This document shows positions 1-64,000 of a DNA stretch of 64,000 bases, in pieces. Within the stretch, counting starts at the first letter, position 1. Each line of letters opens with the position of its first letter. The notes under the pieces were generated by a model. That model was not told the origin of the DNA, did not search any database, and saw nothing but the letters and a program-made list of their open reading frames with translations. The DNA lies in the NCBI GenBank assembly GCA_963664115.2, contig CAXWPJ010000010.1:192001-256000 (forward strand). The letters are read 5' to 3'. The translations under genes were made by a program, and so were the position numbers. Origin of the DNA: Terriglobia bacterium (lineage in GTDB: Bacteria > Acidobacteriota > Terriglobia > 20CM-2-55-15).

Positions 1-2103
1 GGCCACGGGCTCTACACGGCCCAGACCCAGCTCATCGCAGAAGAACTTGGAGTTGCGTTCGACCGCGTGAGATTGATTCAGTGTGACACGGCACTCACGC
101 CGGACCAGGGCACGACTTCCGGTGCGCAGTCGCATCCGGCGAATTTCAATCATGCAAACCTGGCACTGGCAGCAGCCACGGCACGCGAAGCGCTCCTGGA
201 ACGCGCCGCAGGTGAACTCGGCGTATCCGTGGAGAGCCTGGAAATTGACGATGGTGTGATCCGTGTCGCTTCGGACCCACAGCGTCAGATTGGCTACGGT
301 GCATTGATCGGCGGGGAAGCGTTCGCCATGCCGCTCAATCCGGCCGCCCAGCGAAAGCAACCCAGTACGTGGACCATCCTGGGCCAGTCCGTGCCGCGTG
401 TGGAGATCCCCGACATCGCGACCGGACGGTTCGAGTATGTTCACAACGTGCGCGTGGAGGGAATGTTACACGGACGGGTCCTGCGGCCTCCCGTCGTCGG
501 AGCGACCCTGCTCAGCGTGGATGAAAGCTCAGTTCAAGGCATGCCGGGCGTGGTGCGAGTCGTCACCCGGAACAACTTCGTCGGCGTGGTCGCCGAGAAG
601 ACATGGCAGGCCATTCAGGCGGCCCAACGACTGCAGATCACCTGGTCCACCCCCGATACACCATTGCCGCCACATGCAGGCTTCCACAACTGGTTGCGGA
701 ACCAGACACCCACACGGGACACTTTGCTTGTCAACTCGCAGGATGTAGACGCCAGTCTTGCCGGCGCCGCAACTCGACTGGACGCAAGCTACCACTATCC
801 CTATCAAATGCATGCATCCATCGGCAGTGCGTGTGCGGTGGCCGATGTCCGGGGTGACAGCGCCACGGTATGGTCCGCCACGCAGGCGGTGCACCCCCTC
901 AAGAATACGGTCGGCTTGGTCCTCGGTCTCGACCCCGACAATATTCGTGTCATCTTCCGCATGGGTCCGGGTTGCTATGGCGTGAACGGTGCAGACACTG
1001 TGTCCTTCGACGCGGCTCTTCTGTCGCAGGCAGTCGGCCGACCGGTTCGAGTCCAACTCAGCCGGAAAGACGAGATGGCGTGGGAAAATTACGGCAACGC
1101 GTTCGTCATCGACCAGCGTGCTGGATTGGATGACGACGGCAACATCGTTGCCTGGGATCATGAATCGTGGTCGCCGAACCTTGGCAGCCGTCCCCGAATG
1201 GACCGGCCTGGAAACGTGGTCACGGGATTTCTGGCCGGATTCGAGCCCGCACCGTTTGCCGCACGGAGTCCCGCGCCCCCACCCACCAATTTCAACAATG
1301 GAAGCAACGGCGTGCCGTCCTATGTCACGGGTGCGGTGCGAGGTGTATCGGGTGGAACAGGAGTGGTTACCAGTCAGCGCGTTCTGACTCATACAGTCCC
1401 ATCGCCGTTTTTTACAGGCCCTCTGAGATCACCGGCCCGTCTACAGAACACCTTTGCGCACGAGTCGTTTTTGGACGAAATTGCAGCGTCCATCCAGGCC
1501 GACCCCGTCGAGTACCGGCTACGTCATCTCCGCGATCCGCGTTTGATCGAGGTCGTGGAGGCGGCGGCCCGAGCGGCCAACTGGGAAACGCGGCCGTCGC
1601 CGCAGAACGGCGACAGGGACGCTGTCGTCGTTTCTGGTCGGGGGATCTCCTGTGTTCTCTACGAGGGGGATAACGGCTATTGCGCCATGGTTGCTGAGGT
1701 CGCAGTGGACCAGGACACGGGCGTCGTTGAAGTTCGGAGACTCACGATCGCGAACGACTGCGGACCGATTTCGAATCCAAATGGTCTGAGGAACCAGCTC
1801 GAAGGTGGCGCGTTGCACGGCGTCAGTCGAACGCTGCTAGAAGAGGTTACGTGGGACGACGAAAAGATCACTTCCGTTGACTGGCAGACTTACCACCCCC
1901 TTTACGTGGGTGCCAGCGTTCCCGAGATCGAGACGGTATTGATCAATCGCACGGAAGGTGAGGCCATGGGGGCGGGTGAGACTGCTGTGACGGTCGTTGC
2001 CGGTGCAATCGGGAACGCGGTTTTTGACGCCACCGGTGCCCGTGTCCGCCAGGTTCCGTTCACACCTGAACGCGTGAAGGCCGCTCTCGAAGCACGTGAA
2101 TGA
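1..2103 (+). CDS. Xanthine dehydrogenase-family molybdopterin-binding subunit (5' end outside window)
   Basis: Frame is open from the window edge. MoCo-binding-type motifs TPDQGTTSG, RSPARLQNTFAHESFLDE, NQLEGG and GAGE...AIGNAVFDATGARVRQVPFTP. Confidence 0.85.
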   Translation, partial: GHGLYTAQTQLIAEELGVAFDRVRLIQCDTALTPDQGTTSGAQSHPANFNHANLALAAATAREALLERAAGELGVSVESLEIDDGVIRVASDPQRQIGYGALIGGEAFAMPLNPAAQRKQPSTWTILGQSVPRVEIPDIATGRFEYVHNVRVEGMLHGRVLRPPVVGATLLSVDESSVQGMPGVVRVVTRNNFVGVVAEKTWQAIQAAQRLQITWSTPDTPLPPHAGFHNWLRNQTPTRDTLLVNSQDVDASLAGAATRLDASYHYPYQMHASIGSACAVADVRGDSATVWSATQAVHPLKNTVGLVLGLDPDNIRVIFRMGPGCYGVNGADTVSFDAALLSQAVGRPVRVQLSRKDEMAWENYGNAFVIDQRAGLDDDGNIVAWDHESWSPNLGSRPRMDRPGNVVTGFLAGFEPAPFAARSPAPPPTNFNNGSNGVPSYVTGAVRGVSGGTGVVTSQRVLTHTVPSPFFTGPLRSPARLQNTFAHESFLDEIAASIQADPVEYRLRHLRDPRLIEVVEAAARAANWETRPSPQNGDRDAVVVSGRGISCVLYEGDNGYCAMVAEVAVDQDTGVVEVRRLTIANDCGPISNPNGLRNQLEGGALHGVSRTLLEEVTWDDEKITSVDWQTYHPLYVGASVPEIETVLINRTEGEAMGAGETAVTVVAGAIGNAVFDATGARVRQVPFTPERVKAALEARE

Positions 2104-2143
2104 GCGAATGCCGAATGACTTACACCAGAGGCGCCTGGCGTCG

Positions 2144-2196
2144 GAAGGAACGGGTTCCGGTGCTGTTGTTTACGGGTCAACAAGTCCTGACGAATC
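2144..2196 (-). repeat. Inverted dif-like half-site (A0) preceded by a kinase C-tail remnant
   Basis: gaaggaacgggttccggtgc (KERVPV) on the + strand, then agtcctgacga-atc at 2183-2196. The latter is the reverse complement of gat-tcgtcaggact, the same arm as site A6. Confidence 0.7.
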
Positions 2197-2224
2197 CTGT
2201 CAGCTCAACCGGTCGATGCAACAC
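2197..2224. mobile_element. Isolated IS30-family terminal inverted repeat
   Basis: tcaaccggtcgatgcaacac is identical to the end of the IS30-family element at about 27964-27983. No transposase follows. Confidence 0.65.
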
Positions 2225-2370
2225 CGTTGCCGATGAAGCGCACGCCACTCGGGTTCGGCTCAGCCTGCGTTAACGCGGGCGCGCAAAGCTCTCTGAAGGC
2301 CGTCATCCCCGATCCAAGCTTCGGGAATGCTCGACCCGACATCATGATTCGGCACCTTCTTTCGCTTGAT

Positions 2371-3540
2371 CTAACCTTCCGATGACCCTGCAGCCGCTTC
2401 TTTCCTCCGGCGATGATCCACGTAGATCACGTGCAAGGCCATCAGCGCCTGCAAGGGGTGCACACCGGCCTTGACCAGCGGCCTGCAATAATCGCTGACG
2501 GATCCGGCCTGCTTCACATCGATCAGCGCCTCTGCCGCTTTCTTTTCCTCAGAGCTCAGCCCCCACCGGGCAGCGACGCCGTCGAAGTCGTCGATCACAC
2601 GCGTACGCATCGCGGCCTCCGTGCGGACCTGGTAGAGGAGTTTGTTCAGTTTGTAAGCCGCGGCATCGGGATGGGCGTAGAACTCGAATCCCTTGTTCTT
2701 AAAATCATACGCGGACACTTTCTTGAGATTCGAAGGCGCCTTGTCTCTTTCGGGGATAAAGAGCACCATCGCATGACCATGGTGCCAGGTCGGTGTGTAC
2801 TGAAGCAATTCCCCGGGCTGAGGGCCTATGGCGCCGAACATCACGGCCCAGTTGAGCAATTCCGTGTTACCGACTTCGTCGAGCTGTTCGACGGTCATAT
2901 CGAGCAGAGCATCCGTATTGCCCTTTTCCAACTCGCCCAACAACCAATAATCAAAGTCGTACGCCGGTTCCGGATATCGCTCTGTTCCCGGAAAATGCGA
3001 CATCCCGCCACTGGCCAGTATCGCGACACGTTCCGGGCGCGACTCCATGATCTCGGCGACCCTCCGGCCCAGCGCTTCGCAACGGCGGGGACTGGGGAGC
3101 GGTGGCAGATATACGTTCGTATGAAATGGGACAACCGGAATTTCGCGGTCCGCCAGGATGAGGTGAAACGGTACGGCATAAGTATGCCCGAGCAGTGCAT
3201 CTTCGGAGTAGGTCATGTCGAAACCGGAGCGGACGAGTTGATCGAGCAGGTGTTCGGCAAGCTCCCTGTGAATCGGGCGTTCGAATTCGTGTCCTGCGTA
3301 TTCGGCGACCGCTGTACTCCCGGCAACAATTGCGAAAGTCGGCAGGCAGGTCATGGAGAACGTCTCCAGATGGTCACTCCCCATAAAGAGGAGAACATCG
3401 GGCTTCGTCTCATCCAGGATCGTTCCCAGTTCCCTCATGGCCGCGGCCGTCACGGCCAGATCACTATCCTGCTCTTCAGGGGAACCGGACAGAAGATAGG
3501 GAGCATGGCAGGTCGCCATTGCCGCTACGATCTTACCCAT
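2371..3540 (-). CDS. Extradiol ring-cleavage dioxygenase, LigB-like domain with a C-terminal LigA-like extension
   Basis: Motifs CHAP, SDH, GHTY and ASGGMSH. C-terminal YKLNKLLY...GVHPL segment. Adjacent to ligK. Confidence 0.75.
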   Translation of the reverse strand: MGKIVAAMATCHAPYLLSGSPEEQDSDLAVTAAAMRELGTILDETKPDVLLFMGSDHLETFSMTCLPTFAIVAGSTAVAEYAGHEFERPIHRELAEHLLDQLVRSGFDMTYSEDALLGHTYAVPFHLILADREIPVVPFHTNVYLPPLPSPRRCEALGRRVAEIMESRPERVAILASGGMSHFPGTERYPEPAYDFDYWLLGELEKGNTDALLDMTVEQLDEVGNTELLNWAVMFGAIGPQPGELLQYTPTWHHGHAMVLFIPERDKAPSNLKKVSAYDFKNKGFEFYAHPDAAAYKLNKLLYQVRTEAAMRTRVIDDFDGVAARWGLSSEEKKAAEALIDVKQAGSVSDYCRPLVKAGVHPLQALMALHVIYVDHRRRKEAAAGSSEG

Positions 3541-3601
3541 ATTTCTTCCTCACGCGCGCCCAAGCGTCACCAACAAGAAGGATAGCGTCTCAGTCCCGAG
3601 G

Positions 3602-4279
3602 CTACTCTTCGAACTCGACGCCCATTCCATGCAACTTCTCCCGCAATCCGTGAAAATCCAAACCCAACTCGCCGTTTCGCAGCCGCTCTCGGGTTGTTTT
3701 TTCTTTCACGATCCGTTCTTCGGATCTCCGGCAGGTTTCCTCAGCCGTTTCGCGTGGGACGACGACAACACCGTCATTGTCGGCGACAACGATGTCGCCG
3801 GGCCGCACGAAGGCTCCCGCGCAAATCACCTCTACGTTGACCGAACCTGGGGTGGCCTTCACAGTCCCCTGGGAATGAATGGCCCGCGACCACACGGGGA
3901 ATTTCATCGCTATCAGATCAGGCGTGTCCCTCACGCCTGCGTCGATGACCAGGCCCAGAACTCCGTGGGTTTGGCAGGAAACGCCTATCAGGTCACCGAA
4001 CATGCCGTCCGTAGAATCAGACACCAGGGCCACTACGAGGACGTCGCCGCGTTGGACGACGTCGAGCGCAGCGTGGATCATGATGTTGTCTCCCGGATGG
4101 GACAACACGGTCACGGCTGTTCCCGCGACCTTGGCTGTCGGATAGATCGGGCGCATGTAGGGCTTCATGAGCCCCGTCCGGTCCTGGGCTTCGTGGACCG
4201 TGGCGACACCATATTCACCGAGTTTTTGCGTGACCTCCGCACCCGCCCGTTCAATCCTGCGAATAACTCTAGGTTTCAT
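3602..4279 (-). CDS. ligK: 4-carboxy-4-hydroxy-2-oxoadipate aldolase (RraA family)
   Basis: GVATVHEAQ, PGDNIMIHAA, GMFGDL, DAGVRD, QGTVKATPGSVN and PGDIVVADNDGVVVVPR. Confidence 0.85.
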   Translation of the reverse strand: MKPRVIRRIERAGAEVTQKLGEYGVATVHEAQDRTGLMKPYMRPIYPTAKVAGTAVTVLSHPGDNIMIHAALDVVQRGDVLVVALVSDSTDGMFGDLIGVSCQTHGVLGLVIDAGVRDTPDLIAMKFPVWSRAIHSQGTVKATPGSVNVEVICAGAFVRPGDIVVADNDGVVVVPRETAEETCRRSEERIVKEKTTRERLRNGELGLDFHGLREKLHGMGVEFEE

Positions 4280-4435
4280 TCTGCCTGCATCTCCACCAAT
4301 GGGGGTGTGTCTTCCTTGGTCCCCTGCAAAATGTGTGGGTCTGAAAAGCTAATCTCCAGACACGTGCTCCAATCATATCGTGAGTCCAAGGGTCACGACG
4401 CAAGAGTATTCTGCAAGATAAAGTCTCCCCGAACG

Positions 4436-4466
4436 AAAAACGCGGCGGTCCAAAAGACCGCCGCGT
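4436..4466 (-). terminator. Intrinsic terminator after groEL
   Basis: Hairpin acgcggcggtc-caaaa-gaccgccgcgt followed by a T-tract on the minus strand. Confidence 0.75.
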
Positions 4467-4493
4467 CCTATATCGATTCTACCAGGACCCAGG

Positions 4494-6149
<1,656 letters not shown>

Positions 6150-6189
6150 TTAGCGGTAGATGATTCCTATTTAAGATAGGCAACCCTGA

Positions 6190-6216
6190 TTAGCACTCCA
6201 ATATGACGAGTGCTAA
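6190..6216. promoter_or_regulatory. CIRCE element (HrcA operator)
   Basis: Exact TTAGCACTC-N9-GAGTGCTAA about 60 bp upstream of the groEL start. Confidence 0.95.
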
Positions 6217-6473
6217 TGTTACCGGAATTGCCCTTTTGGGTTCAAGGGCTTGGACTGCCCGAGCCCGTGCGATCCCCATTGGGAGGTCCGACTCCCACGC
6301 TCTCACCCCCTGGGGCCGGTTCAACTCCCCGGACATTCATTGACGCCGATGCCCGCTTTCTATAACATTTCCTCCCTTGCTTTATTCCCTTGGATGGAAG
6401 GAGCTCCCCCGGGCGTCGCAGTCTGTAGCGCTCCCAGTTGGACAATGTAGTGTAAGGAGAAGGAGAACTGAGA

Positions 6474-7136
6474 ATGAATAAGATTTCGGTTGTTATAGCC
6501 CTGGTGGTGCTTACAGCACTCGCCACTACTCCCGCGATGGCCCAGGACATGAGTTTCTTCGTCACAAGCGTCGGAGGACCCGATGGAGGAGACTTCGGTG
6601 GCTTGCGCGGCGCAGACGAACATTGCCAGCAACTGGCTTCCAATGAAGGCGGCGGCGACAAGACCTGGCGCGCATATCTGAGCCTGACCCATCCCGCACT
6701 GACGATCAACGCCCGCGACCGCATCGGCTCGGGCCCGTGGTACAACTCCGAAGGCGTCATGATCGCCCGCGACGTTGAGGACCTGCACTCCGACAATGCC
6801 AATATTAATGCCACAACGGCACTCACCGAGGAGGGCGACATGGTCAACGGGCCCGGCCAGCCAAACCGTCACGATATCCTGACGGGCTCAAGGCCCGACG
6901 GAACTGCGTGGCCGTATGCACTGATGGACCTGCTGAACTTCGACGGGCACGCGCTGACATGCAACAACTGGACCAGCAATGATCCGGAACACAGCGCGAT
7001 GATCGGCCATGTGGACCGGGGCGGCAACGTCGGCTATTCGCCGTGGAACGCAGCCCACCCCACCGTCGGATGCAACGCGGAAGGCTTCGTGGGCACGGGC
7101 GGCGCCGGCCTGCTGTATTGTTTTGCGGCTGACTAA
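6474..7136 (+). CDS. Secreted lectin/endostatin(NC10)-like fold protein
   Basis: Signal peptide. Motifs GGLRGADEHCQ, TWRAYLS, ARDRIG, TCNNWTS and LLYCFA. RBS aaggaga. Confidence 0.7.
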   Translation: MNKISVVIALVVLTALATTPAMAQDMSFFVTSVGGPDGGDFGGLRGADEHCQQLASNEGGGDKTWRAYLSLTHPALTINARDRIGSGPWYNSEGVMIARDVEDLHSDNANINATTALTEEGDMVNGPGQPNRHDILTGSRPDGTAWPYALMDLLNFDGHALTCNNWTSNDPEHSAMIGHVDRGGNVGYSPWNAAHPTVGCNAEGFVGTGGAGLLYCFAAD

Positions 7137-7170
7137 GAACACTCGGTAAAAAAACGATCGCAATCAAGGA

Positions 7171-7222
7171 AAGCCTCCCGAATCGACCTGAATATCCCGG
7201 TTCGGGAGGCTTCTTGTTGTTT
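7171..7222 (+). terminator. Probable intrinsic terminator
   Basis: Stem aagcctcccgaa...ttcgggaggctt followed by a T-rich tail. Confidence 0.6.
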
Positions 7223-7409
7223 TGCAAGCAGCTTTCGCGGGCTTCGAAGCCGGCCCACATCCTACCTTTATTGATTCAATAGCTTACGGGTCATACCCCC
7301 CCCCGCGCGTGAATTCTTCACAAACACCTCAGGTCATTGGTTTTAAGGCGTTCTGGTTTGGGCTCAATACCGCTAATTCGGTGTGTTTGGTTTGCAGTCT
7401 ACGTTCTCA

Positions 7410-7437
7410 AGGTCCGAGAAGATGATTTCTCAGGACT
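7410..7437 (+). repeat. dif-like site A1
   Basis: aggtccgagaa-gatgat-ttctcaggact, followed by a short kinase-tail remnant (aatcaaggcacc). Confidence 0.85.
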
Positions 7438-7483
7438 TGAGGCTCGAATCAAGGCACCGTCGTACCAACACAGAGAAAACACA

Positions 7484-7622
7484 TTATTCTGACAAGGACA
7501 CTACGCCAAGGACTTCATCAACTGTCGTCAACCCTTCGAGAAGCAGATTCTGGGCGTATTTCTGGAGGGTTAGCATGCCGTCGTTGACCGCACACTCTCG
7601 AATAAGGTCTGGCTTCGCACCC
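7484..7622 (-). pseudogene. C-terminal fragment of a GspE/PilB-type ATPase, truncated by an IS3-family element
   Basis: IRECAVNDGMLTLQKYAQNLLLEGLTTVDEVLGV resembles the GspE/PilB C-terminus. The fragment abuts the IS end. Confidence 0.6.
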
Positions 7623-8935
<1,313 letters not shown>

Positions 8936-8938
8936 TAC

Positions 8939-9559
8939 TTGTCTCAAACGTCGGCTCCCCAATTTGAAAGGCTGGACCCTGCTCTGTACTGGTTTCACCG
9001 GCAGATTGTTCAGCAGGGCAGGCGCAAAGTGAAATCTATCGAAGACGGTGCGATTCTGCCGTCAGGTACCGTATTCCACAACGTCTCACTGTCGTTCGCG
9101 GGCATTCCAAACGCCCAACGGCGAGTTCTCAGGTCAAGATGGGTAGAGCAGATGCTGGAATCCACAGCGAGAGCCGAAATCGTGTTTGTCGATCCGGATA
9201 GGGGTATCGAGGGTGCCGGAGCTCGACGTTATGGGAGAGATGGGCCGAAGTATGTGTATCTCGACGATCTTTCTAGATTCTGGAGGCGGGAACAGAGTCT
9301 GATTATCGATCAACACTTAATTCTGGGCGAAGAAGGACACACAGAAATAGCGCATCGATCGGCGGAACTGGCAGAAGCTCTTGGTGTCCATCGAGTCTGG
9401 TCATTGCGCTTTCGCCGAGGGAGAGGCCGTGTGTTCATTCTGGTTCCCCAAAGACGAAATGAGGTCTGGATGGTTCAGCGCCTAGTAGCATTCGCCAGAC
9501 TGTGGTTGGGCCACTTTGAACTGATCGATTCGAGTCACGGATGGACGGATGATGAGTAG
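8939..9559 (+). CDS. Hypothetical protein, probably 5'-truncated by the IS
   Basis: ORF starts at the IS end. Contains VFVDPDRG. Confidence 0.45.
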   Translation: MSQTSAPQFERLDPALYWFHRQIVQQGRRKVKSIEDGAILPSGTVFHNVSLSFAGIPNAQRRVLRSRWVEQMLESTARAEIVFVDPDRGIEGAGARRYGRDGPKYVYLDDLSRFWRREQSLIIDQHLILGEEGHTEIAHRSAELAEALGVHRVWSLRFRRGRGRVFILVPQRRNEVWMVQRLVAFARLWLGHFELIDSSHGWTDDE

Positions 9560-9818
9560 CGTGACCACCACTAGCGGACGATATTGGGATGTGACGCAGT
9601 TGTCCGAGGACCTCGGTGTCCCGAAGACATGGATCTACGACCGCACGCGTAACGATGGTCCCGGAGTAATCCCGCACCTAAAATTCGGCAAATACGTCCG
9701 CTTCGATCCAGAGTCCGACGCGTTCCAGCAGTGGCTCAAGGACCATGAATTTGGTGTAGGCAGTGGTTTGAATGACCAACCGGCGTTGCAAGCGATTGAT
9801 ATCAGAAGGCGAAAATGA
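9549..9818 (+). CDS. Excisionase-like HTH_17 DNA-binding protein
   Basis: WDVTQLSEDLGVPKTWIY...IPHLKFGKYVRF. Lies upstream of the integrase. Confidence 0.75.
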   Translation: MMSSVTTTSGRYWDVTQLSEDLGVPKTWIYDRTRNDGPGVIPHLKFGKYVRFDPESDAFQQWLKDHEFGVGSGLNDQPALQAIDIRRRK

Positions 9819-9890
9819 CGCCTGCCACATATCTGCCACAGAATGCATTGACACCTTAATAAAACGTATATACAGTATCGTCCAGTCGCT

Positions 9891-10106
9891 ATGCCAAAAA
9901 ACCCGTACAAACCCAAACATCAGGTGAAAGCTCGGATGATTCCCATTCGTGTATCTCAGGAAGATTCTGAGTGGCTGGAAGAGGCATCCAAGAAGTTTGG
10001 AGTGCCGATCAGCCATCTGATGCGGGAAGGTGCGCGGTCATACGTCAAGCGGCTGGAGCGGAAAGGCGAGCCAACAAGAAAGGAGAGTAAATATGGCTCG
10101 TCGTAA
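9891..10106 (+). CDS. Small ribbon-helix-helix-like protein
   Basis: IPIRVSQEDSEWLEEASKKFGVPISHLMRE pattern. Overlaps the integrase start. Confidence 0.55.
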   Translation: MPKNPYKPKHQVKARMIPIRVSQEDSEWLEEASKKFGVPISHLMREGARSYVKRLERKGEPTRKESKYGSS

Positions 10107-11283
10107 ATCGTATCAGAAGGGTTCGGTCAGACGGATTGAGTATCAGTACGGCAAGGTATTCGTCGGCAGGTATAGAGAGCGGCTCCCCGGAGGGGGTTGG
10201 CGAGAGAAAAGCATCACGCTCAGAGACTGCAAGACGAAGAAGGCCGCGCAGCGGAAACTCGACGATATTCTGGACGAACTGAATAAATCAAACGGTGTCG
10301 TTATCGGTGGTGATGTGCTGTTCGCACACGTTCTGGATCGGCTTTGGCCGAACTATCTGGACACGAACAGCATCAAGCTTTCGACACGGCACTCCTATGA
10401 CGTGATGGTTAGCAAGTGGATTGGACCGTATTTTAGGGAAGTGTTGTTGGAAGACGTAACTCCGACCAAGGCTGGTGACTTTATGGCCATGCTCAACGCC
10501 GAGGATTTGTCGCCGCAGTACCGGTTGAACATCTATAGCTTGCTGCGTGTATTGTTCGACCTTGCTGTTGAGTACGACCTTATCGAAGTCAGCCCAATCC
10601 GTCCTAAGGTGCATCGTCCTCAGGTGGTATGGACCGAGAAGCCCTTGTTCTCGGTTGAAGAGGCCACTGCCGTCATCAACGCAGTGCCTTCCGGTTTCCA
10701 TGCCGCTATCGCTACGTTGGCTGTGACAGGGCTACGTGCGGGTGAGCTGGTCGCGCTTAGGTGGGAAGATATCGACTTTCTAGACCAGACGATCAACGTG
10801 AAAGCGTCTGTCTGGAGAGGTCAGATTCAAACCACTAAGACCAGATCAAGCAATGCGGTTCTGTCCATCCCGAGTCAGTTGGTAGGGATTCTTCAAGAGC
10901 ACAAAAGCAGTTCTCGTTTCATCGATTCAGATGACTTCGTGTTCTGCGAAGATGACGGTCGGCCACTCAACCCAGACAAACTGCGAAAGCGTGCAATCTA
11001 TCCAGCGTTAACGAAGCTGGGGATACCTCGCCATTCGCGTGCGTCGGGTTGTCATGCGTTTCGACACCTAGCTGGATCGGTGGCACACCGGGAAACTGGT
11101 TCTGTGAAACTTGCTCAGCAGTTGTTGCGACACTCAAGTGTTGCGACTACGAGCAACATTTACGTTCATACCGACCAAAAGGACATGGAAGGTGTGGCGG
11201 ACTTGCTAGGAAAGGTGTTGCTTGAAAAACCTGTGGCAGGAACGGTGGCAGAAACAGTGCCCGGAAGCGAAACCATCCAATGA
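10093..11283 (+). CDS. Phage-type tyrosine recombinase/integrase
   Basis: TGLRAGELVALRWEDID, TTKT, HAFRH and LLRHSSVATTSNIYVH. RBS aggag. Confidence 0.92.
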   Translation: MARRKSYQKGSVRRIEYQYGKVFVGRYRERLPGGGWREKSITLRDCKTKKAAQRKLDDILDELNKSNGVVIGGDVLFAHVLDRLWPNYLDTNSIKLSTRHSYDVMVSKWIGPYFREVLLEDVTPTKAGDFMAMLNAEDLSPQYRLNIYSLLRVLFDLAVEYDLIEVSPIRPKVHRPQVVWTEKPLFSVEEATAVINAVPSGFHAAIATLAVTGLRAGELVALRWEDIDFLDQTINVKASVWRGQIQTTKTRSSNAVLSIPSQLVGILQEHKSSSRFIDSDDFVFCEDDGRPLNPDKLRKRAIYPALTKLGIPRHSRASGCHAFRHLAGSVAHRETGSVKLAQQLLRHSSVATTSNIYVHTDQKDMEGVADLLGKVLLEKPVAGTVAETVPGSETIQ

Positions 11284-11347
11284 GTGAGGTCTTGGGCAGT
11301 TAGTAAGTAGAACAAACAAACCGTCTTACCGTGCTAACATTCCCAAC

Positions 11348-11434
11348 GGAGGAATGGCCGAGTGGTTTAAGGCGGTGGTCTTGAAAACCATTGTGCTGGA
11401 AACGGCACCGGGGGTTCGAATCCCTCTTCCTCCG
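11348..11434 (+). tRNA. tRNA-Ser (anticodon TGA)
   Basis: ggaggaatggccgagtggtttaaggc...cTTGAaa, long variable arm, ggttcgaatcc...ttcctccg. CCA is not encoded. Confidence 0.95.
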
Positions 11435-11682
11435 TTTTTCTTCTGTGTAACTCATACATGATAGGGCCAGGATGCTGAGAGGCAGCCTTCTGCCCCACAA
11501 TTTGCCCCACATTATGGGTGCTAGTAGTCGCAGATCGTGGAGCCTTCAGACTAGGACTGTGGTGTCCACCGAACCCTTTTCTTGCAGGTCCGACGCAAGG
11601 CGTTGCCGCCCTTTGTGTTACGTTTCAGTCCGAGAAGGAGTAGATAGGCGAGGGAGAAACTGAAAACGTCAGGCGGTTCTCG

Positions 11683-13334
11683 CTAGAGACCCTTTGACGC
11701 AGTACCGGACTCTATCTGTTTTAAGGCCACCGAGATTCTGTCTGCTACGTCGTTCAAGCCTGCTCTTTCGGCGAGCAATTTCGCCCGTAAGAGTGTCTCG
11801 GCATTCAACTCATCAAAATTTCTCGTTCTACTTCCAGAATAAATCGTTGCGGGTTTTCCTATCAATACCGGATCAAGGTCAAATTGATCGCCTGTCAGAT
11901 CAACGTCAAGAGTCATATCTGCATATTCGATCCGATTGAACCAGTGACTGCCTTCCTTAGTCCTAACGCTAACGAGTTCACCTCCTAGTGGTCCCCGTCA
12001 AACAGACTGTACCTTATTGAGGCTCTTGCGAGCGCGTTGGACTTTTTCAAGGATGTCGGAAGCCTTAGCGGTCCAGATGAACGGCTTTGGATTCTGGTTA
12101 TGGCCGGCGACGTAGTTTTCCACGGCCCTTATTAACTCCGGAACAGAGCAGAAAACCCCACGCCGAAGCCGTTGTTCAGAAAGATCCCGGAAGAAGCGTT
12201 CAACCATGTTGAGCCAGGATGCGCTGGTTGGCGTGAAGTGCACATGAAATCGTGAGTTGCGCTTGAGCCAGTTGACGGCTTTCTGGTGTTTGTGCGTCGC
12301 ATAGTTGTCGCAGATGATATGGATCTGCTTGTCTTTGGGCACGGAGCGTTTGATTGTATTGAGAAACCGAATCCACTCCTGATGCCGATGCTTGGGCATG
12401 CAGGTCCCAATCACTGAACCGTCCAGGGTATTGAGCGCGGCGAACAACGTGGTCGTTCCATTGCGCTTGTAATCGTGGGTCATGGTGCCACCGCGCCCCT
12501 TCTTCAAAGGTAACCCGGGTTCGTACGATCCAGGGCCTGCATCTGGCTCTTCTCATCGCAGGATAAGACGATGGCGGTTTCCGGCGGACTCAGATACAGA
12601 CCGACCACATCCTCCAGCTTCTCGGCAAATTGTTTGTCGTTGGACAGTTTGAATGTGCGTGACAGATGTGGCTTCAGTCCATGGGCCCGCCAAATCCTTC
12701 CGACTGTCGCATCGCTGACTCCGGTCGCCGCCGCCATCAAAGACCGGCTCCAATGCGTCGCGTTGGGGGGCTTCTCTTCAATCGTCTTCTTCACGATCCG
12801 GGCCCGCTTCCGGGCGCTGATCGAGGGAATTCGTCCACTTCGGTGCGCGTCCTTTTCGATCCCTGCCAGTCCATGTCGCACAAAACGATCGCGCCATCGC
12901 CCGGCCTTCTGGCGCGTAATCTTCAGCCGGGCTGCGATATCCTGATTATTCAGCCCTTCGTCGGCCAGTAAGATAATTCGGGATCGTTCTGCCAACCGTA
13001 CCGTCGTACTCCGGCTTCGACTCAGTCGTTTCAATTCCTTGCGACTGTTCGTTATCCAATTCAATCGTTGCTGCTTTTCTCATACCAAGTTCATTTGACG
13101 TTGGAAAAGCAATTACGTTACATTAATTTCGACGGGCTACACTAGCAACTCATACACAATCGTAGCCACCGCTGCGCATTGTCCAGCACCTGGAGCCTTT
13201 GAACTGTATCCCTGTGCCGCAGTATCGGATCCGAAACCCTTTTCAAGTTGTTGGCGAAGTTGCAGTAGTTTCGGGCTAATCGAAGATGGCAGTTGCTCGT
13301 TTTTTGATTTGACCGAGAGCATTTGGACCCCCAA
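11683..13334 (-). pseudogene. YunG-like protein interrupted by IS630
   Basis: The N part (13334-13142, GQCAAVATIVYELL) rejoins LGGELVSVRTKEGSHWFNRIEY...DLTGDQF (11988-11683) across a duplicated CTAG. Confidence 0.65.
11985..13145 (-). mobile_element. IS630-family element, frameshifted transposase
   Basis: Split ORFs 12504-13064 and 11998-12507 ([27 protein letters not shown]). Ends ctagtggtccccgt / acgggctacactag. Confidence 0.9.
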
Positions 13335-13359
13335 CTAAATTATTAGCCACGAAGAGACA

Positions 13360-14488
13360 CTATAGGTCCTGTTTTGTGGCCTTGCCGACATTTTCTCTCA
13401 GTTTGGCAAAGCGTTCCAAATGTTCACCTATGGAGAAGAAGGCGAGAGAAAGTCCAATAAGTTGCAGGACTTCTTCTTGGTCAGGGGCAATCCTTGGACC
13501 GAAAATGTAGAGACCAATGCCGATAATACCTGCCGCAATAACGCCCCCTACTCTGCGCCAATTATGCCTTACCGAGACAGGCACGCGGGCCGTAAATATG
13601 GTTGGCCAAGATTTGAGTTGGGTTTCCACTGTTGCCGATGGATCCTGAGTCGTTTCCTTCTTAGTTTTCTTGTCATCCACACCTGTCTCAAGATCGGTTT
13701 GAATAGCCAATTCACTGTATCCTGGATGAAGACCGAGAAACGTGAACTCTAGGACGTCATACCGACCAAGAACCAGATTTGAAGACCCTTCGAGACGTAC
13801 GATATTCTTGTCGAACTCTGTAACGACTCGAGCCGCGACTAACTTAGAGCGTGGAGGCGGCTCTCGCCACTGCAGGACTCTCAGTCGGTAACGGTCGCCT
13901 TCAACCAAACTGAATCCGTTCGTCTTCGCCGATGATGAACTAAACGTAGAAAACTTTCCCGCCTGGACGTATTTGCCGCTTTCCTTTTGAAAGCCCATGA
14001 TATGGAACATTGGAACGCCCGAAAGATTCGGCTCATCCAACAAAAGCGCGGCCAGGCTAGCCCATGAGGAGGCGAATCCAGATTCGTCCGATCGACCATC
14101 CCAGTTGAGTTCCGGTCATCCGATCGACCATCCCAGTTGAGTTCCGGGTCATAAGTAGTGCGCCGAAAGTACCATGATTCCGGTAGTTGATTGGCCAGGT
14201 CGAATTCTCGAGAAAGACCTAGTAATTTCTTTCCTGCAGCGGTCAATGATTGGCTTGGGCTTGTTCGGGTCGCTCGATCGTAGTCCATAAGAACGGAAGA
14301 ATCTACTGACGCGAACGGACCGAGTCGAAAACGAACGAATATCATGGGTCCAAGGTCTTCGACGCTGACGATGTGGCATAGACGCAAAGGGATGAGTCGC
14401 TTCGTTTCCTGAGAATGAAACAATAGAATTAAAGGTTTCCCTGTTAGACACTTAAGATCTGGAGTTTGCCTTACTCCAGGTTCGACCC
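13360..14488 (-). pseudogene. Hypothetical membrane protein, frameshifted and truncated by IS256
   Basis: Two overlapping ORFs (13881-14501 and 13360-14043) are joined at a 32-bp tandem duplication. Two C-terminal TM segments. Confidence 0.55.
14087..14151. repeat. 32-bp tandem duplication
   Basis: tccgatcgaccatcccagttgagttccgg(g)tca occurs twice in tandem. Confidence 0.85.
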
Positions 14489-15873
14489 GAGTTATTGTCA
14501 AAAGTGGTGTTTAGGAGATTGATTCAAGCGGCGGCCTGATCGACTTGTGTCGCTTCGACACCATCGTTGAATTTCACTCCGATGATTACCTTGCTCAGAT
14601 CATCGAATCCTCGTAATCGTCGCCAATTGTTCTCAGCGCACTGGCCCAGTTTGAACATCATGTGCAGCATGCCATCCCGTGTCAGGCAACCTCTGGATCG
14701 CTTCGTTCGGTGTCGAATGGTGGCAAAGGTCGACTCAATGGGATTCGTCGTTCTGATGCTCTGCCAGTGCTTGGCCGGAAAGTCGTAAAAGGCCAGCAGT
14801 TCCTCTCTGTCTTTCTGCAGGCAGAGTGTGGCTTTCGGATACTTCGGTTCATAGGTTTCAATGAACAAGTCGAATGCCTTCTCGGCGTCTGCCTTCGTCT
14901 CGGCCTGCCAGATCGAGTGCAGGGCCTGTTTCGCCTTCGCCTGGACCGACTTGGGCAGGCAGTTGAGGACGTTCATGACTTTGTGCATCCAGCAACGTTG
15001 TTGACGTGTCTCGGGATAGATTTCCTCCAGTGCGGCCCAGAACCCCATCGCACCGTCACCGATGGCCAACTTCGGAACATTCATCCCACGGGACTTCAGC
15101 TTCAACAAGACCTCGCGCCAACTCTGTGTCGATTCCCGTACACCGTCTTCGATCGCCAGGAAACGCTTCTCTCCGCGTTCATTCACGCCGATCACGACCA
15201 ATGCACACAACTTGGTTTGTTCCGCCCGAAGTCCGCTGTAGATGCCGTCGGCCCAGACATAGACCCAGCGATCTGCATCCAAACGCTCCTCGCATCCGAG
15301 GCGGTACTGTTCGCCCCAAACCTGTTTCAACCGCGATACCGTGCTCGCCGACAGACCCTGCGCCTGGGGACCGACAAGAACTTTTAGGGCCTCACCCATC
15401 TCGCCGCTGGAAACGCCTTTCAAATACAACCACGGCACCGCTGCTTCCAGCGACTTCGTCTTCCGAATGTACGGTGGTACCAGGGCCGATCGGAACGTCA
15501 CAGCTTCGCCCGTCTTGGCACGGACCTTCGGGATTTGGACTGTTACCGGACCCAATCCCGTCTGCAGTTCGCGTTCCGGCAGATAACCGTTGCGTACCAC
15601 CCCGGCGTTTCCTGTCTCAGTTCGCCGGCCACCGTGCTGGGATAGCAGCTCTGCCAATTCGGCTTCCACTGCGCGTTGGATCAGTTGCTGTGCCCCAACT
15701 CGTAGTAGTTCTGTTACTGGATCCTCAATCGTTTCTCGACCTTCCGGTCCATTCACGTTACTCTTGCTCACAGTGGCGTATCTCCTATGGTTGCTTTGAA
15801 GTTTTGTCACAACAAATCAACCAGATACGCCGCTCTTATTCAATCCCTCAAACACCAGATTCGGTTATAACTC
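14489..15873 (-). mobile_element. IS256-family element, copy 1
   Basis: 428-aa Mutator-type transposase. Inverted repeats gagttataaccgaatctggtgttt / aaacaccacttttgacaataactc. Confidence 0.95.
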
Positions 15874-15900
15874 GTTCGCCTCTCCATGAAGACAAGACGG

Positions 15901-17390
15901 TGTAGCCCGTCAGAGCATTTCGTACGAAATACCCTAAAAAACTAAGAGACACTTTTCTAATCAGAACGATCTGAAGGAGGATCGAATGAGTGAGAAAGTG
16001 TCGGCAGAGAATCGGGTACGAGAGATTCGTCGAAAGACGCGCAAGAAGTACTCGTCTGAGGAGAAAGTGCGGATCGTGTTGGAAGGGTTGCGAGGCGAAG
16101 AGAGCATCGCAGAACTGTGCCGACGCGAAGGGATTCCGTCAAATCTGTATTACCGGTGGAGCAAGGACTTCCTGGAGGCGGGGAAGAAACGGCTGGCTGG
16201 GGACACGAAGCGGGAAGCGACATCGAGCGAAGTCACCGAGTTGCGGCAGGAAAACGATCAGTTGAAGCAGGTCGTGGCCGAAATACTGCTAAAGAATCGT
16301 TTTCTGAAAAAAACGTTGAACGTAACGGACTCCGAGAGCATCGATATATGAGGCAATCGGGATCTGAGAAGCTGGAGACGATCCGAGTGGTGGAAGACTC
16401 GGAGTTGTCGGTGACAGCGACCCTCCGGGAGCTGGGCGTCCCCCGCAGCACGTTCTACGGTTGGTATCGACGATACAAAGAGCGTGGCGCAGCCGGCTTG
16501 TTAGATCGGCATTCCGGCCCCGGCTTCTGCTGGAACCGGATTCCGGGACCGGTGCGGGAACAGGTGGTCGAAACCGCGTTGAACCACCCGGAAGCCTCAC
16601 CGCGGGAACTGGCCTGGCAGATCACCGACACCCAGGACTACTTCATCTCCGAATCCAGCGTGTATCGGATTCTGAAGAGATGCGACCTGATCACCAGTCC
16701 CGCATACATCGTGATGACGGCCAGCGATCACTTCCAGCAGCCAACCCGGCGTGTGAACGAACTCTGGCAAACTGATTTCACTTACTTCAGGGTCGTCGGT
16801 TGGGGTTGGTACTACCTGTCGACCGTGCTGGACGATTACTCTCGCTACATCATCGCCTGGAAGCTCTTTCAAACCATGGCCGCATCTGACGTTCAGGACA
16901 CGCTGGACGTTGCACTACAGGCGACAGATGTCGGACAAGTACAAGTCCGGCACCGACCGCGATTGTTGAGCGACAACGGCCCCTGCTACGTATCGCACGA
17001 ACTCAAAGACTATTTACAACGTCGTGGTATGGAACACACCCGGGGTGCGCCCTATCACCCGATGACACAGGGCAAGATCGAACGCTATCACCGTTCGATG
17101 AAGAACGTGGTCAAGTTGGAACACTACTATTATCCGTGGGAACTTGAGCAGGCGATCGCGCAATGGGTCGAACACTACAACCACCATCGGTATCACGAAT
17201 CTCTGAACAACGTGACACCGGCTGACGTGTTCTTCGGGAGGGATCAGCAGATCCTTGCACGTCGTGACCAGATCAAAAGAAAAACGCTGGCTCGACGCAA
17301 AATCGAGAACCTTAGGATTGGAGTGGTATAACTTCAAAACCGTCTCTTAGCTAAATGGTCTTTTTGTCCGAATTATTCTGACGACGTACA
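15901..17390 (+). mobile_element. IS3/IS481-like element with two ORFs (15986-16351 and about 16348-17331)
   Basis: TGTA...TACA ends with imperfect inverted repeats. HTH ORF plus an rve ORF (WQTDFTYF, SDNGPCY, QGKIERYH). Confidence 0.9.
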
Positions 17391-17925
17391 CGTGGGTAAC
17401 CGGACAGACCTTTGCTGCGGTCCCATCGTACTGACTTGGAAAACTATCATGGAACAGCCGCGCAAGACGATCCTCGATGAACGTATCGAAGTTGAAAGTG
17501 ATGAACCTTACTTGGGCATTATTTTCGACGAAACTTTCCCACGTAGAAGCATTATCCAGCATTCTTTGAACGATATGCAGAAGCCAATCCTTATCGACTA
17601 GCGGGTCTTCTGCCCCCGCGATCGCCTCTGCCATGAGCGCAGCGGTAACCGCTTTGCCGATAAGCATCGTCGTTTTTTCCTTTTGGTGTTTCTCCAAGAA
17701 AGCGTCAATCGATTTTTCAGGATGTCGTGTGAGATCGTCGACGAATCTTTTCAGCTGCCCGGCTTCGACGCCGAACCTGCTGAGAGACGCGAGTGCGAAC
17801 TGATAAGCTTCATCGTCTGGAATAAGTTGAGTGGCCTTCGTCCTCAGTTCTACACCACTCGGCATTCCGTAGTCCCGACTTCCTCCAGCACCGACCACAA
17901 AAGTTATGGGTGTTCGTATCGTCAC
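17391..17925 (-). pseudogene. SIR2-like domain protein, 3'-truncated by an IS
   Basis: FVVGAGGSRDYGMPSG and ITFNFD motifs. The ORF runs into the IS end at THV. Confidence 0.65.
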
Positions 17926-18028
17926 TTTTACGAATTGTATCCTGATCGTCTCACGCCCTGAAATTGTCCGGCTGAATAGGCGAAGGAAACGTAGGATGGC
18001 AAAACGACAGGAAAGATCCCTATCAACG

Positions 18029-18241
18029 CTAAGGCGACAGCAACTCCGACGGATGCACGCCGAGGGCCTTGGCGAGTTTGTTGAGGGTCTTCAGGGTGAG
18101 GTTGCGCTCCCCGTATTCGATGTGTTGGTAGTAGCGGTATTCGAATCCGTAGCGGCTCATGTCTTCCTGAGTCAGCCCCTTGGCTTTCCGTAGCTGCCGG
18201 ACGTTCCTGCCCACCAGCTTCATCAGCCGCTCGTCCTTCAT
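18029..18241 (-). CDS. XRE-family HTH regulator
   Basis: VRQLRKAKGLTQEDM...YYQHIEYGERNLTLKTLNKLAKALGV. Confidence 0.85.
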   Translation of the reverse strand: MKDERLMKLVGRNVRQLRKAKGLTQEDMSRYGFEYRYYQHIEYGERNLTLKTLNKLAKALGVHPSELLSP

Positions 18242-18334
18242 GACTGAGCAGCCTAGAACCAACGGTCCCAGAGGACCACGGTCTCACATGACCGTATTTT
18301 GCTTGATCTGCTAGTAAGCCTGCGCGACGAGTAC

Positions 18335-19719
18335 GAGTTATAACCGAATCTGGTGTTTGAGGGATTGAATAAGAGCGGCGTATCTGGTTGATTTGTTGTG
18401 ACAAAACTTCAAAGCAACCATAGGAGATACGCCACTGTGAGCAAGAGTAACGTGAATGGACCGGAAGGTCGAGAAACGATTGAGGATCCAGTAACAGAAC
18501 TACTACGAGTTGGGGCACAGCAACTGATCCAACGCGCAGTGGAAGCCGAATTGGCAGAGCTGCTATCCCAGCACGGTGGCCGGCGAACTGAGACAGGAAA
18601 CGCCGGGGTGGTACGCAACGGTTATCTGCCGGAACGCGAACTGCAGACGGGATTGGGTCCGGTAACAGTCCAAATCCCGAAGGTCCGTGCCAAGACGGGC
18701 GAAGCTGTGACGTTCCGATCGGCCCTGGTACCACCGTACATTCGGAAGACGAAGTCGCTGGAAGCAGCGGTGCCGTGGTTGTATTTGAAAGGCGTTTCCA
18801 GCGGCGAGATGGGTGAGGCCCTAAAAGTTCTTGTCGGTCCCCAGGCGCAGGGTCTGTCGGCGAGCACGGTATCGCGGTTGAAACAGGTTTGGGGCGAACA
18901 GTACCGCCTCGGATGCGAGGAGCGTTTGGATGCAGATCGCTGGGTCTATGTCTGGGCCGACGGCATCTACAGCGGACTTCGGGCGGAACAAACCAAGTTG
19001 TGTGCATTGGTCGTGATCGGCGTGAATGAACGCGGAGAGAAGCGTTTCCTGGCGATCGAAGACGGTGTACGGGAATCGACACAGAGTTGGCGCGAGGTCT
19101 TGTTGAAGCTGAAGTCCCGTGGGATGAATGTTCCGAAGTTGGCCATCGGTGACGGTGCGATGGGGTTCTGGGCCGCACTGGAGGAAATCTATCCCGAGAC
19201 ACGTCAACAACGTTGCTGGATGCACAAAGTCATGAACGTCCTCAACTGCCTGCCCAAGTCGGTCCAGGCGAAGGCGAAACAGGCCCTGCACTCGATCTGG
19301 CAGGCCGAGACGAAGGCAGACGCCGAGAAGGCATTCGACTTGTTCATTGAAACCTATGAACCGAAGTATCCGAAAGCCACACTCTGCCTGCAGAAAGACA
19401 GAGAGGAACTGCTGGCCTTTTACGACTTTCCGGCCAAGCACTGGCAGAGCATCAGAACGACGAATCCCATTGAGTCGACCTTTGCCACCATTCGACACCG
19501 AACGAAGCGATCCAGAGGTTGCCTGACACGGGATGGCATGCTGCACATGATGTTCAAACTGGGCCAGTGCGCTGAGAACAATTGGCGACGATTACGAGGA
19601 TTCGATGATCTGAGCAAGGTAATCATCGGAGTGAAATTCAACGATGGTGTCGAAGCGACACAAGTCGATCAGGCCGCCGCTTGAATCAATCTCCTAAACA
19701 CCACTTTTGACAATAACTC
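18335..19719 (+). mobile_element. IS256-family element, copy 2
   Basis: Same transposase and inverted repeats as copy 1, in the opposite orientation. Confidence 0.95.
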
Positions 19720-19806
19720 CCGAACCACCCCACCGAGCCAATCCCGAGGCAGGTCAGCGCAACCCCCTGAATGATGAGTTGCGGGACTGGACGGATGCAC
19801 CGGCTC

Positions 19807-20250
19807 TCAGAAGAGATCGACTATAAGGTCGACGATCTGTTGCGTCTGCTCATCGAGGACAATCACGTTGCCCCCCAGAACGACCCGCCTCCTCCCTTCA
19901 GGAACTGGTGGCAGCGTTTCTTCTAAATCGGCTGGTAATGGCTGAAGACGTTCCAGCAATCCGGGCGGTAGCGTCCCGTTGCGTTGGAGCTGCCGTTGTA
20001 GCCCCGGAGGTAGCGTTTCACGTCTTGCCAAACCCGGAGGTAGATTTGCGAGGTTTGCTTCATTGGAGAACCACTCACGAATGGAGTTTCGTTCTTCGTC
20101 GGTGAGAGTTCCACGCGGCCCTGAATCCGGCTGCGTGACAGCCCCGCCTCTGCCACCGCGCCCACGTCCTTGTCCCCTGCCTTGTGCAGCAGTCTCGGGG
20201 AGGATGCTTAGAATCAGCGCCACCGCAAGAATCGAACACACCTTTCTCAT
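19807..20250 (-). CDS. Exported protein with LPPGL repeats (RcnB-like)
   Basis: Signal peptide and three LPPGL motifs. Confidence 0.65.
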   Translation of the reverse strand: MRKVCSILAVALILSILPETAAQGRGQGRGRGGRGGAVTQPDSGPRGTLTDEERNSIREWFSNEANLANLPPGLARRETLPPGLQRQLQRNGTLPPGLLERLQPLPADLEETLPPVPEGRRRVVLGGNVIVLDEQTQQIVDLIVDLF

Positions 20251-20443
20251 CGGTCACACCTCACTTGGGTCCTTTGTCAGCACAATCTTCTACTAGGGCC
20301 CGATACGAGTCAACCGATCTGACCGAGCCACTCGCCTCGCGCCACTCGATAGCGACTCGCCCTACCGCCTCGGCTCTAAGTTGTTGGTTTTAGGGAATGA
20401 CTCGACGGACTCGGTTGATTCTGGGCTGGGGTGGCAATTCTCA

Positions 20444-20471
20444 AGGTCCGAGAAGATGATTTCTCAGGACT
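20444..20471 (+). repeat. dif-like site A2
   Basis: aggtccgagaa-gatgat-ttctcaggact inside the extended palindrome attctca...tgagaat. Confidence 0.85.
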
Positions 20472-20541
20472 TGAGAATCATTTTCACGGTTGAAGGCTCA
20501 GAGCCCTTTTGTCATTCGATAGCTTCATTCTCTCCCACTCT

Positions 20542-20593
20542 GAAATCTCTTCCCTCCCCGCACGGTCCGTTGCAATAATTACGTCCTGTTGAA
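20542..20593 (+). repeat. 52-bp direct repeat, copy 1
   Basis: gaaatctcttccctccccgcacggtccgttgcaataattacgtcctgttgaa. Confidence 0.8.
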
Positions 20594-20694
20594 CTGAAAG
20601 GTTGAATGGACTGAAGCGAGGAAGCATCTCAAGATCCTGAAGGATGATGTTGGGCTGACAATAACCATAGTAAGCTCAACGATGAGAGGAGGAC

Positions 20695-21834
20695 ATGGTG
20701 GCCGCGTTCTGGAAATGGTTCCAATTGTTCTGGTGTTCCTTGATCAACACCCTCCGACTCTTTCTCGGTAGGCCCCCCTCGATGTCGTGTTGGTTGAAAA
20801 GCCATCCGAAGGTCGCAAACAGCATCAAATGGCAGTTCATGTTTCAAGGCTCGGCCTATGACATTCCTGAAACAGCCAAGCGGGCATGGCCGAACTGGTC
20901 TTCTCAAGAAAAGTCTCGGCTGATTACTGCCTTCAATGAGATGTGGCAGTGGATGAAGGCTCAGTCCGGAACTTTCTCGGCCGGCGGAGAAGGCATGGTT
21001 TACCCGCCTATCAACGTCAGGGATACTACGAACGATAACGGTTCTCCGTGGACCGGAGTCAGCCAGGATTACGCCTGGGACCTGTTTGTTCGATGGATTG
21101 CACTTGAACTTGTCGTAGAAATCAGCAGCTACGTTTCCTGGTCGGTTACGGCCTATGACGAGGAGCAACTTCAAGTGCTGTTCGACAGCGTTGCGATCAT
21201 GTCGCGGTTGTCAGATAACAGCTTCACGCTTGCTACCGGGAGTCCAGGGCACTCTAACTATGTCAAGCGCAAGGACAATCTCGGCACATCCCTAATCGCG
21301 CCGCCGCAGTATACTTACGCTTTTCTCGTCAATAGAAATATCGTCGGTGTTTCCCGGATAGAAACTATCGGGAATCTTCTGCAATGGGTCTCCGACAGTC
21401 TGGCCCACTATTACGGGGCCTTCGTGTACCAGGAGACCGAAAACCACTGGCAGTATCGGGGCATCCCTCCGATTACCCGTATCATAGAGGGAACAACTAA
21501 TCCTACTGTCGGTTCGGGCGGACAATTCGATCATTGGACCGCGGGTTGCCACGGCACGACCGGACTCATCCGCAACGTATTGAGAGCGCTAAATATTCCG
21601 GTACACATCTCGACTGTGTGCGGTCACTCGCAGGCGTTCTTCATCACCGAAGGCCTTTACCTCGACCATGGTGATAACCCCTACAACATCACCTTCAAGA
21701 ACACCGGCCAGCCGGCATCCGCTCTACTAATCGATCGCGGCACCTATGTCTCATGGTTTGGAACAAGCACCGACAATCGTAGCAATGGATGCGACAAGAT
21801 CGGACATCAAGTAGACGTGCTGGCTGGAAATTGA
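20695..21834 (+). CDS. Hypothetical protein, possibly transglutaminase-like
   Basis: 379-aa ORF with RBS gaggagg. GCHGTT...LRALNIP...GHS...LDH gives a Cys-His-Asp pattern. Confidence 0.6.
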   Translation: MVAAFWKWFQLFWCSLINTLRLFLGRPPSMSCWLKSHPKVANSIKWQFMFQGSAYDIPETAKRAWPNWSSQEKSRLITAFNEMWQWMKAQSGTFSAGGEGMVYPPINVRDTTNDNGSPWTGVSQDYAWDLFVRWIALELVVEISSYVSWSVTAYDEEQLQVLFDSVAIMSRLSDNSFTLATGSPGHSNYVKRKDNLGTSLIAPPQYTYAFLVNRNIVGVSRIETIGNLLQWVSDSLAHYYGAFVYQETENHWQYRGIPPITRIIEGTTNPTVGSGGQFDHWTAGCHGTTGLIRNVLRALNIPVHISTVCGHSQAFFITEGLYLDHGDNPYNITFKNTGQPASALLIDRGTYVSWFGTSTDNRSNGCDKIGHQVDVLAGN

Positions 21835-21933
21835 GGTCCTCAGACTCGTGGTCCGATTGTCGTTAAATCAAGTTTCTTCGCGCAAAGTGTCTGAGTCATC
21901 CGGAGTCTCTATTCCGTTGAACAACTAACCCGC

Positions 21934-21985
21934 GAAATCTCTTCCCTCGCCGCACGGTCCGTTGCAATAATTACGTCTTGTTGAA
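21934..21985 (+). repeat. 52-bp direct repeat, copy 2
   Basis: gaaatctcttccctcgccgcacggtccgttgcaataattacgtcttgttgaa, with 2 mismatches to copy 1. Confidence 0.8.
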
Positions 21986-22066
21986 GGGAGGGAGAATATG
22001 GTCGAGGAAGAGTCTTCGGTCCCACAAGGTGGTGGGAGCATCAGGTGGACATAAAGAGAGCAGAGC

Positions 22067-22480
22067 GTGAATCTATTTCTAGCTTCTCCAAGTGCGATAG
22101 TAAGTCAGAGGTACGATCGTCTCACCATCGTCTGCTTTGGGATTGTTTGGGCAGTCTACGCTTACCTGCCGCACGTTGCGACGCGCTTCCTACGTCCCGA
22201 GGAACAACCACCGCCCGGCGATATTAGGTGGTTATGGGCTCCCGCCTGTGCCGTTACTCTTATCTATATCTGTTTCCCTATCATTCTCCGACTAGACAAA
22301 CTTTGGAAGATATTCACTTTCATTTCAGTGGGCTTGGCAATGTATCTGGCCCACGTCGGCGTTGCAGGTTTCGGCATAATCGATTTGTCATGGTTCGGGT
22401 TCTATTACGGCAGTCTCGGCATGATTCTGCTTCTTTGGAATTCCCCCGATAAACCAGACGATTCAGTTAGATTTGTTTAG
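22067..22480 (+). CDS. Hypothetical membrane protein (start uncertain)
   Basis: Four hydrophobic segments. Confidence 0.45.
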   Translation: MNLFLASPSAIVSQRYDRLTIVCFGIVWAVYAYLPHVATRFLRPEEQPPPGDIRWLWAPACAVTLIYICFPIILRLDKLWKIFTFISVGLAMYLAHVGVAGFGIIDLSWFGFYYGSLGMILLLWNSPDKPDDSVRFV

Positions 22481-22827
22481 TTTGCAGGGCTGACAGCAAC
22501 CAGCCGCAAATTCCGTCGCCCCCCTCAATTTTTGAGTCAGAAATTTTTTGAGTCCCGTACTTCGATAACTACTTTATGGAGGCTCAATCGTTTGGTTCCA
22601 TCCGACACCCTTGTCGATTTTCCCGTCAGGTTTTTTTCCTACGGTTTTTTGCTTGGTTTTTTTTGATTGAAACTACATACACGTCGACGCTATCGAGGTG
22701 CTGTCATCAAGGGTTGATTCTCGCTTTTTGGTCGTCCCGACGGCTGAGTCTTGTGGTTGGATTCTGTCGTTGATCGAGAGAACGGAAATGTTTTGCATGA
22801 AAACGCATAGCATAAGCGTATGTAGAT

Positions 22828-24750
22828 ATGAAGTCGATGACGCGAACCGAATTTGAATCGATTGTGAGTGAACACCAGGCCATGGTCTACAGCATCGCTT
22901 ACAATTTTTCCGGTGATGCCTCTGCGGCCGAGGAAATTGCACAAGAGGTGTTTCTACAATTGTTCAAAGTCAGCGACCAACTCGGGACACTGGCACACGT
23001 GAAACACTGGCTTCGCCGTACTACGACCCACCGGTCGATTGACCAACTTCGGCGGAAGGGCCGTCGTGGCGAGGTGCCGATGGACGCCCTTCCCGAAATA
23101 TCGGCGCCCAACCGTGAACGCGACCCCCTGATCACCCAAAGGCTCCAGCGATTGGTTCGTGCGTTGCCCGAGAAGCCGAGGGCCGTCGTTCTTCTTCGTT
23201 ACGGTGAAGATATGGATGTGGGAGAGATCGGAGAGATTCTGGAGATGCCTGTAGCGACAGTAGAGTTATAACCGAATCTGGTGTTTGAGGGATTGAATAA
23301 GAGCGGCGTATCTGGTTGATTTGTTGTGACAAAACTTCAAAGCAACCATAGGAGATACGCCACTGTGAGCAAGAGTAACGTGAATGGACCGGAAGGTCGA
23401 GAAACGATTGAGGATCCAGTAACAGAACTACTACGAGTTGGGGCACAGCAACTGATCCAACGCGCAGTGGAAGCCGAATTGGCAGAGCTGCTATCCCAGC
23501 ACGGTGGCCGGCGAACTGAGACAGGAAACGCCGGGGTGGTACGCAACGGTTATCTGCCGGAACGCGAACTGCAGACGGGATTGGGTCCGGTAACAGTCCA
23601 AATCCCGAAGGTCCGTGCCAAGACGGGCGAAGCTGTGACGTTCCGATCGGCCCTGGTACCACCGTACATTCGGAAGACGAAGTCGCTGGAAGCAGCGGTG
23701 CCGTGGTTGTATTTGAAAGGCGTTTCCAGCGGCGAGATGGGTGAGGCCCTAAAAGTTCTTGTCGGTCCCCAGGCGCAGGGTCTGTCGGCGAGCACGGTAT
23801 CGCGGTTGAAACAGGTTTGGGGCGAACAGTACCGCCTCGGATGCGAGGAGCGTTTGGATGCAGATCGCTGGGTCTATGTCTGGGCCGACGGCATCTACAG
23901 CGGACTTCGGGCGGAACAAACCAAGTTGTGTGCATTGGTCGTGATCGGCGTGAATGAACGCGGAGAGAAGCGTTTCCTGGCGATCGAAGACGGTGTACGG
24001 GAATCGACACAGAGTTGGCGCGAGGTCTTGTTGAAGCTGAAGTCCCGTGGGATGAATGTTCCGAAGTTGGCCATCGGTGACGGTGCGATGGGGTTCTGGG
24101 CCGCACTGGAGGAAATCTATCCCGAGACACGTCAACAACGTTGCTGGATGCACAAAGTCATGAACGTCCTCAACTGCCTGCCCAAGTCGGTCCAGGCGAA
24201 GGCGAAACAGGCCCTGCACTCGATCTGGCAGGCCGAGACGAAGGCAGACGCCGAGAAGGCATTCGACTTGTTCATTGAAACCTATGAACCGAAGTATCCG
24301 AAAGCCACACTCTGCCTGCAGAAAGACAGAGAGGAACTGCTGGCCTTTTACGACTTTCCGGCCAAGCACTGGCAGAGCATCAGAACGACGAATCCCATTG
24401 AGTCGACCTTTGCCACCATTCGACACCGAACGAAGCGATCCAGAGGTTGCCTGACACGGGATGGCATGCTGCACATGATGTTCAAACTGGGCCAGTGCGC
24501 TGAGAACAATTGGCGACGATTACGAGGATTCGATGATCTGAGCAAGGTAATCATCGGAGTGAAATTCAACGATGGTGTCGAAGCGACACAAGTCGATCAG
24601 GCCGCCGCTTGAATCAATCTCCTAAACACCACTTTTGACAATAACTCGCGACAGTATGGAGCCATCTCAAGCGCAGCATTGCGATGCTGCGAGACAAATT
24701 CAGCCTCGACACGGAGGAGAAACATGAACGAGTTCGAACGGAATCTTCGT
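22828..24750 (+). pseudogene. ECF sigma factor interrupted by IS256
   Basis: AEEIAQEVFLQ...EMPVATV continues in frame as WSHLKRSIAMLR after the IS. Confidence 0.85.
23263..24647 (+). mobile_element. IS256-family element, copy 3, with a 9-bp target duplication
   Basis: gcgacagta flanks both ends (23254-23262 and 24648-24656). Confidence 0.95.
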
Positions 24751-25053
24751 GACGCACTGGCGCGACGTTCCCCGAGGGAAGGTTTCACCGACAGGGTTCT
24801 GGACCAGGCCAAGCATTCCCGTTTGCAGCACAGTTCCCGTCGATGGGTCCGTTGGGCGGTCGCCGCTGCGTCGATTCTGGTTCTGACCACGGCTCTGTTG
24901 ATCCGTTCTGATCGAATTGAACGTGTCCGAGGCGAGCAGGCTAAGGAAGAGGTGCTGCTGGCGCTGAGAGTGGTAGGTCGAACGCTGAACCAGGTAGAGG
25001 AACGCGTCCGGCAGGCCCAGCCCTTACGCGTCGGGCAACCGGATAACAACTAA
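24724..25053 (+). CDS. Putative anti-sigma membrane protein
   Basis: Single TM (WAVAAASILVLTTALL) downstream of the ECF sigma. RBS ggaga. Confidence 0.6.
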   Translation: MNEFERNLRDALARRSPREGFTDRVLDQAKHSRLQHSSRRWVRWAVAAASILVLTTALLIRSDRIERVRGEQAKEEVLLALRVVGRTLNQVEERVRQAQPLRVGQPDNN

Positions 25054-25068
25054 AGTTGAGGAGGTTTC

Positions 25069-25668
25069 ATGCACCCATTAATTCTGATTTGCATGCTTAT
25101 CGTTGGTGTACCGCTTGGGGCACAGACGATCGACCTTTCGTCTCTGGAGGGCCTGAGGGAAAATGCGGATAACGTCGTTTCGGTGAGTATCGGTCCGGAA
25201 CTATTGGCGTTCGCAAACGCCTTCTTGTCCGATGAAGACGAGGAAGAGGCCGCGGCACTCCAAGTCACCGAGCGCCTTAAAGCCATCGAGGTTCGCGTTT
25301 TCGAGTTCAACGAGCCGGGGCAATACGACAATGAAGATCTCGACGCCGTCTGGAAACAGTTGGACGCTGACGGCTGGAATCGAATCGTTGAAATCGACCA
25401 AGAGGACTCCCAAACTGGTGTTTGGATGTACATGGAACCGGAAGTGGCAAGGGCCTCAGGAACGGTAGGTGGTATGGCTGTATTGGTCGAGGAAGACGAT
25501 AAAATCGTTCTAGTCAATATCGTTGGGTCCATCAGTCCCGCGGATCTCGCCGCTCTGGGTGCACAATTCGACTTGAGCGACTTAGCTGATCTCGCTGATC
25601 TTGGGAACGACGACGATGAGGAAAATGATGAAGACGACGATGCTGATGGTGACAACGAGAATGATTGA
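25069..25668 (+). CDS. DUF4252-like exported protein
   Basis: Signal peptide, LKAIEVRVFEF, VLVNIVGSI and an acidic tail. Confidence 0.65.
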   Translation: MHPLILICMLIVGVPLGAQTIDLSSLEGLRENADNVVSVSIGPELLAFANAFLSDEDEEEAAALQVTERLKAIEVRVFEFNEPGQYDNEDLDAVWKQLDADGWNRIVEIDQEDSQTGVWMYMEPEVARASGTVGGMAVLVEEDDKIVLVNIVGSISPADLAALGAQFDLSDLADLADLGNDDDEENDEDDDADGDNEND

Positions 25669-25785
25669 CGATTCTGTGGTTTTATCTGGCAGCCACGAAC
25701 GCCGTACCAACTCGACGCTAAGTCGCGGGGTTTAGAGGACCACTCAACGTACTCGATGGTTCCTTCCAGAGAATGTGAATTCTCA

Positions 25786-25813
25786 ACGTCCGAGAAGATG
25801 ATTTATCAGGGCT
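25786..25813 (+). repeat. dif-like site A3 followed by a kinase C-tail remnant (25826-25885, minus strand)
   Basis: acgtccgagaa-gatgat-ttatcagggct, then the reverse complement of QINIVLNWFEELKERVPVP*. Confidence 0.85.
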
Positions 25814-25922
25814 TGACCCCGAAAATCACGGCACCGGCACCCGTTCCTTCAGTTCTTCAAACCAGTTCAGGACGATGTTGATTTGGCTGACACATGCGGC
25901 CTTCTGGTTCGAGTCGGCTGCC

Positions 25923-27824
25923 TCACTCTGCCGTACCCTCGCTGTCCGGTAGTGTGTGAGCAATGGCCAACGCCGCCCACCCCGTTCCAGCCGCCGAGAT
26001 CCACTGATTTCTGCCAAACGGAAAACCACTCTCGAAGTAGATCTGGCTGGGAAAAGCCCGCGTTTGCACGAACCACGCGCCATCCTGATACTGGCTGGCG
26101 AGCAGAAACGCTATACCTCGGCGGTACGGCTCTCCAATAACCGAGGCGCCTGCCTCGTGCAGGGCGAAGAGGGAGAGTCCAGTGGCATATGCGTCGGATT
26201 CCAACTGAGTCAGTTGCGACCAACCTCCATCGGCTCTCTGCTCCGCCAGGATCTCGTTCATTGCTTCTATGACTGTGGCTTGAGGCGCGCCCGCCGAGAC
26301 TAACCCCATGAGCCGCATGGCCCGTTCTTCAGCCGATGACGCCTCTACAGATACCAGCCAGTCTTGTGCCTTCAGAAGGGCACGCTCGATCTCTATCTGA
26401 CGGCCCGGGATCGGATAGAGCGTTAATCCCCGTAAGGCCATCGCCGTATGGCTGACGGTGCTGTATTCCATTGGTGGCCGGTTAACGCCGTTTCCAAGCC
26501 AACTCCCATCGGGCATTTGTGAGGCAAGGGCCCAATGGATCGCTGATGCTGTTACTTTGTTCAATGGATAGTTCTCTGCCGCCAACGCCATCAGGCCATA
26601 ACCGAGCGTCATAGCGTGCCCACCCGGCACTCCCCCTTGTCCCTGCATCATCCCGGGCGAGGCTCGCTGCAGAACGGCCAGTATGTCGTCAAGATTTTCT
26701 TGGGCAAGCTCTTCATTCACGGCGATGCCCTTCGTACGGGCCTCGGCAGCTGCCGAGGCAGGTAGCGTGTTGTGGTGACAGGTGTAGCATGCACGTCGTT
26801 CATACATTAGTGGAGTGGATCGCAGCAACAAACGGACACTCCTAGTGACTGAAACGCGAGCATCTGAAATGCCTCGTGGGTCTGGAGGCGGGAACCCCTC
26901 TCGCCGTGGACCCGCACCTCGCTCCGCACCATACTCCTCCAGTATGTCTATCTTGTCTTGATCGGACCTGTATATAGCCCAATCGAGAGGCCGCTCTCCT
27001 TCCGTGCTCTCTGCGTTCGGATCGGCTCCATTCTCTAGCAAGACCTCTAAGGTCTCTCGTCCCGCGAGTTCGGAGGAGGCGGCAGTCATCAAAGGTGTTC
27101 TCTGGTACGACGTTCGATTGACCGCATTGACGTCGGCACCCATCGCAATCCAGCTGCGAATCAAATCGGGTTCCTGCCAATTCGTCGCCCTATCCAAAAT
27201 ATTGTCGGGAACGTTAACGCCTCGCGACATTAAGTAGTCAATAGCGGGCTTGTAGGGACGTCTAAAAAACGCGGCATTCGGGGCTTCAGGTTCGAGATCG
27301 TTCTCCACCAGGAAGCGAACCACATCAACATCGGCGGTGCGGGCCAGAGAGAACGCGTCTTCGCCAGTGTTGTCTTCCGCGTGAATGTCGGCTCCACTGT
27401 CAACGAGCAATTGGAGCAGGTCTGCAGTCAAGGGGTAAGCAGACGCAATGAGGGCAGGCGTTCTGCCTAGGTTGGATTGGGCGTTGACGTCGGCTCCATG
27501 CTCGATCAGCAAGCGAACCTTGTCAAGATTAGGCACGGCCCACATCAGGGCACTCGCCCCCGTCTGATCTGTCACGTTTGGATCTGCGCCGTCGTCTAGT
27601 AATACTTCAACAGACACCACATCAGCAAACAGGACGGCGAGCATCAGGACGGGTGTGCCGTCTTCATCCACGATATTGGATTCAACGCCACTACGAAGCA
27701 GTCGCTCGATTTCGGCAGAGTTCGCCCTTTGCACTGCCTCAATAAGCGACTCTTCTGGATTGTTGGTCTGCGCAAAGAGAGTCGCAGTCAGGAGCGTAAT
27801 AAACAACAGGCGAGCGAGACGCAT
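25923..27824 (-). CDS. Exported ankyrin-repeat protein with a CxxCH motif and prenyltransferase-like alpha-barrel repeats
   Basis: Signal peptide, GADPN/GADVN ankyrin repeats, CYTCHH, and QMPDGSW, QRADGGW, QYQDGAW. Confidence 0.85.
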   Translation of the reverse strand: MRLARLLFITLLTATLFAQTNNPEESLIEAVQRANSAEIERLLRSGVESNIVDEDGTPVLMLAVLFADVVSVEVLLDDGADPNVTDQTGASALMWAVPNLDKVRLLIEHGADVNAQSNLGRTPALIASAYPLTADLLQLLVDSGADIHAEDNTGEDAFSLARTADVDVVRFLVENDLEPEAPNAAFFRRPYKPAIDYLMSRGVNVPDNILDRATNWQEPDLIRSWIAMGADVNAVNRTSYQRTPLMTAASSELAGRETLEVLLENGADPNAESTEGERPLDWAIYRSDQDKIDILEEYGAERGAGPRREGFPPPDPRGISDARVSVTRSVRLLLRSTPLMYERRACYTCHHNTLPASAAAEARTKGIAVNEELAQENLDDILAVLQRASPGMMQGQGGVPGGHAMTLGYGLMALAAENYPLNKVTASAIHWALASQMPDGSWLGNGVNRPPMEYSTVSHTAMALRGLTLYPIPGRQIEIERALLKAQDWLVSVEASSAEERAMRLMGLVSAGAPQATVIEAMNEILAEQRADGGWSQLTQLESDAYATGLSLFALHEAGASVIGEPYRRGIAFLLASQYQDGAWFVQTRAFPSQIYFESGFPFGRNQWISAAGTGWAALAIAHTLPDSEGTAE

Positions 27825-27862
27825 TATTCCTCCTTATGGCCGAGCTTGGTGCTGAACTCCAT
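27824..27862 (-). pseudogene. Kinase N-terminal remnant / 12-aa leader peptide MEFSTKLGHKEE
   Basis: Matches the kinase start MESGTKLGH. Its stop overlaps the ankyrin gene start (TAATG). Confidence 0.7.
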
Positions 27863-27941
27863 GTTTAGTGTGTCGCTGAAAAACCGTGAAAAACTCGGTA
27901 AAAGATACTAGAGGAGTGAGTTAGGCGCTATCAAATTCTCA

Positions 27942-29220
27942 AGTCCTGAGAAACGAATTCAGATCAACCGGTCGATGCAACACCTGCGTTTAATGTCTCT
28001 GCCGGATTAGCGAAGTCCAGCGTCTCACGAGGTCGCCCGTTGAGCTTCCTTGCGATCATATCCAAATGCTCCTGTGAGTGAACCGACAAATCCGTCCCTT
28101 TAGGAAAATACTGTCGGAGCAAACCGTTCGTGTTTTCGTTCGAACCCCGTTGCCAGGGACTCCTCGGATCGCAAAAGTAAACGGCAATGTCGGTGGCCAG
28201 AGTGAACCGTTTGTGATTGGCCATTTCCAATCCGCGATCCCAGGTCAGTGTTTTATAGAGTTCGGTCGGGAGTTTGTCTGCGTGTTCGATCAGCGCGTTG
28301 ATGACGGTTTCGGTTTCCTTATTCGGAACCTTCACCCGCATCACGTACCGGGAGAAACGTTCGACCAATGTCGCAATGTAGGTGTTGTTCGAACCCGCTA
28401 TGAGATCCCCTTCCCAGTGTCCGGGGACCGCGCGATCTTCAACCGAAGCCGGGCGCTCACGGATCGATATCAGATCCGGGATCTGCCCGCCACCCCGGCC
28501 TTTGCGACTGGCATGCTGGGACCGGCGAATCGTGCGTTTGGTCCGTAGATGCTGTGTCAGTTCTTTCTTCAGAGCCCCGCGGGCCTGGATGAAAAGGCTG
28601 CGATAGATCGTTTCGTGTGACACGTAAAGTGACTCGTCGTCTGGATATTCGCGTTTCAGCCAACCCGCAATTTGTCGCGGTGCCCAATCCTCCCGGAGCT
28701 TCTCTTCGACGATCCCGCGTAAGCTGGGATAGCGGATCAGTCGACATCTCTTCGGGCGGTGAGCCCGTTCCCATGCGCGTTCATCCGCCTCCAACGCTCG
28801 ATAGTTATCATAGCCCCCATTGCGACCGATCTCCCGACTGACTGTGGAGGGTGTACGCGACAGCGACTCGGCAATTGAACGGATCGATCCCTTGGCGGCA
28901 ATGCCTCGGGAAATCTCTTCACGCTCGGCGAGGGTCAGCGCCCGCTTAGAGCGGCATCGTGTCCTGGGACAGATTCCACCATACGGTGCGATCTGACCAT
29001 AAACCGAAGAGCCCTCCTTTCCGAACACACGTCCGATCGCTTTCAGACTCTCTCCCCGCTGCCAGCGAATCCACACCTCGTCTATATCGGCGAGTGTGTA
29101 GCCTCGCCGCACCCGGTCTTTACTCTGTTTCTTCCGTCGTTTCTTACGCATACACTCCACCTCCTCCTTTTAGGTACAGTGTTGCATCGATCTGTTGAGA
29201 TCACCGACATTGTCGGACGT
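27942..29220 (-). repeat. Inverted partner site B1, split by IS30
   Basis: agtcctgagaa-acga|IS|gaca-ttgtcggacgt. Removing the IS restores the same spacer (acgaca) as B4. Confidence 0.8.
27957..29205 (-). mobile_element. IS30-family element (transposase 27964-29160)
   Basis: Motifs GHWEGDLI, TWDRGLEM and SPWQRGSNENTNGLLRQYFPKG. About 27-bp inverted repeats sharing tcgatgcaacac. Apparent 2-bp (GA) duplication. Confidence 0.92.
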
Positions 29221-29642
29221 TGAGAATTGCTTTGGCTTGATCAGAGCCTTCTCAGTCAATGTTTGCATGCAGTTGGGGCATTTGGCGGTCTCCAGAGCCC
29301 AAACATCTCCCTGCTGTTCGTAGCGCAGCAAATAGGTCTTACCGTTAGTCGTGCGAACCTTGAGGTACTCGGCGTCGGGTTCGAACCAACGGTTCTCGAC
29401 GGAAGCAATCTCGTAGGCTTCTTCGTGCAGAAGCACATAGGGAAGCGCGGATTCGTTGGTTAGCCACCCGCTACCTGTCGTGGACAACCTTGAAAACCTG
29501 CCCTCCTGAGTTGACGATGCCCTGCGGCACTTTGCCGTCCAGCCGTTCCAGAATTTCCCGCAAGGCCGTGGCGTTCCCTTCCATGCCAAGTGCAATCCAC
29601 GGAGGGAGTCGTCGCCCAGATTTAATCCCACGAGCCTCCAGG

Positions 29643-30512
29643 TCACAGAAGCCGCGCCAGATCCTGCGGCAGCGGTGATTCAAACCTTAGAAGTTCTGCA
29701 GACAACGGGTGCTTGAATTGCAGGGAACTAGCGTGCAATCCCAGTCGCTGGGCAGGATTCGTGCGGGCCTCATATTTGTGATCGCCGATGATCGGACATT
29801 CCGCATCAGCCAGATGCACCCGGATTTGATTGCGCCGACCCGTCTCTGGTGTCAGTTCGATCAACGCGCGGGTCCCGATTCGCTTCATCACCCGGTAATG
29901 GGTCACCGAATGGCGTGTCCGCTCGCTGGGAGGGGCGCTGTAGACCTTGAAGGGGCTGCTCTCATCCAGGTGTGACCTCAGCACGCCGTGGTCAGCCGGT
30001 GGATTTCCTTCCACCACTGCCAGGTAGCGTTTTTCGGCCTTGTACCAATGTGTTTGCAGCGCGTGCTTCGCCGCCTCCGTCTTCGCAAAAACCATTAGCC
30101 CGGACGTCTCGCGGTCCAACCGGTGGACGATCCACACCCGCTCCGGGCTCTGAGGATTGCCGCGGCGCACGTAGTCAGTTAGAAAGGCATAGGCTGTCTT
30201 GTCCCGTTCCGTCGCGTTGGCCATGCTCAGCAGATTCTCGGGCTTCTCGATGACAATTAGCGACGCATCCTCAAACAATACCTTCATTCCCGGTGGCAAC
30301 AGACCTTCTGCGCGTACCTCGCCCCTGGGGCGAATCGAAACCAAATCCCCGGTCTCCAGAGGGTGAGTCGAGCGTGTGATCGACCGACCGTTGACTTGAA
30401 CCGACCCGTACTTGAGCCACTGCCGCACCTTTGTCCTCTTCACCTCAGGGCAACAGGCAAAAAGAAAGGCCAGAAGTTCCGCAGGGTGTTCGACAGTGTG
30501 AGATGCGGGCAT
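29643..30512 (-). CDS. RluA-family pseudouridine synthase
   Basis: IVHRLDRETSGLMVFAK, TGRRNQIRVHLA, IIGDHKY and LGLHASSL. Confidence 0.93.
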   Translation of the reverse strand: MPASHTVEHPAELLAFLFACCPEVKRTKVRQWLKYGSVQVNGRSITRSTHPLETGDLVSIRPRGEVRAEGLLPPGMKVLFEDASLIVIEKPENLLSMANATERDKTAYAFLTDYVRRGNPQSPERVWIVHRLDRETSGLMVFAKTEAAKHALQTHWYKAEKRYLAVVEGNPPADHGVLRSHLDESSPFKVYSAPPSERTRHSVTHYRVMKRIGTRALIELTPETGRRNQIRVHLADAECPIIGDHKYEARTNPAQRLGLHASSLQFKHPLSAELLRFESPLPQDLARLL

Positions 30513-30678
30513 GACGCTGTGTTGCAGTGAAACAGGCTCCCGAAGCTATCAGGCAATCGGAGAACGCGACGCAGACGAAAGGCGGACCAGACCCTTGACT
30601 TCGCTCACGCCAACAGTCTAGCCGGTAACGAGGCTGGTGGCGATTCTGTCGGCGATTGGCAGGACAATCAAAGTCTCA

Positions 30679-30764
30679 AGTCCTGTTAAACGGTATTGTG
30701 TCATTTGAGAAATGCCTGAAATACGGGGGTTTTTCAACTTCCGACGAGATGATTTATCAGGACT
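30679..30764. repeat. Site pair B2 (30679-30706, degenerate) and A4 (30737-30764)
   Basis: agtcctgttaa-acggta-ttgtgtcattt, then acttccgacga-gatgat-ttatcaggact, then a kinase-tail remnant. Confidence 0.75.
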
Positions 30765-31170
30765 TGACCTTGGAAATCAGGGAACCGGCACTCGTTCCTT
30801 CAGTTCTTACGCCCAACAGGCGCTTTCACGCCACGAAAAACGCAGCCAATTCTCGGTGTGACAAAAACACAACGTCGTCGTCAAAGAGGTTGAGTGACAA
30901 TTTCCTCCACCATCCCACTCACGGGTGTTCGTTGTAATAGGGCACCCGCCATTTTTTTTGACGAAACACCATCGGGCCTCGATTATCTATCCCCTCTGTA
31001 CCGGGCGGAACGGCTTTTCGGCTTTCAGTCCTAAGGGGAAGCTGAGGGACGTCGCCCGGTACGCAAAAGCCTACCGCTCCTTTGTTCTTCTCTAAGTGTT
31101 GCGGCTCGTTGACAAAGCAGCATTCAGAATCGATTAAAATAGAAACAGGGACAAAAACACAAGGTGAGCC

Positions 31171-31425
31171 ATGAAGGATTATTGCACCTGCCGATTTCGA
31201 CGGACTGAGCGAGTCTTTCTGAGTGCGGGCCTCGTTTGCTGCTCGGACTGCGATAAGCCGGTCTGCTGTGCCGCTGTTGCTCTCGATAACGCAGAGGAAC
31301 CCCATGCGGCTGAAATCGCTTACGAAGAAAATTTCGTATGTTGGCGACACTGGGACTGCGTAGCGAATTTGGAAGTGACCCACTCAGCACCCGACAAGGC
31401 TACTCGGGAGGCCAACGCGGCGTGA
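31171..31425 (+). CDS. Small Cys-rich putative zinc-binding protein
   Basis: CTC, CSDC, CC and CWRH motifs. ATG follows ggtgag. Confidence 0.5.
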   Translation: MKDYCTCRFRRTERVFLSAGLVCCSDCDKPVCCAAVALDNAEEPHAAEIAYEENFVCWRHWDCVANLEVTHSAPDKATREANAA

Positions 31426-31703
31426 AAAGCGGAAGCGTTGCTGGGTAAGGTCACACAGCGGAAAGAATTGCCGATGCTTATGGCACCGGCACTCGTTCCT
31501 TCAGTTCTTACGCCCGCTAGGATCGAATCAATTCCAACGCTGATTGTACAGATCCCTCACTCGATCGCGTGGCCCCCCTCGACCGGCCACGGCTTCATTG
31601 CTATCTGCAAAGGCCTCTTATTTCGTCTATTCTCCTTCTTCAGCCCTGCAGTGAACGTCTTGAGATTTATACATTGGACCATTACTGAGCACGGGAAGGT
31701 TAC

Positions 31704-33899
31704 ATGATCCGAAATTTGTCCAAGAAAGCGATCGGCGTGAAACTGGCCGTCCTTCTTTCTCCGATCTGGCTATCGGCCCAGCGAAATCCCCAGGACACCG
31801 TTCAACGGGCGATCGCCCATTTTGTAGAGCAGGCTCCTGTTCTGGACGGAGTTCTCGACGATGTGGCTTGGCAAAACGCCCTCCCTCTCGTCGATTTCGT
31901 TCAGAGAGATCCGCAGGTGGGACAGCCCACCAGCGAGGGGACACAGGTTCGGGTCGTCTACACGGCACAGGCCATCTACTTCGGCTTTTTATGCCTCGAC
32001 CGCAGCCCGGATCAGATCGTGGCCACCGAGCGCCGGCGCGATGAGGACCTCAGCAAGGATGACAGCGTTGCCATCCTTCTTGACACCTTTTTGGATCGGC
32101 GCAACGCCTTCCTCTTTCGAACCAACGCGCTGGGAACTCAGTTCGATGCCCTGGTTACGGACGAGGGCCGTGACATCAACGTCTCGTGGGACGAGAGATG
32201 GGAATCGAGCGCGGTGCAGAACGACCAGGGGTGGATCGCCGAGGTCATGATCCCGTTCGAGTCACTCCGCATGAGGCAGGAGGAAACAGGGACATGGGGT
32301 CTCGAAATCGAACGCGTGATCCGCCGCAAAAACGAAGCAGCCTACTGGAATAACTTCGACCGCAACTTCCGGTTCGAGGACGTCTCTCGGGCGGGCCTCC
32401 TGGAGGGATTGGAGGAGGTGGAGATCGGCAACCGCTTCCGATTCAAACCATATCTATCGGCCGGCTTCGAGCAGACGCCCGGCTCAGGGGGCCGCACTGA
32501 AAAGAACAACCTTTCAGACATGGGCATCGAGGTCTTCAAATACCGGCCGACTCGCGCTCTGACCTTGGACTTCACGGTCAACACCGACTTCGCGCAGAGC
32601 GAGGTCGATGATCTCGTCACCAACATCTCTCGCTTCCCCTTGTTCTTTCCCGAAAAACGGGAGTTCTTTTTGGAAGGGGCGGGGATCTTCGAATTCGGGA
32701 CGGGACAGCGTAACTTCAATCTCTTCTTCAGCCGGCGCATAGGCCTTTCACCTGAAAGGGAATTGATCCCCATTGTCGGGGGTGCGAAGTTGACGGGCCG
32801 TGTCGGGGCTTACACGCTGGGAATCATCAACATGCAGACGGATTCCCACGAGGGTGCGCCCGGCCGCAACAACAGCGTTTTCAGGATCAAGCGCGATTTG
32901 TTCGGCCGCTCTTCGGTGGGCGCCATGTTCACCTACCGAGGGGCCGGAGAAGGCGGGGACCACAACCGGGTTTACGGAGTCGACGGAAATTTTGCCTTTG
33001 CCGAAAACCTGGACATCCAGACCTTCGTTGCCAAGAGTGAAACTCCCACGCTGATGGGCGACGACTGGGCGGCGTTTGGCCGCATCCGATGGGACAGCGA
33101 CTTTGTCTTGCTGGGGGCGGAGCATTTCCTGGTGCAAAGGAACTTCAACGCCGAGCTCGGATTCGTCCCGCGCCGAGATCAGCGCATGACGAGCATTCAG
33201 GCAGGCATTCGGCCTCGGCCTGACAGCGGCGTGATCCGGCAGTTCGTCTTTAGATCTCGTCTCGACCTCACGCAGAATCAGGAAGGCAAACAGGAGTCCC
33301 TGATCTATCACTTCTTTACCTTCGAGAGCATCTTTCAGTCCGGCGACAAGATCGTCTTCGACGCTCACCGAAAATCCGAACGCCTTTTCGATCCTTTCGA
33401 CATTCGGCCCGGAGAGATCTCGATCCCGGTTGGGACGTATCCCGGCTGGGACGCCGTGCTGTTCTGGGATGGGGCTCCCCAGCGCCGCATAGCGGGTCCC
33501 GGCCTCTTCCGCTACCGCTATGAGTGGGGTTTTTTCGGCGGGAGGCGAATCGAGCTACGGATCCAGCCCCAGTTCAAGCTCAGCGACGCCCTCTCCGTCG
33601 ACCTGAACTATGCCCTGAATGAGGTCGACATGCCGTGGGGAAATTTCTCCTCCAAGGTGGTGAACACCCGGATCAACTATGCTTTCTCGAACCGATGGCT
33701 GACCAGTGCCACGGTCCAATACAGCAACCTCGACCAACTGGTCAATTTCCGTTTTCGGCTCAACTACCTCTACCGTCCGGGAGATGACCTGTTCCTGATC
33801 TACAACGACGGGCGGATCGTCAACCTGGATGATCCGCGCGAAAACGCTTTGCTGGGCCGATCCCTCATCCTCAAATTCACGCGCTCGTTTGATTTCTGA
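31704..33899 (+). CDS. CBM9-like / DUF5916 outer-membrane protein
   Basis: APVLDGVLDDVAW, NTDFAQSEVD, FFPEKREFFLEG, FFSRRIG and a C-terminal Phe. Confidence 0.85.
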   Translation: MIRNLSKKAIGVKLAVLLSPIWLSAQRNPQDTVQRAIAHFVEQAPVLDGVLDDVAWQNALPLVDFVQRDPQVGQPTSEGTQVRVVYTAQAIYFGFLCLDRSPDQIVATERRRDEDLSKDDSVAILLDTFLDRRNAFLFRTNALGTQFDALVTDEGRDINVSWDERWESSAVQNDQGWIAEVMIPFESLRMRQEETGTWGLEIERVIRRKNEAAYWNNFDRNFRFEDVSRAGLLEGLEEVEIGNRFRFKPYLSAGFEQTPGSGGRTEKNNLSDMGIEVFKYRPTRALTLDFTVNTDFAQSEVDDLVTNISRFPLFFPEKREFFLEGAGIFEFGTGQRNFNLFFSRRIGLSPERELIPIVGGAKLTGRVGAYTLGIINMQTDSHEGAPGRNNSVFRIKRDLFGRSSVGAMFTYRGAGEGGDHNRVYGVDGNFAFAENLDIQTFVAKSETPTLMGDDWAAFGRIRWDSDFVLLGAEHFLVQRNFNAELGFVPRRDQRMTSIQAGIRPRPDSGVIRQFVFRSRLDLTQNQEGKQESLIYHFFTFESIFQSGDKIVFDAHRKSERLFDPFDIRPGEISIPVGTYPGWDAVLFWDGAPQRRIAGPGLFRYRYEWGFFGGRRIELRIQPQFKLSDALSVDLNYALNEVDMPWGNFSSKVVNTRINYAFSNRWLTSATVQYSNLDQLVNFRFRLNYLYRPGDDLFLIYNDGRIVNLDDPRENALLGRSLILKFTRSFDF

Positions 33900-34057
33900 T
33901 TTGAAAGATCAATGGACGCTAAGCACTCGGAAGCTGTCTGGAGCGAATTCTTTTCTGCAATGTTACAATCCATGCAACATCCTTAGTTTGAGGAGCTTCC
34001 AATGCTAGGTGTGATCGTGCTCGGATTTCACGGCTGTGGAGGCAAAAGAACGCCACT

Positions 34058-34294
34058 TCACGGCACCGGCACCCTTTCCTTCAGTTCTTCAAACAAATTG
34101 AGGACGATGTTGATGTCGGACTGGTCAGCGCCGGCGTCATCCTTGCCGTTCTTGATCATGAGAAACGGTTCGCCGTCAGCCCAAGCATCATAGAGCTGCC
34201 GGCCTGAATTTGGAGTGGGGTAGCTTCTTTCGAAGAGCATCTGGGGCCGGCCCGCCGTGAAGATCGCACCCGATTCCACCGGCGCGGCCATCAA
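34058..34294 (-). pseudogene. Orphan kinase C-terminal fragment
   Basis: YDAWADGEPFLMI...INIVLNLFEELKERVPVP. Confidence 0.75.
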
Positions 34295-35223
34295 TCCAGC
34301 GCGACTTCCTGAACCATCAGGAAGCGTTGGCCGTCGGCTGACACATCGTAGACGGGATAAGGCCCTCCGGCCCTCGACACGAAACCTCCTTCAAAAAGCA
34401 ACCTGGGAGTGCCCGCTGTAAAGCCGGGTTCCGTCTCGATGTCCACCGCCATCATCTGAAGGTCGTTCAGGTAGAACAACTCTCGCCCGTCTCGTGCCCA
34501 TTGGGGGTAGCCACCGCCTTCGGTCGATATCTGCCGCTTCCCTCCAGGTCCGGGAAACGGGAGCACATAGACTTCGTTGCGGCCTGACTCGTCCGAGACA
34601 TACGCCACCCAACGGCCATCGGGAGAAAACATTGCTACGAGCTCATTGAATGGCGTTTCGAGAAAGGGGCGCGGCTCCCGGTCGCCGTCCAAGGGCATCA
34701 TCCAGATGTCTCGGTCCCCATCACCTCCAAGGCCTGGACTTTGAAAAAAGGCTAGAAGTTGGCCGTCGGGGGACCAAGATGTGGGGTTCTGCCGGGGGGC
34801 CCCCGTCGTCAGCTGCTCTTCAGTGCCGCTCCCATCTGCCCTTTTCCAGAACAGGAAGTTATTTTCCTCTGGGATCGACCGATAGGCCACGTATTGCCCA
34901 TCCGGCGTCCATACGGGCTGATTCGACCCACCTGCAAAGGTCAGGCGGGTAAGCGTCTGTCGGGCAATGTCGAACAGCCAGATATCATCATCTGACATGA
35001 CCGCCACGCTCTGCTCATCCGGCGAAAGGCGGGGATATTGGTAATCGCGGGCCGCTGCCCCCATGGGTTCCGCGTTGCCCTGTCGATCCACCCAGACCAG
35101 TGTTTCGGTCCCCTCTAGTGGGCCCTGAGGCGAAGCGACGCCCGGGTCGTCTGCCGAACAACCAGAGCCGAGGCCGGCGGCTACAGCCGCGACAACCAGA
35201 ATTATCCACACATTGCTCATCAT
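34291..35223 (-). CDS. PD40/TolB-like beta-propeller lipoprotein
   Basis: Lipobox-like GSGC, SPDG/TPDG repeats, and clear similarity to the second propeller of the kinase at 56476-59145. Confidence 0.8.
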   Translation of the reverse strand: MMSNVWIILVVAAVAAGLGSGCSADDPGVASPQGPLEGTETLVWVDRQGNAEPMGAAARDYQYPRLSPDEQSVAVMSDDDIWLFDIARQTLTRLTFAGGSNQPVWTPDGQYVAYRSIPEENNFLFWKRADGSGTEEQLTTGAPRQNPTSWSPDGQLLAFFQSPGLGGDGDRDIWMMPLDGDREPRPFLETPFNELVAMFSPDGRWVAYVSDESGRNEVYVLPFPGPGGKRQISTEGGGYPQWARDGRELFYLNDLQMMAVDIETEPGFTAGTPRLLFEGGFVSRAGGPYPVYDVSADGQRFLMVQEVALD

Positions 35224-35515
35224 TATTGCCTCCTTATGGCTGATGATGCATGAGAACCGCCGCACAAACCCAGACTGACTCGAAAGCGACAACCTCCAGA
35301 GTCTCGAAGTAGTTCTGAAGCATGTCTATTCAATGCACTGGACCGATGTGATTCGATGAATGAGACTACAGGTAGCGTTTCAGGTCAATTGAAACAGTCA
35401 CATGGACGGTATGGGCACCATCCAGACATGTGGAATTGCTGCGGGTTTTGTTAGGGGTGTTTTGAGGAGGTTTTCGGGGAATGGAAAGCTGATTTGAGCG
35501 AGACAGCGGGGGTCG

Positions 35516-35895
35516 CTACGGCACCGGCACCCGCTCTTTCAGTTCTTCAAACCAGTTCAGGACGACGTTGATTTGGGGGCGGGAGGGTCCGTCGTCTACC
35601 TCGTCTGCCGGGAACACCATCACGAATTGTTCGCCGTTTGGAGTGATGTCGTAGTCCCTGAAGGCCGCAAACACCCGGAACCCTTCTATCGGAAGCGTCT
35701 GCTCGCCTCCAAATGCAAACTGAGGTTCGGTCGCAATACTGATCCTCATCAATCCTTCTGCGAAGCCGTCTACCGCTTGTGCTCCCCTACGATAGAACAG
35801 TTCCCCTCCATCAGTTGACCAGAGTGGGGCGTTACCCACCTCCTCAGTAACGCGGTACCGAACGCCCGTCGGAGGAAACGGTTGAACGTAGACCG
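35516..35895 (-). pseudogene. Orphan kinase C-terminal fragment
   Basis: PLWSTDGGELFYR...YDITPNGEQF...INVVLNWFEELKERVPVP. Confidence 0.75.
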
Positions 35896-35901
35896 CGAGA
35901 A

Positions 35902-36070
35902 TCAGGGAATCGGCACACGTTCTTTCAGTTCTTCAAACCAGTTGAGGACGATGTTGATTGTGGGAAACTGTGCGGCCTCGCTCTCAGCGTCGTCGGCCCT
36001 GATCCTAAGAAAGCGCTGAGCGTCAGGCGTAACATCGTAAACACCTAACGAATTGTCATATGTGACGAAA
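35902..36070 (-). pseudogene. Orphan kinase C-terminal fragment
   Basis: YDVTPDAQRFLRI...INIVLNWFEELKERVPIP. Confidence 0.75.
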
Positions 36071-36073
36071 TCA

Positions 36074-37327
36074 CTATCTGATCGAGAACGGAATCGCGGA
36101 GAAGTCGCCCTCAGGTCTTGTGTCGACCGGCTCGAGCGCGCTGATTTCAAATGGCGCGCCGATCCGGTTACCGGCAAGGTCTTCCAGAAAAGAGGATACG
36201 AGGATCGAATACTCACCCCGCGCCCATGTTTCATGGGGAATGAATGCCCACCGAGTTTCGCCTTCGCTGATTTGGATCTCTCCTTCAAGCCGATCGCCCG
36301 CCCGAGTTATGACGCTGAGTGCACGTCCGAGAAGGCCGTGGTCCAGCGGTTCGGGAAACGACATCACCAGCGGTTCATGCGTACTGTTGCTGGGTAGACG
36401 GGACAGATCCCAACGTGTCAGGTCGATCGGCTCCGTGTCCGGTGGACCAACACGGAACTCCTTCTGAAATCCCTCCGTAAGTGGATTGCCGTTTGCGTCC
36501 GGCCAGGCATTGTCGATGAGGAGTGTATACCTTGCGCCTTCGGTCACCGATCGGCCCAGTTCGTCGCTGAGCACCAGGCCCTGTTTGATGCGACCGGGAT
36601 CAAAAAAGACGGTATAGCGTTGACGTGAAGGATCCCATAATCCCGTCCCCAGAACTTCACCCAAGGGTAGGAATGCCGATTCGACTTCACTGCCAACCTC
36701 GTCGACCAGCTTGACGTAGGGCAGACCGTTACTTGCGCGCATGGGCGCCGAGAAATAGATGTACACCTTGAGCTGATTCTCGGGTAGCACGTTGGTGGTC
36801 GGATAGATTCGCACCACGCGCACGCTGGGTGCCGCTGTGTCCGGGGGCAGATCCACGATCGAAACTATAGGCGAGCCGGTCTCCTCGACATAGTCAAACG
36901 GATCGAACGTCACGACGTAGTTGCGGCCTGGATCGAATGGAAACATGGGTGTGAAACGAATAAGGCCATCTAGAACGGCGTAGGATCCCAGTACTGGCGG
37001 GATGTCTGAGTCGGCGATGGGCGTCTCTTGCTCGACCGCGATCCTCAGGACCTGCTCCCACTGCAAACGATCCAGCATCGCCGTGTCTAAAGCAGAGAGA
37101 ATGAGTGGATCGAGGCCTTGCACTTCGACCGAACTGGAATCGCCGTCCGGGGAAACTGCGAGGTGAATCGCAGGAACGGTTTCGGCAATCGAATCCGACC
37201 TCGGAGTGCCGACCTGCTGGCCACAACCCAGGATCAAGGTAGTGGTCAGCATGAGGAGGCTGACCCAGACGGTCGTGTGGCGCGGGTCGGGAGAGACCGG
37301 CGCCACGCGATGACGATCCAAGGACAT
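36074..37327 (-). CDS. Hypothetical lipoprotein with Ig-like domains
   Basis: ILGC lipobox, LPENQLKVYIYFSAPM, DPGRIKQG and LEDLAGN. Confidence 0.7.
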   Translation of the reverse strand: MSLDRHRVAPVSPDPRHTTVWVSLLMLTTTLILGCGQQVGTPRSDSIAETVPAIHLAVSPDGDSSSVEVQGLDPLILSALDTAMLDRLQWEQVLRIAVEQETPIADSDIPPVLGSYAVLDGLIRFTPMFPFDPGRNYVVTFDPFDYVEETGSPIVSIVDLPPDTAAPSVRVVRIYPTTNVLPENQLKVYIYFSAPMRASNGLPYVKLVDEVGSEVESAFLPLGEVLGTGLWDPSRQRYTVFFDPGRIKQGLVLSDELGRSVTEGARYTLLIDNAWPDANGNPLTEGFQKEFRVGPPDTEPIDLTRWDLSRLPSNSTHEPLVMSFPEPLDHGLLGRALSVITRAGDRLEGEIQISEGETRWAFIPHETWARGEYSILVSSFLEDLAGNRIGAPFEISALEPVDTRPEGDFSAIPFSIR

Positions 37328-37342
37328 CGTGTTCCGACTTCG

Positions 37343-38488
37343 CTACGGTAGAGCGATCACTTTGAGGTCGGTCAGCCCGTCACCGTCACGGATCGCAATC
37401 ACCGCTTGTGTCTCGTCCAGCATGGCGAGCTGAAACGTGCCTTCCATCCGGTCGATGGCTTCGAACGGCACCCCGGCAATGTCTTCCATTTCCGGTACCC
37501 TTTCGGTTATCGGCTCCTGATCGGCCACGTCATCCATTGTCATTTTCATCACGCCTTTGCTGACAGTCGTGATCAGAAGAATGTCTTCACCATTCTGCTC
37601 GTACACGATCATGTCCAGCGGGCGATTATAGGCGCCCATTTCGGCTATCGTGGTGCCTCTGACTTTTCCGGTGAAGGCGTTCCCGGCAGCCAGAGCGGCG
37701 GTCGAGAATCGAACCAGAGGCGTGCAGAAGTATCCAGCGATCAGATTCTGCTCGCCGTCAACGACATGGGGTACGAATGTATAGACGGGCGCCCGCGTTT
37801 CGAACGCTCCGTGCGAGGCGTGCCAGATTTCGACGCTGCTTCCCGTTCCAGCTCCCGAGAACGGGTAGGCCACCGAACGCAGCTTAGACGCGAATTCCTC
37901 ATTGGAGAGCCCCGACACCAGAAGCTGGCCGTCAAGGTACGCCATGTCCGTGACCGTTTCCATCCGTCGGTTCTGGGCACCCAAATAGGGAGGGCGCGGC
38001 CCTGGACGACTGGGTTGGACGAAGTCGTCTGCCGGGTTGGGCAACTCGACTCGGGTGTATGCAATCTGATCCAGTTCGATGACGTCGATGGTTCCCGCGC
38101 CATCCACTCGGAGCAACACCGGAGCGCTCGTGTCAGCAGAAATCCGGGAAACGGAGAGAAATGTATTCTTCGAGTTGGGACTGACTGCGATGTCATTAAT
38201 GAGAATCTCTTCCGCGACGGTGCCCAGCATCGCGGCAATTTTCTGGTCGAGTCCGCTGACAGAGGCGGTGCCTTCCCTACGACCGAACTCCTCACGGTCC
38301 AACCGTAAGGCGAAGATCGTTGCTGTCATATTGTCGGCCACGAAGAGCGTGTCGTCCGGGCCGAAGGCCAGCGGCCCTCCCGATGTGAGATCCGGATTTA
38401 CGGTGGGTCGGCGCTGGGCCGATGTCCAGGACGTGCCAAGAATCAGAATGACAACAATCCCGCTGATGCCGAATAACCACTTTCTCAT
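37343..38488 (-). CDS. Exported hypothetical protein (beta-propeller-like)
   Basis: Signal peptide, GLSNEEFASKLR and HGAFETRAP. RBS gggag. Confidence 0.7.
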   Translation of the reverse strand: MRKWLFGISGIVVILILGTSWTSAQRRPTVNPDLTSGGPLAFGPDDTLFVADNMTATIFALRLDREEFGRREGTASVSGLDQKIAAMLGTVAEEILINDIAVSPNSKNTFLSVSRISADTSAPVLLRVDGAGTIDVIELDQIAYTRVELPNPADDFVQPSRPGPRPPYLGAQNRRMETVTDMAYLDGQLLVSGLSNEEFASKLRSVAYPFSGAGTGSSVEIWHASHGAFETRAPVYTFVPHVVDGEQNLIAGYFCTPLVRFSTAALAAGNAFTGKVRGTTIAEMGAYNRPLDMIVYEQNGEDILLITTVSKGVMKMTMDDVADQEPITERVPEMEDIAGVPFEAIDRMEGTFQLAMLDETQAVIAIRDGDGLTDLKVIALP

Positions 38489-38735
38489 TGTGTCTCTCCC
38501 TTTTAAAAAACCGTTAACTCAATTCGAATTGCCCGAGGCCGAACGTCGGCCAAGTTGCGGATCAGTTGGGACGCGGGATCGGGGTCCGCCTGGACACCTA
38601 CACAGTCGCCGGATTGTACCCACGGCGCAACGCCGTCACAGTCTTGAAATCCAGCCTCATTCAATTGGAAGCCAGCGGCAACGCCTTCATTTCTCACTCT
38701 CGGCAGCGAGGTAAACCCACACAATTCGATTCTCA

Positions 38736-38763
38736 ACTTCCGACAAGATGATTTGTCAGGACT
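38736..38763 (+). repeat. dif-like site A5
   Basis: acttccgacaa-gatgat-ttgtcaggact, then ctacggcaccggc (tail remnant). Confidence 0.85.
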
Positions 38764-38950
38764 TGAGCTCCATTTTCACGGTTGGCTACGGCACCGGCTC
38801 CAGGTCCATGACCGCGCCGCCATTCCACAGGCCGTTCAGATCGCGGACCGGAGCCGGCTCCTGGGCAGCTCCGTAGCGCGACAGGGTGAGAAACATAATT
38901 ACAAAGAAAGACGCACCGCCGGAACGTCTGATCATGTCGGATGCTCCCGC

Positions 38951-39349
38951 TTAATTCCCGATGCCGGTGCGATCAAACACCGTGCCATTGGCCAAAGTCA
39001 CTTTGGCCAGATGACCGCGCGGCGTCTCGTCCGTCGCGGGATTCACCTCAACGTCGATGACATCGCCGGGTTTCACGGCGTTTCTCAACCAACCCATACG
39101 CGACAGCGCCGATGGGCTCCCCGTTTCCGTATTCCAACGCGTGACCTCGCCGTTCTCGTCGGTGACATCGAACGCAATTCTGGTGTGCGGATTCGTCCAG
39201 GCCACGCTGACAATGGTTACGTCTTCAAACGCAACCTCTCTTGAAGTTTCGTAGATCGCAGCGAACGCGTGGTGCGCGTAAGACACCATCACACCCACCG
39301 ACAGAGTGAACAACAGGGCCAGCAGAGTTACCTGAATTGTTCTCTTCAT
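38951..39349 (-). CDS. DUF6152-like exported protein
   Basis: AHHAFAA, WTNPH and LSRMGW...KPGD. RBS ggagga. Confidence 0.75.
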   Translation of the reverse strand: MKRTIQVTLLALLFTLSVGVMVSYAHHAFAAIYETSREVAFEDVTIVSVAWTNPHTRIAFDVTDENGEVTRWNTETGSPSALSRMGWLRNAVKPGDVIDVEVNPATDETPRGHLAKVTLANGTVFDRTGIGN

Positions 39350-39510
39350 CTCTCCTCCTTCCCCTCTTTCGCATTTCCCGAATGACAGGGTCCCCCGACG
39401 AATGACGCTCTCAGTTCCCGTTGGCGTTAAGGCTGCGAATCGTCGAAATGAACCGTTAAACACTTTGCAAACGATACTAAAGGGATGCGTTAAGCGCTAT
39501 CCAATTCTCA

Positions 39511-39593
39511 AGTCCTGACGAACGACCTTGTCGTCTTCTGAGCACGCGCCTAAAAATGGGAGTTATTCAACAACAAGATGATTCGTCAGGACT
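39511..39593. repeat. Site pair B3 (39511-39538) and A6 (39566-39593), both degenerate
   Basis: agtcctgacga-acgacc-ttgtcgtcttc, then ...acaa-gatgat-tcgtcaggact. Preceded by the kinase leader sequence (aacgatacta...gcgctat). Confidence 0.7.
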
Positions 39594-39764
39594 TGAGAAG
39601 GATAGCCGTCCGAAGAGTCGGAGCTCTCCGATTCCTCCTCTGTGAACCGTTCGGCCAGGATCGCGGCTGGCGCCCGGATGGGGCCGAATTTCGAAACATT
39701 TACATGGCGCTCGGCCGCCGATATGGCCGTATCATTGTTTTCGTTTCCATGTGGAGGCATTTCT

Positions 39765-42257
39765 GTGAAAGTCCCGGTCGCTCTGATGATTCTGGCACTG
39801 ATCCTGCCCAGCTCCGTTTTCGCACAGGACGGCACACTGCCGGCCGAAAACCCACTTGCGGTCTTGAAACTGGAAGTCGAAGGCGTCCTCGCCGAAGCGG
39901 CGCTTCCGTTCAGCGACGTGCAGGAGGGCGCGATCATCTTAATGATGGAAGACCGGCGTCAGGCATCGGAAGAGCTGTTTGGCGACCTGATGGACTTCAG
40001 CGCGGGTCCGACCCAGGGACAGGCCTCGGATCGCCTGCGCTCGGCAATCGAATGGATGGAGAACGAGTTCGTCACGCGTCTGGAGGACTACCTGACGATT
40101 GAACAGCTGATGGCCTGGAACCGATATTTGGAAACGCGTGAGTCGCTGGCCCAGGACGCACCGGAACAGGATCCTTCACAACAGCAGACCCAATACGTTC
40201 GGCTCAATCCGAACCAGTTCACGGCCGAGGAAGGGTCCTACCGGATCGGCAGTGCACCGCGCCGAGCGGAAGTGATCGAGCGGGGGGGCGCCGGTGCGTT
40301 TCATGGAAACGTGCAGTTCTTGATCATCGACGAATCCCTGAACGCGAGTCGGCGCTCCTACAACCTTGGCCACCGGGTGCCGACCGTCAAGCCCCCATAC
40401 CAGGAGCGCGACACGAGTTTCGATGTCAGTGGGCCGGTTCTGCCGGGCCGGTTGACACTGAGCTTCGCGGGCCGCCAGAACGAGGCCGAGAACGTAGACA
40501 CCATCAACGCCACGCTGGCCGATGGCTCTCCGTTCTCCAGTGAAATCGTCCGGCCGACGACGCACCGCTTCCTATCCACCGGAGGGACCTACCAGTTTGC
40601 CGAAGCCCATTCGTTGACGTTCAACCTGGAATACGCCCCATATTCCGAGCGGAACCAAGGCATCGGGGGGTTCGTATTGCCCGAACGTGCCTGGACGGCC
40701 GAAGGCAACAGCTGGAACGTGGAGCTGCGGCAGTTCTCGTCGTTGTCGGCCCAAAGCATTTATGAGACGCGATTCAAGGTCAGCACCAGCCATGAGGAAA
40801 CGGTCCCCGGAACCGATGGGGTACGGACCGACGTCATCGATGCATTCAGCAGCGGTGGCTCCGGGAACCGCTCCGAGAACAACAATCGCAACTACGAGTT
40901 CAGCAACCTGTACACACGGATCGGGGAAGGCACGACGATCCGCTTCGGCTTCAACGGAATCTATCGGAAGAACAAGGCGCTTTCCACGGCCAACTTTGAC
41001 GGGACCTTTACGTTTTCCAGCCTGGACGATTTCAACCAGGGGCGGCCTTTTCAGTATCGGGTGGCACGGGGCGAGCCCCAGCTTGAAACCACCCAAACGG
41101 AGCTGTCGTTCTTCATGCAGAACGACTGGAAGCTGACCCCGGAGTTGACTCTCTATTACGGTTTTCGCTATGACTGGCAGACGAATTTGAATGATGCGAA
41201 CAACTTCGGTCCCCGGTTGGGGTTGGCCTACGCCCTGGGTCCGGCCACGGTCATACGGAGCAGCATCGGCGTTTTCTACAACGGTCTGGGTATCGACCTG
41301 GTCGAGGGGCAGCGGCGGCTGGACGGGACACGTCAGTTCGAAATCGTCATTGATGATCCCTCCTATCCCGATCCTTTGCAGTCCGGAACCGTCCAGAATC
41401 TGTTGCCGTCGGTTCGGGTGACCGACCCAAAGCTGTCGACGCCCTATGTCAGCGCCGGAATTATTTCGATCGAACGGACCTTCTTGACGAACCTGTTCCT
41501 GAGCGCCTTATATGAACACAGTCACGACACGCACCGCCTGCGCTTCAGAGACCTGAATGCTCCGTTCGACATCACCGCGCCTGTGCGGCGTTCCTGCACT
41601 AGGGATCAGAACAGGAAGACCTGTGTGCGCCCAGATCCGACCAAGGAAGAAATCCTCAATCTGGAGGGGACTCGAGCCGAGATCTCCCACTCGCTTCGGC
41701 TGACGTATCGGCAGCGGTTCAGCATCTTCAATGTGTCGGCGAACTACGAGTTTAGAAGAGCCCACTCCGATGGCCGTCCGAATGCGGGCGGCGACCTTCC
41801 TGCGGATAACTACGATCTTCGAGCGGACTGGAGTATCTCCCGCTTCTTTCCGACGAACACACTGAACAGTACCGTGAACGCGCAGCTCCCGCTGGGCATC
41901 TTCTTGACCGGAACGATGTCGACCAACAGCGGTCAGCGTTACAACATCCTGACCGGAACGGACGACAACCAGGACGGCCGCTTGACCGATCGGCCTACAG
42001 GTGTCCCGCGAAATAACGGCGACGCGCCGAAATTTCTCAGTTTCGGCTTCAATATCTCAAAGGCGTTCTTCTTTGAGGGTGCGGGAGGACCAGGCGGAAC
42101 GCGGACCAATCTCAATGTGTTTGCCAACATGACAAACGCGTTCAACAACGTGAACTTCAACCTGCCTTCGGGCGTGATGACCTCACCGAATTTTGGCCTG
42201 TCGACGAGCGCACAGGATCCGCGGCTGATTGAAATCGGGCTGCGCTTCCAGTTCTGA
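39765..42257 (+). CDS. TonB-dependent receptor-like outer-membrane beta-barrel
   Basis: Signal peptide, FFMQNDWKL, NNFGPRLGLAY and C-terminal IEIGLRFQF. Confidence 0.8.
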   Translation: MKVPVALMILALILPSSVFAQDGTLPAENPLAVLKLEVEGVLAEAALPFSDVQEGAIILMMEDRRQASEELFGDLMDFSAGPTQGQASDRLRSAIEWMENEFVTRLEDYLTIEQLMAWNRYLETRESLAQDAPEQDPSQQQTQYVRLNPNQFTAEEGSYRIGSAPRRAEVIERGGAGAFHGNVQFLIIDESLNASRRSYNLGHRVPTVKPPYQERDTSFDVSGPVLPGRLTLSFAGRQNEAENVDTINATLADGSPFSSEIVRPTTHRFLSTGGTYQFAEAHSLTFNLEYAPYSERNQGIGGFVLPERAWTAEGNSWNVELRQFSSLSAQSIYETRFKVSTSHEETVPGTDGVRTDVIDAFSSGGSGNRSENNNRNYEFSNLYTRIGEGTTIRFGFNGIYRKNKALSTANFDGTFTFSSLDDFNQGRPFQYRVARGEPQLETTQTELSFFMQNDWKLTPELTLYYGFRYDWQTNLNDANNFGPRLGLAYALGPATVIRSSIGVFYNGLGIDLVEGQRRLDGTRQFEIVIDDPSYPDPLQSGTVQNLLPSVRVTDPKLSTPYVSAGIISIERTFLTNLFLSALYEHSHDTHRLRFRDLNAPFDITAPVRRSCTRDQNRKTCVRPDPTKEEILNLEGTRAEISHSLRLTYRQRFSIFNVSANYEFRRAHSDGRPNAGGDLPADNYDLRADWSISRFFPTNTLNSTVNAQLPLGIFLTGTMSTNSGQRYNILTGTDDNQDGRLTDRPTGVPRNNGDAPKFLSFGFNISKAFFFEGAGGPGGTRTNLNVFANMTNAFNNVNFNLPSGVMTSPNFGLSTSAQDPRLIEIGLRFQF

Positions 42258-42330
42258 GGGCTGTCTCCCCCCTTGCTACCGCAGTGCACTCCCCGCCAGT
42301 GTTCCTGGGGACACGAACCTCACTCAAGTA

Positions 42331-42564
42331 TTCCTCGAAACCGTGGATCGCCGCTATGTTGGGATAGTTCAGCGAGGCAAGCATCTTTGCTTCACGTTCA
42401 AACCGAGCAAGACGATCCGTGTCTTTCGCGAACTCTTCGGGCAGCATCTTAATTGCGACTTCACGTCCAAGTTTGGTGTCCCTGGCACGCCACACCTCAC
42501 CCATTCCACCCTTACCCAAGAGTGTGCTGATCTCGTAGTGGCCGAGTTTGGTGCCAGATTCCAT
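42331..42564 (-). pseudogene. Ser/Thr kinase N-terminal remnant (about 78 codons)
   Basis: MESGTKLGHYEISTLLGKGGMGEVW...IHGFEE, then unrelated sequence. Confidence 0.85.
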
Positions 42565-42646
42565 GTTTAAAGTGTGTCGCCAAAAGTAGTGGCGAAATTC
42601 TGGTAAGTCTATCTAGGTGGGAGGGTTATTGGCTATTAAATTCTCA

Positions 42647-42674
42647 AGTCCTGAGAAACGACATTCTCGGACGT
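42647..42674 (-). repeat. Inverted partner site B4 (intact)
   Basis: agtcctgagaa-acgaca-ttctcggacgt inside ttctca...tgagaa. Confidence 0.85.
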
Positions 42675-42726
42675 TGAGAAACCCCAGCAATTTACCCAAT
42701 TCTCAAGGTCCGAGAAGATGATTTAT

Positions 42727-44184
42727 TGATGGTATGGACTCCTCTTTGATGACTGAGTCGGCATCGAAGTGCCAAAGTCATTTTGAGCCTCGCAATAAAG
42801 CGGGCGAAACACGTGTACGTGTGAACAAAAAGGAGTCCGAGATGAAGAATAGAACGATAGCAGTGGATCTGGCAAAGAATGTTTTTCAAATTGGTGTTTC
42901 AGATCGCCCCGGGCATGTAGAGAAAACCTATCGTTTAAGTCGGGCAAAGTTTCTGGGGTTCTTTGCGAACCAGGAGCTGGCGACCGTGGTGATGGAAGCC
43001 TGCGGATCCGCCCATTACTGGGGTCGGAAGATCCGGGAACTGGGACACACGGTCGTTCTGATCTCGCCGCAGTATGTGACGCCCTACGTCAGGCGCAACA
43101 AGACCGACCGTACGGATGTGAAAGGATTGTTGGAAGCCTATCGTGACAGCGATATTCATCCAGTGCCGGTCAAAACCCTGGCCCAACAGCAACTGACCTC
43201 ATTGCATCGAATCCGTTCGGCGTGGATGCGAACCCGAACCGCACGGATCAATACGGTGCGGGGGTTGTTACGGGAGTTTGGCTACGTGATCCCGACCGGA
43301 GCGGATCATCTGGTGCCGGGGGTAATGGAGCTGATCGAAGATGCAGATGTCGTCATCCCCAGTGTCGTTCGGGAGATGTTTCACCAGGTGTGTGGCGAGA
43401 TCCGTGAATTGGAATCTCGCATGCGATCGGTGGAACAAGAGTTGAAGACGCTGGCTCGGCAGATGCCTGAGGTCGCGCGTCTGACGTCGATTCCCGGCAT
43501 CGGCCTGTTAACGGCAACGGCAATGGTGGGGTTTGTTGGAAACATCAAACGATTCCGAACGTCCCGCCATTTTGCCAGTTATCTGGGACTCACACCCCGG
43601 GAACATTCCAGTGGCAACCAGCGACGCATGGGCCGGATCAGTAAGCAAGGCGATCGTTACCTCCGGATGCTGTTGGTTCATGGGGGCCGTTCCCTGTTGT
43701 GGAGTGCCCATCGAGAGGGCGCCACACCGACACCTCTCCAGCAATGGGGTCTCCAGAAACACGAGTTCCGCGGACACAACAAGGCAATCGTTGCACTGGC
43801 CAACAAGTTGGCGCGTCGCGTGTGGGCGGTTTGGAACCGTGACTGTGACCATCAGGCCCGGTATCAGGCGGCCTGACCCGGAACAGTCGGAATATCTTTT
43901 CAGCGAGCTGCGATGAGGTTCGAGATGATGGCGTACCGGTCAGACCGGCGCGGGGCAACGCCGACAAGTCCTTTGGCCCTTAGAGGCCGTTATTTTATCG
44001 GTTGGCTCCCCGCGCGCAAATTTCCATCATGGCCTGGAACAATACAGTTCCACTTTTGAGGCCGAAGATACGGGTGCAGTCGACTAGCTACTCACCTCGT
44101 AACTTCTAGTCAGTCCTGCTGAATGCATTTTGCCGAAGAAAGCTGACGGGAGAGCTGCGCCTACTTGACAGAGGAGTCCAGATA
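42727..44184 (+). mobile_element. IS110-family, IS1111-type element (transposase 42842-43876)
   Basis: DEDD motifs (AVDLAK, VVMEACG, KTDRTD) and SSG motif. Sub-terminal inverted repeats tggactcctct / agaggagtcca. No target duplication. About 300-bp downstream non-coding region. Confidence 0.93.
43880..44170 (+). ncRNA. Putative bridge/seek guide RNA of the IS1111-type element
   Basis: Non-coding region with stems flanked by short matches to the target site and to the donor junction. Boundaries are approximate. Confidence 0.65.
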
Positions 44185-44206
44185 CAGGACTTGACCGGCG
44201 AAAGCG

Positions 44207-44695
44207 TCAAGAGCCTCGAACCTTGAAGATGAAATATGTGATCTGTTCCCCCGGCCCTACGATCACGGGATGTGGTGTTCCGGCCGGGACCTGCACGATG
44301 TCGCCCTCGGCGATCCGCTGCACTGTTCCACCCTCAATCGTCGCGCCGCGTACTTCGCCGGGTGTGGTCTCGGTGGGATTCGGGATCGTGCCGCCGAGGA
44401 CCATCGAGGCGTTGCCGAAAAAAATGACGTAGAGATCCGACCAATCAGCATGAGATTCTGAGAAACCGGGGCCGGGCTCAAGATGTGCGACGGCCGCGAA
44501 GTAGTGCTCATAGTCAATGATGCGGTCGGTCACTCCACGGTTGTTAGCGCCTATCTGCCCTGCGAGCTCTCGGTCGATACTGTCCAACTGGAAGGCACTC
44601 CAATAGTTGTAATCGGCTAGTTCCTGAGCTGAAAGCGTCGGGGTGGTGAGCAGGAGTGCTGTGATCAGTAAGGTCAAACGGCCGCGAGTGTGCAC
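44207..44695 (-). CDS. Exported cupin-domain protein
   Basis: SESHADWSDLY and GDIVQVPAGTPH. Confidence 0.75.
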   Translation of the reverse strand: MHTRGRLTLLITALLLTTPTLSAQELADYNYWSAFQLDSIDRELAGQIGANNRGVTDRIIDYEHYFAAVAHLEPGPGFSESHADWSDLYVIFFGNASMVLGGTIPNPTETTPGEVRGATIEGGTVQRIAEGDIVQVPAGTPHPVIVGPGEQITYFIFKVRGS

Positions 44696-44741
44696 ATATG
44701 GTCTCCTTCGATCCGGATGCCCCGTTCCGGTTGAATTCTCA

Positions 44742-44769
44742 ATGTCCGCGAAGATGATTTATCAGGACT
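44742..44769 (+). repeat. dif-like site A8 with kinase-tail remnant
   Basis: atgtccgcgaa-gatgat-ttatcaggact, then tcagggaaccggtacccgttccttcagttcttc. Confidence 0.85.
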
Positions 44770-44844
44770 TGACCTTGGAAATCAGGGAACCGGTACCCGT
44801 TCCTTCAGTTCTTCAGAGACCCCTCTAAGCCGAAGTCCCGCGGT

Positions 44845-45069
44845 CTAAGTGACGAAACTTTTTTCAACAACTGCAGATCCGATCGCATCGCCGAAAGCGT
44901 TGACGGCGGTTCTGAAGCGATCCAGCAACCAGTCTACCGAAAGAATAAGCCCGACGTACTCGACAGGTAAGCCCACTGCGTTTAGCACAATGATCATTGT
45001 GACCAAGCCGGCCTCGGGAATGCCCGCGGCGCCGATCGCCGCCATAGTTGCCGTCACGGCCACTACTAG
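44845..45069 (-). pseudogene. C-terminal fragment of a dicarboxylate/amino acid:cation symporter
   Basis: [16 protein letters not shown]...[18 protein letters not shown]. Confidence 0.75.
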
Positions 45070-46918
45070 TCCCAAAACAAGCGCATAACCAGTCCGCCGA
45101 GGCCCAGTTCGCGCCGATAGAATTCGAGGCATAGAATCCCGTTCCCGGATGGCCTGTTCCAGGTATCGAGTTTCTGTTGAATCTGTTTCAGTTCAGCCTC
45201 GCTGGTGTTGGACGGTTGACAGAAACCGGGACCTCGATCGCCCGGGCTCAGAGTCATGATCGGGTCAACATCGCAGAGGCTGACGCAACACATCCACCCC
45301 GCGGAACAAGACCGGCAACCACCGGTTCCAGGCCAGGATCCGGAACAGAATGCGCCGCCCGGTGCGCACGAGTTGGCACGGCACAAGCATGAAAGCGTTC
45401 AAGAAGGTTTTGAACTCCATGCGCAGCACGGTTTGCTTCTCAGCCTGATATTTTTGGCCCCAACGTCCGGTTTCGGGAAGCAGCAATGCAAACCACGCTT
45501 TCAGTGTCCAGGCCAGTGACGCGATCACCATGTAGGCCCAGTTGCTGGTCTGATCTCCGACCGGCATCCGCAACGCCTGAACGCCGTTCTTCAACTGCTC
45601 AATGAGATTCTCCTGATTGCACCGTTGATTGGCACGCATCACAATCTGGTCGGCCGGATCCGAACGGTTGGTAATGTAGAAGAAGTACCGGATGTCGTCA
45701 AACAACACCTGCTCTCCTTTGGCCACCGACAGATTCTTCCGCACCACGACGACACGGTAGTCCCGATCGCAGGCTCCGGGTCGATACCGAAACTCGGCCA
45801 CATCCTCACCCTGCAAGCGGATATTGTCGAAACCGCGCTGCCGAACGATCTCTTCCTTCACGTTGTCGGGACGTTGGCGCGGTTCGGTCGCCACGTCGTA
45901 TTTCGCGGGCCGTTCCAGGCGCTTCCACTGGCGCGGCTCCAGTTCATCGGCCCGGGCCTTCAGGTTCGCCATCGCGTCAATCCCGAATATGAAACCCACC
46001 TGCTGGTCGTCCCATCCGTCCAGATGCCGGGTCTGGCTGAAGTCCGTGTCCCCGCGCAGCAGGATCTGGCGAAACCCCGCATGCCGGCACAATGCGATGG
46101 CTTGGTCGAACCGGACCGCGGCTCCTTCATGCGACGGCCGGTTGCCGCTACGATTGACCAGATACAGCGGTTCGGCGGTGTTGGCCAGCGAGATCATCAG
46201 CGGGTGATATCCCCACGTCCCGTCGTAGGCCACGTCCATCCCTTGCTTGCATTCCCCCGTGGTTTCGGCCAGTGTCCCGTCCGCGTCCAACACCGCTTCT
46301 TCGAAAAACGCCGCCGGTTGCTGTCGCCAGACTCCGAGCCGGACTTGATTGGTTGCCTCCATCAGACACTCCACGTCGTCGGCCTCGAATCTCCGGCAGA
46401 AGTCTCCCGCCGTCGTCGGATCCGGAATCCGTTGCGCTCCCAGCGCATCCAGATACACCGCATCGTTGCGCCGCAGTTCGATGTCTTCCAGGCACGTTCC
46501 TCCGCTCAAGGCGTTGTAGGCGATGTTCAGCACGTGATCCGACTCGTGATACGGCAGGTGCCGCTTCAACACATGCACGCCCTTGTCGATGGCTTCGATC
46601 AGCCCGGTCCGCCGCGCCACCAGTTGCATCGTCCCGATACCACCAACCGATGTGCCCCGCGTCCGCTCTCCCATCTCGTACTGAATGTTGCTCGCCGAAA
46701 ACATCGGCTCTACCTGATCCGTCCAATGCCGGTCCCCAAGCCGACGTTCGATTCGCCGCTTGCGGTTCCTCATGTTCTTGCGCGTATAATCGTTCATCTG
46801 AAATGCCTCCTTTTCCGAAGAATCTGTTCAAGGTTTTTTTCGCACGGAGAGGGGGCATTTCGGGTACTTCCGCTCTTATTGCACTATCATTTCCTCGTCA
46901 ATCACGCTTGTTCAGGGA
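45070..46918 (-). mobile_element. IS1380-family element (transposase 45265-46797)
   Basis: Motifs PDPTTAGDF, LDADGT, GYHPL, LLRGDTDF and QENLIEQLK. Inverted repeats tcccaaaacaagcg / cgcttgttcaggga, flanked by CTAG. Confidence 0.85.
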
Positions 46919-47180
46919 CTAGCAAGGTACGGGAACACGCTGCTGCGCTTCATGTGGGACAGCAGCGACGTACAATCGCGTTGCTCTCAGGGGGCCTTCC
47001 TCGCTGGTCGCACATCAAGAGAGAACGACGCCGGGGGGTCCGATGCCAAGTGGGATGGCGCTTCGTTGTCCAGGCCGCCAATATCACCTATCATCACAAA
47101 GCCGCCCCCGACAGATTCCTTGCGGAAATTTTCGGCGCTTGAATTAGCGGCCACATCACGAGAACACTGCGATGCCTAAA

Positions 47181-48337
47181 CTAGTGGTCCCCGTTAAACA
47201 GACTGTAACTTATCAAGATTTCGCCGGCCGCGCTGGACTTTAGCAAGGATGTCGGAAGCCGTTGCAGTCCAGATGAAGGGTTTCGGGTCTTCATTGTGAC
47301 GAGCGAGGTAGTCCTCCACGGCCTGGATCAACTCGGGGACCGAGCGGAAAACGCCACGCCGGAGTCGTTGCTCGGACAGATCCCGGAAAAAGCGCTCGAC
47401 CATGTTGAGCCACGACGCACTGGTTGGCGTGAAGTGCACATGAAAACGCTTGTTACGCTTGAGCCAGTTGACGACTTTCTGATGTTTGTGAGTCGCATAG
47501 TTGTCGCAAATAATGTGGATCTCCTTATCTTTCGGCATGGCGCGTTTGATCTGATTCAGAAACCGGATCCATTCCTGATGGCGATGCTTTGGCATGCAGG
47601 TTCCGATGACCGAACCGTCCAGGATGTTGAGCGCGGCGAAAAGCGTGGTTGTCCCGTTACGTTTGTAATCGTGGGTCATGGTGCCACACCGCCCCTTCTT
47701 CAGAGGTAACCCGGGTTGCGTGCGGTCCAGGGCCTGCATCTGGCTCTTCTCATCGCAGGACAAGACAATGGCGTTTTCCGGTGGGCTCAGATACAGACCG
47801 ACCACATCCTCCAGCTTTTCGGCGAATCGTTTGTCGTTGGATAGTTTGAAGGTTCGTGACAGATGAGGCTTCAGTCCATGGACCCGCCAGATTTTCCCGA
47901 CCGTGGACTCGCTCACGCCAACGGCCTTCGCCATCGAGGCCCGACTCCAGTGCGTCGCGTTCGGGGGCTTCTCTTCCAGTGTCTTCTTGACGATCCGGGC
48001 TCGCTTCCGGCGACTGATCGTGGGAATCCGTCCGCTTCGCGGCGCATCCTTTTCGATCCCAGCCAAGCCCTGTTCCACAAAACGATTGCGCCAGCGGCCC
48101 GCTTTCTGGCGCGTGATCTCCAAGCGGGCGGCGATCTCATAATTGTTCCGACCTTCAGCGGCCAGTAATACAATTCGGGATCGTTCCGCCAACCGGACCG
48201 ATGTACTCCGGCTTCGACTCAGTCGCTCCGACTCCATCCGCTGCTTGTCATCCAATTCAATGGTCGGTGCTTTCCTCATTCTCTATTGGACGTTGGAAAG
48301 CTATTTTAGTTACATTACTTCGAGCGGGGTACACTAG
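47181..48337 (-). mobile_element. IS630-family element, intact transposase 47194-48279
   Basis: 361-aa DDE transposase related to the copy at 12 kb. CTAG at both ends. Confidence 0.93.
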
Positions 48338-48339
48338 TA

Positions 48340-49242
48340 ATGACTCTTGCATTCTTGTTTTCCTTGTGCATCTGCGCATTTTTAGCGGATGCACAGCTCA
48401 ATCTCACCGCGGCGCAGGGCACCGAGGCCCCACAAACCGGAACCCTCGAACAAACCATTCCCGGCCATTATAGGTATGAGTCCGGCGCCCGTGTCAGCGG
48501 GGTCATACTGACAAATGAAGGGGTTGTCGTCGTAGACGCTTTGAGTAGTGGCGCCATGGCGATGCATGAGCGGCAACTGATCGCCGGCTCACTCCAGCAG
48601 CCGGTTCGCTTTCTGGTTTCTTCAACTTTCCACAACAACTATACGCGAGGCAATGTCGCCTATGGCGACGTAGTTAGGATCGGCCATGAAGAATACAAGG
48701 CCGATCTGCTCGCACTGATGATCGAGGACAACGTGCCTTCGGTGGAACAAGAGGCGAGGCTCCCGCATCAAACCTACCGCGAGCGCATGTCGCTCCACCT
48801 CGGCGGCAAGGAGATTCAGATTATCCATATTGGTCCCGCGCACACACGGGGCGACAGTATCGTTTTTGTTCCTGAGGACCGGATTGTCTATGTGAGCGAG
48901 TTGCTTTTTTACAACCGGTTTCCGTGGATGAATTCCGGATATATCGAGTGGATAAACGCGATCGATGCCGTCTTAGATTTGGACGCCGACATTTTCGTGC
49001 CCGGACAAGGACCGATGAATTTCGATGATCCTCGCGATTCGCGGGAGGCGCTCATTCGTTTTCGCCAAATCCTAGTTGATGCACGCGACGCCGTTCAGGC
49101 AGAGATTGAGCGTGGCGCGACGGAAGATCGGGTTGTCGCCAGCGTCCTACTTTCCCAATACGAAGAATTGGGTGGATACCAACAGCAAAGAGAGGTTGTT
49201 GTGCGGCGGATTTATCGCGACTTAAAAGGCACGCTCGAGTAA
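48340..49242 (+). CDS. MBL-fold hydrolase-like exported protein (original start detached by IS630)
   Basis: GVVVVDA, GPAHTRGD and VPGQG. Removing the IS gives MPKLVMTLAF starting at 47172. Confidence 0.75.
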   Translation: MTLAFLFSLCICAFLADAQLNLTAAQGTEAPQTGTLEQTIPGHYRYESGARVSGVILTNEGVVVVDALSSGAMAMHERQLIAGSLQQPVRFLVSSTFHNNYTRGNVAYGDVVRIGHEEYKADLLALMIEDNVPSVEQEARLPHQTYRERMSLHLGGKEIQIIHIGPAHTRGDSIVFVPEDRIVYVSELLFYNRFPWMNSGYIEWINAIDAVLDLDADIFVPGQGPMNFDDPRDSREALIRFRQILVDARDAVQAEIERGATEDRVVASVLLSQYEELGGYQQQREVVVRRIYRDLKGTLE

Positions 49243-49470
49243 GAGCGCCGTGACGTTCTTTTCCGACTTGGGCCCTAGGCACGGCCGCTTGATGGACCTG
49301 CCTGAACGCCGTGCAAATTCGATCTTTCCAACTTAAGTGGACAATGCCAATCGAATATCTACTATGGGTCGGTGGCGGACAGATAACTTCTCAGAAGATC
49401 GTGGTCTGCCCTTTGTTGTTTGCTGCTGAGTAGGACAATAGGCCGAATCAATAATCATCTCAAAATTTAG

Positions 49471-51178
49471 CTAATCCAGAGGTTCAACCCGGATGAGCGT
49501 ACCTTCGAGATTATCCCCAACCCAAAAAGAAGGAGGACTGGTGCTATTGTCCACATCCACCCGGCGGATGTTGGTGGTTCCCGGTAGCAAAAACATGGTG
49601 ACTTCATCGGTTTCGGTGTTGACCCGCGCGACATAATCGTTGGTCATGCCACCCCCCCCAGGCAAATCCGTCCTGGTCGAGGATGGCATCATAAGGATTC
49701 GTCCACGCGACTGGGACCTCCCATTCCCGGAATTCCTCTGCTTTGGTATCGAACATCGCAATTCTGTTCCCGCGAAATTCGCCAAACCAGAGTCGGTCTT
49801 GCGAGTCCATATGTCCTCGCCGGGGACCCGAATTAGGGGTCGGCGTCCGGTAGGGAGTGGAGACCAAGGTTTTGGCATCGACCCGGGTTACGTGATCACC
49901 GCCAAGCTCCATTCCATAGAAGTTATTCATCGAATCAACAGCGACACCATAAGAACCAATTCTACTGGCGGCTTCAACCATGTCAGGTGCGACGCCCTTG
50001 GTATAGTCAATCGCAGTCCACACACCCGATTCTAAATCCACCTGGTATTCCTCAACTCCACCGGTCCAGACTTTACCGTCCACATCAACGCGGGTCGGCG
50101 TGACCATCGCGGTGCGGGCCTCATCACCCTCGTCGAACAGTGGGCTTTTCCAGTGATCGAAGGTTTCCGTATCCCGGTTGAACCGCATGATCACCCCCTG
50201 GTACATCATCCCGAGAAAGATATTTCCTTCCGGATCAAAGTTCATATCGAGATTTCCTCCGGGGACTTCGGGCTTGGTCATAGGGATGGGATACTCAATG
50301 GTCTCTCCGTTCTTCGGATCCAGTTTTCCAAGATATTGAGAACCGAAATCGCCGTACCATACCATCCCGTCCGTATCCACAATGGCATCGTGCGGTAACG
50401 CCTCCGGCCGCGGCAGATCGTATTCCGTCATAATCACACGCGTTCCCTTCCCTGTCGGACGAGGGAGGGTCTTGAGAGGATAATCCCACTGGGATACCTT
50501 GCTCAGGTTAATAGAGCTGGCATACTCGCCAGTCCCTAGGGCCCGCTCACCGATCTCATCTTCCGAAATATTCATGCCACCATCATTGCCGACGAAATTG
50601 GGCCGTATCTGAGGACGCAACGGGGTAGAACCCTGCGCCCAGCCCCTCATTCTGTCCACAACGTGTGCAAAATCATCGGCGTTGTACCGGGACCGGACGA
50701 CCGGTTCCAGGGTATGGCAGGATATGCATCCAAGAAACTGCTGTTTCTCTTCGACAGTACCAGGCATGCTCAACAGCCATTCACCGTTGGAAAGTTGAGA
50801 GGCGATGTCCCCTGCAGTGCGAAGATTCAAATCAAGCTGTGTAGTTTTCTGCGCATCCACCATGATCTGTCCAGGATCCGGCAGTTCATACCCCACTGCG
50901 CGGATGCTGACTCCGTAGGGTCCCGGTTCCAACCGGTCCGAGGGGAAGCTGTATCGACCCTGGGCATCGCTGACCACCGTGACCGTGAAACTGGCTCCTT
51001 CCCGCCTGACAGTTACCAGCACGCCTTCCATGGGTCCTTCCGCTTGCGAGCTAACCTCACCGCTTAACGCCCCCGAAAGTACGGCACCGCTCATCTGTGC
51101 CGTGGCCTGCGCCCAAACGCTGCCACAGGTCATCACCGATAGCGACAAGGCAGCGAACGAATTCCTCAAAAGTTTCAT
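49471..51178 (-). pseudogene. Carboxypeptidase-regulatory-like domain + CxxCH + Vgb-like beta-propeller protein, frameshifted
   Basis: CISCH and PHDAIVD...VWY propeller repeats. The frame changes at a C8 run (49652-49659), which may be a sequencing error. Confidence 0.7.
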
Positions 51179-51755
51179 CTTTATCCCCTCAAACGATAAC
51201 CGCTTCAGATTAACCATAACCATTCTAGATTCGCCCCTTCCCGCTCACCGAAGTAACGCGTGGGGGGACTGCATGTTGATAGCGGGTTGATATCGGTGGA
51301 CCGTATCATATATTAATTTATTAAACCCGCTGCTGTGCTGGAAAATCCAGGCCCCGCACGCATCCGAGCCGGCCTGGCGTGAGTCCATGTGCCGATCGAT
51401 CCCAACCGCTCTGGCTGCCAGGATAAGCGTTGTGCCCACCGGGAGGGCCATAACCTAGGCGAGTAATCGAACGCACCCACAGACCGAATCTGGACGTTTC
51501 GATGGGAACACCTCTCGAGCCGATGCCGGGAGTATTATTTCGGCGGGAAGCTCGACGGATTGTCATGAATTGTTTGAGTAACGACGAGGCCGGAGAGGAG
51601 GAGCTCGTTTTGGAGTGACCATTGAGCGACAAGCTACGGCGGCGTTTGTATTAACCTTGCTCGCAGGTCTGTGATCCGGGAAGCGCCTAGCCACGGGCTG
51701 GTTTTGACCGGCTACCCTACGTATACTGGGTGGCAACTCGGAGGGAGTAAAAATC

Positions 51756-52121
51756 GTGGCCAAATGGAAGTTCTTCCACAAGTACGGGTGAGGGAGTTGC
51801 GAGAAGACGGAAGCGTGGCTTTCGCAAAACGGTATCGCATTTCAGTCGATCGACGTCCTGACGCACCCCCCCTCGATGGAGGAGTTTCAACGCATCGCTA
51901 GTGCCCTCGGAGGTGGCAAAGCGCTGTTGAACTCTGGCAAGGTAAAGGACCTCGATTACAAGGCAAACATTGCCGGTCGTGAGCTCAGCGACGACGAGCT
52001 ATTGCAGATCCTTCACCGCTATCCCGACCTGCTGCACAAACCAATTCTATTCGACGGCGAACGGGCAGTGACCGGCTACGTCCCGGAGGAATTGGAAACT
52101 GTGGTTAAAGCTGCGCCGTAG
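51756..52121 (+). CDS. ArsC/Spx-family redox protein with an in-frame TGA (UxxC), candidate selenoprotein
   Basis: RBS gagggag and GTG start. Reads KFFHKYG-TGA-GSCEKTEAWL...YPDLLHKPIL. Hairpin after the TGA. Confidence 0.8.
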
Positions 52122-52423
52122 GCCGAATGAAGTCGGACATGGCAAATGCCCACTCGGGCCTCGACACAGTAATCTAATGCCGGGGCCGCATCAAAGAACC
52201 TCTGCTCTGGAAGGTCGTCCCTAGCCGCACCCAGCGGCCCGATGAAAGCCGACTGACGAACACCCATGCGAAGGATGCGTCCACAAGTTCTCATCGTGGA
52301 CCTCGCCGAATCACCTATCGACTTGAGGTGATCTTCTAGGACTAATGGGGGTTGAGAATACGGTGGCATTTTCACTGGACAACTACAGGAAAGCGTCAAC
52401 TCCCGTCTTTTGCCCAATTCTCA

Positions 52424-52451
52424 AGGTCCGAGAAGATGATTTCTCAGGACT
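52424..52451 (+). repeat. dif-like site A9 with kinase-tail remnant
   Basis: aggtccgagaa-gatgat-ttctcaggact, with a tail remnant at 52472-52525. Confidence 0.85.
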
Positions 52452-52564
52452 TGAGAATCGTTTTCACGGTCAACTAAGGAACCGGCACCCGTTCATTCAG
52501 TTCTTCAAACCATTTCAGGACGATGAGAATCCGGGGCCGGACAGCCTGGCGGAATCAAAACGGT

Positions 52565-52807
52565 CTAGGAGACTTGGCTTTCGAGGAACGCCCGTCCCTT
52601 GTCTGTGAGCTGAAACATCCCGGCGTCATGGTCGACGGTGACGTACTCGTCCGCAACGAGATCCTCCATCAGTTGCGAGAAAGCCTGATGCCCAGCCTGA
52701 TAAAAGACGAGGCTATGAGTGTGGAGATCCCGCATGGGGATCGAGCCGCCCTTCTTCGTTATGAACTTCAGCAAGCCCTGTCGGGCCGCCTGGATGTCCG
52801 TGCCCAT
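52565..52807 (-). CDS. Small hypothetical winged-helix-like protein
   Basis: 80-aa ORF ending in FQLTDKGRAFLE. Confidence 0.55.
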   Translation of the reverse strand: MGTDIQAARQGLLKFITKKGGSIPMRDLHTHSLVFYQAGHQAFSQLMEDLVADEYVTVDHDAGMFQLTDKGRAFLESQVS

Positions 52808-52838
52808 TTTGCTACCGTTTTGTTATCCTGATTGCACC

Positions 52839-53042
52839 ATGAAATTCAATATTGGCGACAAAGTTCAGCCTATTGGCGACAAAATTCGTTCAGCCTCCGT
52901 TCGTCCAGTCATGACTGTGATCTCCCTCAAAGAAGACCAGGGACTAGTTACCTGCACTTGGCCCTACAAAGGCACAATGAAAGAAAGCAGCTTCGCTGAA
53001 GACGCGCTCGAAAGCTTCCAAGTCCCTAGTCCCCCTGCGTAA
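52839..53042 (+). CDS. YodC/DUF2158-like small protein
   Basis: MKFNIGDKV...PVMTV...VTCTW...FAEDAL. Confidence 0.65.
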   Translation: MKFNIGDKVQPIGDKIRSASVRPVMTVISLKEDQGLVTCTWPYKGTMKESSFAEDALESFQVPSPPA

Positions 53043-53062
53043 CGGGATGATTTCAATTCTCA

Positions 53063-53090
53063 ATGTCCGAGAAGATGATTTATCAGGACT
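53063..53090 (+). repeat. dif-like site A10 with kinase-tail remnant
   Basis: atgtccgagaa-gatgat-ttatcaggact, with a tail remnant at 53103-53142. Confidence 0.85.
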
Positions 53091-53180
53091 TGACCTCGGA
53101 AATTAGGGAACCGGCACCCGTTCATTCAGTTCTTCAAACCAGGACGGAATCAATTCTCAGCTTTCGCCAACAGAGAGCAT

Positions 53181-54271
53181 TCACTGGCTGTGTCGGACCG
53201 CAAAGTCGGACAGTTGTTGGAAATACTGCGGCGGAAATCCGGCTGTCGTCGGGATGTACTTCAAGGCCAGCATGGTGTGGTCAACGTTCGGGAGGACCTC
53301 AATCTCTATCGCTTTGCCGGATCGCGCACGATACTCGGTGAGGAATTCCACGCTATCTGCGGTCTGAACGTTGAGGTCGTTTTCGGCAAAGATATAGAGC
53401 ATCGGTGTGTCGATCAGGTCCAGAAACGGCCTCGGATCGTAAGACCAATCCCCAGCAGGCTGTTCGTAAAAGTCCGCGTCGTAATCAACGAGCTGGGCTG
53501 GAAGGCGGGGAAGTCCCTGATCGGAAAATTCCTCCAGTGCCTGATTGATCGCTTCCCGTTCTGGCCCGAGGGCGTACGCCTCGTCTGATGCCGCCAGGAT
53601 GACGTAGCGCCAGATTCGCTCGCGGAGTACCAACAAATCCTCAAGCTCTGTACCGCTGATGTTCAGTGCCTTCCAATCATTTTCGACTTCGTACAAGTTA
53701 ACGTCGATCCATGATAGCGGAGGGCCCGCGCGATTGATGATGAACGCAATCTCACCAACTGACGCCGCCACCTCTGGGGTACCCCCCCCCCGCTGCTACC
53801 GAGAAGCCCCACGCGATCAGGGGCGATGTCAGTCCGTTGTTGCAGGAACCGAACAGCGGCGATGGCATCGTCAATGAAGTCGCGGTAAGTCGCGTCGCCA
53901 AAATCGCCCTCGGACTCACCCGCCCCTCGCTTGTCGTACACGAGTGCAGCAAGGCCGGCCCTGACGAGCATGTTCGTGTGGATTCTGTAGGCCGCCATGC
54001 CGCGTGTGTGCGGGCCAGAACCGTGCAGAATCACAGCTGCCGGATGCGGACCGTCGGTCTCGCGCTTGACGAGGACGCCCGCCAGTCGAATCTGTCCGGA
54101 CTGGATCGAGACTTGTTCGACGTTTCCGCCGTAGGCCAAGAAGTAATTGAGCCAAGCACCCACAAGGATTAGAAGGACAGTCACGACAACGGCCAGCCCG
54201 ATCCCCAGTCGTTTGAATGTCGCGCTGTGGTTCTTGAGCCAGCTTGGGTTGACTGGCACGCTAGACCTCAC
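53181..54271 (-). pseudogene. Alpha/beta hydrolase, frameshifted at the nucleophile elbow
   Basis: LHGSGP, YDKRGAGES and GLLGSS, then a frame change at a C10 run (53782-53791). AENDLNV and DH lie in the downstream frame. Confidence 0.7.
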
Positions 54272-54520
54272 CCATCCCGCCCTCGCCGATGGCGAAGAGG
54301 ATTGCGTAGTGACCGGGTTGCATTGGATGAATAAGACTACACGTGGGGTTTCAGGTCAATTAAACAGTCACATCTCCGCATAGGGGACGATACAGGGAGC
54401 GCCAGTAGTAGTTATCCAGATCTACGGCCGTTGATCGCGCAACCGCAGCTCTTGCGCGGGGTGGGATGCGGCCCGGAGCATGGTGGGCGCGATTACGGTT
54501 GCCGGGATTTTACGGGTATT

Positions 54521-54967
54521 CTATCGTCCGCGCTGCCGGCGATACTCAGCGAGACGCGCCTCCATTATTCTCAATCGCTCGCCGAGCTGCCCGTTTCCAC
54601 CGCCAACTTCACTCCCGTCAGGCCGCGTGATGAAGGTCCATTCCACCATGTTCGATCCGTCTCGTGACGGGCGGCCCAATATGTGGATTCGATCCCCGGG
54701 CTTGAACTGATCCAACGTCCAGCCTGCTCGCCGGAGATTGATGACGCTGTCTCCCTCCGCCATCCAGGATTCTGTTTCACCTCGCTCATTCGTCACGTCA
54801 AAGTAAATCCGCGAATGCGGGTTGATCGCTCGAAATTCGGTCACCACGCCTTCGATTTCCATGCGCTCATCGACGATGTAGTGTGCCGCGGGGTTATGGT
54901 GGGCGAAGGCGGGCACTGAAACCAGCAGTGCGCCATAGACAAAGGTCAAGATCTTGCCTGTCATCAT
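54521..54967 (-). CDS. DUF6152-like exported protein
   Basis: AHHNPAA, AINPHS and LRRAGW...KPGD. Confidence 0.75.
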   Translation of the reverse strand: MMTGKILTFVYGALLVSVPAFAHHNPAAHYIVDERMEIEGVVTEFRAINPHSRIYFDVTNERGETESWMAEGDSVINLRRAGWTLDQFKPGDRIHILGRPSRDGSNMVEWTFITRPDGSEVGGGNGQLGERLRIMEARLAEYRRQRGR

Positions 54968-54983
54968 CTCACTGTCCTCCACA

Positions 54984-55835
54984 TCAGCGTTGCCCGGAGA
55001 TCGACTCGCAAGGGGCATCCAGCAAATCCACCTCGGGCGTACGGAGTCTAGTATGTTCTAGCACCAGCGGCTCTCGAAACATGACCGGATCGATCAGCGT
55101 GAACTGCATGTGCAGTCGGCGGCCATCCTCGCTGAGGGTGTAGCGCTCAATACTGCTCGCGTTATCGGCGTTGTGAATAGCCAGGTTGTCTTCGGCGACG
55201 TTAGCCGCGACATTCACGGTGTCCACCACCAGCGTAGATCCCTCGTACCGACCAATCGAATGACCCAGCGGGCTCGGTTGTGCGTCTTGTGGATGACCGC
55301 GTCCATCCGTGTAGATGACGCGGTCCGACGCCATGTCTTCTGCCCTGATGACGATGCGGTCGTCGTTCTGCTCGATCAGGATAGGGTCGTTGTGCAGTAC
55401 GGTGCGAAAGGCCCCGAAGTACTCACACTGAATAGAGGGATCGTCGGCGTGGTCGTACGTTGCCGCGTAGTCTGTACCTCCTTCGGTTAACAGAGCTGCA
55501 ATGGCTCGTTGGTTGTGATCGCGGACGGCTTGCCGGATTTCTGCGGCTGACAGATGGTCGTTCTCCGGGAGCAGGAGCTCACGAAGGTGCTCGTAGCTTT
55601 CCCGGGTACAGTTGCAGGCAAAGAGATCCTCGAGGGTCCAATCTGGGTGCTCGACAGAGGTTGTGGTCGTGCTCCACATGCCCGACAGGGCCGGAGGCGG
55701 CTGCTCCTGGGCCCCGGCGAGCGGTATGCCGAGAACGAGAGTGCCCGCGACGGCCGCGCCAAGGAGTTTATGTTTGGCGACCCTCGCGAAGGTACGCAGC
55801 AGCGGGACTCCGCGCGGGGCGATAACGAGTCTCAT
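54984..55835 (-). CDS. Exported hypothetical protein (commonly paired with DUF6152)
   Basis: RVIYTDGRGHP, GHSIGRYEGSTLVVDT and DPVMFREP. Confidence 0.7.
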   Translation of the reverse strand: MRLVIAPRGVPLLRTFARVAKHKLLGAAVAGTLVLGIPLAGAQEQPPPALSGMWSTTTTSVEHPDWTLEDLFACNCTRESYEHLRELLLPENDHLSAAEIRQAVRDHNQRAIAALLTEGGTDYAATYDHADDPSIQCEYFGAFRTVLHNDPILIEQNDDRIVIRAEDMASDRVIYTDGRGHPQDAQPSPLGHSIGRYEGSTLVVDTVNVAANVAEDNLAIHNADNASSIERYTLSEDGRRLHMQFTLIDPVMFREPLVLEHTRLRTPEVDLLDAPCESISGQR

Positions 55836-55968
55836 GATTCCTCAATGACGGACAGTTCCGTTTCTGAGTCGATTTTACCTGACTCGGCCACGGATTGGCC
55901 CGCAAATTCGATGCTAGAGGTTGATTTTCTGCTTGCCGATACAGACCACCCACACGTGATATCGCCCT

Positions 55969-56328
55969 AAGTGCTTCTGCGATCTGAAGTGCGAGTTTCA
56001 GAGACTCTTCAACCGGGATAGCCCCACGGCCAACACGATCTGCCAGCGTGTCACCTTCCACGAGTTCCATGACAAGGAAGTGGGTTCCATTGTCTTCTTC
56101 AAACCCGTGAATGGCAGCAATGTTTGGATGATTCAGCGAGGCCAGGAGTTTGGCTTCACGCTCGAACCGGGCAAGGCGATCTGTATCCTTGGCGAACTCT
56201 TCTGGCAGAGTCTTAATAGCAACCTCACGCCCCAACTTTGTATCCTTCGCACGCCACACTTCCCCCATACCTCCTCTTCCAAGGAGCGTTGAGATCTCGT
56301 AGTGGCCGAGTTTGGTTCCGGATTCCAT
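55969..56328 (-). pseudogene. Ser/Thr kinase N-terminal remnant (about 120 codons)
   Basis: Near-identical to the start of the intact kinase up to QIAEAL. Lacks HRD and DFG. Confidence 0.85.
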
Positions 56329-56435
56329 GTTTAACGTGTGTCGCCAAAAGGAACGGCGAAATTCTGGTAAGTCTATCTACATGGGAGGGTTATTGGCAAG
56401 GAAAGGGTCAACTCCCAAAATTTGGCCAATTCTCA

Positions 56436-56463
56436 ATGTCCGCGAAGATGATTTCTCAGGACT
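56436..56463 (+). repeat. dif-like site A11
   Basis: atgtccgcgaa-gatgat-ttctcaggact, 12 bp from the stop codon of the intact kinase. Confidence 0.85.
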
Positions 56464-56475
56464 TGACCTCGAAAA

Positions 56476-59145
56476 TCAAGGCACCGGCACCCGTTCCTTC
56501 AGTTCTTCAAACCAGTTTAGGACCACGATGATCTCGCCCCCGCGTGAGTCGTTCTCTGATTCGCGAATCATGAGAAAACGTTCGCCATCCGGCGCGATGT
56601 CGTAAGTGTGGGAACGGAATCCAGAGGATCGCAGGTAAGGACCGGAGAACAGCTCTCTCTGCTGCGTTGCCACGAAGGCCGGAGTCGTCTCGACCGAGGC
56701 CGCCATCACTCTACTCCCTTGGCGGTAGTAGATTTCAGTTCCGTTGGGGGACCATATAGGTTCTTCTCCTCCCGCTCGGGACACGCGCCATGGCCCTCCA
56801 TCTGCGACGTTAGGAAACGGCCTGACCAAGATCTCTGGTTGGCCTAACTCGTCGGACGAATAGACCATCCAGCGACCGTCTGGGGAGATTTGCGCGTGTC
56901 GTTCTCCCGAATCTGAAGCAAGCAGTGCCTGTGGACTGGGTTCACCAACCAGCGAGAGCTGTCTGAGGTCCGAGTCTGTCTCCGGCCTCACCGCGTATAC
57001 CAGCGTCTCTCCGTCAGGCGAGACAGAGGACAGTATCGGCGGTAATCCGGGAGGAAGTACCGCGATGCTCTCGGCTTGATCCGTGCCGTCCGCACGTCGC
57101 CGAAAAACCGTAAACACCCCCTCCGGGTCGGAAAGGAACACCACGTGTTGCCCATCCGGCGTCCACAACGGCTGCATGTCGGCTGTCGTCACATCGAAGA
57201 TGAATGGCCTTGTTGTTTCTCCCACCACGTCGTGCAGCCACAAATCTTCCCGAGACTCCGGACCCTCAGCAACAAGAGCGACCCTCATCCCATCGGGCGA
57301 AATCTGTACACCGCCGTAGGCGAGTGTCTCGCCTTGAAGAGGCTCTTCACTCCCCGCGCGATCGACCCATACCAACGCCCTTGCGCCGTCACCCATGTCC
57401 GCCGGGATGTAGGTCATCGCTCCGCTCTCAGCGAGGGCGAATTGCACCGCGCCACCGCCCTCTATTCGAACCCCCTCAAGCACCGGAAGTGCATTGCCGG
57501 TAATCTCGAGTCGGGACTCATCGAACGGGACCGCCCACAACGATGCGCCAGTCTGCGCGTAGAGTAGATGACCCGTAGGCGAGTAACGAGGGAAGAAGCC
57601 ATTGCCGAGCACCTTTCTCTCTCCGGTCTGCAGAGACACCACTGCAATCTGGGCCGTGTCCAGCGAACCTGACCAGATCGTGAATAGCACCGCGTCACCA
57701 GCAGGCAGGAACGCGGGCTCGTCGTGATATATCTCACCGGCTTGCAGCCTGGTCAGCTGCTCCGGAGCGCCTCCCGTCAACGATAGCCGCGAGAGTGCGA
57801 GCGTGTTGGAATCTGAAAACACGATCGTCTGATCGGGACCCCAGGTGCTACCAAAGCCACCACATTCGCAGATCGTTGTCGGCGATTCTCCTGCCAAAGA
57901 AACCCTCTTCAGACCGTCGGGACTCCCGAATGCAAGCCACTGGCCATCAGGCGAAAAGAAAGGGAAGTCCGCACCCTCCGAGCCGCGGATCGGTACGGCT
58001 TCAAGTCCGTTTATGGGACGACGGTACAGTTGGTCTCCCTCCTCAGTAAAGGCTCTGTAGACGAGTTCCTGACCGTCGGGAGACAGCGCGAGAAGATGCC
58101 CCACCCTTGGGGGGAGCTCACCACTGACATCGATTGCAAAACGTGCCGCAGTCTGGTTCGACGAAGCTGGTCCTGACGACCAACTGGCGACAACCGCAAT
58201 CAGGAGCGCAACCCCCGTGACAACCCACGGCACTTTCGACTGCGGTGCTGCATGAGCAACCCCACCAACCGACTGCACGAGCACACCGCTCGGGTCCGCC
58301 AGCACTTTCTCGATGTCCGCTTTCACATCACCTATATCCTGGAATCTTGTTGCGGCTTGTTTGTCAAGACACCGTTCCACCACTTCCCGAAGTCGTGGAT
58401 GAAGATTAGGGGGCAGAGTGTCCCACTCCGGCTGCAGGCTGATCACGGCCGAGAGAGACTCCGCCACATCGGACTTACCGAAGGACTGACGGCCTGTGAG
58501 CATTTCATAGAGGACACAGCCGAACGCGAATATGTCCGTGCGTTTGTCAACTGCGCGGCCCTTGGCTTGTTCAGGGCTCATATAGGCGGCGGTGCCGAGG
58601 ATCATTCCTTGCTGCGTAGCCGCCATACTCAGCGTTGGCGAGTTCGATACGCTTGCGTCGACCTCATCACCGGCAAACGCTTTAGCTAACCCAAAGTCGA
58701 GCACTTTCACATTGTCGTCGTCGGTGACTTTGATGTTCAGAGGCTTTAGGTCTCGATGGATGACACCTTTTTCGTGTGCAGCCTTGAGAGCATCGGCGAC
58801 TTGTAGAGCTATTTTGAGCGAGTCCTCAACAGCTATGGCTCCACGGTTTAGGCGATCCGCGAGTGTGTCCCCTTCGACAAGTTCCAAGACGAGGAAGTGC
58901 GTTCCGTTGTGTTCCTCAAATCCGTGGATGGCTGCAATGTTCGGGTGATTCAGAGAGGCCAGTAGCTTCGCTTCACGTTCAAACCGTGCAAGTCGGTCCG
59001 CATCCTTGGCGAACTCTTCGGGCAGCGTCTTGATCGCCACTTCGCGCCCGAGTTTTGTGTCCCGCGCACGCCAAACTTCTCCCATGCCTCCTTTACCCAG
59101 GAGGGTTGAGATCTCGTAGTGGCCGAGTTTGGTGCCAGATTCCAT
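56476..59145 (-). CDS. Hanks-type Ser/Thr protein kinase with a TM segment and PD40/TolB-like beta-propellers
   Basis: GKGGMG, VAIK, HRDLKPLN, DFG and YMSPE. TM segment VPWVVTGVALLIAVVA. SPDG repeats. Ends in VLNWFEELKERVPVP. Confidence 0.95.
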   Translation of the reverse strand: MESGTKLGHYEISTLLGKGGMGEVWRARDTKLGREVAIKTLPEEFAKDADRLARFEREAKLLASLNHPNIAAIHGFEEHNGTHFLVLELVEGDTLADRLNRGAIAVEDSLKIALQVADALKAAHEKGVIHRDLKPLNIKVTDDDNVKVLDFGLAKAFAGDEVDASVSNSPTLSMAATQQGMILGTAAYMSPEQAKGRAVDKRTDIFAFGCVLYEMLTGRQSFGKSDVAESLSAVISLQPEWDTLPPNLHPRLREVVERCLDKQAATRFQDIGDVKADIEKVLADPSGVLVQSVGGVAHAAPQSKVPWVVTGVALLIAVVASWSSGPASSNQTAARFAIDVSGELPPRVGHLLALSPDGQELVYRAFTEEGDQLYRRPINGLEAVPIRGSEGADFPFFSPDGQWLAFGSPDGLKRVSLAGESPTTICECGGFGSTWGPDQTIVFSDSNTLALSRLSLTGGAPEQLTRLQAGEIYHDEPAFLPAGDAVLFTIWSGSLDTAQIAVVSLQTGERKVLGNGFFPRYSPTGHLLYAQTGASLWAVPFDESRLEITGNALPVLEGVRIEGGGAVQFALAESGAMTYIPADMGDGARALVWVDRAGSEEPLQGETLAYGGVQISPDGMRVALVAEGPESREDLWLHDVVGETTRPFIFDVTTADMQPLWTPDGQHVVFLSDPEGVFTVFRRRADGTDQAESIAVLPPGLPPILSSVSPDGETLVYAVRPETDSDLRQLSLVGEPSPQALLASDSGERHAQISPDGRWMVYSSDELGQPEILVRPFPNVADGGPWRVSRAGGEEPIWSPNGTEIYYRQGSRVMAASVETTPAFVATQQRELFSGPYLRSSGFRSHTYDIAPDGERFLMIRESENDSRGGEIIVVLNWFEELKERVPVP

Positions 59146-59252
59146 AAAATAGTGTGTACCTAAACGAACAGTGAAAAAGTTGGATAAATCTAACTACAGG
59201 TGGGGTTTATAAGCAAGGAAGTTGTGAGCTGGCGGATCTCATCCAATTCTCA

Positions 59253-59280
59253 ACGTCCGACAAGATGATTTCTCAGGACT
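59253..59280 (+). repeat. dif-like site A12 with kinase-tail remnant
   Basis: acgtccgacaa-gatgat-ttctcaggact, with a tail remnant at 59293-59335. Confidence 0.85.
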
Positions 59281-59417
59281 TGACCCCGAAAATCAAGGGA
59301 CCGGCACCCGTTCTTTGAGTTCTTCAAACCCGTTCTGAACCCCGATGGTCCGGGATTGCCCTGCTTCACTGTTTGTGCTCGCGTTGTCTGAAGACGATTT
59401 GAGCCCGAATCACAGGC

Positions 59418-60113
59418 TTAGCCGGCATATAGCAAGCTATAACCATACTCTTGTGCCCGTGTGAGGGCCATGACGCCGGCAGAAACGAAGCGGCTGTTCG
59501 GGATCGCTCCCGCAACCAGCTCCTCATACACGGCATCGGTAGACCCACCCTGAGCATTCGCAATCTGTTGAGCGAAAAACTGTGTCGCTGCATTACACAC
59601 GGCAAATTGGGTACCTCTCTCGACTAGAGAATCAATCGTATTCCCGAAATTTGGCAGAGTCGAATGATCGGCCGAGTTCATCAGGTTGATCATCGGCGGC
59701 CCGCCTGTGTCGGGATCTGAATAATTCATCAGTCCTTGAAAAACTCCACCATATTTCGACCAGACCCCGTCGTTGTAGCCAAAGGGAGTGGAGAGGTGGC
59801 GAAAGCAGACCACCATGGCGAAATCGACCGGGCTACCCGAGCAGGCATTCTCCTGAGCGTTGTAGAGGTTGTTCGCGTACAGCAGGGCCTCGGCCCCGCC
59901 CAATGCCGTAGCGGAATCGACGAAGACCCGGTGTTGACCCCCCAACTCGTCCATCCACCCGTCCAGCCCATGGCGAGTGGGCACGAAGCCAGCCGCCGAC
60001 TCTGTTGCCACCGGTGTCTGAGCGCATGCCGTCGTCGCCCCTACCGCGAAACCGGCGGCAGCGGCTCCCATTCCAACCATCAAACGTCGGCGTCCAAGGT
60101 TATCCTGCTGCAT
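59418..60113 (-). CDS. Tat-exported DsrE-like protein
   Basis: GRRRLM twin-arginine signal, FAVCNAAT and VSAGVMALTRAQEYGY. Confidence 0.7.
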   Translation of the reverse strand: MQQDNLGRRRLMVGMGAAAAGFAVGATTACAQTPVATESAAGFVPTRHGLDGWMDELGGQHRVFVDSATALGGAEALLYANNLYNAQENACSGSPVDFAMVVCFRHLSTPFGYNDGVWSKYGGVFQGLMNYSDPDTGGPPMINLMNSADHSTLPNFGNTIDSLVERGTQFAVCNAATQFFAQQIANAQGGSTDAVYEELVAGAIPNSRFVSAGVMALTRAQEYGYSLLYAG

Positions 60114-60254
60114 CGTGACGTCTCCTTTTGCGGGTTCGACGCGTCGAGTCACCGTGGATCGGTGTCTGGCGGTGAACCGAGTTTGCGATCCAAACTTCTC
60201 TCTATCAGGCAAGACAGAACCGCCATGCGGGTCGTCCTAAACTCATAGTGCAGT

Positions 60255-60330
60255 CAAACACCTCACTCATTCCACCCCTGCCCAAAAGTGTGAGGATCTC
60301 GTAGTGGCCGAGTTTGGCGCCAGATTCCAT
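60255..60330 (-). pseudogene. Kinase N-terminal remnant (about 25 codons)
   Basis: MESGAKLGHYEILTLLGRGGMSEV. Confidence 0.8.
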
Positions 60331-60412
60331 CGTTCATAGTGTGTCGCTGAAAAACCGTGAAAAACTTGGTAAACGATACTAGAGGTGGGTGTTAGGCGCT
60401 ATCAAATTCTCA

Positions 60413-60506
60413 AGTCCTGAGAAACTTTGTAGGTAGTTGAGAAATAGGCCAATTATTGGGGTTTTTGGGGAATTCTCAACTTCCGCGAAGATGATTTCTC
60501 AGGACT
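60413..60506. repeat. Site pair B5 (60413-60437, shortened spacer) and A13 (60479-60506)
   Basis: agtcctgagaa-act-ttgtaggtagt-tgagaa, then acttccgcgaa-gatgat-ttctcaggact, then a tail remnant at 60518-60557. Confidence 0.8.
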
Positions 60507-60611
60507 TGAACTCGCAAATCATGGGACCGGCACGCGTTCCTTCAGTTCCTCAAACCAACGTCAGGCTGTTTTATACGTTCACGTTCGCAGCTCCAACGCT
60601 CACCTCGAAGA

Positions 60612-60839
60612 TTACGAATTCTTCTGGTATGGAGATACCTTCGCCGCACTGTAATCAGAGCGATGCCCGCATTCAGATTCGCTGCAGGTGAGAAACAGCT
60701 GTGCCAGCGGCTCGAACGGACCGTGTCCTTCGGTTCGATCCAGACCGAACAAAATCGGCGAGTGGCATTTCGCACAAAGCACACTCAAGTACCATCGCTT
60801 CTCAGTCGATTTTGGAAATCGGGAAAACTGCATAAGCAC
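60612..60839 (-). CDS. Small putative zinc-ribbon protein
   Basis: CAKC and CSESEC motifs. It is the only ORF between A13 and A14. Confidence 0.45.
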   Translation of the reverse strand: MLMQFSRFPKSTEKRWYLSVLCAKCHSPILFGLDRTEGHGPFEPLAQLFLTCSESECGHRSDYSAAKVSPYQKNS

Positions 60840-60867
60840 ACGGTTTTGGGGGATCGCGCAATTCTCA

Positions 60868-60895
60868 ACGTCCGAGAAGATGATTTCTCAGGACT
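60868..60895 (+). repeat. dif-like site A14 with kinase C-terminal fragment (60908-61060, minus strand)
   Basis: acgtccgagaa-gatgat-ttctcaggact, then YDITPDGERF...INIVLNWFEELKERVPVP. Confidence 0.85.
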
Positions 60896-61217
60896 TGACC
60901 TCGAAAATCAGGGGACCGGAACCCGCTCCTTCAGTTCTTCAAACCAGTTCAGGACGATGTTGATTTGGGGGACAGGGGCATCAGTGTCGCCAGTGTCCGC
61001 CACGGCGGTTGTCTGAACGAACACGAACCGCTCGCCGTCGGGAGTGATGTCGTACGTTGGAGCTAAAGTAATCTCGTTCAGCTTAACCCGAGCATCGCGA
61101 TCGGAACCAGGGATTATAGTTGACATGCACGGGGGAGAGGATCATATTTCGGGGCCAAGGAGCAATTCAAATCGGAAATTCCGGTTAAGTTGCATCCCGG
61201 TTCAAGGAGGTCTGAAA

Positions 61218-63398
61218 ATGAAGCGAGTCGATTTTTCTCACTGGCGCCGGAAAACAACTAGAGTCGCGGTTCTGGCTGTGGGAGGGGGTTTGGCTGCCGG
61301 GGCGCTATCCAGTGCTGCTGTTGCACAGTATTCCACTTTCCCGCAGGTCAACCCCGCCGTCACCACGAGGATTGACCGCGCCCCGAACTGGCTCAATGAA
61401 CCCGATCCCAATGAGACCTTCGCCGGACAGGTTGCAGTATTCGCCGCGGGGGACGAAATCATCGCGGCAAGCCCCCGGAAGCTCTTCGTTTACGATCGGC
61501 TAGCCAATACTCCCCCCAGGGCTACGTTGACGGAACCAAAGCGCCTGATCGCCGGAGAAGCTACCCTAATGTCGGACAACTGCGGTATCTATGTGGACCC
61601 GGAGACCGGCGAGATTTACGCCATTTCCAACGACATTTCCAACGCTTTGACCGTCTTTGGCCCGAGCGACACGGGGAATATAGCTCCGCGACGGAAGCTG
61701 ATCACTCCCCAGACCGTCTACGGCATGTCAATAGATGACGAGAGCGAGGAGATGTTTATGACCGTCGGGCATCCTCCGGCGGTGTTTGCGTTCGACAAGT
61801 TCGCCGAAGGAAATGACCCCGCCAAGCGCATCTTGGAGGGGTACCACACCCAGCTCGCTTATCCCCACGGAGTTGCAGTGGATCCCGAGAACCAGTTGAT
61901 GTATGTCATCAATAACGGCGCGGTGGCAGACAGTTATGGTGGGCTGGCGTGGCGGAGGTGGCCGGTCCCTCAACTGGACGGCGAGCCTCCAATGAACACA
62001 CTGTGGGGGGTCCCCTGCCAGAACGTGCCCGGAATTGATTGCCAAAATGGAGGGGAGTGGTACCGGGAGTTTCCAGGCAATCGTTACAAGTTTCTAGGCC
62101 GGGGGACTGTGATTCCCGGCAGCGGCCGGTTTGAGCCTCCCTCGATCACGGTCTATCCGATCAAGGCGGACGGGGATGTGCCCCCGATCCGGGTCATCCA
62201 GGGACCGAACGCGCAGTTGAACTGGCCCATGCATATTTTCGTGGATAGCGAGAATGGAGAACTTTTTGTGGCCAACGCTGGTGGAAATTCCATTCTGGTT
62301 TTCCGCGTCACCGACAACGGCGATGTGGCGCCGATTCGAACCATCAAGGGGCCCCAGACAGGACTCAGGAATCCTGTCGGCGTCTGGGTAGACAACGAGA
62401 ATGACGAGGTGGTGGTGTCGGATGTGCGTACGCACTCGGTGTCCGTCTTTCGACGCACGGCTGACGGCGATACCCCGCCGCTGCGAGTCATCCGCAACTC
62501 ACCTCTCGGCGTGGAGGCCCCGTCTCTCGGGCGAGTGACCGGCATAGCCTATGATAGCAGGCGAGATCAGATCCTGGCGCCGAACTGACTGGCGTACCCG
62601 CAGATTGCGGCATTCGCCAGGCTGGCGACGGAACCAGGGCAGATGCCCGTGAGGTTGATCCAAGGGCAGGCAACCAAGTTGGCTCGCAGCGTCCACAACG
62701 TCCGTTATGACCCGGTTCATGATGAATTCGTAATCGCCTCTCCAGTGGCCCAGGCCATTAGTGTCTTCCGAGGGGGGGCCGATGGCAACGAAGCGCCGCT
62801 CCGGGTCATTCAAGGACCTAACACGATGCTGTGGGACCCCGACTTCGTGGACGTGAGTGGTGTTCACAACGAAATTTATGTTACTTCCGGCGAGAGGGTT
62901 CTGGTATTCGATTCACAGGCGAATGGGGATGTGGCCCCGCTCCGGGTCATCGAGGGCCCCAATGCTAGGTTGGGCAGGATGCGGGGAGCTCCGCAGGTCG
63001 TAGAGGATCTCGACCTGATGGTCGTAGGTTCGGGCCCCATCCCAGGGGAACCGGACAACAGAGCGCTGTTGATCTTCAACCGGACCGACAACGGAAACGT
63101 GGCGCCCCAAAGGGTGATTACTTCGGTTTCTGTGGGAGGCGACTTCGTGGTCTCGCCGAAGGGCTGGATCCTGATCACGGGTAGAGGAGAAGATGGATAC
63201 AGAGAGATCCGCATCTGGAGCGTCTACGACGATGGAGACGCTCCTCCCCGCTGGGTTTTTGGAGGCCCGCAGAGTAATTTGGGTGGCGGCAACTTGGCGT
63301 TGAATCCGATAGCAAAAGAGGTGATGGCGCTGACTGGCGACGAGAACACCATCGCAGGGTACCCTTTACCGGAGATTTTCGATATCGACGCGAACTAG
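61218..63398 (+). CDS. Exported multi-blade beta-propeller protein with an in-frame TGA at 62586-62588 (candidate selenoprotein)
   Basis: RBS aaggagg. The repeats (DGDVPPIRVIQGP) continue in the same frame on both sides of the TGA. A hairpin lies directly after the TGA. Confidence 0.7.
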
Positions 63399-63408
63399 TT
63401 CCCTGTTA

Positions 63409-63459
63409 ATGCTCTGCTTTATGCGACACTCCTGCGGGAGTATTGCATAAGCAGAGCAT
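63409..63459. terminator. Long inverted repeat, possible terminator
   Basis: atgctctgctttatgc...gcataagcagagcat after the propeller gene. Confidence 0.45.
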
Positions 63460-63605
63460 GTTTAGCTTAGCGCCGCAGCGAGACATTGGGTCAAGTGACA
63501 CCCGAGAAGAAGAAAGAAAGTGAATCACCGTTTCTCATGTCGAAAAATACCTCGACGATATCAAAACCGTGGTTTGTCAGAAGACTGCGGGACAAGTTCC
63601 GACGG

Positions 63606-64000
63606 AACCTGTTCTCGCACGGGCTCCGGAATCCGGTTCCAGCAGAAGCCGGGGCCGAAATGCCGATCCAATAAACCGGCAGCGCCACGCTCTTTGTATC
63701 GCCGATACCAGTCATAGAACGTACTGCGAGGGACTCCCAGTTCGCGCAATGTCGCTGTCACCGACAACTCCGAGTCTTCCACCAGCCGAATCGTTTCCAG
63801 CTTTTCCGATCCCGATTGCCTCATATATCGATACTCTCGGAGTCCGCTATGTTCAGCGTTTTTTTCAGAAAACGATTCTTCAGCAGTATTTCAGCCACGG
63901 CCTGCTTCAGTTGTTCGTTCTCCTGCCGCAATTCGGTGCCTTCGCTCGATGTCGCTTCCCGCTTCGTGTCCCCAGCCAGCCGTTTCTTCCCCGCCTCCAG
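63606..64000 (-). mobile_element. Truncated relative of the IS at 15901-17390
   Basis: MRQSGSEKLETIRLVEDSEL...VREQV, then homology stops. Runs off the window end. Confidence 0.85.

What the first reader, a model, noticed from the sequence alone, without database searches (positions are those of the whole stretch)
25786..61060. Modules are 'kinase shells': the ends of a Ser/Thr kinase gene are kept while the interior is replaced by cargo
Seen: most A sites are followed within about 10-25 bp by the reverse complement of the kinase 3' end (...FEELKERVPVP*), at 25826, 30778, 44782, 52472, 53103, 56476, 59293, 60518 and 60908. Shorter traces follow A1 and A5. The far ends of modules carry a conserved leader plus kinase 5' ends of varying length: 9 codons at 27862, about 78 at 42564, about 120 at 56328 and about 25 at 60330. 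Only A11-A12 holds the full kinase. Between the remnants lie unrelated genes (ankyrin protein, TonB-like receptor, hydrolase plus DUF6152, DsrE-like). Inference: an ancestral mobile kinase cassette was amplified and its termini act as a vehicle that captures passenger genes, reminiscent of gene capture by non-autonomous elements. I know of no described system like this.
Basis: partly seen in the sequence, partly recalled or inferred. Interest (0 to 1): 0.92.

Follow-up and report, generated by a model that had tools for sequence, protein, structure and literature searches.

The report
Kinase-derived gene cassettes between recombination sites
An acidobacterial genome carries about 180 copies of a short palindromic DNA site that bounds gene modules found reshuffled between arrays and related species, and the kinase-gene stubs beside these sites are likely leftovers of the founding module, so this is likely an undescribed cassette-shuffling system run by a tyrosine recombinase that is predicted but untested.

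Summary
The remnants are real, at the stated places, and not an assembly artefact: contigs of independent runs span the junctions. They are one part of a genome-wide system. A 28-bp 11-6-11 palindrome (about 40 bp with flanks) occurs 178 times, in two spacer classes: A just beyond the kinase stop, B just before a promoter-like leader. It is abundant in two congeners (79 and 34 matches) and rarer in a third (8). Window modules recur elsewhere at 94-99.7% identity, ending at these sites. The 'shell' is the minority: 27 of 143 units have both ends, 62 have neither. Cargo joins kinase DNA at scattered short homologies, not at the sites. So the sites, not the kinase termini, most likely define the mobile unit; tails hitch-hike and the leader probably supplies a promoter. 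The best enzyme candidate is a 321-aa tyrosine recombinase lying between two B sites, whose relatives are flanked by similar sites. Against it: it was not found in two site-rich congeners, and arm alleles do not follow their flanks as a fixed central crossover requires. It works like dif modules or integrase-less cassette arrays but fails both membership tests.

The parts
7404..7443 (+). A site; its left flank (groEL side) is shared with congener G002, its right flank differs
20438..20477 (+). A site; starts a module (20430-25816, less an inserted IS) that recurs on contig C12 at 99.7/97%
25780..25819 (+). A site
25826..25888 (-). kinase tail, about 20 codons
25923..27824 (-). cargo: ankyrin-repeat protein
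27836..27931 (-). 9-codon kinase head and promoter-like leader
27936..29226 (-). B site split in its spacer by an IS30-type element (27961-29205)
29643..30512 (-). cargo: RluA-type pseudouridine synthase, no kinase remnant
30676..30689 (-). right arm of a degenerate B site, back to back with the A site at 30731
30731..30770 (+). A site
30777..30808 (-). kinase tail, about 10 codons
31479..31509 (-). internal kinase tail without a site
34058..35292 (-). broken kinase 3' part (beta-propeller and tail); 34058-35557 is 96.8% identical to a G002 module that still has its A site
35402..35430 (+). degenerate site of a divergent third class, with a second leader type before it
35518..35893 (-). kinase 3' remnant
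35902..36039 (-). kinase 3' remnant; 36070-38766 is 93.9% identical to a G002 module ending at the same A site
38730..38769 (+). A site with a very short tail trace
38951..39463 (-). cargo: DUF6152 gene directly behind a leader
39505..39544 (-). degenerate B site
39583..39596 (+). right arm of a degenerate A site
39642..42257 (+). cargo: TonB-dependent-receptor-like gene, opposite to the leader
42328..42636 (-). 79-codon kinase head and leader
42641..42680 (-). intact B site (spacer TGTCGT), 59 bp from the next A site
42700..44195 (+). A site split just after its spacer by an IS110-family element
44736..44775 (+). A site
44782..44815 (-). kinase tail
52418..52457 (+). A site; 52445-53093 is 96.6% identical to a G001 module from site to site
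52476..52531 (-). kinase tail (25-nt offset class)
53057..53096 (+). A site
53103..53153 (-). kinase tail
53181..54271 (-). cargo: alpha/beta hydrolase in two frames
54231..54399 (.). degenerate head, second-type leader and degenerate third-class site (54372-54399): boundary between two fused modules
54396..55981 (-). cargo block (DUF6152 plus partner), 97-98% identical in G001, G002 (twice) and G004, where no kinase head follows it
55984..56399 (-). kinase head of about 115 codons, joined to the cargo at a short homology, plus leader
56430..56469 (+). A site
56476..59216 (-). full Ser/Thr kinase-PD40 gene (56476-59145) and leader; 93.8% identical to a B-kinase-A unit on contig C5
59247..59286 (+). 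A site
59293..59350 (-). kinase tail
60232..60402 (-). degenerate kinase head and leader
60410..60423 (-). right arm of a B site with a degenerate left arm
60473..60512 (+). A site; 60476-60898 recurs on C6 and C11 at 95.5%, site to site
60519..60558 (-). kinase tail
60862..60901 (+). A site
60908..61057 (-). kinase tail, about 49 codons

Best explanation
The window is part of a genome-wide set of gene modules bounded by a 28-bp palindromic site, which are likely shuffled by a tyrosine recombinase acting at those sites, with the kinase ends likely surviving as hitch-hikers of the founding module. Shown: the founding unit is B site, promoter-like leader, kinase gene, A site, with the two sites inverted; modules recur between arrays and species with ends at the sites; cargo joins kinase DNA at scattered points. 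Inferred: (1) sites of an existing recombinase family came to flank members of an already expanded kinase family; (2) short-homology deletions between neighbouring units fused foreign DNA to a tail plus A site, to a head plus leader, or to both; (3) recombination between sites with the same spacer, mostly A with A in direct repeat, excises units and inserts them at other A sites; (4) the exchange point is blurred by branch migration or gene conversion across the arms; (5) the leader is kept because it transcribes the cargo. Most likely enzyme: the 321-aa simple tyrosine recombinase at G000:C5:52189-53154, perhaps only an intermittent visitor to these genomes.
For: Site geometry 11-6-11 with a near-invariant spacer (245 of 278 distinct A sites GATGAT) beside freely varying arm positions; positions are linked within an arm and unlinked across the centre. 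Two spacer classes with fixed positions: 78 of 149 A sites and 0 of 29 B sites have a tail; back-to-back B/A pairs lie 57-60 bp apart in 22 of 30. Pairs of sites share one flank and switch within the site: 25 left-shared and 19 right-shared pairs, not all independent. Nine window segments recur elsewhere, most with an end at a site. Neighbour orientation: 167 direct A-A, 48 A..B with right arms inward, 37 back to back, 7 inverted A-A. Recombinase: between two B sites, catalytic motifs intact. Flanks of its homologues score on the A/B arm model (over 12 bits upstream in 8 of 99, expected 0.30; downstream 3 of 104, expected 0.33), mostly left arm toward the gene as on C5. Its G007 homologue lies 430 bp from a kinase pair. 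Junction short homology: 4 or more exact bases in 4 of 16 (expected 0.26), 8 or more with one mismatch in 3 of 16 (expected 0.025). First cargo gene co-oriented with the leader in 65 of 79 (background 0.685, p = 0.004); a -35/-10-like pair was found in 60 of 91 leaders.
Against: A fixed central crossover is rejected: in independent pairs with flanks at least 95% alike, the arm on the shared side still differs 10 times against 1.98 expected (10 left-shared pairs) and 10 against 1.39 (8 right-shared pairs); only 5 of 10 and 2 of 8 keep that arm unchanged. The candidate recombinase was not found in G002 (85 sites, 2 contigs, 97% complete), G003 (43 sites) or G004, and its G001 and G017 homologues have no A/B site nearby. 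Most homologues (85 of 99) have no upstream site scoring over 8 bits on this model. Short kinase heads and tails also occur in genera where A/B sites are rare. No circle or excision product was seen; only contigs could be laid. 12 of 16 junctions show fewer than 4 exact shared bases.
Confidence: 0.55

Rival explanations
1. Host XerC/XerD recombine the sites: these are chromosomal dif modules with a degenerate XerD arm, as in some Xer-exploiting elements.
For: XerC and XerD orthologues are the only tyrosine recombinases shared at over 75% by G000, G002 and G003 (18 of 27 G002 matches and all 12 G003 matches compared). The modal left arm matches the host dif left arm at 8 of 11 positions. Inverted A/B ends, empty back-to-back modules and fused direct modules parallel the C, D and CD modules of PMC13141974 (passages read). 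difGGI has a divergent XerD arm (PMC5357621, passages).
Against: The right arm matches the dif right arm at only 5-6 of 11 and lacks its fifth inner base, which PMC9226527 calls most important (passages). The single host dif, conserved in 20 of 35 family genomes, scores 7.0 on the arm model against a median of 30.7 for A/B and up to 18 for recombinase-flanking sites. Sites lie far from dif and in both orientations.
Confidence: 0.17
2. No site-specific enzyme acts now: RecA-type recombination and gene conversion between the 40-100 bp repeats (site plus tail or leader) shuffle the modules, and the palindrome is a relic or an operator.
For: Arm alleles are unlinked from both flanks, as repeated crossovers anywhere in the repeat would give. 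The candidate enzyme is missing in two site-rich genomes. B ends 2 nt before the -35-like box. Tandem kinase arrays with remnants exist without A/B sites.
Against: An operator would not need an invariant spacer or two spacer classes, and only 42 of 143 units end in a leader. Related sites flank recombinase genes in unrelated loci. Invariant arm positions persist across four species.
Confidence: 0.15
3. One reading: kinase termini are the cis ends of a non-autonomous element that captures passengers inside itself (MIC/TIME-like), with A and B as terminal inverted repeats of a transposase.
For: A and B are inverted around intact kinases and around a solitary cargo module in G007. Both ends occur together somewhat more often than independence gives (27 against 19.4).
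Against: Direct A-A units outnumber A..B units 167 to 48. No target duplication was seen at the two solitary units inspected by eye. Exchange falls inside the site, not at its outer end. Tails vary like protein code, not like cis DNA. No transposase tracks the sites except elements that insert into them.
Confidence: 0.07
4. The tyrosine recombinase of the IS91-like element (six identical copies, paired with a Y2-type transposase) or its rolling-circle transposase drives the system.
For: One end of 5 of the 6 copies lies within about 75 bp of a site or arm, and two related elements sit inside B sites. Relatives occur in G002 and G017 beside sites.
Against: No relative over 40% was found among the 12 G003 matches. 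The element ends sit next to or inside sites like other site-hunting IS. Its family label is recalled, not scanned.
Confidence: 0.06

Closest known systems
Acinetobacter dif modules and chromosomal dif module islands (pdif/XerCD; PMC13141974 passages, PMC12907356 abstract and one section)
   Same: 28-bp 11-6-11 sites, inverted around a module; spacer classes that limit partners; fused modules flanked by direct sites; shuffling between arrays; IS elements that hunt the sites (PMC10132070, abstract and one results part).
   Different: The right arm is not a canonical XerD arm; direct repeats dominate instead of alternation; 178 sites against 22 in the chromosome described; conserved extra flanks and a fixed 58-bp back-to-back pair; a kinase founder and a promoter-like leader; the site-hunting IS seen here are IS30- and IS110-type, not IS1202.
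Integron cassette arrays and CALINs (PMC4889954, passages)
   Same: Long arrays of direct sites, one per unit, just beyond a stop codon; arrays persist in genomes without the candidate enzyme; IS110-family elements insert in the sites (parallel with IS1111-attC elements is recalled).
   Different: No compensatory pairing between arms, a fixed 6-bp centre instead of a variable loop, no integron-integrase hit over the cut-off, multi-gene units in either orientation, promoter carried by the module.
Mobile insertion cassettes and TIME composite elements (PMC4133298, passages; MIC231 recalled)
   Same: Ends of a founder element kept around unrelated passengers.
   Different: There the ends are transposase-bound terminal repeats with target duplications; here the kept pieces are parts of a host kinase gene next to recombinase-type sites, usually one end only.
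Xer-exploiting elements with degenerate XerD arms (GGI, TLC; PMC5357621 and PMC9226527, passages)
   Same: XerC-like arm paired with a divergent second arm.
   Different: Those integrate once at dif; here hundreds of sites lie away from dif and no activation factor was looked for.

Membership tests
dif module (pdif/XerCD) | 28-bp site: two 11-bp arms around a 6-bp spacer | tested here: met
   the core is kept in other genera while the outer flanks vary
dif module (pdif/XerCD) | One arm like the host dif XerC arm | tested here: met
   8 of 11 identical between modal left arm and host dif left arm
dif module (pdif/XerCD) | Other arm a conserved XerD arm | tested here: not met
   5-6 of 11, fifth inner base differs; dif scores 7.0 on the arm model against a median of 30.7
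dif module (pdif/XerCD) | Sites alternate in orientation (C and D modules) | tested here: not met
   167 direct A-A neighbours against 85 A/B inverted neighbours
dif module (pdif/XerCD) | Crossover confined to the spacer | tested here: not met
   arm on the shared side differs 5-7 times more than the flank divergence predicts
dif module (pdif/XerCD) | Recombined by host XerC and XerD | not testable with these tools
   needs binding and recombination assays
integron / CALIN | Direct array of sites, one per cassette, after the stop codon | tested here: met
integron / CALIN | attC hairpin kept by compensatory pairing, variable loop | tested here: not met
   no covariation of paired positions (p 0.17 and 0.91); 4 of 8 single-site folds have z above -2; fixed 6-bp spacer
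integron / CALIN | Cognate integron integrase (IntI) | tested here: not met
   the candidate scores 60.7 against a cut-off of 265 on TIGR02249; a separate IntI-like gene on C9 has no site within 2.5 kb (label from my reading of the protein)
MIC / MITE / TIR transposon | Terminal inverted repeats | tested here: inconclusive
   A and B are inverted in 48 units but most units are direct
MIC / MITE / TIR transposon | Target-site duplication | tested here: inconclusive
   none seen at two solitary units inspected by eye; no empty site was found
CRISPR- or casposon-like repeat duplication | Neighbouring repeats identical after insertion | tested here: not met
   adjacent cores differ at 4.02 positions against 4.20 for random pairs; 2.1% against 2.0% identical, n = 193
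simple tyrosine recombinase (candidate enzyme) | Core-binding plus catalytic domain with intact catalytic residues | tested here: met
   PF00589 and SAM-like domains; R, HxxR, H and Y motifs present; subgroup of PMC8138268 not assigned

The most novel reading that the evidence does not exclude
A third kind of bacterial cassette system beside integrons and dif modules: an uncharacterised Acidobacteriota tyrosine recombinase family has its sites spread to hundreds of copies on a host kinase gene family, which was hollowed into promoter-carrying adaptors; modules are traded between arrays and species, the enzyme works in trans as an intermittent visitor, and three IS types have specialised on the sites.
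Probability: 0.4. Interest if true: 0.92.

Novelty: new variant of a known kind. Interest (0 to 1): 0.8.

Why it matters
How new gene cassettes are made is an open question for integrons (called an unknown mechanism in PMC4889954) and, from my own knowledge, for dif modules. Here the intermediates are visible: a founder gene eroded from the inside, junctions with short homologies, and the same cargo with and without kinase ends in sister species. About a fifth of this genome lies within 5 kb of a site, so the system may shape much of the accessory genome of an uncultured group. It also gives a testable pair of recombinase and site from a large unstudied family (over 5,000 clusters at E 1e-100), and IS110 elements with a natural multi-copy target.

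Tried and rejected
Assembly chimera: rejected. Single contigs span 53112-56306 in X1, X4 and X6 (to 56178 in X3) and about 59260-60397 in X1, X4 and X6; 25857-27917 is one contig in X1 and two overlapping ones in X4. The four runs come from four studies, one of which may be the source. Excision joints in those runs: uninformative, since they are contigs and the joints inspected match other genomic copies. attC-like hairpin and repeat duplication: rejected. Tails as in-frame tags on cargo: open frames ending in window tails without a kinase body are only 9-94 codons. Serine resolvase: three genes in G000, none with an A/B site in its locus; the only scoring site among 30 loci lay on a G001 contig. 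NHEJ capture: Ku found in 1 of 5 genomes, not in G000. Strand bias or a tie to the terminus: not evident, the GC skew is scrambled. IS1202-type site hunter: the 1.5-kb element in the spacer encodes an IS110-like transposase instead. I first dismissed the C5 recombinase as cargo and reversed this. Site in viral contigs: 0 exact matches. Rfam: only a tRNA and ALIL. Kinase relatives from other lineages: 0 of 76 loci had a full A/B site, though a few Terriglobia loci show degenerate ones by eye. Atlas and PDB searches gave only generic tyrosine recombinases. Whether head and tail of one shell come from the same paralogue was not tested; no tree was built. recA and RuvABC were not searched. Not-in-print claim rests (open-access full text only; no supplements read) and on scan look-ups.

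Full report
Setting. The window is G000:C10:192001-256000 of a 4.9-Mb, 12-contig, IS-rich genome.

Observation. All nine tails and four heads are present, with small length corrections (56328: about 115 codons; 60330: 34 residues). One full kinase lies at 56476-59145 (889 aa; Pkinase, PD40). Only three cargo units in the window have both ends. The junctions are real: contigs from runs of four studies span tail-cargo-head; one run may be the source.

The site. The repeat is TTCTCA-ANGTCCGAGAA-6 bp-TTNTCAGGACT-TGA. It occurs 178 times in G000 and never in a shuffle; about ten copies are duplicates from overlapping contig stretches, and 96 further half sites exist. There are two spacer classes: 149 A (GATGAT) and 29 B (mostly TGTCGT or GGTCGT). 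78 of 149 A sites and 0 of 29 B sites have a kinase tail, 15 or 25 nt away. B lies about 75 nt before the kinase start, inverted relative to A. Back-to-back B/A pairs are 57-60 bp apart in 22 of 30 cases, 68-70 in 3 and 148 in 5. With up to 2 mismatches the A pattern matches 121 times in G000, 79 in G002, 34 in G003, 8 in G001, once each in G007 and G017, and in none of the other 35 of 41 genomes; reversed-pattern controls were 0. Outside the genus the 28-bp core is kept while the flanks drift, and a divergent class with spacers such as GGCGAC lies 57-85 nt beyond kinase stops in genera g1, g4 and g10 (picked by one motif, so the rows include chance hits).

Modules move, and they end at the sites. 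Segments 20430-25816, 56425-59145 and 60476-60898 recur on other contigs; 34058-35557, 36070-38766, 51455-52454, 52445-53093 and 54395-55981 recur in G001, G002 or G004 at 94-98%; 38790-39545 recurs on C4 at 86%. Most end in an A or B site. Across G000 and the fetched parts of relatives, 25 pairs share only the left flank and 19 only the right flank (not all independent). Neighbouring sites are direct A-A in 167 cases, A..B with right arms inward in 48, back to back in 37, inverted A-A in 7.

What the site looks like. The spacer is GATGAT in 245 of 278 distinct A sites while arm positions 7, 13, 14 and 25 vary. Positions are linked within an arm (7-14, p 6e-6; 25-26, p 5e-15) and unlinked across the centre (14-25, p 0.17; 13-26, p 0.91). 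That fits the overlap homology that tyrosine recombinases need (established knowledge) and argues against an attC-like hairpin. But the exchange is not clean. In non-redundant pairs with the shared flank at least 95% alike, the arm on the shared side differs 10 times against 1.98 expected (10 pairs) and 10 against 1.39 (8 pairs), while the outer three bases follow the flank (0 and 1 differences). Branch migration, conversion or plain homologous recombination must act across the arms.

The enzyme. G000 has 27 PF00589 matches. One, 321 aa at C5:52189-53154, sits between two B sites with left arms inward and kinase heads on both sides, and has intact catalytic motifs. It belongs to a large family, also on plasmids of Granulicella, Acidisarcina and Paludibaculum. 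Flanks of its homologues score on the A/B arm model above shuffles (upstream over 12 bits in 8 of 99, expected 0.30; downstream 3 of 104, expected 0.33), mostly in the C5 orientation, and two (L237, L024) are close look-alikes. The G007 homologue lies divergently 430 bp from a kinase pair that ends in a related site. Against it: not found in G002, G003 or G004 by protein or DNA, and 85 of 99 homologues lack a scoring upstream site. The only recombinases shared at over 75% by G000, G002 and G003 are XerC and XerD (18 of 27 G002 matches compared). The host dif is single copy (ACGTCGCATAA TGAGTA TTATGTCAAGT); its left arm matches at 8 of 11, its right arm at 5-6 of 11, and it scores 7.0 on the model against 30.7 for A/B. 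Integron arrays often persist without their integrase (PMC4889954, passages), so absence is not fatal.

The shell. Of 143 units that start at an A right arm, 66 have a tail, 42 a leader or head, 27 both (19.4 expected if independent; intact kinases included) and 62 neither. Head remnants end anywhere from codon 15 upward, median 46, with no hot spot. In 151 distinct tails the last four codons vary at third positions (0.23-0.56) far more than at first or second (0.01-0.09), and 137 keep a stop of one of three kinds (tails were picked by protein match, which favours this). So they come from many once-coding paralogues. The family is large where A/B sites are scarce: G005 has 19 matches and no site, G004 16 and 1-2 sites; genera g4 and g10 have tandem full-length arrays with some short heads and tails. 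The kinase expansion therefore likely predates the sites.

How cargo joins. From 50 candidate junctions I kept by hand 20 that were not IS or site edges; 4 had no traceable kinase parent. In the other 16, kinase and cargo share 4 or more exact bases in 4 (expected 0.26) and 8 or more with one mismatch in 3 (expected 0.025); the mean is 2.6 against 0.6. The true parent paralogue is unknown, which lowers the counts. Window example: block 54396-55981 is 97-98% identical in G001, G002 (twice) and G004, where it ends in a degenerate arm-like sequence; in G000 that end was replaced by a kinase head at a short shared stretch. Homologues of the ankyrin and 59418 cargo in other genera carry no site or kinase end; in the genus, the G002 ankyrin homologue lies between B and A sites and the G003 and G001 ones have weak leader hits. 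The leader holds a conserved -35/-10-like pair 18 nt apart (60 of 91), and the first cargo gene reads away from it in 65 of 79 cases (p 0.004 against a background of 0.685), whereas genes before tails show no such excess (71 of 113, p 0.92). A plain promoter scan found no excess over shuffles in 52300-61100 (4 against 3.7), so the promoter is inferred.

Site hunters. All 6 copies of the IS30-type element and at least 6 of 8 copies of the window's IS110 element lie in a site, against 2 of 55, 1 of 75 and 0 of 26 for three other IS; all 7 left ends of a second, IS110-like element follow the A spacer directly. Family names other than Pfam's IS110 hit are my labels. This parallels IS that hunt pdif sites (PMC10132070, abstract and one results part).

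Comparison. It works like dif modules, including empty and fused modules (PMC13141974, passages; PMC12907356, abstract and section 10), and like integrase-less cassette arrays, but it fails the XerD-arm, alternation and central-crossover tests for the first and the hairpin and IntI tests for the second. PMC9226527, PMC5357621, PMC8138268 and PMC4133298 were seen as passages, and 10.1101/2022.09.11.507474 as abstract and outline only. Eight searches found no description of this site, this recombinase family or kinase-derived cassettes; subscription papers and supplements were not seen.

Verdict. The sites most likely define the mobile unit; the kinase ends are residues of the founder, and the head end probably brings a promoter. 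Confidence in the full mechanism with the C5-type enzyme is 0.55; some recombinase acting at these sites, about 0.78. Novelty: new variant of a known kind, with a 0.4 chance of a distinct third cassette system. Interest 0.8.

Noticed in passing
window 27961-29205, 42725-44180; L372 (G000:C2:753736-755270): Three IS types insert in or right beside the 6-bp spacer: an IS30-type (6 of 6 copies), an IS110 (at least 6 of 8) and a second IS110-like element (7 of 7 left ends). The IS110s offer a natural multi-copy target for predicting their guide RNAs.
   Followed up: partly
L375 (G000:C1:92885-95360) and five identical copies: An element with a tyrosine recombinase plus a Y2-type transposase (IS91-like, label recalled) sits within about 75 bp of a site or arm in 5 of 6 copies; two relatives lie inside B sites.
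   Followed up: partly
L219, L221-L223, L225, L227, L292, L239, L242, L250: Many genes of the candidate recombinase family have a site about 60-120 bp before the start and another just after the stop, with subfamily-specific sequences: likely minimal site-recombinase-site elements, not found described.
   Followed up: partly
L377-L385 (G047, G048, G017): Tandem arrays of several full-length kinase-PD40 genes with overlapping stop and start; 32-57 tail matches per genome in G047 and G048. The function of this expanded kinase family is unexplained.
   Followed up: partly
G000:C2:319951-320058 and four similar places in G000 and G003: A conserved 108-bp spacer between back-to-back A and B sites; role unknown.
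   Followed up: no
G000:C2:108114-108141: Single host dif site, conserved in 20 of 35 family genomes.
   Followed up: yes
L184 reverse strand, about 2983-3010 (G001:C26): An 11-6-11 site intermediate between host dif and the A site, before an ORF next to a resolvase gene on a small contig.
   Followed up: no
window 10030-11435: Phage-type integrase next to tRNA-Ser(TGA); no A/B site within 2.5 kb; apparently a separate element.
   Followed up: no
G000:C9:714590-715873: An integron-integrase-like gene with no A/B site nearby; attC sites were not searched.
   Followed up: no
window 20542-20593 and 21934-21985: A 52-bp direct repeat (96%) around a 379-aa ORF with no Pfam or NCBIfam match.
   Followed up: no
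G000 C2:1-14093 vs C2:153240-167331; C5:1-11221 vs C9 end; C6 vs C11: Near-identical blocks of 7-16 kb, several at contig ends: overlaps or strain variants in the assembly; they inflate site counts by about ten.
   Followed up: partly
G000:C12:582955 vs L007: A fragment that reads like the start of a translation GTPase gene (prfC-like, label recalled) is cut at an 11-base near-homology with a kinase head: cargo can be a truncated gene.
   Followed up: partly
window 47180-48333: A contig in runs X1, X4 and X6 lacks this IS630-type element exactly: an empty allele exists in those populations.
   Followed up: no

What the first reader, a model, noticed from the sequence alone, without database searches (positions are those of the whole stretch)
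27942..60506. Two classes of site with different spacers, arranged as back-to-back inverted pairs
Seen: a second class (B) lies in the opposite orientation, mostly just upstream of the kinase leader: 27942 (IS-split), 30679, 39511, 42647 and 60413. Read in the A orientation, its spacer is TGTCGT-like rather than GATGAT. Four B sites sit 27-41 bp from an A site with the XerC-like arms facing. Known: tyrosine recombinases usually need matching spacers, and pdif modules are bounded by inverted sites. Inference: A x A and B x B exchanges would swap whole modules as in cassette exchange, while A x B inversion is disfavoured. This would explain why all shells from 7 to 61 kb share one polarity.
Basis: partly seen in the sequence, partly recalled or inferred. 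Interest (0 to 1): 0.8.

Follow-up and report, generated by a model that had tools for sequence, protein, structure and literature searches.

The report
Chromosome-wide two-class gene cassette shuffling sites
This bacterium's chromosome carries about 270 copies or remnants of a 40-base site in two fixed kinds that point in opposite directions, and whole gene modules between them recur at unrelated places, so the sites likely let a host recombinase shuffle genes across about a tenth of the genome while rarely flipping them.

Summary
This Acidobacteriota genome holds 266 sites or remnants (17-6-17 bp): 183 class A (spacer GATGAT), 46 class B (T/GGTCGT). Among intact neighbours, 81 of 86 A-A pairs are direct and 31 of 32 A-B pairs inverted; a congener repeats this (41 of 43; 17 of 17). 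Back-to-back B-A pairs have fixed 15-19 or 108 bp gaps. B nearly always abuts a Ser/Thr-kinase leader. Flanks are reassorted only within a class, and single A-A modules recur at unrelated loci with breakpoints inside the sites. The facing arm matches the class's dif XerC arm (10/11). The other arm is not a XerD arm, and both carry a 3-bp extension that dif lacks. XerC and XerD are the only tyrosine recombinases shared by the three site-rich genomes compared. Two of the five window B sites are decayed. Closest known: Acinetobacter pdif modules and TLC/GGI-type Xer sites; it is not a member of either. The scan earlier noted similar, unchecked arrays in two other genomes. The enzyme is inferred, not shown.

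The parts
27936..27956 (-). B site, right arm plus last 4 spacer bases (TCGT); followed by the kinase leader
27957..29205 (-). IS30-family element inserted at the spacer centre (2-bp duplication); transposase 27964-29160
   Evidence: NF033563
29206..29226 (-). B site, left (XerC-like) arm plus first 4 spacer bases (TGTC)
30673..30712 (-). decayed B site (spacer TACCGT), back to back with A 30731, 18-bp gap
39505..39544 (-). B site (GGTCGT), left arm decayed, back to back with A 39560
42641..42680 (-). intact B site (TGTCGT), 19-bp gap to A 42700; 77 bp upstream of a kinase head
60407..60443 (-). B-derived site with a 3-bp spacer (AGT), 29-bp gap to A 60473; likely inactive
7404..7443 (+). A site (GATGAT)
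20438..20477 (+). A site
25780..25819 (+). A site; kinase tail ends 10 bp from the right arm
30731..30770 (+). A site, partner of B 30673
38730..38769 (+). A site
39560..39599 (+). A site with decayed left arm; right arm identical to that of partner B 39505
42700..42724 (+). A site left arm and spacer, interrupted by an IS110-family element (transposase 42734-43876)
   Evidence: NF033542
44736..44775 (+). A site
52418..52457 (+). A site
53057..53096 (+). A site
56430..56469 (+). A site at the 3' end of the full-length kinase
56476..59145 (-). 889-aa Ser/Thr kinase with beta-propeller (PD40) repeats; a 94.8% identical copy lies between B and A at C5:155791-158457
59247..59286 (+). A site whose left arm adjoins a kinase leader without a B site
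60473..60512 (+). A site, partner of the shortened B at 60407
60513..60861 (.). 349-bp A-A module also present at C6:39814-40162 (96.8%) with unrelated flanks on both sides
60862..60901 (+). A site
42328..42640 (-). kinase leader and head (residues 1-79) behind B 42641

Best explanation
These are two classes of 17-6-17 bp sites that bound relocated gene modules across the chromosome and are likely recombined, class with like class, by the host Xer recombinase system. Shown: site anatomy, two spacer classes, opposite orientation, fixed back-to-back spacing, same-class flank reassortment, and relocation of single A-A modules with breakpoints inside the sites. Inferred mechanism: XerC binds the left arm; the partner on the non-canonical right arm is most likely XerD helped by an unknown factor, as at TLC attP or difGGI. 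A x A exchange would excise a module as a circle and insert it at any other A site, building direct-repeat arrays. The founding unit was probably B-leader-kinase-A, so many circles carry a B site back to back with their A site; entry through A or through B would give the same polarity. A and B differ at 3 to 4 of 6 spacer bases, including the right-hand triplet (GAT against CGT), which would block inversions. The non-canonical right arm would keep the roughly 270 sites from acting as decoy dif sites at cell division. Arm polymorphisms partly uncoupled from their own flank suggest that the junction migrates into the arms before it is resolved.
For: Orientation tallies on intact sites: 81 of 86 A-A direct, 31 of 32 A-B inverted; G002 400-kb sample 41 of 43 and 17 of 17. 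Class by context, independent of spacer: leader-side sites end in CGT in 33 of 37 and GAT in 0; other sites GAT in 203 of 225, CGT in 2. Linkage is seen within each arm (positions 8-15, 9-15, 14-15, 26-27, p=0.003) but not between inner positions across the spacer (15-26 p=0.21). Relocated modules with both outer flanks unrelated: C2:264338=C6:43804 99.8%, C2:317301=C12:161243 99.7%, window 60513=C6:39814 96.8%, and others; junctions fall inside the sites in the 6 pairs aligned. Left arm is 10/11 to a dif XerC arm of the class, profile score 8.3 on the C arm against -9.3 on the D arm, with variation at the same two outer positions. XerC and XerD are the only PF00589 recombinases with orthologues in G000, G002 and G003 (79-92%); FtsK-gamma is present. 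IS30 inserts at the dyad centre. At least 10 sites in G000 have lost exactly 3 spacer bases, the length swapped in tyrosine-recombinase strand exchange (recalled). Precedent for a divergent XerD arm: TLC attP, 8 bp off (PMC9226527 passages); difGGI (PMC5357621 passages).
Against: The right arm fits neither dif arm (mean score -1.5 on C, -6.3 on D, against 16.7 and 20.1 for true arms). The outer TCA/TGA, 94-99% conserved here, occurs at 1 and 0 of 20 dif sites, so plain XerCD does not explain the footprint. XerC and XerD of the site-rich genus show no clear change in the recognition region against site-poor relatives. No activator gene was found. Left-arm positions 8 and 15 match in only 10 and 11 of 19 pairs whose left flanks are 97% identical, which a clean crossover in the spacer does not predict; one cross-spacer pair (15-38) reached p=0.04. 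Flank reassortment could also arise by short-homology recombination. B is tied to the kinase leader by descent, so opposite orientation is partly inherited. In A. baumannii directly repeated xrs were not deleted in one assay (PMC11705084 passages). No circle or empty allele was observed.
Confidence: 0.55

Rival explanations
1. The sites are served by a dedicated or homomeric recombinase (XerC on both arms, or an enzyme missed by the profiles used) that reads two 14-bp arms, orthogonal to the dif system. Module movement and class exclusion would be as described above.
For: Both arms share GA(G/C)AA inside and TCA outside, a symmetric footprint that dif lacks; the right arm scores slightly better on the XerC profile than on the XerD profile. 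Isolated 28-bp cores with the same two arms but other spacers (GCCGAC, GCGCGT) occur between genes in 3 genomes of another family.
Against: No other tyrosine recombinase is shared by G000, G002 and G003; a custom HMM found only fragments beyond those listed. The recombinase lying between two B sites on C5 has no match at E<=1e-40 in G002, G003 or G004. The right arm is only 7/11 to any XerC arm.
Confidence: 0.2
2. The sites are protein-binding repeats at the two ends of an amplified kinase gene. They are shuffled by short-homology recombination, not by a site-specific enzyme. The classes simply mark the 5' and 3' ends, and the spacer mismatch splits A x B homology into stretches too short to use.
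For: All intact B sites abut the kinase leader or a decayed form of it; 61 of 104 kinase tails end at an A right arm. Arm positions are partly uncoupled from their flanks.
Against: The left arm reproduces the dif XerC arm and the 6-bp spacer. More than half of A-A modules (72 of 107) have no kinase head or tail next to the sites. The back-to-back gap keeps its length across unrelated sequence families.
Confidence: 0.13
3. The sites act as single-stranded hairpins. Either the back-to-back B-A pair folds into a CTX-like attP with a mismatched centre, or each site is a REP/attC-like hairpin cut by a HUH transposase or an integron integrase.
For: Two inverted sites with incompatible centres 90 bp apart form CTX attP (PMC4246890 passages). 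B-A pairs can fold at -15 to -25 kcal/mol. Left arms of partners are slightly more alike than chance (p=0.013, 19 pairs). Several IS families target the sites.
Against: No arm-to-arm covariation in 205 distinct sites (position 15-26 paired in 34% against 37% expected). Partner right arms are not more alike than chance (p=0.70). Most A sites have no B partner (32 paired, 175 solo). Only 1 of 10 Y1-transposase loci examined has a site beside it. The IntI-like gene lies about 195 kb from the nearest site on its contig and has no orthologue in G003.
Confidence: 0.12

Closest known systems
Acinetobacter dif modules / pdif (xrs) sites (PMC13141974, PMC11705084: passages read; chromosomal islands in PMC12907356: passages and section 10 read)
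   Same: Asymmetric sites with a XerC arm and a 6-bp spacer; exchange restricted to like spacers, with tolerance on the XerC side; inverted sites with different spacers bound modules; IS elements target the sites; chromosomal module islands exist (22 sites in one strain).
   Different: Here about 270 chromosomal sites in 21 larger islands (531 kb), two fixed spacer classes instead of many, mostly direct repeats instead of alternating C and D modules, no canonical XerD arm, a 3-bp symmetric extension, a minimal fixed-length back-to-back gap, and one class tied to a kinase leader.
IMEX attachment sites with a divergent XerD arm: TLC attP (XafT-activated) and difGGI (PMC9226527, PMC5357621: passages read)
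   Same: XerC-like arm plus a strongly divergent second arm.
   Different: Those share the central region with dif and integrate at dif. Here the spacer differs from the host dif (TGAGTA), the sites are dispersed and recombine with each other, and no activator was found.
CTX phage attP (PMC4246890: passages read)
   Same: Two inverted Xer-type sites with incompatible centres a short distance apart.
   Different: No phage or single-stranded replicon; both sites here have 6-bp centres and show same-class reassortment; hairpin use is not supported.
Chromosomal integron cassette arrays (attC features from PMC4792948: passages read)
   Same: Long direct-repeat arrays of small mobile modules in one polarity; modules duplicated at new positions.
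   Different: No adjacent intI or attI; sites are conserved in sequence, not in structure; linkage breaks at the spacer; many islands instead of one array.
REP/BIME/REPIN repeats with RAYT (features recalled, not read)
   Same: Hundreds of intergenic palindromes, inverted doublets, IS110- and IS30-type targeting, genus-limited spread.
   Different: XerC-like arm, class-specific spacer, no hairpin covariation, RAYT-like genes not flanked by the repeats.

Membership tests
pdif / dif-module system | 11-bp XerC arm resembling the host dif | tested here: met
   10/11 to the best class dif C arm, 8/11 to this genome's own dif
pdif / dif-module system | 11-bp conserved XerD arm | tested here: not met
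   6/11; profile score -6.3 against 20.1 for true D arms
pdif / dif-module system | 6-bp asymmetric spacer that must match between partners | tested here: met
   141 of 141 flank-sharing pairs same class; linkage breaks across the spacer; (genomic record, not an assay)
pdif / dif-module system | modules bounded by inverted sites, C and D modules alternating | tested here: not met
   81 of 86 intact A-A neighbours are direct
pdif / dif-module system | recombination depends on host XerC and XerD | not testable with these tools
   only shared tyrosine recombinases in three genomes; no assay
IMEX (TLC/GGI type) | XerC arm with divergent XerD arm | tested here: met
IMEX (TLC/GGI type) | central region homologous to dif and integration at dif | tested here: not met
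   host dif spacer TGAGTA at C2:108118-108145; sites are dispersed over 9 contigs
IMEX (CTX type) | two inverted sites that act as one folded single-stranded attP | tested here: inconclusive
   geometry present; partner arms more alike on the left (p=0.013), not on the right (p=0.70)
integron | intI with adjacent attI at the head of the array | tested here: not met
   IntI-like gene at C9:714590-715759, nearest listed site C9:911002; no orthologue in G003
integron | attC conserved as a hairpin structure, not as a sequence | tested here: not met
   sequence 90-98% conserved at most positions, no covariation
REP/REPIN with RAYT | many intergenic palindromes, partly as inverted doublets | tested here: met
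   258 of 266 outside long ORFs; 19 close back-to-back A-B pairs
REP/REPIN with RAYT | RAYT gene flanked by its repeats (recalled feature) | tested here: not met
   1 of 10 Y1_Tnp loci examined has one site nearby

The most novel reading that the evidence does not exclude
A genus of Acidobacteriota runs an orthogonal Xer system: XerC, alone or with an unknown partner that reads the TCA/TGA extension, drives a chromosome-scale, integrase-free cassette library at about 270 sites, uncoupled from dif and FtsK. The back-to-back B-A pair, 58-59 or 148 bp centre to centre, is a composite attachment site that fixes polarity, and emptied kinase genes serve as the vectors that capture cargo.
Probability: 0.25. 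Interest if true: 0.88.

Novelty: new variant of a known kind. Interest (0 to 1): 0.7.

Why it matters
Xer-type gene modules are known mainly from Acinetobacter plasmids and from elements that integrate at dif. This case moves the principle to a chromosome at integron-like scale (about 11% of the genome) with only two spacer classes. It also raises a testable puzzle: how a cell tolerates hundreds of XerC-arm sites without scrambling its chromosome or disturbing dimer resolution. The right arm and the 3-bp extension point to an unknown partner or activator, which could be a useful orthogonal recombination tool. The natural A/B pair is a ready test of heterospecific-spacer rules. At least five IS lineages have specialised on the sites, which makes them a model for IS targeting.

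Tried and rejected
Sites as the host dif: rejected; a canonical dif lies at C2:108118-108145, 8 kb from that contig's GC-skew maximum, and is conserved in 19 of 24 family genomes searched. Single hits in other genera are modules (G007, G017, G021) or chance matches inside a glmM-like gene (G006, G016). The C5 recombinase between two B sites as the cognate enzyme: not found in G002-G004. The six-copy 293-aa recombinase: part of an IS91-like element, without an orthologue in G003. Serine recombinases: listed but not compared across genomes, so not excluded. RAYT-like Y1 protein: a genus-wide orthologue exists but is not flanked by sites in 4 of 5 genomes. Hairpin covariation: none. Altered XerC or XerD recognition region in the genus: not evident (two rows failed to extract). 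Polarity against replication direction: GC skew is weak and mixed, inconclusive. Public-run contigs laid on 42300-62200: they break at the repeats, and joints at sites have 39 bases or fewer on one side, so they show no excision or inversion; the second call was not used. No match in plasmids, viral contigs or Rfam for the sites. A sigma-70 promoter in the leader: a TTGATA-N18-TAGTAT reading is visible by eye in the commonest leader, but the scan of 42400-42800 found none, so it is not claimed. Structure and complex prediction were not run because they cannot place DNA. Literature: seven searches found no report of such sites in Acidobacteriota; subscription papers are not covered and no supplements were read.
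Full report
Setting. The window is G000:C10:192001-256000 of a 4.89-Mb, 12-contig genome. Its XerD has best hits of 48-54% mostly in Acidobacteriota assemblies, so the phylum is inferred from that. The window is an accessory island rich in insertion sequences and secreted-type proteins, with one full Ser/Thr kinase-propeller gene and many fragments of it.

Observation. A profile with the spacer masked finds a 17-6-17 bp site, left arm TTCTCAAcGTCCGAgAA and right arm TTcTCAGGACTTGAgaa. The window has 14 A sites (GATGAT), all on +, and five B-type sites, all on -. The 27942 site is split at its centre by an IS30 element and reconstructs to TGTCGT. 42647 is intact and 39511 is GGTCGT. 30679 is decayed (TACCGT) and 60413 has lost three spacer bases (AGT).

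Genome-wide tally. There are 177 full matches against 0 in one shuffled genome; 130 have GATGAT and 21 have TGTCGT or GGTCGT exactly. With half sites and indel sites the list has 266 records: 183 A, 46 B, 37 unclassed; IS-split sites count twice there. Counting all records within 15 kb, 109 of 113 A-A neighbours are direct and 52 of 55 A-B neighbours inverted. Counting intact sites only, the figures are 81 of 86 and 31 of 32. Twenty-one islands with three or more classed sites span 531 kb; 146 A sites follow the island's majority and 14 do not; 32 B sites are opposite and 4 are not. Of 22 back-to-back A-B pairs, 13 have 15-19 bp gaps and 5 have 108 bp. The gaps fall into three sequence families, two with a central A/T tract.

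Relatives. The strict pattern occurs in all four congeners (6, 55, 27 and 1 matches) and once in 1 of 20 other family genomes. In a 400-kb sample of G002, chosen around known sites, 41 of 43 A-A pairs are direct and 17 of 17 A-B pairs inverted. B sites with the same leader and gaps occur in G001, G003, G007 and metagenome contigs. Among 400 other genomes of the phylum, 9 had one or two exact core matches. Three of these, in one other family, are intergenic 28-bp cores with other spacers and no outer extension.

What defines the classes. Classing 262 intact sites by their right flank rather than by spacer, leader-side sites end in CGT in 33 of 37 and never in GAT; the other 225 end in GAT in 203 and in CGT in 2, both with decayed leaders. 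Substitutions fall more often in the left triplet (42 against 24, p=0.036; duplicates not removed). This resembles the XerC-side tolerance reported for pdif sites (PMC13141974 passages). So B marks the 5' end of the kinase unit and A the 3' end: 21 of 66 kinase heads follow a B right arm, 18 follow an A left arm where B is missing, and 61 of 104 tails end at an A right arm; only 7 long kinase matches remain. Part of the orientation rule is therefore inherited from one founding unit.

Evidence of exchange. Pairs of sites that share one flank but not the other are always same-class, 141 of 141 (pairs are not independent). Linkage holds within arms and breaks across the spacer. B sites combine each gap family with several leader subfamilies; C5:297987 and C11:140787 share 30 of 30 left bases, the left arm and the spacer, then diverge. 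Of 275 modules compared, 19 pairs were near-identical over their length; about ten of these have unrelated sequence beyond both bounding sites, mostly A-A units at 84-99.8% identity, and the rest are segmental duplicates. In six aligned pairs the junctions lie inside the sites. This is the record expected from excision and integration of single circles. Against a clean spacer crossover, left-arm positions 8 and 15 agree in only 10 and 11 of 19 pairs with 97% identical flanks, which suggests conversion within the arms. A x B events are rare but recorded: two left-left joints and one decayed right-right joint in G000. GATCGT, seen twice in relatives, is one substitution from GGTCGT and is not proof of a hybrid. 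One polarity switch on C5 sits exactly at an inverted B-B pair around a recombinase gene.

The enzyme. The host has a canonical dif, ACGTCGCATAA TGAGTA TTATGTCAAGT, near a GC-skew maximum. Across the class, 27 of 151 genomes gave a single dif-like match, several with the XerC arm ACGTCCGATAA. Scored on 20 of those 27, the left arm is XerC-like (10/11; 8.3 against -9.3) and the right arm fits neither profile (-1.5, -6.3); the outer TCA/TGA is absent from dif. XerC and XerD are the only PF00589 proteins with orthologues in G000, G002 and G003, and a looser HMM added only fragments in G000. Their recognition regions are not visibly special. Sites with a XerC arm and a divergent XerD arm are known from TLC and GGI, where they need an activator or escape FtsK (PMC9226527, PMC5357621 passages). 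I therefore commit to host Xer with an unknown helper at 0.55, with a homomeric or dedicated enzyme at 0.2, short-homology shuffling at 0.13 and hairpin use at 0.12.

Targeting. All 7 copies of one IS110 end, all 7 of another IS end, and 12 of 14 IS30 end motifs lie within 80 bp of a listed site, as do 4 of 7 IS91-like ends. IS1202-group targeting of xrs is a published parallel (10.1101/2022.12.17.520857, part 1 and passages read).

Comparison and novelty. It works like the dif-module system but fails membership on the XerD arm and on module alternation. Chromosomal dif islands are published for Acinetobacter (22 sites; PMC12907356 section 10). Acidobacterial dif sites were predicted as single sites (PMC3025954 passages). 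Seven literature searches found nothing on these sites. Two unchecked notes of this scan describe similar arrays in other genomes; no look-alike DNA was indexed. Verdict: observation confirmed with two corrections, interpretation partly supported, new variant of a known kind, interest 0.7.

Noticed in passing
G000 genome-wide; window 42328-42564, 55936-56328, 60256-60330, 25829-25885, 60911-61057: About 66 kinase heads and 104 tails but only 7 long kinase matches; 17 modules keep both a head and a tail at their ends, most with other DNA between. The kinase gene looks like a capture vector.
   Followed up: partly
G000:C2:108118-108145 and C2:111514-111541: Canonical dif plus a second, degenerate dif-like copy 3.4 kb away with the same spacer; possibly an element integrated at dif.
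   Followed up: no
G000:C5:52059-53270: A 316-aa tyrosine recombinase gene lies between two near-identical, outward-pointing B sites, each followed by a kinase head; island polarity switches here.
   Followed up: partly
G000 C1:92965, C1:107675, C2:196490, C12:35350, C12:158198, C12:487026: Six identical copies of an IS91-like element with a tyrosine recombinase gene, most inserted about 30 bp beyond a site's right arm.
   Followed up: partly
G000 sites genome-wide; window 60424-60426: Spacer deletions of exactly 3 bp (GAT, TGT, GGT, AGT) outnumber other indels; no 9-bp spacers were seen.
   Followed up: partly
L278, L279, L280, L281 (G339, G198, G427): Isolated intergenic 28-bp cores with the same two arms but spacers GCCGAC or GCGCGT in another family.
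   Followed up: partly
G000:C10:490039-490815 and 492649-493305: RAYT-like Y1 protein with an orthologue in all five genomes of the genus and in one other family genome, duplicated here.
   Followed up: partly
window 10030-11434: Phage-type integrase beside a tRNA gene (11348-11434); ALIL pseudoknot in the IS3 at 8487-8603.
   Followed up: no
window 47180-48332: An IS630-type element is absent in contigs of three public runs, which join across it.
   Followed up: no
G004 loci L285, L286: This congener has few, degenerate sites with CCGGAT, CAGGAT and CAGCGT spacers, keeping the right-hand triplets of A and B.
   Followed up: partly
G000 C6:24226-48383 against C11:1075-58410; C2:487-5360 against C2:161973-166845: Long near-identical duplicated segments; real duplications or assembly overlap not resolved.
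   Followed up: no

Follow-up and report, generated by a model that had tools for sequence, protein, structure and literature searches.

An IS1111-type insertion sequence at a fixed position in a multi-copy 40-bp palindrome, with a predicted guide RNA matching both strands of its target

The closest described systems are IS1111-type elements, for which the group criteria used here come from the available part of Siddiquee 2024 (PMC11187229). The same part describes an IS1111-attC group comprising ISKpn4, ISPst6 and ISPa25, and integron attC sites are given as the target of ISKpn4 there and in the accessible target table of PMC13604230. ISKpn4 (46.5%) and ISPa62 (48.0%, counted with the IS1111-attC group by annotation) were the best named matches to the present recombinase in a plasmid collection, and both grouped with the focal clade in a quick tree of 49 proteins (SH-aLRT 99). 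As ISKpn4, among the closest named relatives, targets attC, parasitism of recombination sites is already known for this group. The focal element shares with the group the predicted RNA fold, the guide positions, and a single fixed position and orientation in a repeated site, but differs in its guides, its left end and its target, a 40-bp 17-6-17 palindrome in chromosomal islands. The non-coding region of ISKpn4 scored 78 bits with our RNA model and had target-matching segments at the same positions. As in the focal element, the records of both ISKpn4 and ISPa62 show unlike bases at left-end position +1 and at the start of the right flank. Integron attC sites have a paired core, and the focal target, a 40-bp site without such a core, is not an integron attC. 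The one gene of the genome that is, judging by its motifs, presumably integron-integrase-like lies 196 kb from the nearest repeat.

According to the accessible text of PMC11187229, the seekRNA elements ISEc11 and ISPa11 likewise have subterminal repeats 7 and 3 nt from the ends, a downstream non-coding region, a guide order of top-strand complement followed by bottom-strand match, and natural reprogramming among close relatives. Their targets are a short linear site or a REP, in contrast to the present one, and their RNAs were purified and tested, whereas the focal RNA is predicted. IS621, as described in the available part of Durrant 2024 (PMC11208160), has in common with the focal element the DEDD and serine domains, a target loop and the donor-binding positions; the focal RNA differs in its downstream location and reversed guide order, and the focal element in its long subterminal repeats. 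The same source describes a shared 2-bp core for IS621, whereas the focal clade has no identical donor/target core. IS621 and ISCro4 were the only PDB matches of the recombinase, and these were weak (E ~2e-11). The IS1202 family (ISAjo2 and relatives) resembles the focal element in homing to Xer-type sites, dif or pdif, but has terminal inverted repeats and inserts 5 bp outside the XerC arm, whereas the focal IS lies inside an arm (PMC10132070, in the part available). Our literature search found no IS1111 element in dif-like sites; supplements or ISfinder could list one. To our knowledge, the IS1202-family elements are DDE elements with no known guide RNA.

The IS1111-type insertion sequence occupies positions 42727-44184 (+ strand; 1458 bp) of the window, the whole 64,000-nucleotide stretch analysed here, and relatives have the same ends. 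An earlier sequence-only reading had recognised the element, and its bounds of 42706-44191 are replaced by these exact ones. The insertion shows neither target duplication nor boundary ambiguity, and it splits the site as had been claimed, between GATGAT-TTAT and CAGGACT. The left end (42727-42745, +) consists of a 7-nt extension and a 12-bp subterminal inverted repeat at 42734-42745, and the right end (44165-44184, +) of a -35-like TTGACA at 44165-44170, the partner repeat at 44170-44181 and a 3-nt extension. The two repeats are complementary at 11 of 12 positions and start 7 nt and 3 nt from the ends. Between them, a 344-aa DEDD recombinase is encoded at 42842-43876 (+), with D9, E52, D89 and D92, a GL-P----SG motif containing S257, and Pfam matches to PF01548 and PF02371. 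The downstream non-coding DNA is 308 bp long, against 115 bp upstream of the gene. A putative promoter at the circle junction would combine TTGACA with an imperfect -10, either TGGTAT at 17 bp or TATGAT at 12 bp from it.

The assignment to the IS1111 type, already made from the sequence, was borne out by the two Pfam domains, the DEDD and SG motifs and the subterminal repeats. The protein combines a DEDD RuvC-like domain with a C-terminal PF02371 carrying GL-P----SG and falls within 330-350 aa; the subterminal repeats (11-13 bp, 7/3 nt) and the long downstream non-coding region were found; a single target position and orientation without added bases was seen by comparison with 173 intact sites; and computationally, the RNA segments match both target strands, the top-strand complement coming first.

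The target is a 40-bp palindrome of two 17-bp arms around a 6-bp spacer. At no more than 5 mismatches, 173 intact copies were found in the genome, 130 of them with the spacer GATGAT, and the TTAT variant is present in 36 of the 173. At no more than 2 mismatches the repeat was matched in 9 of 35 genomes of the family, with 131 copies in the own genome and 79, 41, 9, 4, 2, 1, 1 and 1 in the others, while a reversed control gave 0. The left part of the interrupted copy lies at 42700-42726 (+), comprising the 17-bp left arm, the spacer GATGAT (42717-42722) and TTAT of the right arm, and the rest of the right arm lies at 44185-44197 (+). An intact B-type repeat (spacer TGTCGT) is located at 42641-42680 (-), inverted and 19 bp from the interrupted site. 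On the other side, the stretch from the IS right end to the next A site (44736) holds a 162-aa ORF without a Pfam match (44207-44695, -). The chromosomal repeat hit by the IS appears undescribed, and the element itself is ordinary; our literature search found no account of the 40-bp repeat, and supplementary element tables (e.g. those of PMC11208160) or ISfinder could list it.

Nine left ends and 13 right ends of the IS were found in the own genome, and 7 of the 9 and 11 of the 13, respectively, abut one same repeat position, a fixed insertion point in a multi-copy site represented by 173 intact copies. These seven left ends follow a spacer plus TTAT, with six A spacers and one B; the remaining two are an 83% variant at the mirror position on the other strand and one (C3:7811) with no repeat to its left. 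Of the right ends, ten run into C(A/G)GGACTTGA and an eleventh into a degenerate version, while a 74% variant adjoins the opposite arm and a degenerate right end (C7) no site. The expectation that other IS copies would sit at the same position in A or B sites thus held for most, but not for C3:7811 and C7, and two ends occupy the mirror position. TTAT was present at 7/7 forward-position left ends versus 36/173 intact sites (Fisher p=3e-5).

A recombinase homologue (E <=1e-60) was detected in 13 of the 61 genomes searched, and matches outside the own genome (G000) were taken as the relatives' loci. In three congeners, forward-type elements that are 79-93% identical occupy the position used by the focal element. 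A further lineage, found in G002 and 75% identical, is aimed at the other strand of the repeat and has guides that differ from the focal ones; its right flank was the same in 11 of the 11 loci having a right end. Other lineages, 61-78% identical, are inserted at unrelated sequences.

Two segments of the downstream non-coding region correspond to the target. The right target guide (43965-43973, +) complements the top strand on the right-hand side of the insertion point, and the left target guide, TTTAT plus the core base C (43994-43999, +), has the same sense as the target from -5 to +1. The 14-mer defined by these guides was found 32 times in the genome, 22 times in catalogued sites and 10 times in broken ones. 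In close relatives, the 9-10 nt between GCCG and TGGCC track the reverse complement of the right flank, and the 5 nt before a conserved CGG follow the terminal bases of the left flank one by one; the map was drawn from 47 of the 58 loci at >=50% identity, the other 11 having no parsable RNA. The left guide variants TTTAT, TTTCT and TTTAA, in L094, L095 and L083, match their own flanks. Using one element per target class, the right guide matched at 8.0/9 positions versus 4.67 under the null (p=5e-5, 11 classes) and the left guide at 4.0/5 versus 1.58 (p=1e-4, 8 classes; 3.86/5 versus 1.55 without the focal element), and these p values, like the z values below, are overstated because related elements are not independent. 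The right-flank match was only 5/9 in the relative L082.

The same relation was found in distant elements. Applied to two sets of 80 distant loci, the RNA model, built from 19 sequences, found 75 and 65 matches; 113 of these had their ends called, 100 loci were realigned, and 98 elements were kept, which have 37-49% amino acid identity, full ends and flanks, and lay outside model building. Positions 43995-43998 track flank positions -4 to -1 in these 98 elements (z 9.9-12.5), 43999 equals the core base, and six of the eight positions of 43965-43972 complement the right flank between +1 and +8 (z 6.5-9.2). The covariation in close and distant relatives supported the earlier claim on the right target guide (CAAGTCCT) and, together with the consensus fold, the claim that the downstream region encodes a guide RNA programmed for the site.

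We estimate at roughly 90% the probability that this IS1111-type element was placed in the repeat by a predicted, recombinase-bound downstream RNA pairing with both repeat strands. At the level of sequence, four things are observed: a fixed position, ends that directly adjoin the site with no duplication, a conserved fold, and guides that change with the flanks. By analogy with the family, an element sitting, as here, 4 bp into the right arm of the 40-bp repeat would leave or copy itself out as a circle, the circle-junction promoter would drive the recombinase and the RNA, and the RNA-recombinase complex would insert the circle at another site by recombination. With its right guide the RNA would read the top strand from +1 to +9 and with its left guide the bottom strand from -5 to +1, the latter accounting for the use of the TTAT repeat variant, and a second RNA domain would hold the IS ends via 44066-44071 and 44023-44027. 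Exit by cutting or by copying is disputed for IS621 in the available parts of PMC13626964 and bioRxiv 10.64898/2026.08.31.748434. Neither a circle joint nor an empty-site joint at the locus was present in the Logan contigs of 8 of the 23 listed runs, and such contigs drop rare forms. The insertion breaks the arm, and would thus inactivate that site for whatever protein uses the repeat.

It is very unlikely that the recombinase or a host protein instead recognises the palindrome itself, as a hairpin, cruciform or bound protein, with the RNA matches being secondary. In favour of such recognition, the repeat is strongly palindromic, the two IS lineages cut it at mirror positions, and unrelated elements insert in or beside it, hinting at an accessible structure; however, recombinases 75-78% identical go to unrelated targets matched by their own guides, and the choice among TTAT, TTCT and TTAA tracks the left guide base for base in the three relatives carrying the variants named above. 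The palindrome structure may still have a helping role in the insertion.

The covariance check of the non-coding region, which the sequence-only reading had proposed, revealed a conserved fold. The core of the predicted bridge/seek RNA, as distinct from the RNA ends, spans 43916-44082 (+). The consensus fold of 19 sequences contains 38 pairs, 13 of them changed on both sides, and 0 of 500 shuffles were as good; the fold was derived from the alignment that scored it, which favours the fold, and slid controls were far lower. The closing stem P1 is formed by TGATGG (43926-43931, +) and CCATCA (44024-44029), with three of six pairs changed on both sides, and its 5' strand overlaps AGATGAT. Both target guides are opposed in one internal loop, located between GCCGA/TTGGC and an inner hairpin. 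Folded as a single sequence, the whole non-coding region was no better than shuffles (z -0.69), and an Rfam search of this region matched no family. Contigs from RNA runs covered the non-coding region at low depth (one 199-nt contig, 43886-44084), but also covered the gene, and are thus uninformative on a discrete RNA.

All four motifs named in the sequence-only reading are present where it had placed them, although their roles were partly revised. AGATGAT (43923-43929) had been regarded as the left target guide reading the spacer, with a ggcgt/acgcc stem closing the target loop, and this assignment is now hardly credible. The motif is identical to the target at 7/7 positions in the focal element, and permutation tests gave a small excess (p=0.014 with 14 lineages; p=0.008 with 8 classes, at 2.62/7 versus 1.95 with the focal element supplying 7 matches; p=0.043 without the focal element). 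Without the focal element, however, the score was 2.0/7, near chance in absolute terms, and the region gave no diagonal in the 98 distant elements (best z versus the left flank 3.2). AGATGAT is kept in L082 and L083 at other spacers, whereas the GATGAT-spacer relatives L084, L104 and L110 have AATTGAT or ATTTGAT instead. The ggcgt/acgcc complements are present, as is the ccggt/accgg complement, but a closing role for the former was not upheld: 0/10 pairs changed on both sides and 355/500 shuffles were as good, against three of six changed pairs in the rival stem P1. AGATGAT is largely a conserved stem strand, one base off an AGTTGAT that is kept in relatives whatever their target, and its match to the target is, judged from these comparisons, a coincidence; the left guide is the TTTAT-C at 43994-43999.

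The donor side of the RNA was also traced in the distant elements. The left donor guide, AGATA plus the core base C (44066-44071, +), reads in the same sense as the final bases of the IS at its right end; 44067-44069 equal the right end in 98/98, 97/97 and 97/97 elements and 44071 equals the left-end base +1 in 91/97, in agreement with the donor role claimed for AGATA. For CCATCAT, claimed as a 7-nt donor match, only the first four bases, CCAT, were retained, as 44028-44030 did not track the ends. The likely right donor guide lies at 44023-44027 (+), complementary to left-end positions +3 to +7 with a 4/5 match, and also belongs to the 3' strand of P1. Positions 44024-44027 complement left-end +6 to +3 at nearly invariant positions, and 44023 complements +7 in 65 of 98 elements, with 18 further G-U pairs. 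In ISKpn4 and ISPa62 the left end reads CTGTA at +3 to +7 and the RNA UACAG, with the 5' stem strand changed to match; on this co-change, strand 44023-44027 likely doubles as a stem strand and as the right donor guide. For IS1111 RNAs, Durrant et al. predicted donor-binding bases within a multi-loop (PMC11208160, in the part available).

The first left-end base equals the first right-flank base, forming a 1-bp core, in 88 of the 98 distant elements. In the focal clade, an identical donor/target core was found at none of the 39 loci with both ends read, the left-end and right-flank bases being T versus C in 37 and T versus G in 2; a further 12 loci lacked an end. At the left junction the focal IS contributes T, against C in the target and in both guides; from this, strand exchange appears, on sequence grounds, to occur just before the core base.

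A third explanation, that one old insertion spread passively by duplication of site-carrying modules, is scarcely tenable: 16 pairs of segmental duplicates of sites with both flanks do exist, but the flank diversity of the IS copies largely refutes it, since near-identical copies are bordered, past the site, by unrelated DNA on either side and differ in their arm and spacer variants (A and B), and the forward-type elements of the three congeners, 79-93% identical, share the position.

The placement of the element by its predicted RNA remains the preferred reading, and what is new here is an IS1111 member with a new target. Its relatives form a natural reprogramming series in one bacterial family, with recombinases 72-100% identical and about a dozen different guide pairs, each of which fits its own flanks to the level of single bases. 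The IS1111-type RNA is mapped here with four guides, of which the left donor guide agrees with the IS end in 97/97 distant elements; this map is relevant to the question of whether RNAs of the IS1111 group link donor to target or serve solely to find the target. The IS110-type RNA-guided family, of which the focal element is an ordinary member, is now studied for genome editing. Two sister lineages at 75-78% identity (L085-L086, L096-L098, L105, L107, L111-L113, L123-L125, L127 and L129-L131) hit other targets, and the recurring flanks seen in some of them are perhaps further repeats or element ends. Flanks resembling attC ends were seen in the relatives L030, L149 and L169, by comparison with the pattern of the ISKpn4 target.

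The more surprising question is the repeat itself. It had been called dif-like, and the resemblance stands, as 14 of 22 arm positions equal the host dif (8/11 and 6/11 for the inner arms, by eye on the consensus; binomial p ~3e-4 from one alignment). Identity with the chromosomal dif was rejected, because the repeat has 173 copies and a separate, single canonical dif lies on C2 at ~108113-108141, at the GC-skew switch, the only convincing one of two candidates with <=2 mismatches. As far as the accessible descriptions of Acinetobacter pdif modules go, the repeat resembles these in its 6-bp spacer, its dif resemblance (14/22), inverted B and A sites bracketing a gene, and flanks recombined at the repeat; it differs in that the arms extend to 17 bp and are near-symmetric, A neighbours are mostly co-oriented rather than alternating, and there are ~170 chromosomal copies. 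Neighbouring A sites lie on the same strand in 78 of 83 pairs, and A sites lie opposite to a non-A neighbour in 33 of 42.

Among A sites genome-wide, the left flank is common to 61 pairs whose right flanks are unrelated, and the right flank to 1024 pairs whose left flanks are unrelated; sequence identity falls off at the site edges. With about 170 copies and recombined flanks at its edges, the palindromic site is a persistent target that merits study. In a check for crossover inside the spacer, the variable arm positions were linked to neither flank. XerC- and XerD-like proteins were the only close tyrosine-recombinase orthologues (79-92%) in all three repeat-rich genomes, in a survey that covered tyrosine recombinases. 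One further integrase common to these genomes (51-70%) lies far from any site.

That the repeat is a XerCD site is a tentative proposal. The 6/11 match of its XerD-side arm, the symmetric 17-bp arms, the co-oriented neighbours and the arm variants unlinked to flanks all speak against it. It may equally be the site of another site-specific recombinase, itself a doubtful assignment, and an origin as the ends of a non-autonomous transposon or as a REP-like repeat is possible to a similar, limited degree; some reading beyond these is improbable. In one speculative form of the Xer proposal, host XerCD would shuffle modules in an undescribed manner at ~170 degenerate dif-like crossover sites bracketing kinase-derived modules. 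The repeat may then serve as a parasite hub, with two mirror-strand IS1111 programmes and IS91-plus-integrase elements at the spacer edge. If true, the focal IS would be the first RNA-guided element shown homing to Xer-type sites.

Two integrases were considered as the enzyme of the repeat and rejected. One, between two B sites on C5, was not found by this query in G002, G003 and G004, and no full site lay within 1.5 kb of any of the 12 loci holding its homologues in other genomes. The other, linked to IS91, had no close relative among the 12 PF00589 matches of G003, a genome with 41 sites that is 95% complete, so that absence there is no proof.

Other sequences recur at the repeat. An inverted pair of sites encloses an 889-aa Ser/Thr kinase with PD40 repeats at 56476-59145 of the window; a stub of the kinase 3' end comes after 61 of 130 A sites, the region upstream of the kinase after 16 of 24 B sites, and 22 of 31 matches to the kinase N-terminus start within 225 bp of a site. 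Eight of eight integrase genes of one type in G000 (C1:92965, C1:108556, C2:196490, C12:36231, C12:159079, C12:487026, C12:570146 and C3:2990) start in or within ~350 bp of a repeat or broken repeat, and two of these begin right after the spacer plus TT, like both G002 copies (L252, L253). The transposase adjoining these integrases is presumably IS91-like, a label taken from motifs in L216/L218. Two other sequences recur in G000 directly beside broken sites, joining them at the spacer or close to it, one in 3 copies (C2:755275, C10:417483 and C11:30508) and the other in 2 (C12:20181 and C12:564499). Three base pairs of the spacer are missing from four sites. The repeat site seems to be used by further elements as well.

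The window is an IS-rich island. It also contains three identical Mutator/IS256-type copies (14489-15882, 18326-19719 and 23263-24648), an IS3-type element (7623-8935), a phage-type integrase (10030-11283), and two further DDE transposases at 45265-46797 and 47194-48279.

Follow-up and report, generated by a model that had tools for sequence, protein, structure and literature searches.

A TGA codon at position 62586 of the window (the whole 64,000-nt stretch of DNA analysed here) is very probably decoded as selenocysteine (Sec), joining what appear to be two genes into one predicted exported protein. On comparative sequence evidence we put the probability of this reading at about 0.92. The product read through from the ATG at 61218 has 726 residues with one recoded codon (Table 1): after the residues DQILAPN and the TGA, the frame runs LAYPQIAAFARLA to the TAG at 63396–63398. 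An exported 726-residue beta-propeller selenoprotein with an in-frame UGA had been predicted originally, and the open frame, the TGA shared by all 13 paralogues and the Cys-bearing homologues bear this out.

Table 1. Positions in the window of the gene, its predicted protein features and the hairpins downstream of the TGA
Feature	Position	Strand	Remarks
Shine–Dalgarno-like AAGGAGG	61204–61210	+	Sequence; 7 nt upstream of ATG 61218
Full gene	61218–63398	+	726 codons plus TAG, single in-frame TGA (U457); aligned full-length with Cys homologues
Predicted Sec-pathway signal peptide, residues 1–36	61218–61325	+	Basic N-region, hydrophobic core, AVA before Gln37
Propeller 1, residues 62–429, predicted six-bladed NHL	61401–62504	+	AF2 pLDDT 87
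Cys122	61581–61583	+	Top-face pocket position, propeller 1; candidate partner of Sec457
Cys267 and Cys275	62016–62042	+	Low-confidence insertion (pLDDT < 50) typical of the subfamily
Propeller 2, about residues 437–726, predicted six-bladed NHL	62526–63395	+	Separate AF2 model, pLDDT 92.9
In-frame TGA, inferred Sec457	62586–62588	+	Mid-blade, directly past blade 7 strand 2
Hairpin of the original prediction	62589–62620	+	Shares bases with the likely SECIS (5′ arm)
Likely bSECIS	62614–62628	+	6-bp stem, GGC loop 62620–62622, 31 nt after UGA
Arg490 (62685–62687) and His493 (62694–62696)	62685–62696	+	Near-invariant, top face of propeller 2

The TGA column and the selenocysteine machinery

The genome holds 13 paralogues of the gene, confined to six regions, and every one has TGA at the Sec457 column with the frame open on both sides. 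Pairwise identity among the 12 aligned paralogues ranges from about 40 to 84%, and the recurrence of the codon in 13/13 copies puts the in-frame TGA far beyond chance. The 13-copy status of the gene had been missed by the original prediction.

Beyond this genome, the codon at the column is TGA in 118, TGC in 14 and TGT in 1 of 133 distinct genes read as DNA, and TAA or TAG in none (0/133). These genes are what remains of 167 tblastn rows after removal of 34 off-register repeat matches (E ≥ 1e-19), none of which has TGA, TGY, TAA or TAG. Among proteins that span the column, 107/108 have Cys and one, P0043, has Trp. The alignment of homologues originally proposed as a check therefore came out in favour of selenocysteine, with TGA or Cys in 133/133 genes. 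On a tree of 223 rows (P0043 left out), the Sec/Cys state changes at least 23 times. Members with TGA occur in 16 of 61 genomes, with up to 29 copies in a relative; a phylum-wide sample of 200 further genomes, each scored for no more than 11 candidates, gave a match in one.

Eleven orthologues from four sources, together with the protein's own entry, stop precisely at the UGA column; the exact 456-residue truncated form is the head of a 14-sequence cluster spread over 4 contigs; and 25 of the best 150 cluster representatives terminate exactly at this column. The orthologue in genome G001 carries the same TGA. At the other end of the protein, a hydrophobic N-terminal stretch is present in 188/196 full-length family members against 1/196 for an internal control, and none of the 196 has a Tat motif. 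Parts of the gene are covered by contigs from RNA libraries (four runs, two studies), and a pair of these, X18 (61432–62960, about 93% alike) and X17 (62541–62714), spans the TGA; because they are contigs with possible DNA carry-over, and 100 difference rows lie beyond those listed, we do not count them as expression.

A search of the genome for the Sec machinery, also proposed originally, recovered selA, selB, selC and selD, all above curated cut-offs. The tRNA-Sec scores 71.6 bits against a cut-off of 47 and is the sole TCA-anticodon tRNA found. The genome's SelD gene has its own TGA, followed 20 nt past the UGA by a hairpin with a 7-bp stem and a GGA loop. Of the 16 genomes that carry the family, two (G015, 81% complete, and G056, 95% complete) gave no selA match, though each has selB, a TGA-bearing selD and tRNA-Sec. 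Six other likely selenoproteins were found in the genome, fewer than the 13 family copies; this is a lower bound because the scan was hairpin-filtered. A further TGA candidate, C10:429159, was dropped as resembling a shadow frame. No Sec-bearing formate dehydrogenase appeared among six molybdopterin-family matches, all without an internal stop, in a profile search that may miss the site.

Hairpins downstream of the TGA

The published model of the bacterial SECIS (PMC13188914, section 5) describes a small G-G loop spaced 16–37 nt after the UGA; we scored a loop of 3–9 nt, a stem of 4–16 bp, G in loop positions 1–2, that spacing and an MFE (minimum free energy) of −7.5 or lower. Checked by hand, the hairpin at 62614–62628 agrees with this model, its energy being borderline. 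An unbroken core is seen in 111/118 TGA genes and 1/15 Cys genes, against an expectation of 16% under synonymous shuffling. An AGG codon at the element is similarly partitioned (109/117 TGA genes, 2/10 Cys genes), as is an MFE ≤ −7.5 (108/118 and 0/15, respectively). In most family members the stem reaches 62612–62630. The covarying pair 62612:62630 is Watson–Crick in 81/118, compared with 31.9 ± 4.8 after shuffling, and the five slid pairs adjoining it are at chance level; a distant control pair, 26:47, is likewise above shuffle (39 versus 25), so relatedness inflates such pair counts. The window copy's hairpin is among the weakest, ranking 105 of 118 at −7.9 kcal/mol (62612–62630), or −7.2 for the bare 15-mer.

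The original prediction had instead placed the SECIS in a hairpin lying directly 3′ of the TGA (ctggcg-tac-ccgca-gat-tgcgg-catt-cgccag, 62589–62620). This hairpin does exist and is the minimum-energy fold of 62586–62650 (−27.1 kcal/mol), a fold that taken alone is within chance (z = −1.63; 16/200 shuffles as stable). Its identity as the SECIS did not hold: the outer stem is intact in 2/118 TGA genes, nearly specific to the window copy, which ruled it out, and the loop lies 14 nt past the UGA, short of the 16-nt limit of the model. The family-wide element is the one at 62614–62628, the 5′ arm of which the outer stem would sequester. The inner stem (62598–62610), present in 80/118 TGA genes versus 4/15 Cys genes, may be a secondary element.

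In the mechanism that we favour, based on established SelB biology, the ribosome footprint would melt the outer stem and free the 62614–62628 hairpin, and SelB–GTP–Sec-tRNA would bind its GG loop as the ribosome sits on the UGA. Genes known to be decoded by SelB, such as those for SelD and FdhA, share with the window gene an in-frame UGA, Cys homologues, accompanying sel genes and a small G-G loop; the window gene differs in encoding a beta-propeller, in lacking any UxxC or CxxU motif and in its 13 copies (29 in a relative).

Readings other than efficient selenocysteine insertion have to be set against these observations. The long stem at 62589–62620 would sequester the likely SECIS, and for that reason the family might consist of selenoproteins while the window copy is poorly recoded or regulated, most of its product ending at residue 456. 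Ensemble folding of the free RNA gives the competing outer stem P ~1.0 and the weak 62614–62628 hairpin P = 0.00; with 5′ bases masked, the latter takes values from 0.04 to 0.98, depending on the folding window. Furthermore, one base is inserted into the run of G following 62771 in the closest orthologue, that of G001, and substitutions relative to this orthologue are only mildly biased towards synonymous changes (16 synonymous and 17 non-synonymous upstream, 9 and 13 downstream). We nevertheless regard poor recoding as improbable. The 269 codons past the TGA are open and, modelled separately, fold confidently; neither the 5-bp core nor the GG loop is disrupted; the end point recurs in eleven orthologues drawn from four sources; the competing stem begins at the first base past the UGA, where the ribosome would cover it; and the G001 insertion, sitting in a homopolymer run, may be an assembly error.

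It is very unlikely that the TGA is a true stop separating two genes, with translation of the downstream one beginning afresh at the codon that follows the TGA (in most relatives a GTG) or at ATG 62643. GTG does directly follow the TGA in 107/118 TGA genes versus 8/15 Cys genes, gene callers place the start of a downstream half there in 3 of the best 150 representatives, and TGA is the commonest stop of the genome (544/1128 long ORFs). However, neither TAA nor TAG has replaced it in 133 genes, a Shine–Dalgarno-like 4-mer lies ahead of the next codon in 0/118, the window copy has CTG at that codon, a break would halve blade 7 and deprive the downstream part of a signal peptide, and unbroken homologues have Cys at the aligned residue. 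The use of TGA at the end of 544/1128 long ORFs speaks against UGA being read as Trp or Cys through code reassignment or a special tRNA, as do tRNA-Sec being the only TCA-anticodon tRNA found and the SECIS-type hairpin that tracks the TGA; the Trp of P0043, the one point in favour, may reflect a gene call under another code, and we give this decoding very little credence. A pseudogene or assembly error at the TGA has a negligible probability for the window copy, the codon recurring in the 12 other paralogues, the G001 orthologue and 16/61 genomes and the 456-residue truncation heading a 14-sequence cluster on 4 contigs, and is refuted at the family level by the TGA and Cys counts in 133 genes.

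Predicted propeller fold and its relatives

Under the selenocysteine reading, the models describe an exported protein of 726 residues in which two six-bladed propellers would lie face to face around Sec457. A single large-ring propeller, considered because whole-model TM-scores are low, was rejected, as each half fits six-bladed domains. The model of propeller 1 superposes on the NHL domain of TRIM71 (9jur; Z 27.9, rmsd 2.1 Å, 245 aligned residues) and that of propeller 2 on the NHL domain of TRIM2 (7qrv; Z 25.1, rmsd 2.6 Å, 248 aligned), and the protein scores 33.3 bits with Pfam NHL (PF01436) against a cut-off of 20. Across NHL propellers, which also include Brat (1q7f) and the PknD sensor (1rwi), the halves match with Z 25–28 and rmsd 2.1–2.6 Å; the window protein differs from them in its low identity (15–22%) and in being tandem, exported, Sec-bearing and, by prediction, closed face to face. 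Comparison with Brat, in which the modelled range is 49–726, suggests that propeller 2 is likely closed by N-terminal residues near 49–60. No solved tandem propeller exceeds a TM-score of 0.32 against the whole model, and a sequence search for solved relatives gave, among 27 sequences, short NHL-repeat matches only.

The packing of the two halves was modelled on P0029, a Cys homologue that has both cysteines, and scored 0.92 compared with 0.22 for the best control. Half–half runs share at least 87% of contacts with partner pLDDT ≥ 90. The packing mark is reached by 116/157 solved complexes and 2/215 mismatched pairs; the P0029 job used one chain split in two, in which a shared closing strand would by itself yield an interface. 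The predicted interface holds the equivalents of C122, D139, H185, H217, W336, H406, U457, H460 and R490. The prediction has the top faces of the two propellers closing on each other, with Sec457 and Cys122 at the interface; a direct 122–457 contact is absent from the 25 listed interface pairs.

In peptidyl-alpha-hydroxyglycine alpha-amidating lyase (PAL), an NHL enzyme of six blades, the active site occupies the top face, where zinc is bound by three His supplied by Pro-His-Gly loops of a single propeller. Itself a single propeller, PAL (3fw0) matches the two halves with Z 25.1 and 23.5 at 14–16% identity. PAL-type His residues in the window protein are His217 in propeller 1 and, in propeller 2, His493 and the variable His441; the three-His zinc site appears not to be reproduced in propeller 1. 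In NHLRC2 and SOQ1, where an NHL propeller belongs to a redox-linked protein, the redox cysteines are in a separate thioredoxin-like domain. The window protein, which resembles these (6gc1, 7djk) with Z 26–27, instead carries Sec in the propeller itself, and a Pfam scan of it found no thioredoxin family.

The source labels of the Cys homologues, 'YncE family' and 'beta-propeller fold lactonase family', name families that are seven-bladed by their model names and that share beta-propeller repeats with the window protein. NF008258 scores 20.4 against a cut-off of 370 and NF052280 at most 17.8 against 400 (at most 27 and 18, respectively, overall), and PF10282 is only marginally over its cut-off (22.7 versus 21.7, over 84 residues). 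Scans of 5 full-length proteins and 72 C-terminal halves brought no NCBIfam model above its cut-off. A search of longer proteins gave six weak matches and no full-length fusion, itself weak evidence. Table 1 of the May 2026 catalogue, which covers 119 prokaryotic selenoprotein families, contains no row for a propeller, NHL, YncE or lactonase family, in keeping with the original view that the fold is uncommon for a selenoprotein.

Candidate chemistry and genomic setting

Conserved residues cluster on the top faces. Arg490 is present in 224/224 and His493 in 223/224 sequences, followed by His217 and Asp139 (205/224 each), His406 (186/224) and His460 (160/224), the last showing no link with Sec state on the tree. 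The window copy lacks several family residues, with Tyr in place of His460 and of Asp215. Cys122 is present in 84/106 TGA genes versus 13/118 non-TGA forms, is absent in 22/106 Sec genes and is kept in 12/12 members of the window copy's orthologue group. After kinship correction (5.1 pairs changing the same way, 0.0 opposite, 11.8 without difference; median p 0.0625), the Cys122–Sec link is no more than suggestive.

Our best guess, a tentative one, is that the protein acts on small molecules by redox or nucleophilic chemistry. The Sec457 selenolate of a periplasmic enzyme might attack a small organic substrate in the cleft, assisted by His493 and Arg490, and in most Sec forms a selenosulfide formed with Cys122 of the opposite propeller would resolve the selenium. 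With so many paralogues, different substrates could then be covered, part of them delivered by adjoining TonB-dependent receptors. That the family forms a selenoenzyme class without prior description is a more speculative proposal: a clamshell of two NHL propellers with Sec on one face and the resolving Cys on the other, in up to 29 copies per genome. Such a family would dominate selenium use by proteins in these Acidobacteriota, working outside the cytoplasm on substrates received through TonB-dependent receptors.

Two other accounts of the chemistry accept the recoding, and we consider each somewhat less probable. In one, Sec457 and the conserved His residues of the cleft would bind a metal ion, making this a periplasmic metal protein rather than a thiol or selenol redox enzyme. 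The conservation of His493, His217, His406, His460 and Asp139 across both top faces would suit such a site, as would the lack of a local UxxC or CxxU, the many Cys forms that keep Cys457 without Cys122 (most of them) and the shared fold of metal-dependent PAL (Z 25.1). Conversely, the six pocket positions of propeller 1 hold a single His, the complex prediction output has no zinc contacts, and the trend of Cys122 with Sec suits redox chemistry better. The other account takes the protein for a non-redox nucleophilic hydrolase or transferase, with a Sec/Cys–His pair and Arg490 holding a carboxylate, or for a non-catalytic ligand-binding partner of TonB-dependent receptors. By topology, the invariant Arg490 and His493 would be close to the Sec loop, and 85 loci and regions include receptor genes (32), amidohydrolase-3 genes (8) and UbiD-like genes (6, the UbiD label coming from sequence), all favourable to this account; maintaining a costly Sec codon and SECIS across 13–29 paralogues would be hard to square with plain binding, and the lactonase and YncE models score far under cut-off.

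Within the genome, 6/13 paralogues have a TonB-dependent receptor at a distance of 1 kb or less, compared with 4.9% of random windows; for the copy described here, the closest receptor gene is 19 kb away. DUF6152 neighbours, of which the genome has 116 loci, are not enriched (0/13 within 1 kb versus 9.6% at random).

If the selenocysteine reading is true, gene callers have split a large protein family in two, and the prokaryotic selenoproteome gains a fold absent from the 2026 catalogue. The 19–29 copies in relatives would then amount, from one family, to about half the gene number (46–63) of the top ten selenoproteomes in BSepDB. With more than 100 natural Sec/Cys pairs, a minimum of 23 switches between the two states and a SECIS that is well defined, the family makes the benefit of selenium to an enzyme, and the gain and loss of a SECIS within coding sequence, testable.

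Cys or Sec occurs in the full protein only at positions 122, 267, 275 and 457. Cys267 and Cys275 are both present in 12/12 close orthologues (own protein counted) and possibly form a structural disulfide.

Conserved in-frame TGA and selenocysteine machinery

As originally predicted, the TGA lies in frame within a 726-codon gene. The genome encodes 13 full-length family members by tblastn, with TGA at the column aligned to its position, residue 457, in 13 of 13; the frame stays open for at least 405 codons ahead of it and at least 256 beyond it. Across 133 distinct genes from this genome and the fetched loci (34 off-register alignment rows left out), the codon at this column is TGA in 118, TGC in 14 and TGT in 1, with TAA or TAG in 0 of 133; the ratio of 118 TGA to 15 Cys is not the family frequency, since similarity to the window's TGA gene set the ranking of the loci. 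Among the best 120 of 3588 database protein matches, 108 span the column (107 with Cys, 1 with Trp) and 12, including the window gene's own entry, end exactly there. The 150 best-matching cluster representatives include 25 that stop at the column, 17 that continue through it with Cys and 3 that begin immediately beyond it; all others are fragments or distant repeat proteins. A FastTree tree of 223 rows has at least 23 switches between Sec and Cys; as the tree is unrooted, it does not set their direction.

The Trp of protein P0043 may stand for a TGA that the gene caller read with a different code. In the closest orthologue (L011, on contig C41 of related genome G001), an extra G in a G run matching window position 62771 shifts the frame about 60 codons past the TGA, which would reflect assembly error or decay. 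The TGA gene L126:6131, with a variant loop, is surrounded on the tree by genes of the Cys form and may have gained Sec from Cys recently.

Coordinates of the propeller gene, its putative recoding elements and other TGA genes of the same genome (C, contig)
Feature	Position	Strand	Remarks
Full gene, 726 codons	ATG 61218 to TAG 63396-63398	+	AAGGAGG precedes ATG; single internal TGA
In-frame TGA	62586-62588	+	Sole internal stop of the 726-codon frame; from sequence
Likely SECIS	62614-62628	+	Loop GGC 31 nt after UGA; 5-bp core
Five further TGA genes	C2:701068 (+), C12:242716 (+), C2:768686 (+), C5:131175 (-), C10:288080 (-)		

The machinery for decoding such a codon was found in the same genome (4.89 Mb, 97% complete), where selA, selB, selD and the tRNA-Sec gene selC are all over cut-off and selD carries a TGA of its own; TGA also serves there as an ordinary stop in 544 of 1128 long ORFs. 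Five further genes combine an in-frame TGA with a downstream hairpin, all of known selenoprotein types (L150–L154): two AhpC/TSA, one of them with a DsbD-N domain, two deiodinase-like and one rhodanese. The family is present in 16 of 61 related genomes; selA matches, some of them fragmented, occur in 14 of these 16, and the other 2 have selB, a TGA-bearing selD and tRNA-Sec. Beside selD in two relatives (L142 and L143, in G040 and G056), the SelD N-terminal motif recurs together with its TGA; the continuation there differs, and a matching hairpin is absent.

At every sequence-level test, the gene behaves as a standard bacterial selenoprotein gene and very likely encodes a selenoprotein, with SelB-guided insertion of selenocysteine at residue 457 given a probability of roughly 0.9.

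Assignment of the SECIS element

The hairpin described directly after the TGA is present at 62589-62620 and is the predicted minimum-energy fold, albeit with 16 of 200 shuffles as stable (z = -1.63). Its proposed role as the SECIS was not borne out: 2 of 118 TGA genes keep the outer stem whole, and the loop lies 14 nt after the UGA, compared with 16-37 nt in the published bSECIS model (PMC13188914). The inner stem, kept in 80 of 118 TGA genes versus 4 of 15 Cys genes, may be a secondary element; in folding energy over its region, TGA and Cys genes show no difference (p = 0.39).

A second hairpin, at 62614-62628, tracks the presence of TGA better. Its 5-bp core is preserved in 111 of 118 TGA genes versus 1 of 15 Cys genes, and synonymous shuffling leaves it intact in 16% of copies; its Arg codon is AGG, which makes up 7.6% of Arg codons across the genome, in 109 of 117 TGA genes versus 2 of 10 Cys genes. 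The flanking pair 62612:62630 occurs as four Watson–Crick types among TGA genes and is formed in 81 of 118, versus 31.9 ± 4.8 in shuffles, with five adjoining slid pairs at chance level; a more distant control pair is likewise above its shuffle (39 versus 25), so pair counts are inflated by kinship. Loci L018 and L028 keep the stem through double changes that alter the protein. Against this reading for the window copy, the hairpin there is the 105th most stable of 118, the 62589-62620 stem excludes it in the free RNA, and masking the first bases gives it a probability of 0.04 to 0.98, depending on the folding window. On balance, comparison across genes points to 62614-62628 as the likely SECIS.

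Predicted fold and possible chemistry

The claims of an exported beta-propeller also hold in prediction. The window protein has a predicted signal peptide, and the N terminus is hydrophobic in 188 of 196 full-length members, with a Tat motif in 0 of 196. Its AlphaFold2 model (pLDDT 87, pTM 0.86) comprises twelve blades; the TRIM71 NHL domain aligns with residues 62-429 (Z 27.9, r.m.s.d. 2.1, 245 aligned), and the C-terminal half, folded alone at pLDDT 92.9, matches TRIM2 NHL (Z 25.1, r.m.s.d. 2.6, 248 aligned). Taken whole, the model fits no solved tandem propeller (TM ≤0.32). In blade 7, residue 457 is placed after the second strand, at a site that, from standard propeller topology, we take to be a top-face loop.

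Folded as a pair, the two halves of the Cys homologue P0029 score 0.92 versus 0.22 for the best control, with contacts agreeing at least 87% between runs and partner pLDDT at least 90. Of solved complexes, 116 of 157 attain the score mark, as do 2 of 215 mismatched pairs, rates that are only rough for halves of a single chain, which are expected to pass; the informative part is the interface list. This comprises equivalents of C122, D139, H185, H217, W336 and H406 on propeller 1 and of U457, H460 and R490 on propeller 2, residues that we assign to top-face loops of both propellers; His493 is absent from it. After export, the protein would fold into a closed two-propeller clamshell.

Arg490 is invariant (224 of 224) and His493 is found in 223 of 224. 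Cys122 occurs in 84 of 106 TGA genes versus 13 of 118 non-TGA forms, a link that after kinship correction is suggestive only (median p = 0.0625). We tentatively favour a selenolate that would act as nucleophile with His493 and Arg490 on small organic substrates, Cys122 resolving where present. Metal binding would be a somewhat less probable role, and so would non-redox catalysis or plain ligand binding.

Distribution, novelty and neighbourhood

The TGA and 62614-62628-type hairpin pattern matches 13 times here and as many as 29 times in relatives; the genomes with matches are the same 16 of 61 that carry the family, and the reversed control gives 0 sites. At least 122 metagenome stretches match; of 80 retrieved, 77 encode family members that span the column. 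Among named relatives, 84 of 91 genes are from Acidobacteriota, with few in other phyla, and the window's genome probably belongs to the same phylum; distribution is patchy, with a match in 1 of a sample of 200 other genomes of that phylum. The window copy's subfamily is divergent (about 47% identity to the nearest named loci), with Cys122 in 12 of 12 and added Cys267 and Cys275. The near-identical paralogues C2:357125-359296, which adjoins a transposase-like gene, and C9:1077051-1079291 are likely a recent duplication.

The fold was expected to lie outside the common selenoprotein families, and by the tests run here this highly expanded family belongs to no catalogued one. No NCBIfam model is over cut-off, and no propeller appears in the available part of PMC13188914, including all of its Table 1 and the families of Haft and Tolstoy 2025 as given there. 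Term searches found none in the available text of PMC13326102 with one supplement (about 4 million characters, possibly incomplete), PMC12013277 with four supplements, or PMC9312934, PMC2398784, PMC1976440 and PMC13745706. Outside subscription journals and bioRxiv supplements, the literature searched contained no description of the family, which has probably, though not certainly, never been published.

A large TonB-dependent-type receptor gene is the most frequent neighbour (32 of 85 loci and regions). In this genome one lies within 1 kb of 6 of the 13 copies versus 4.9% of random windows, but these copies are grouped in six regions, and for the window copy the nearest receptor gene is 19 kb away. 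Upstream of the propeller gene, 60460-60560 and 60860-60975 hold pieces of about 90-115 bases resembling the neighbouring Ser/Thr kinase gene at its 3′ end; contig C10 carries many more such sequences (320 blastn rows). A 5′ kinase fragment (55768-56328) also follows the full-length kinase gene (56476-59145). A divergent neighbour at 59418-60212 (-), about 231 aa, has a twin-arginine-like leader without a Pfam match, and 54521-55835 (-) holds a DUF6152 gene and its unnamed partner (about 283 aa); the genome has about 116 DUF6152-like loci. Directly 3′ of the propeller gene, 63561-64000 contains frames labelled transposase-like from sequence, similar to C5:60047-61998.
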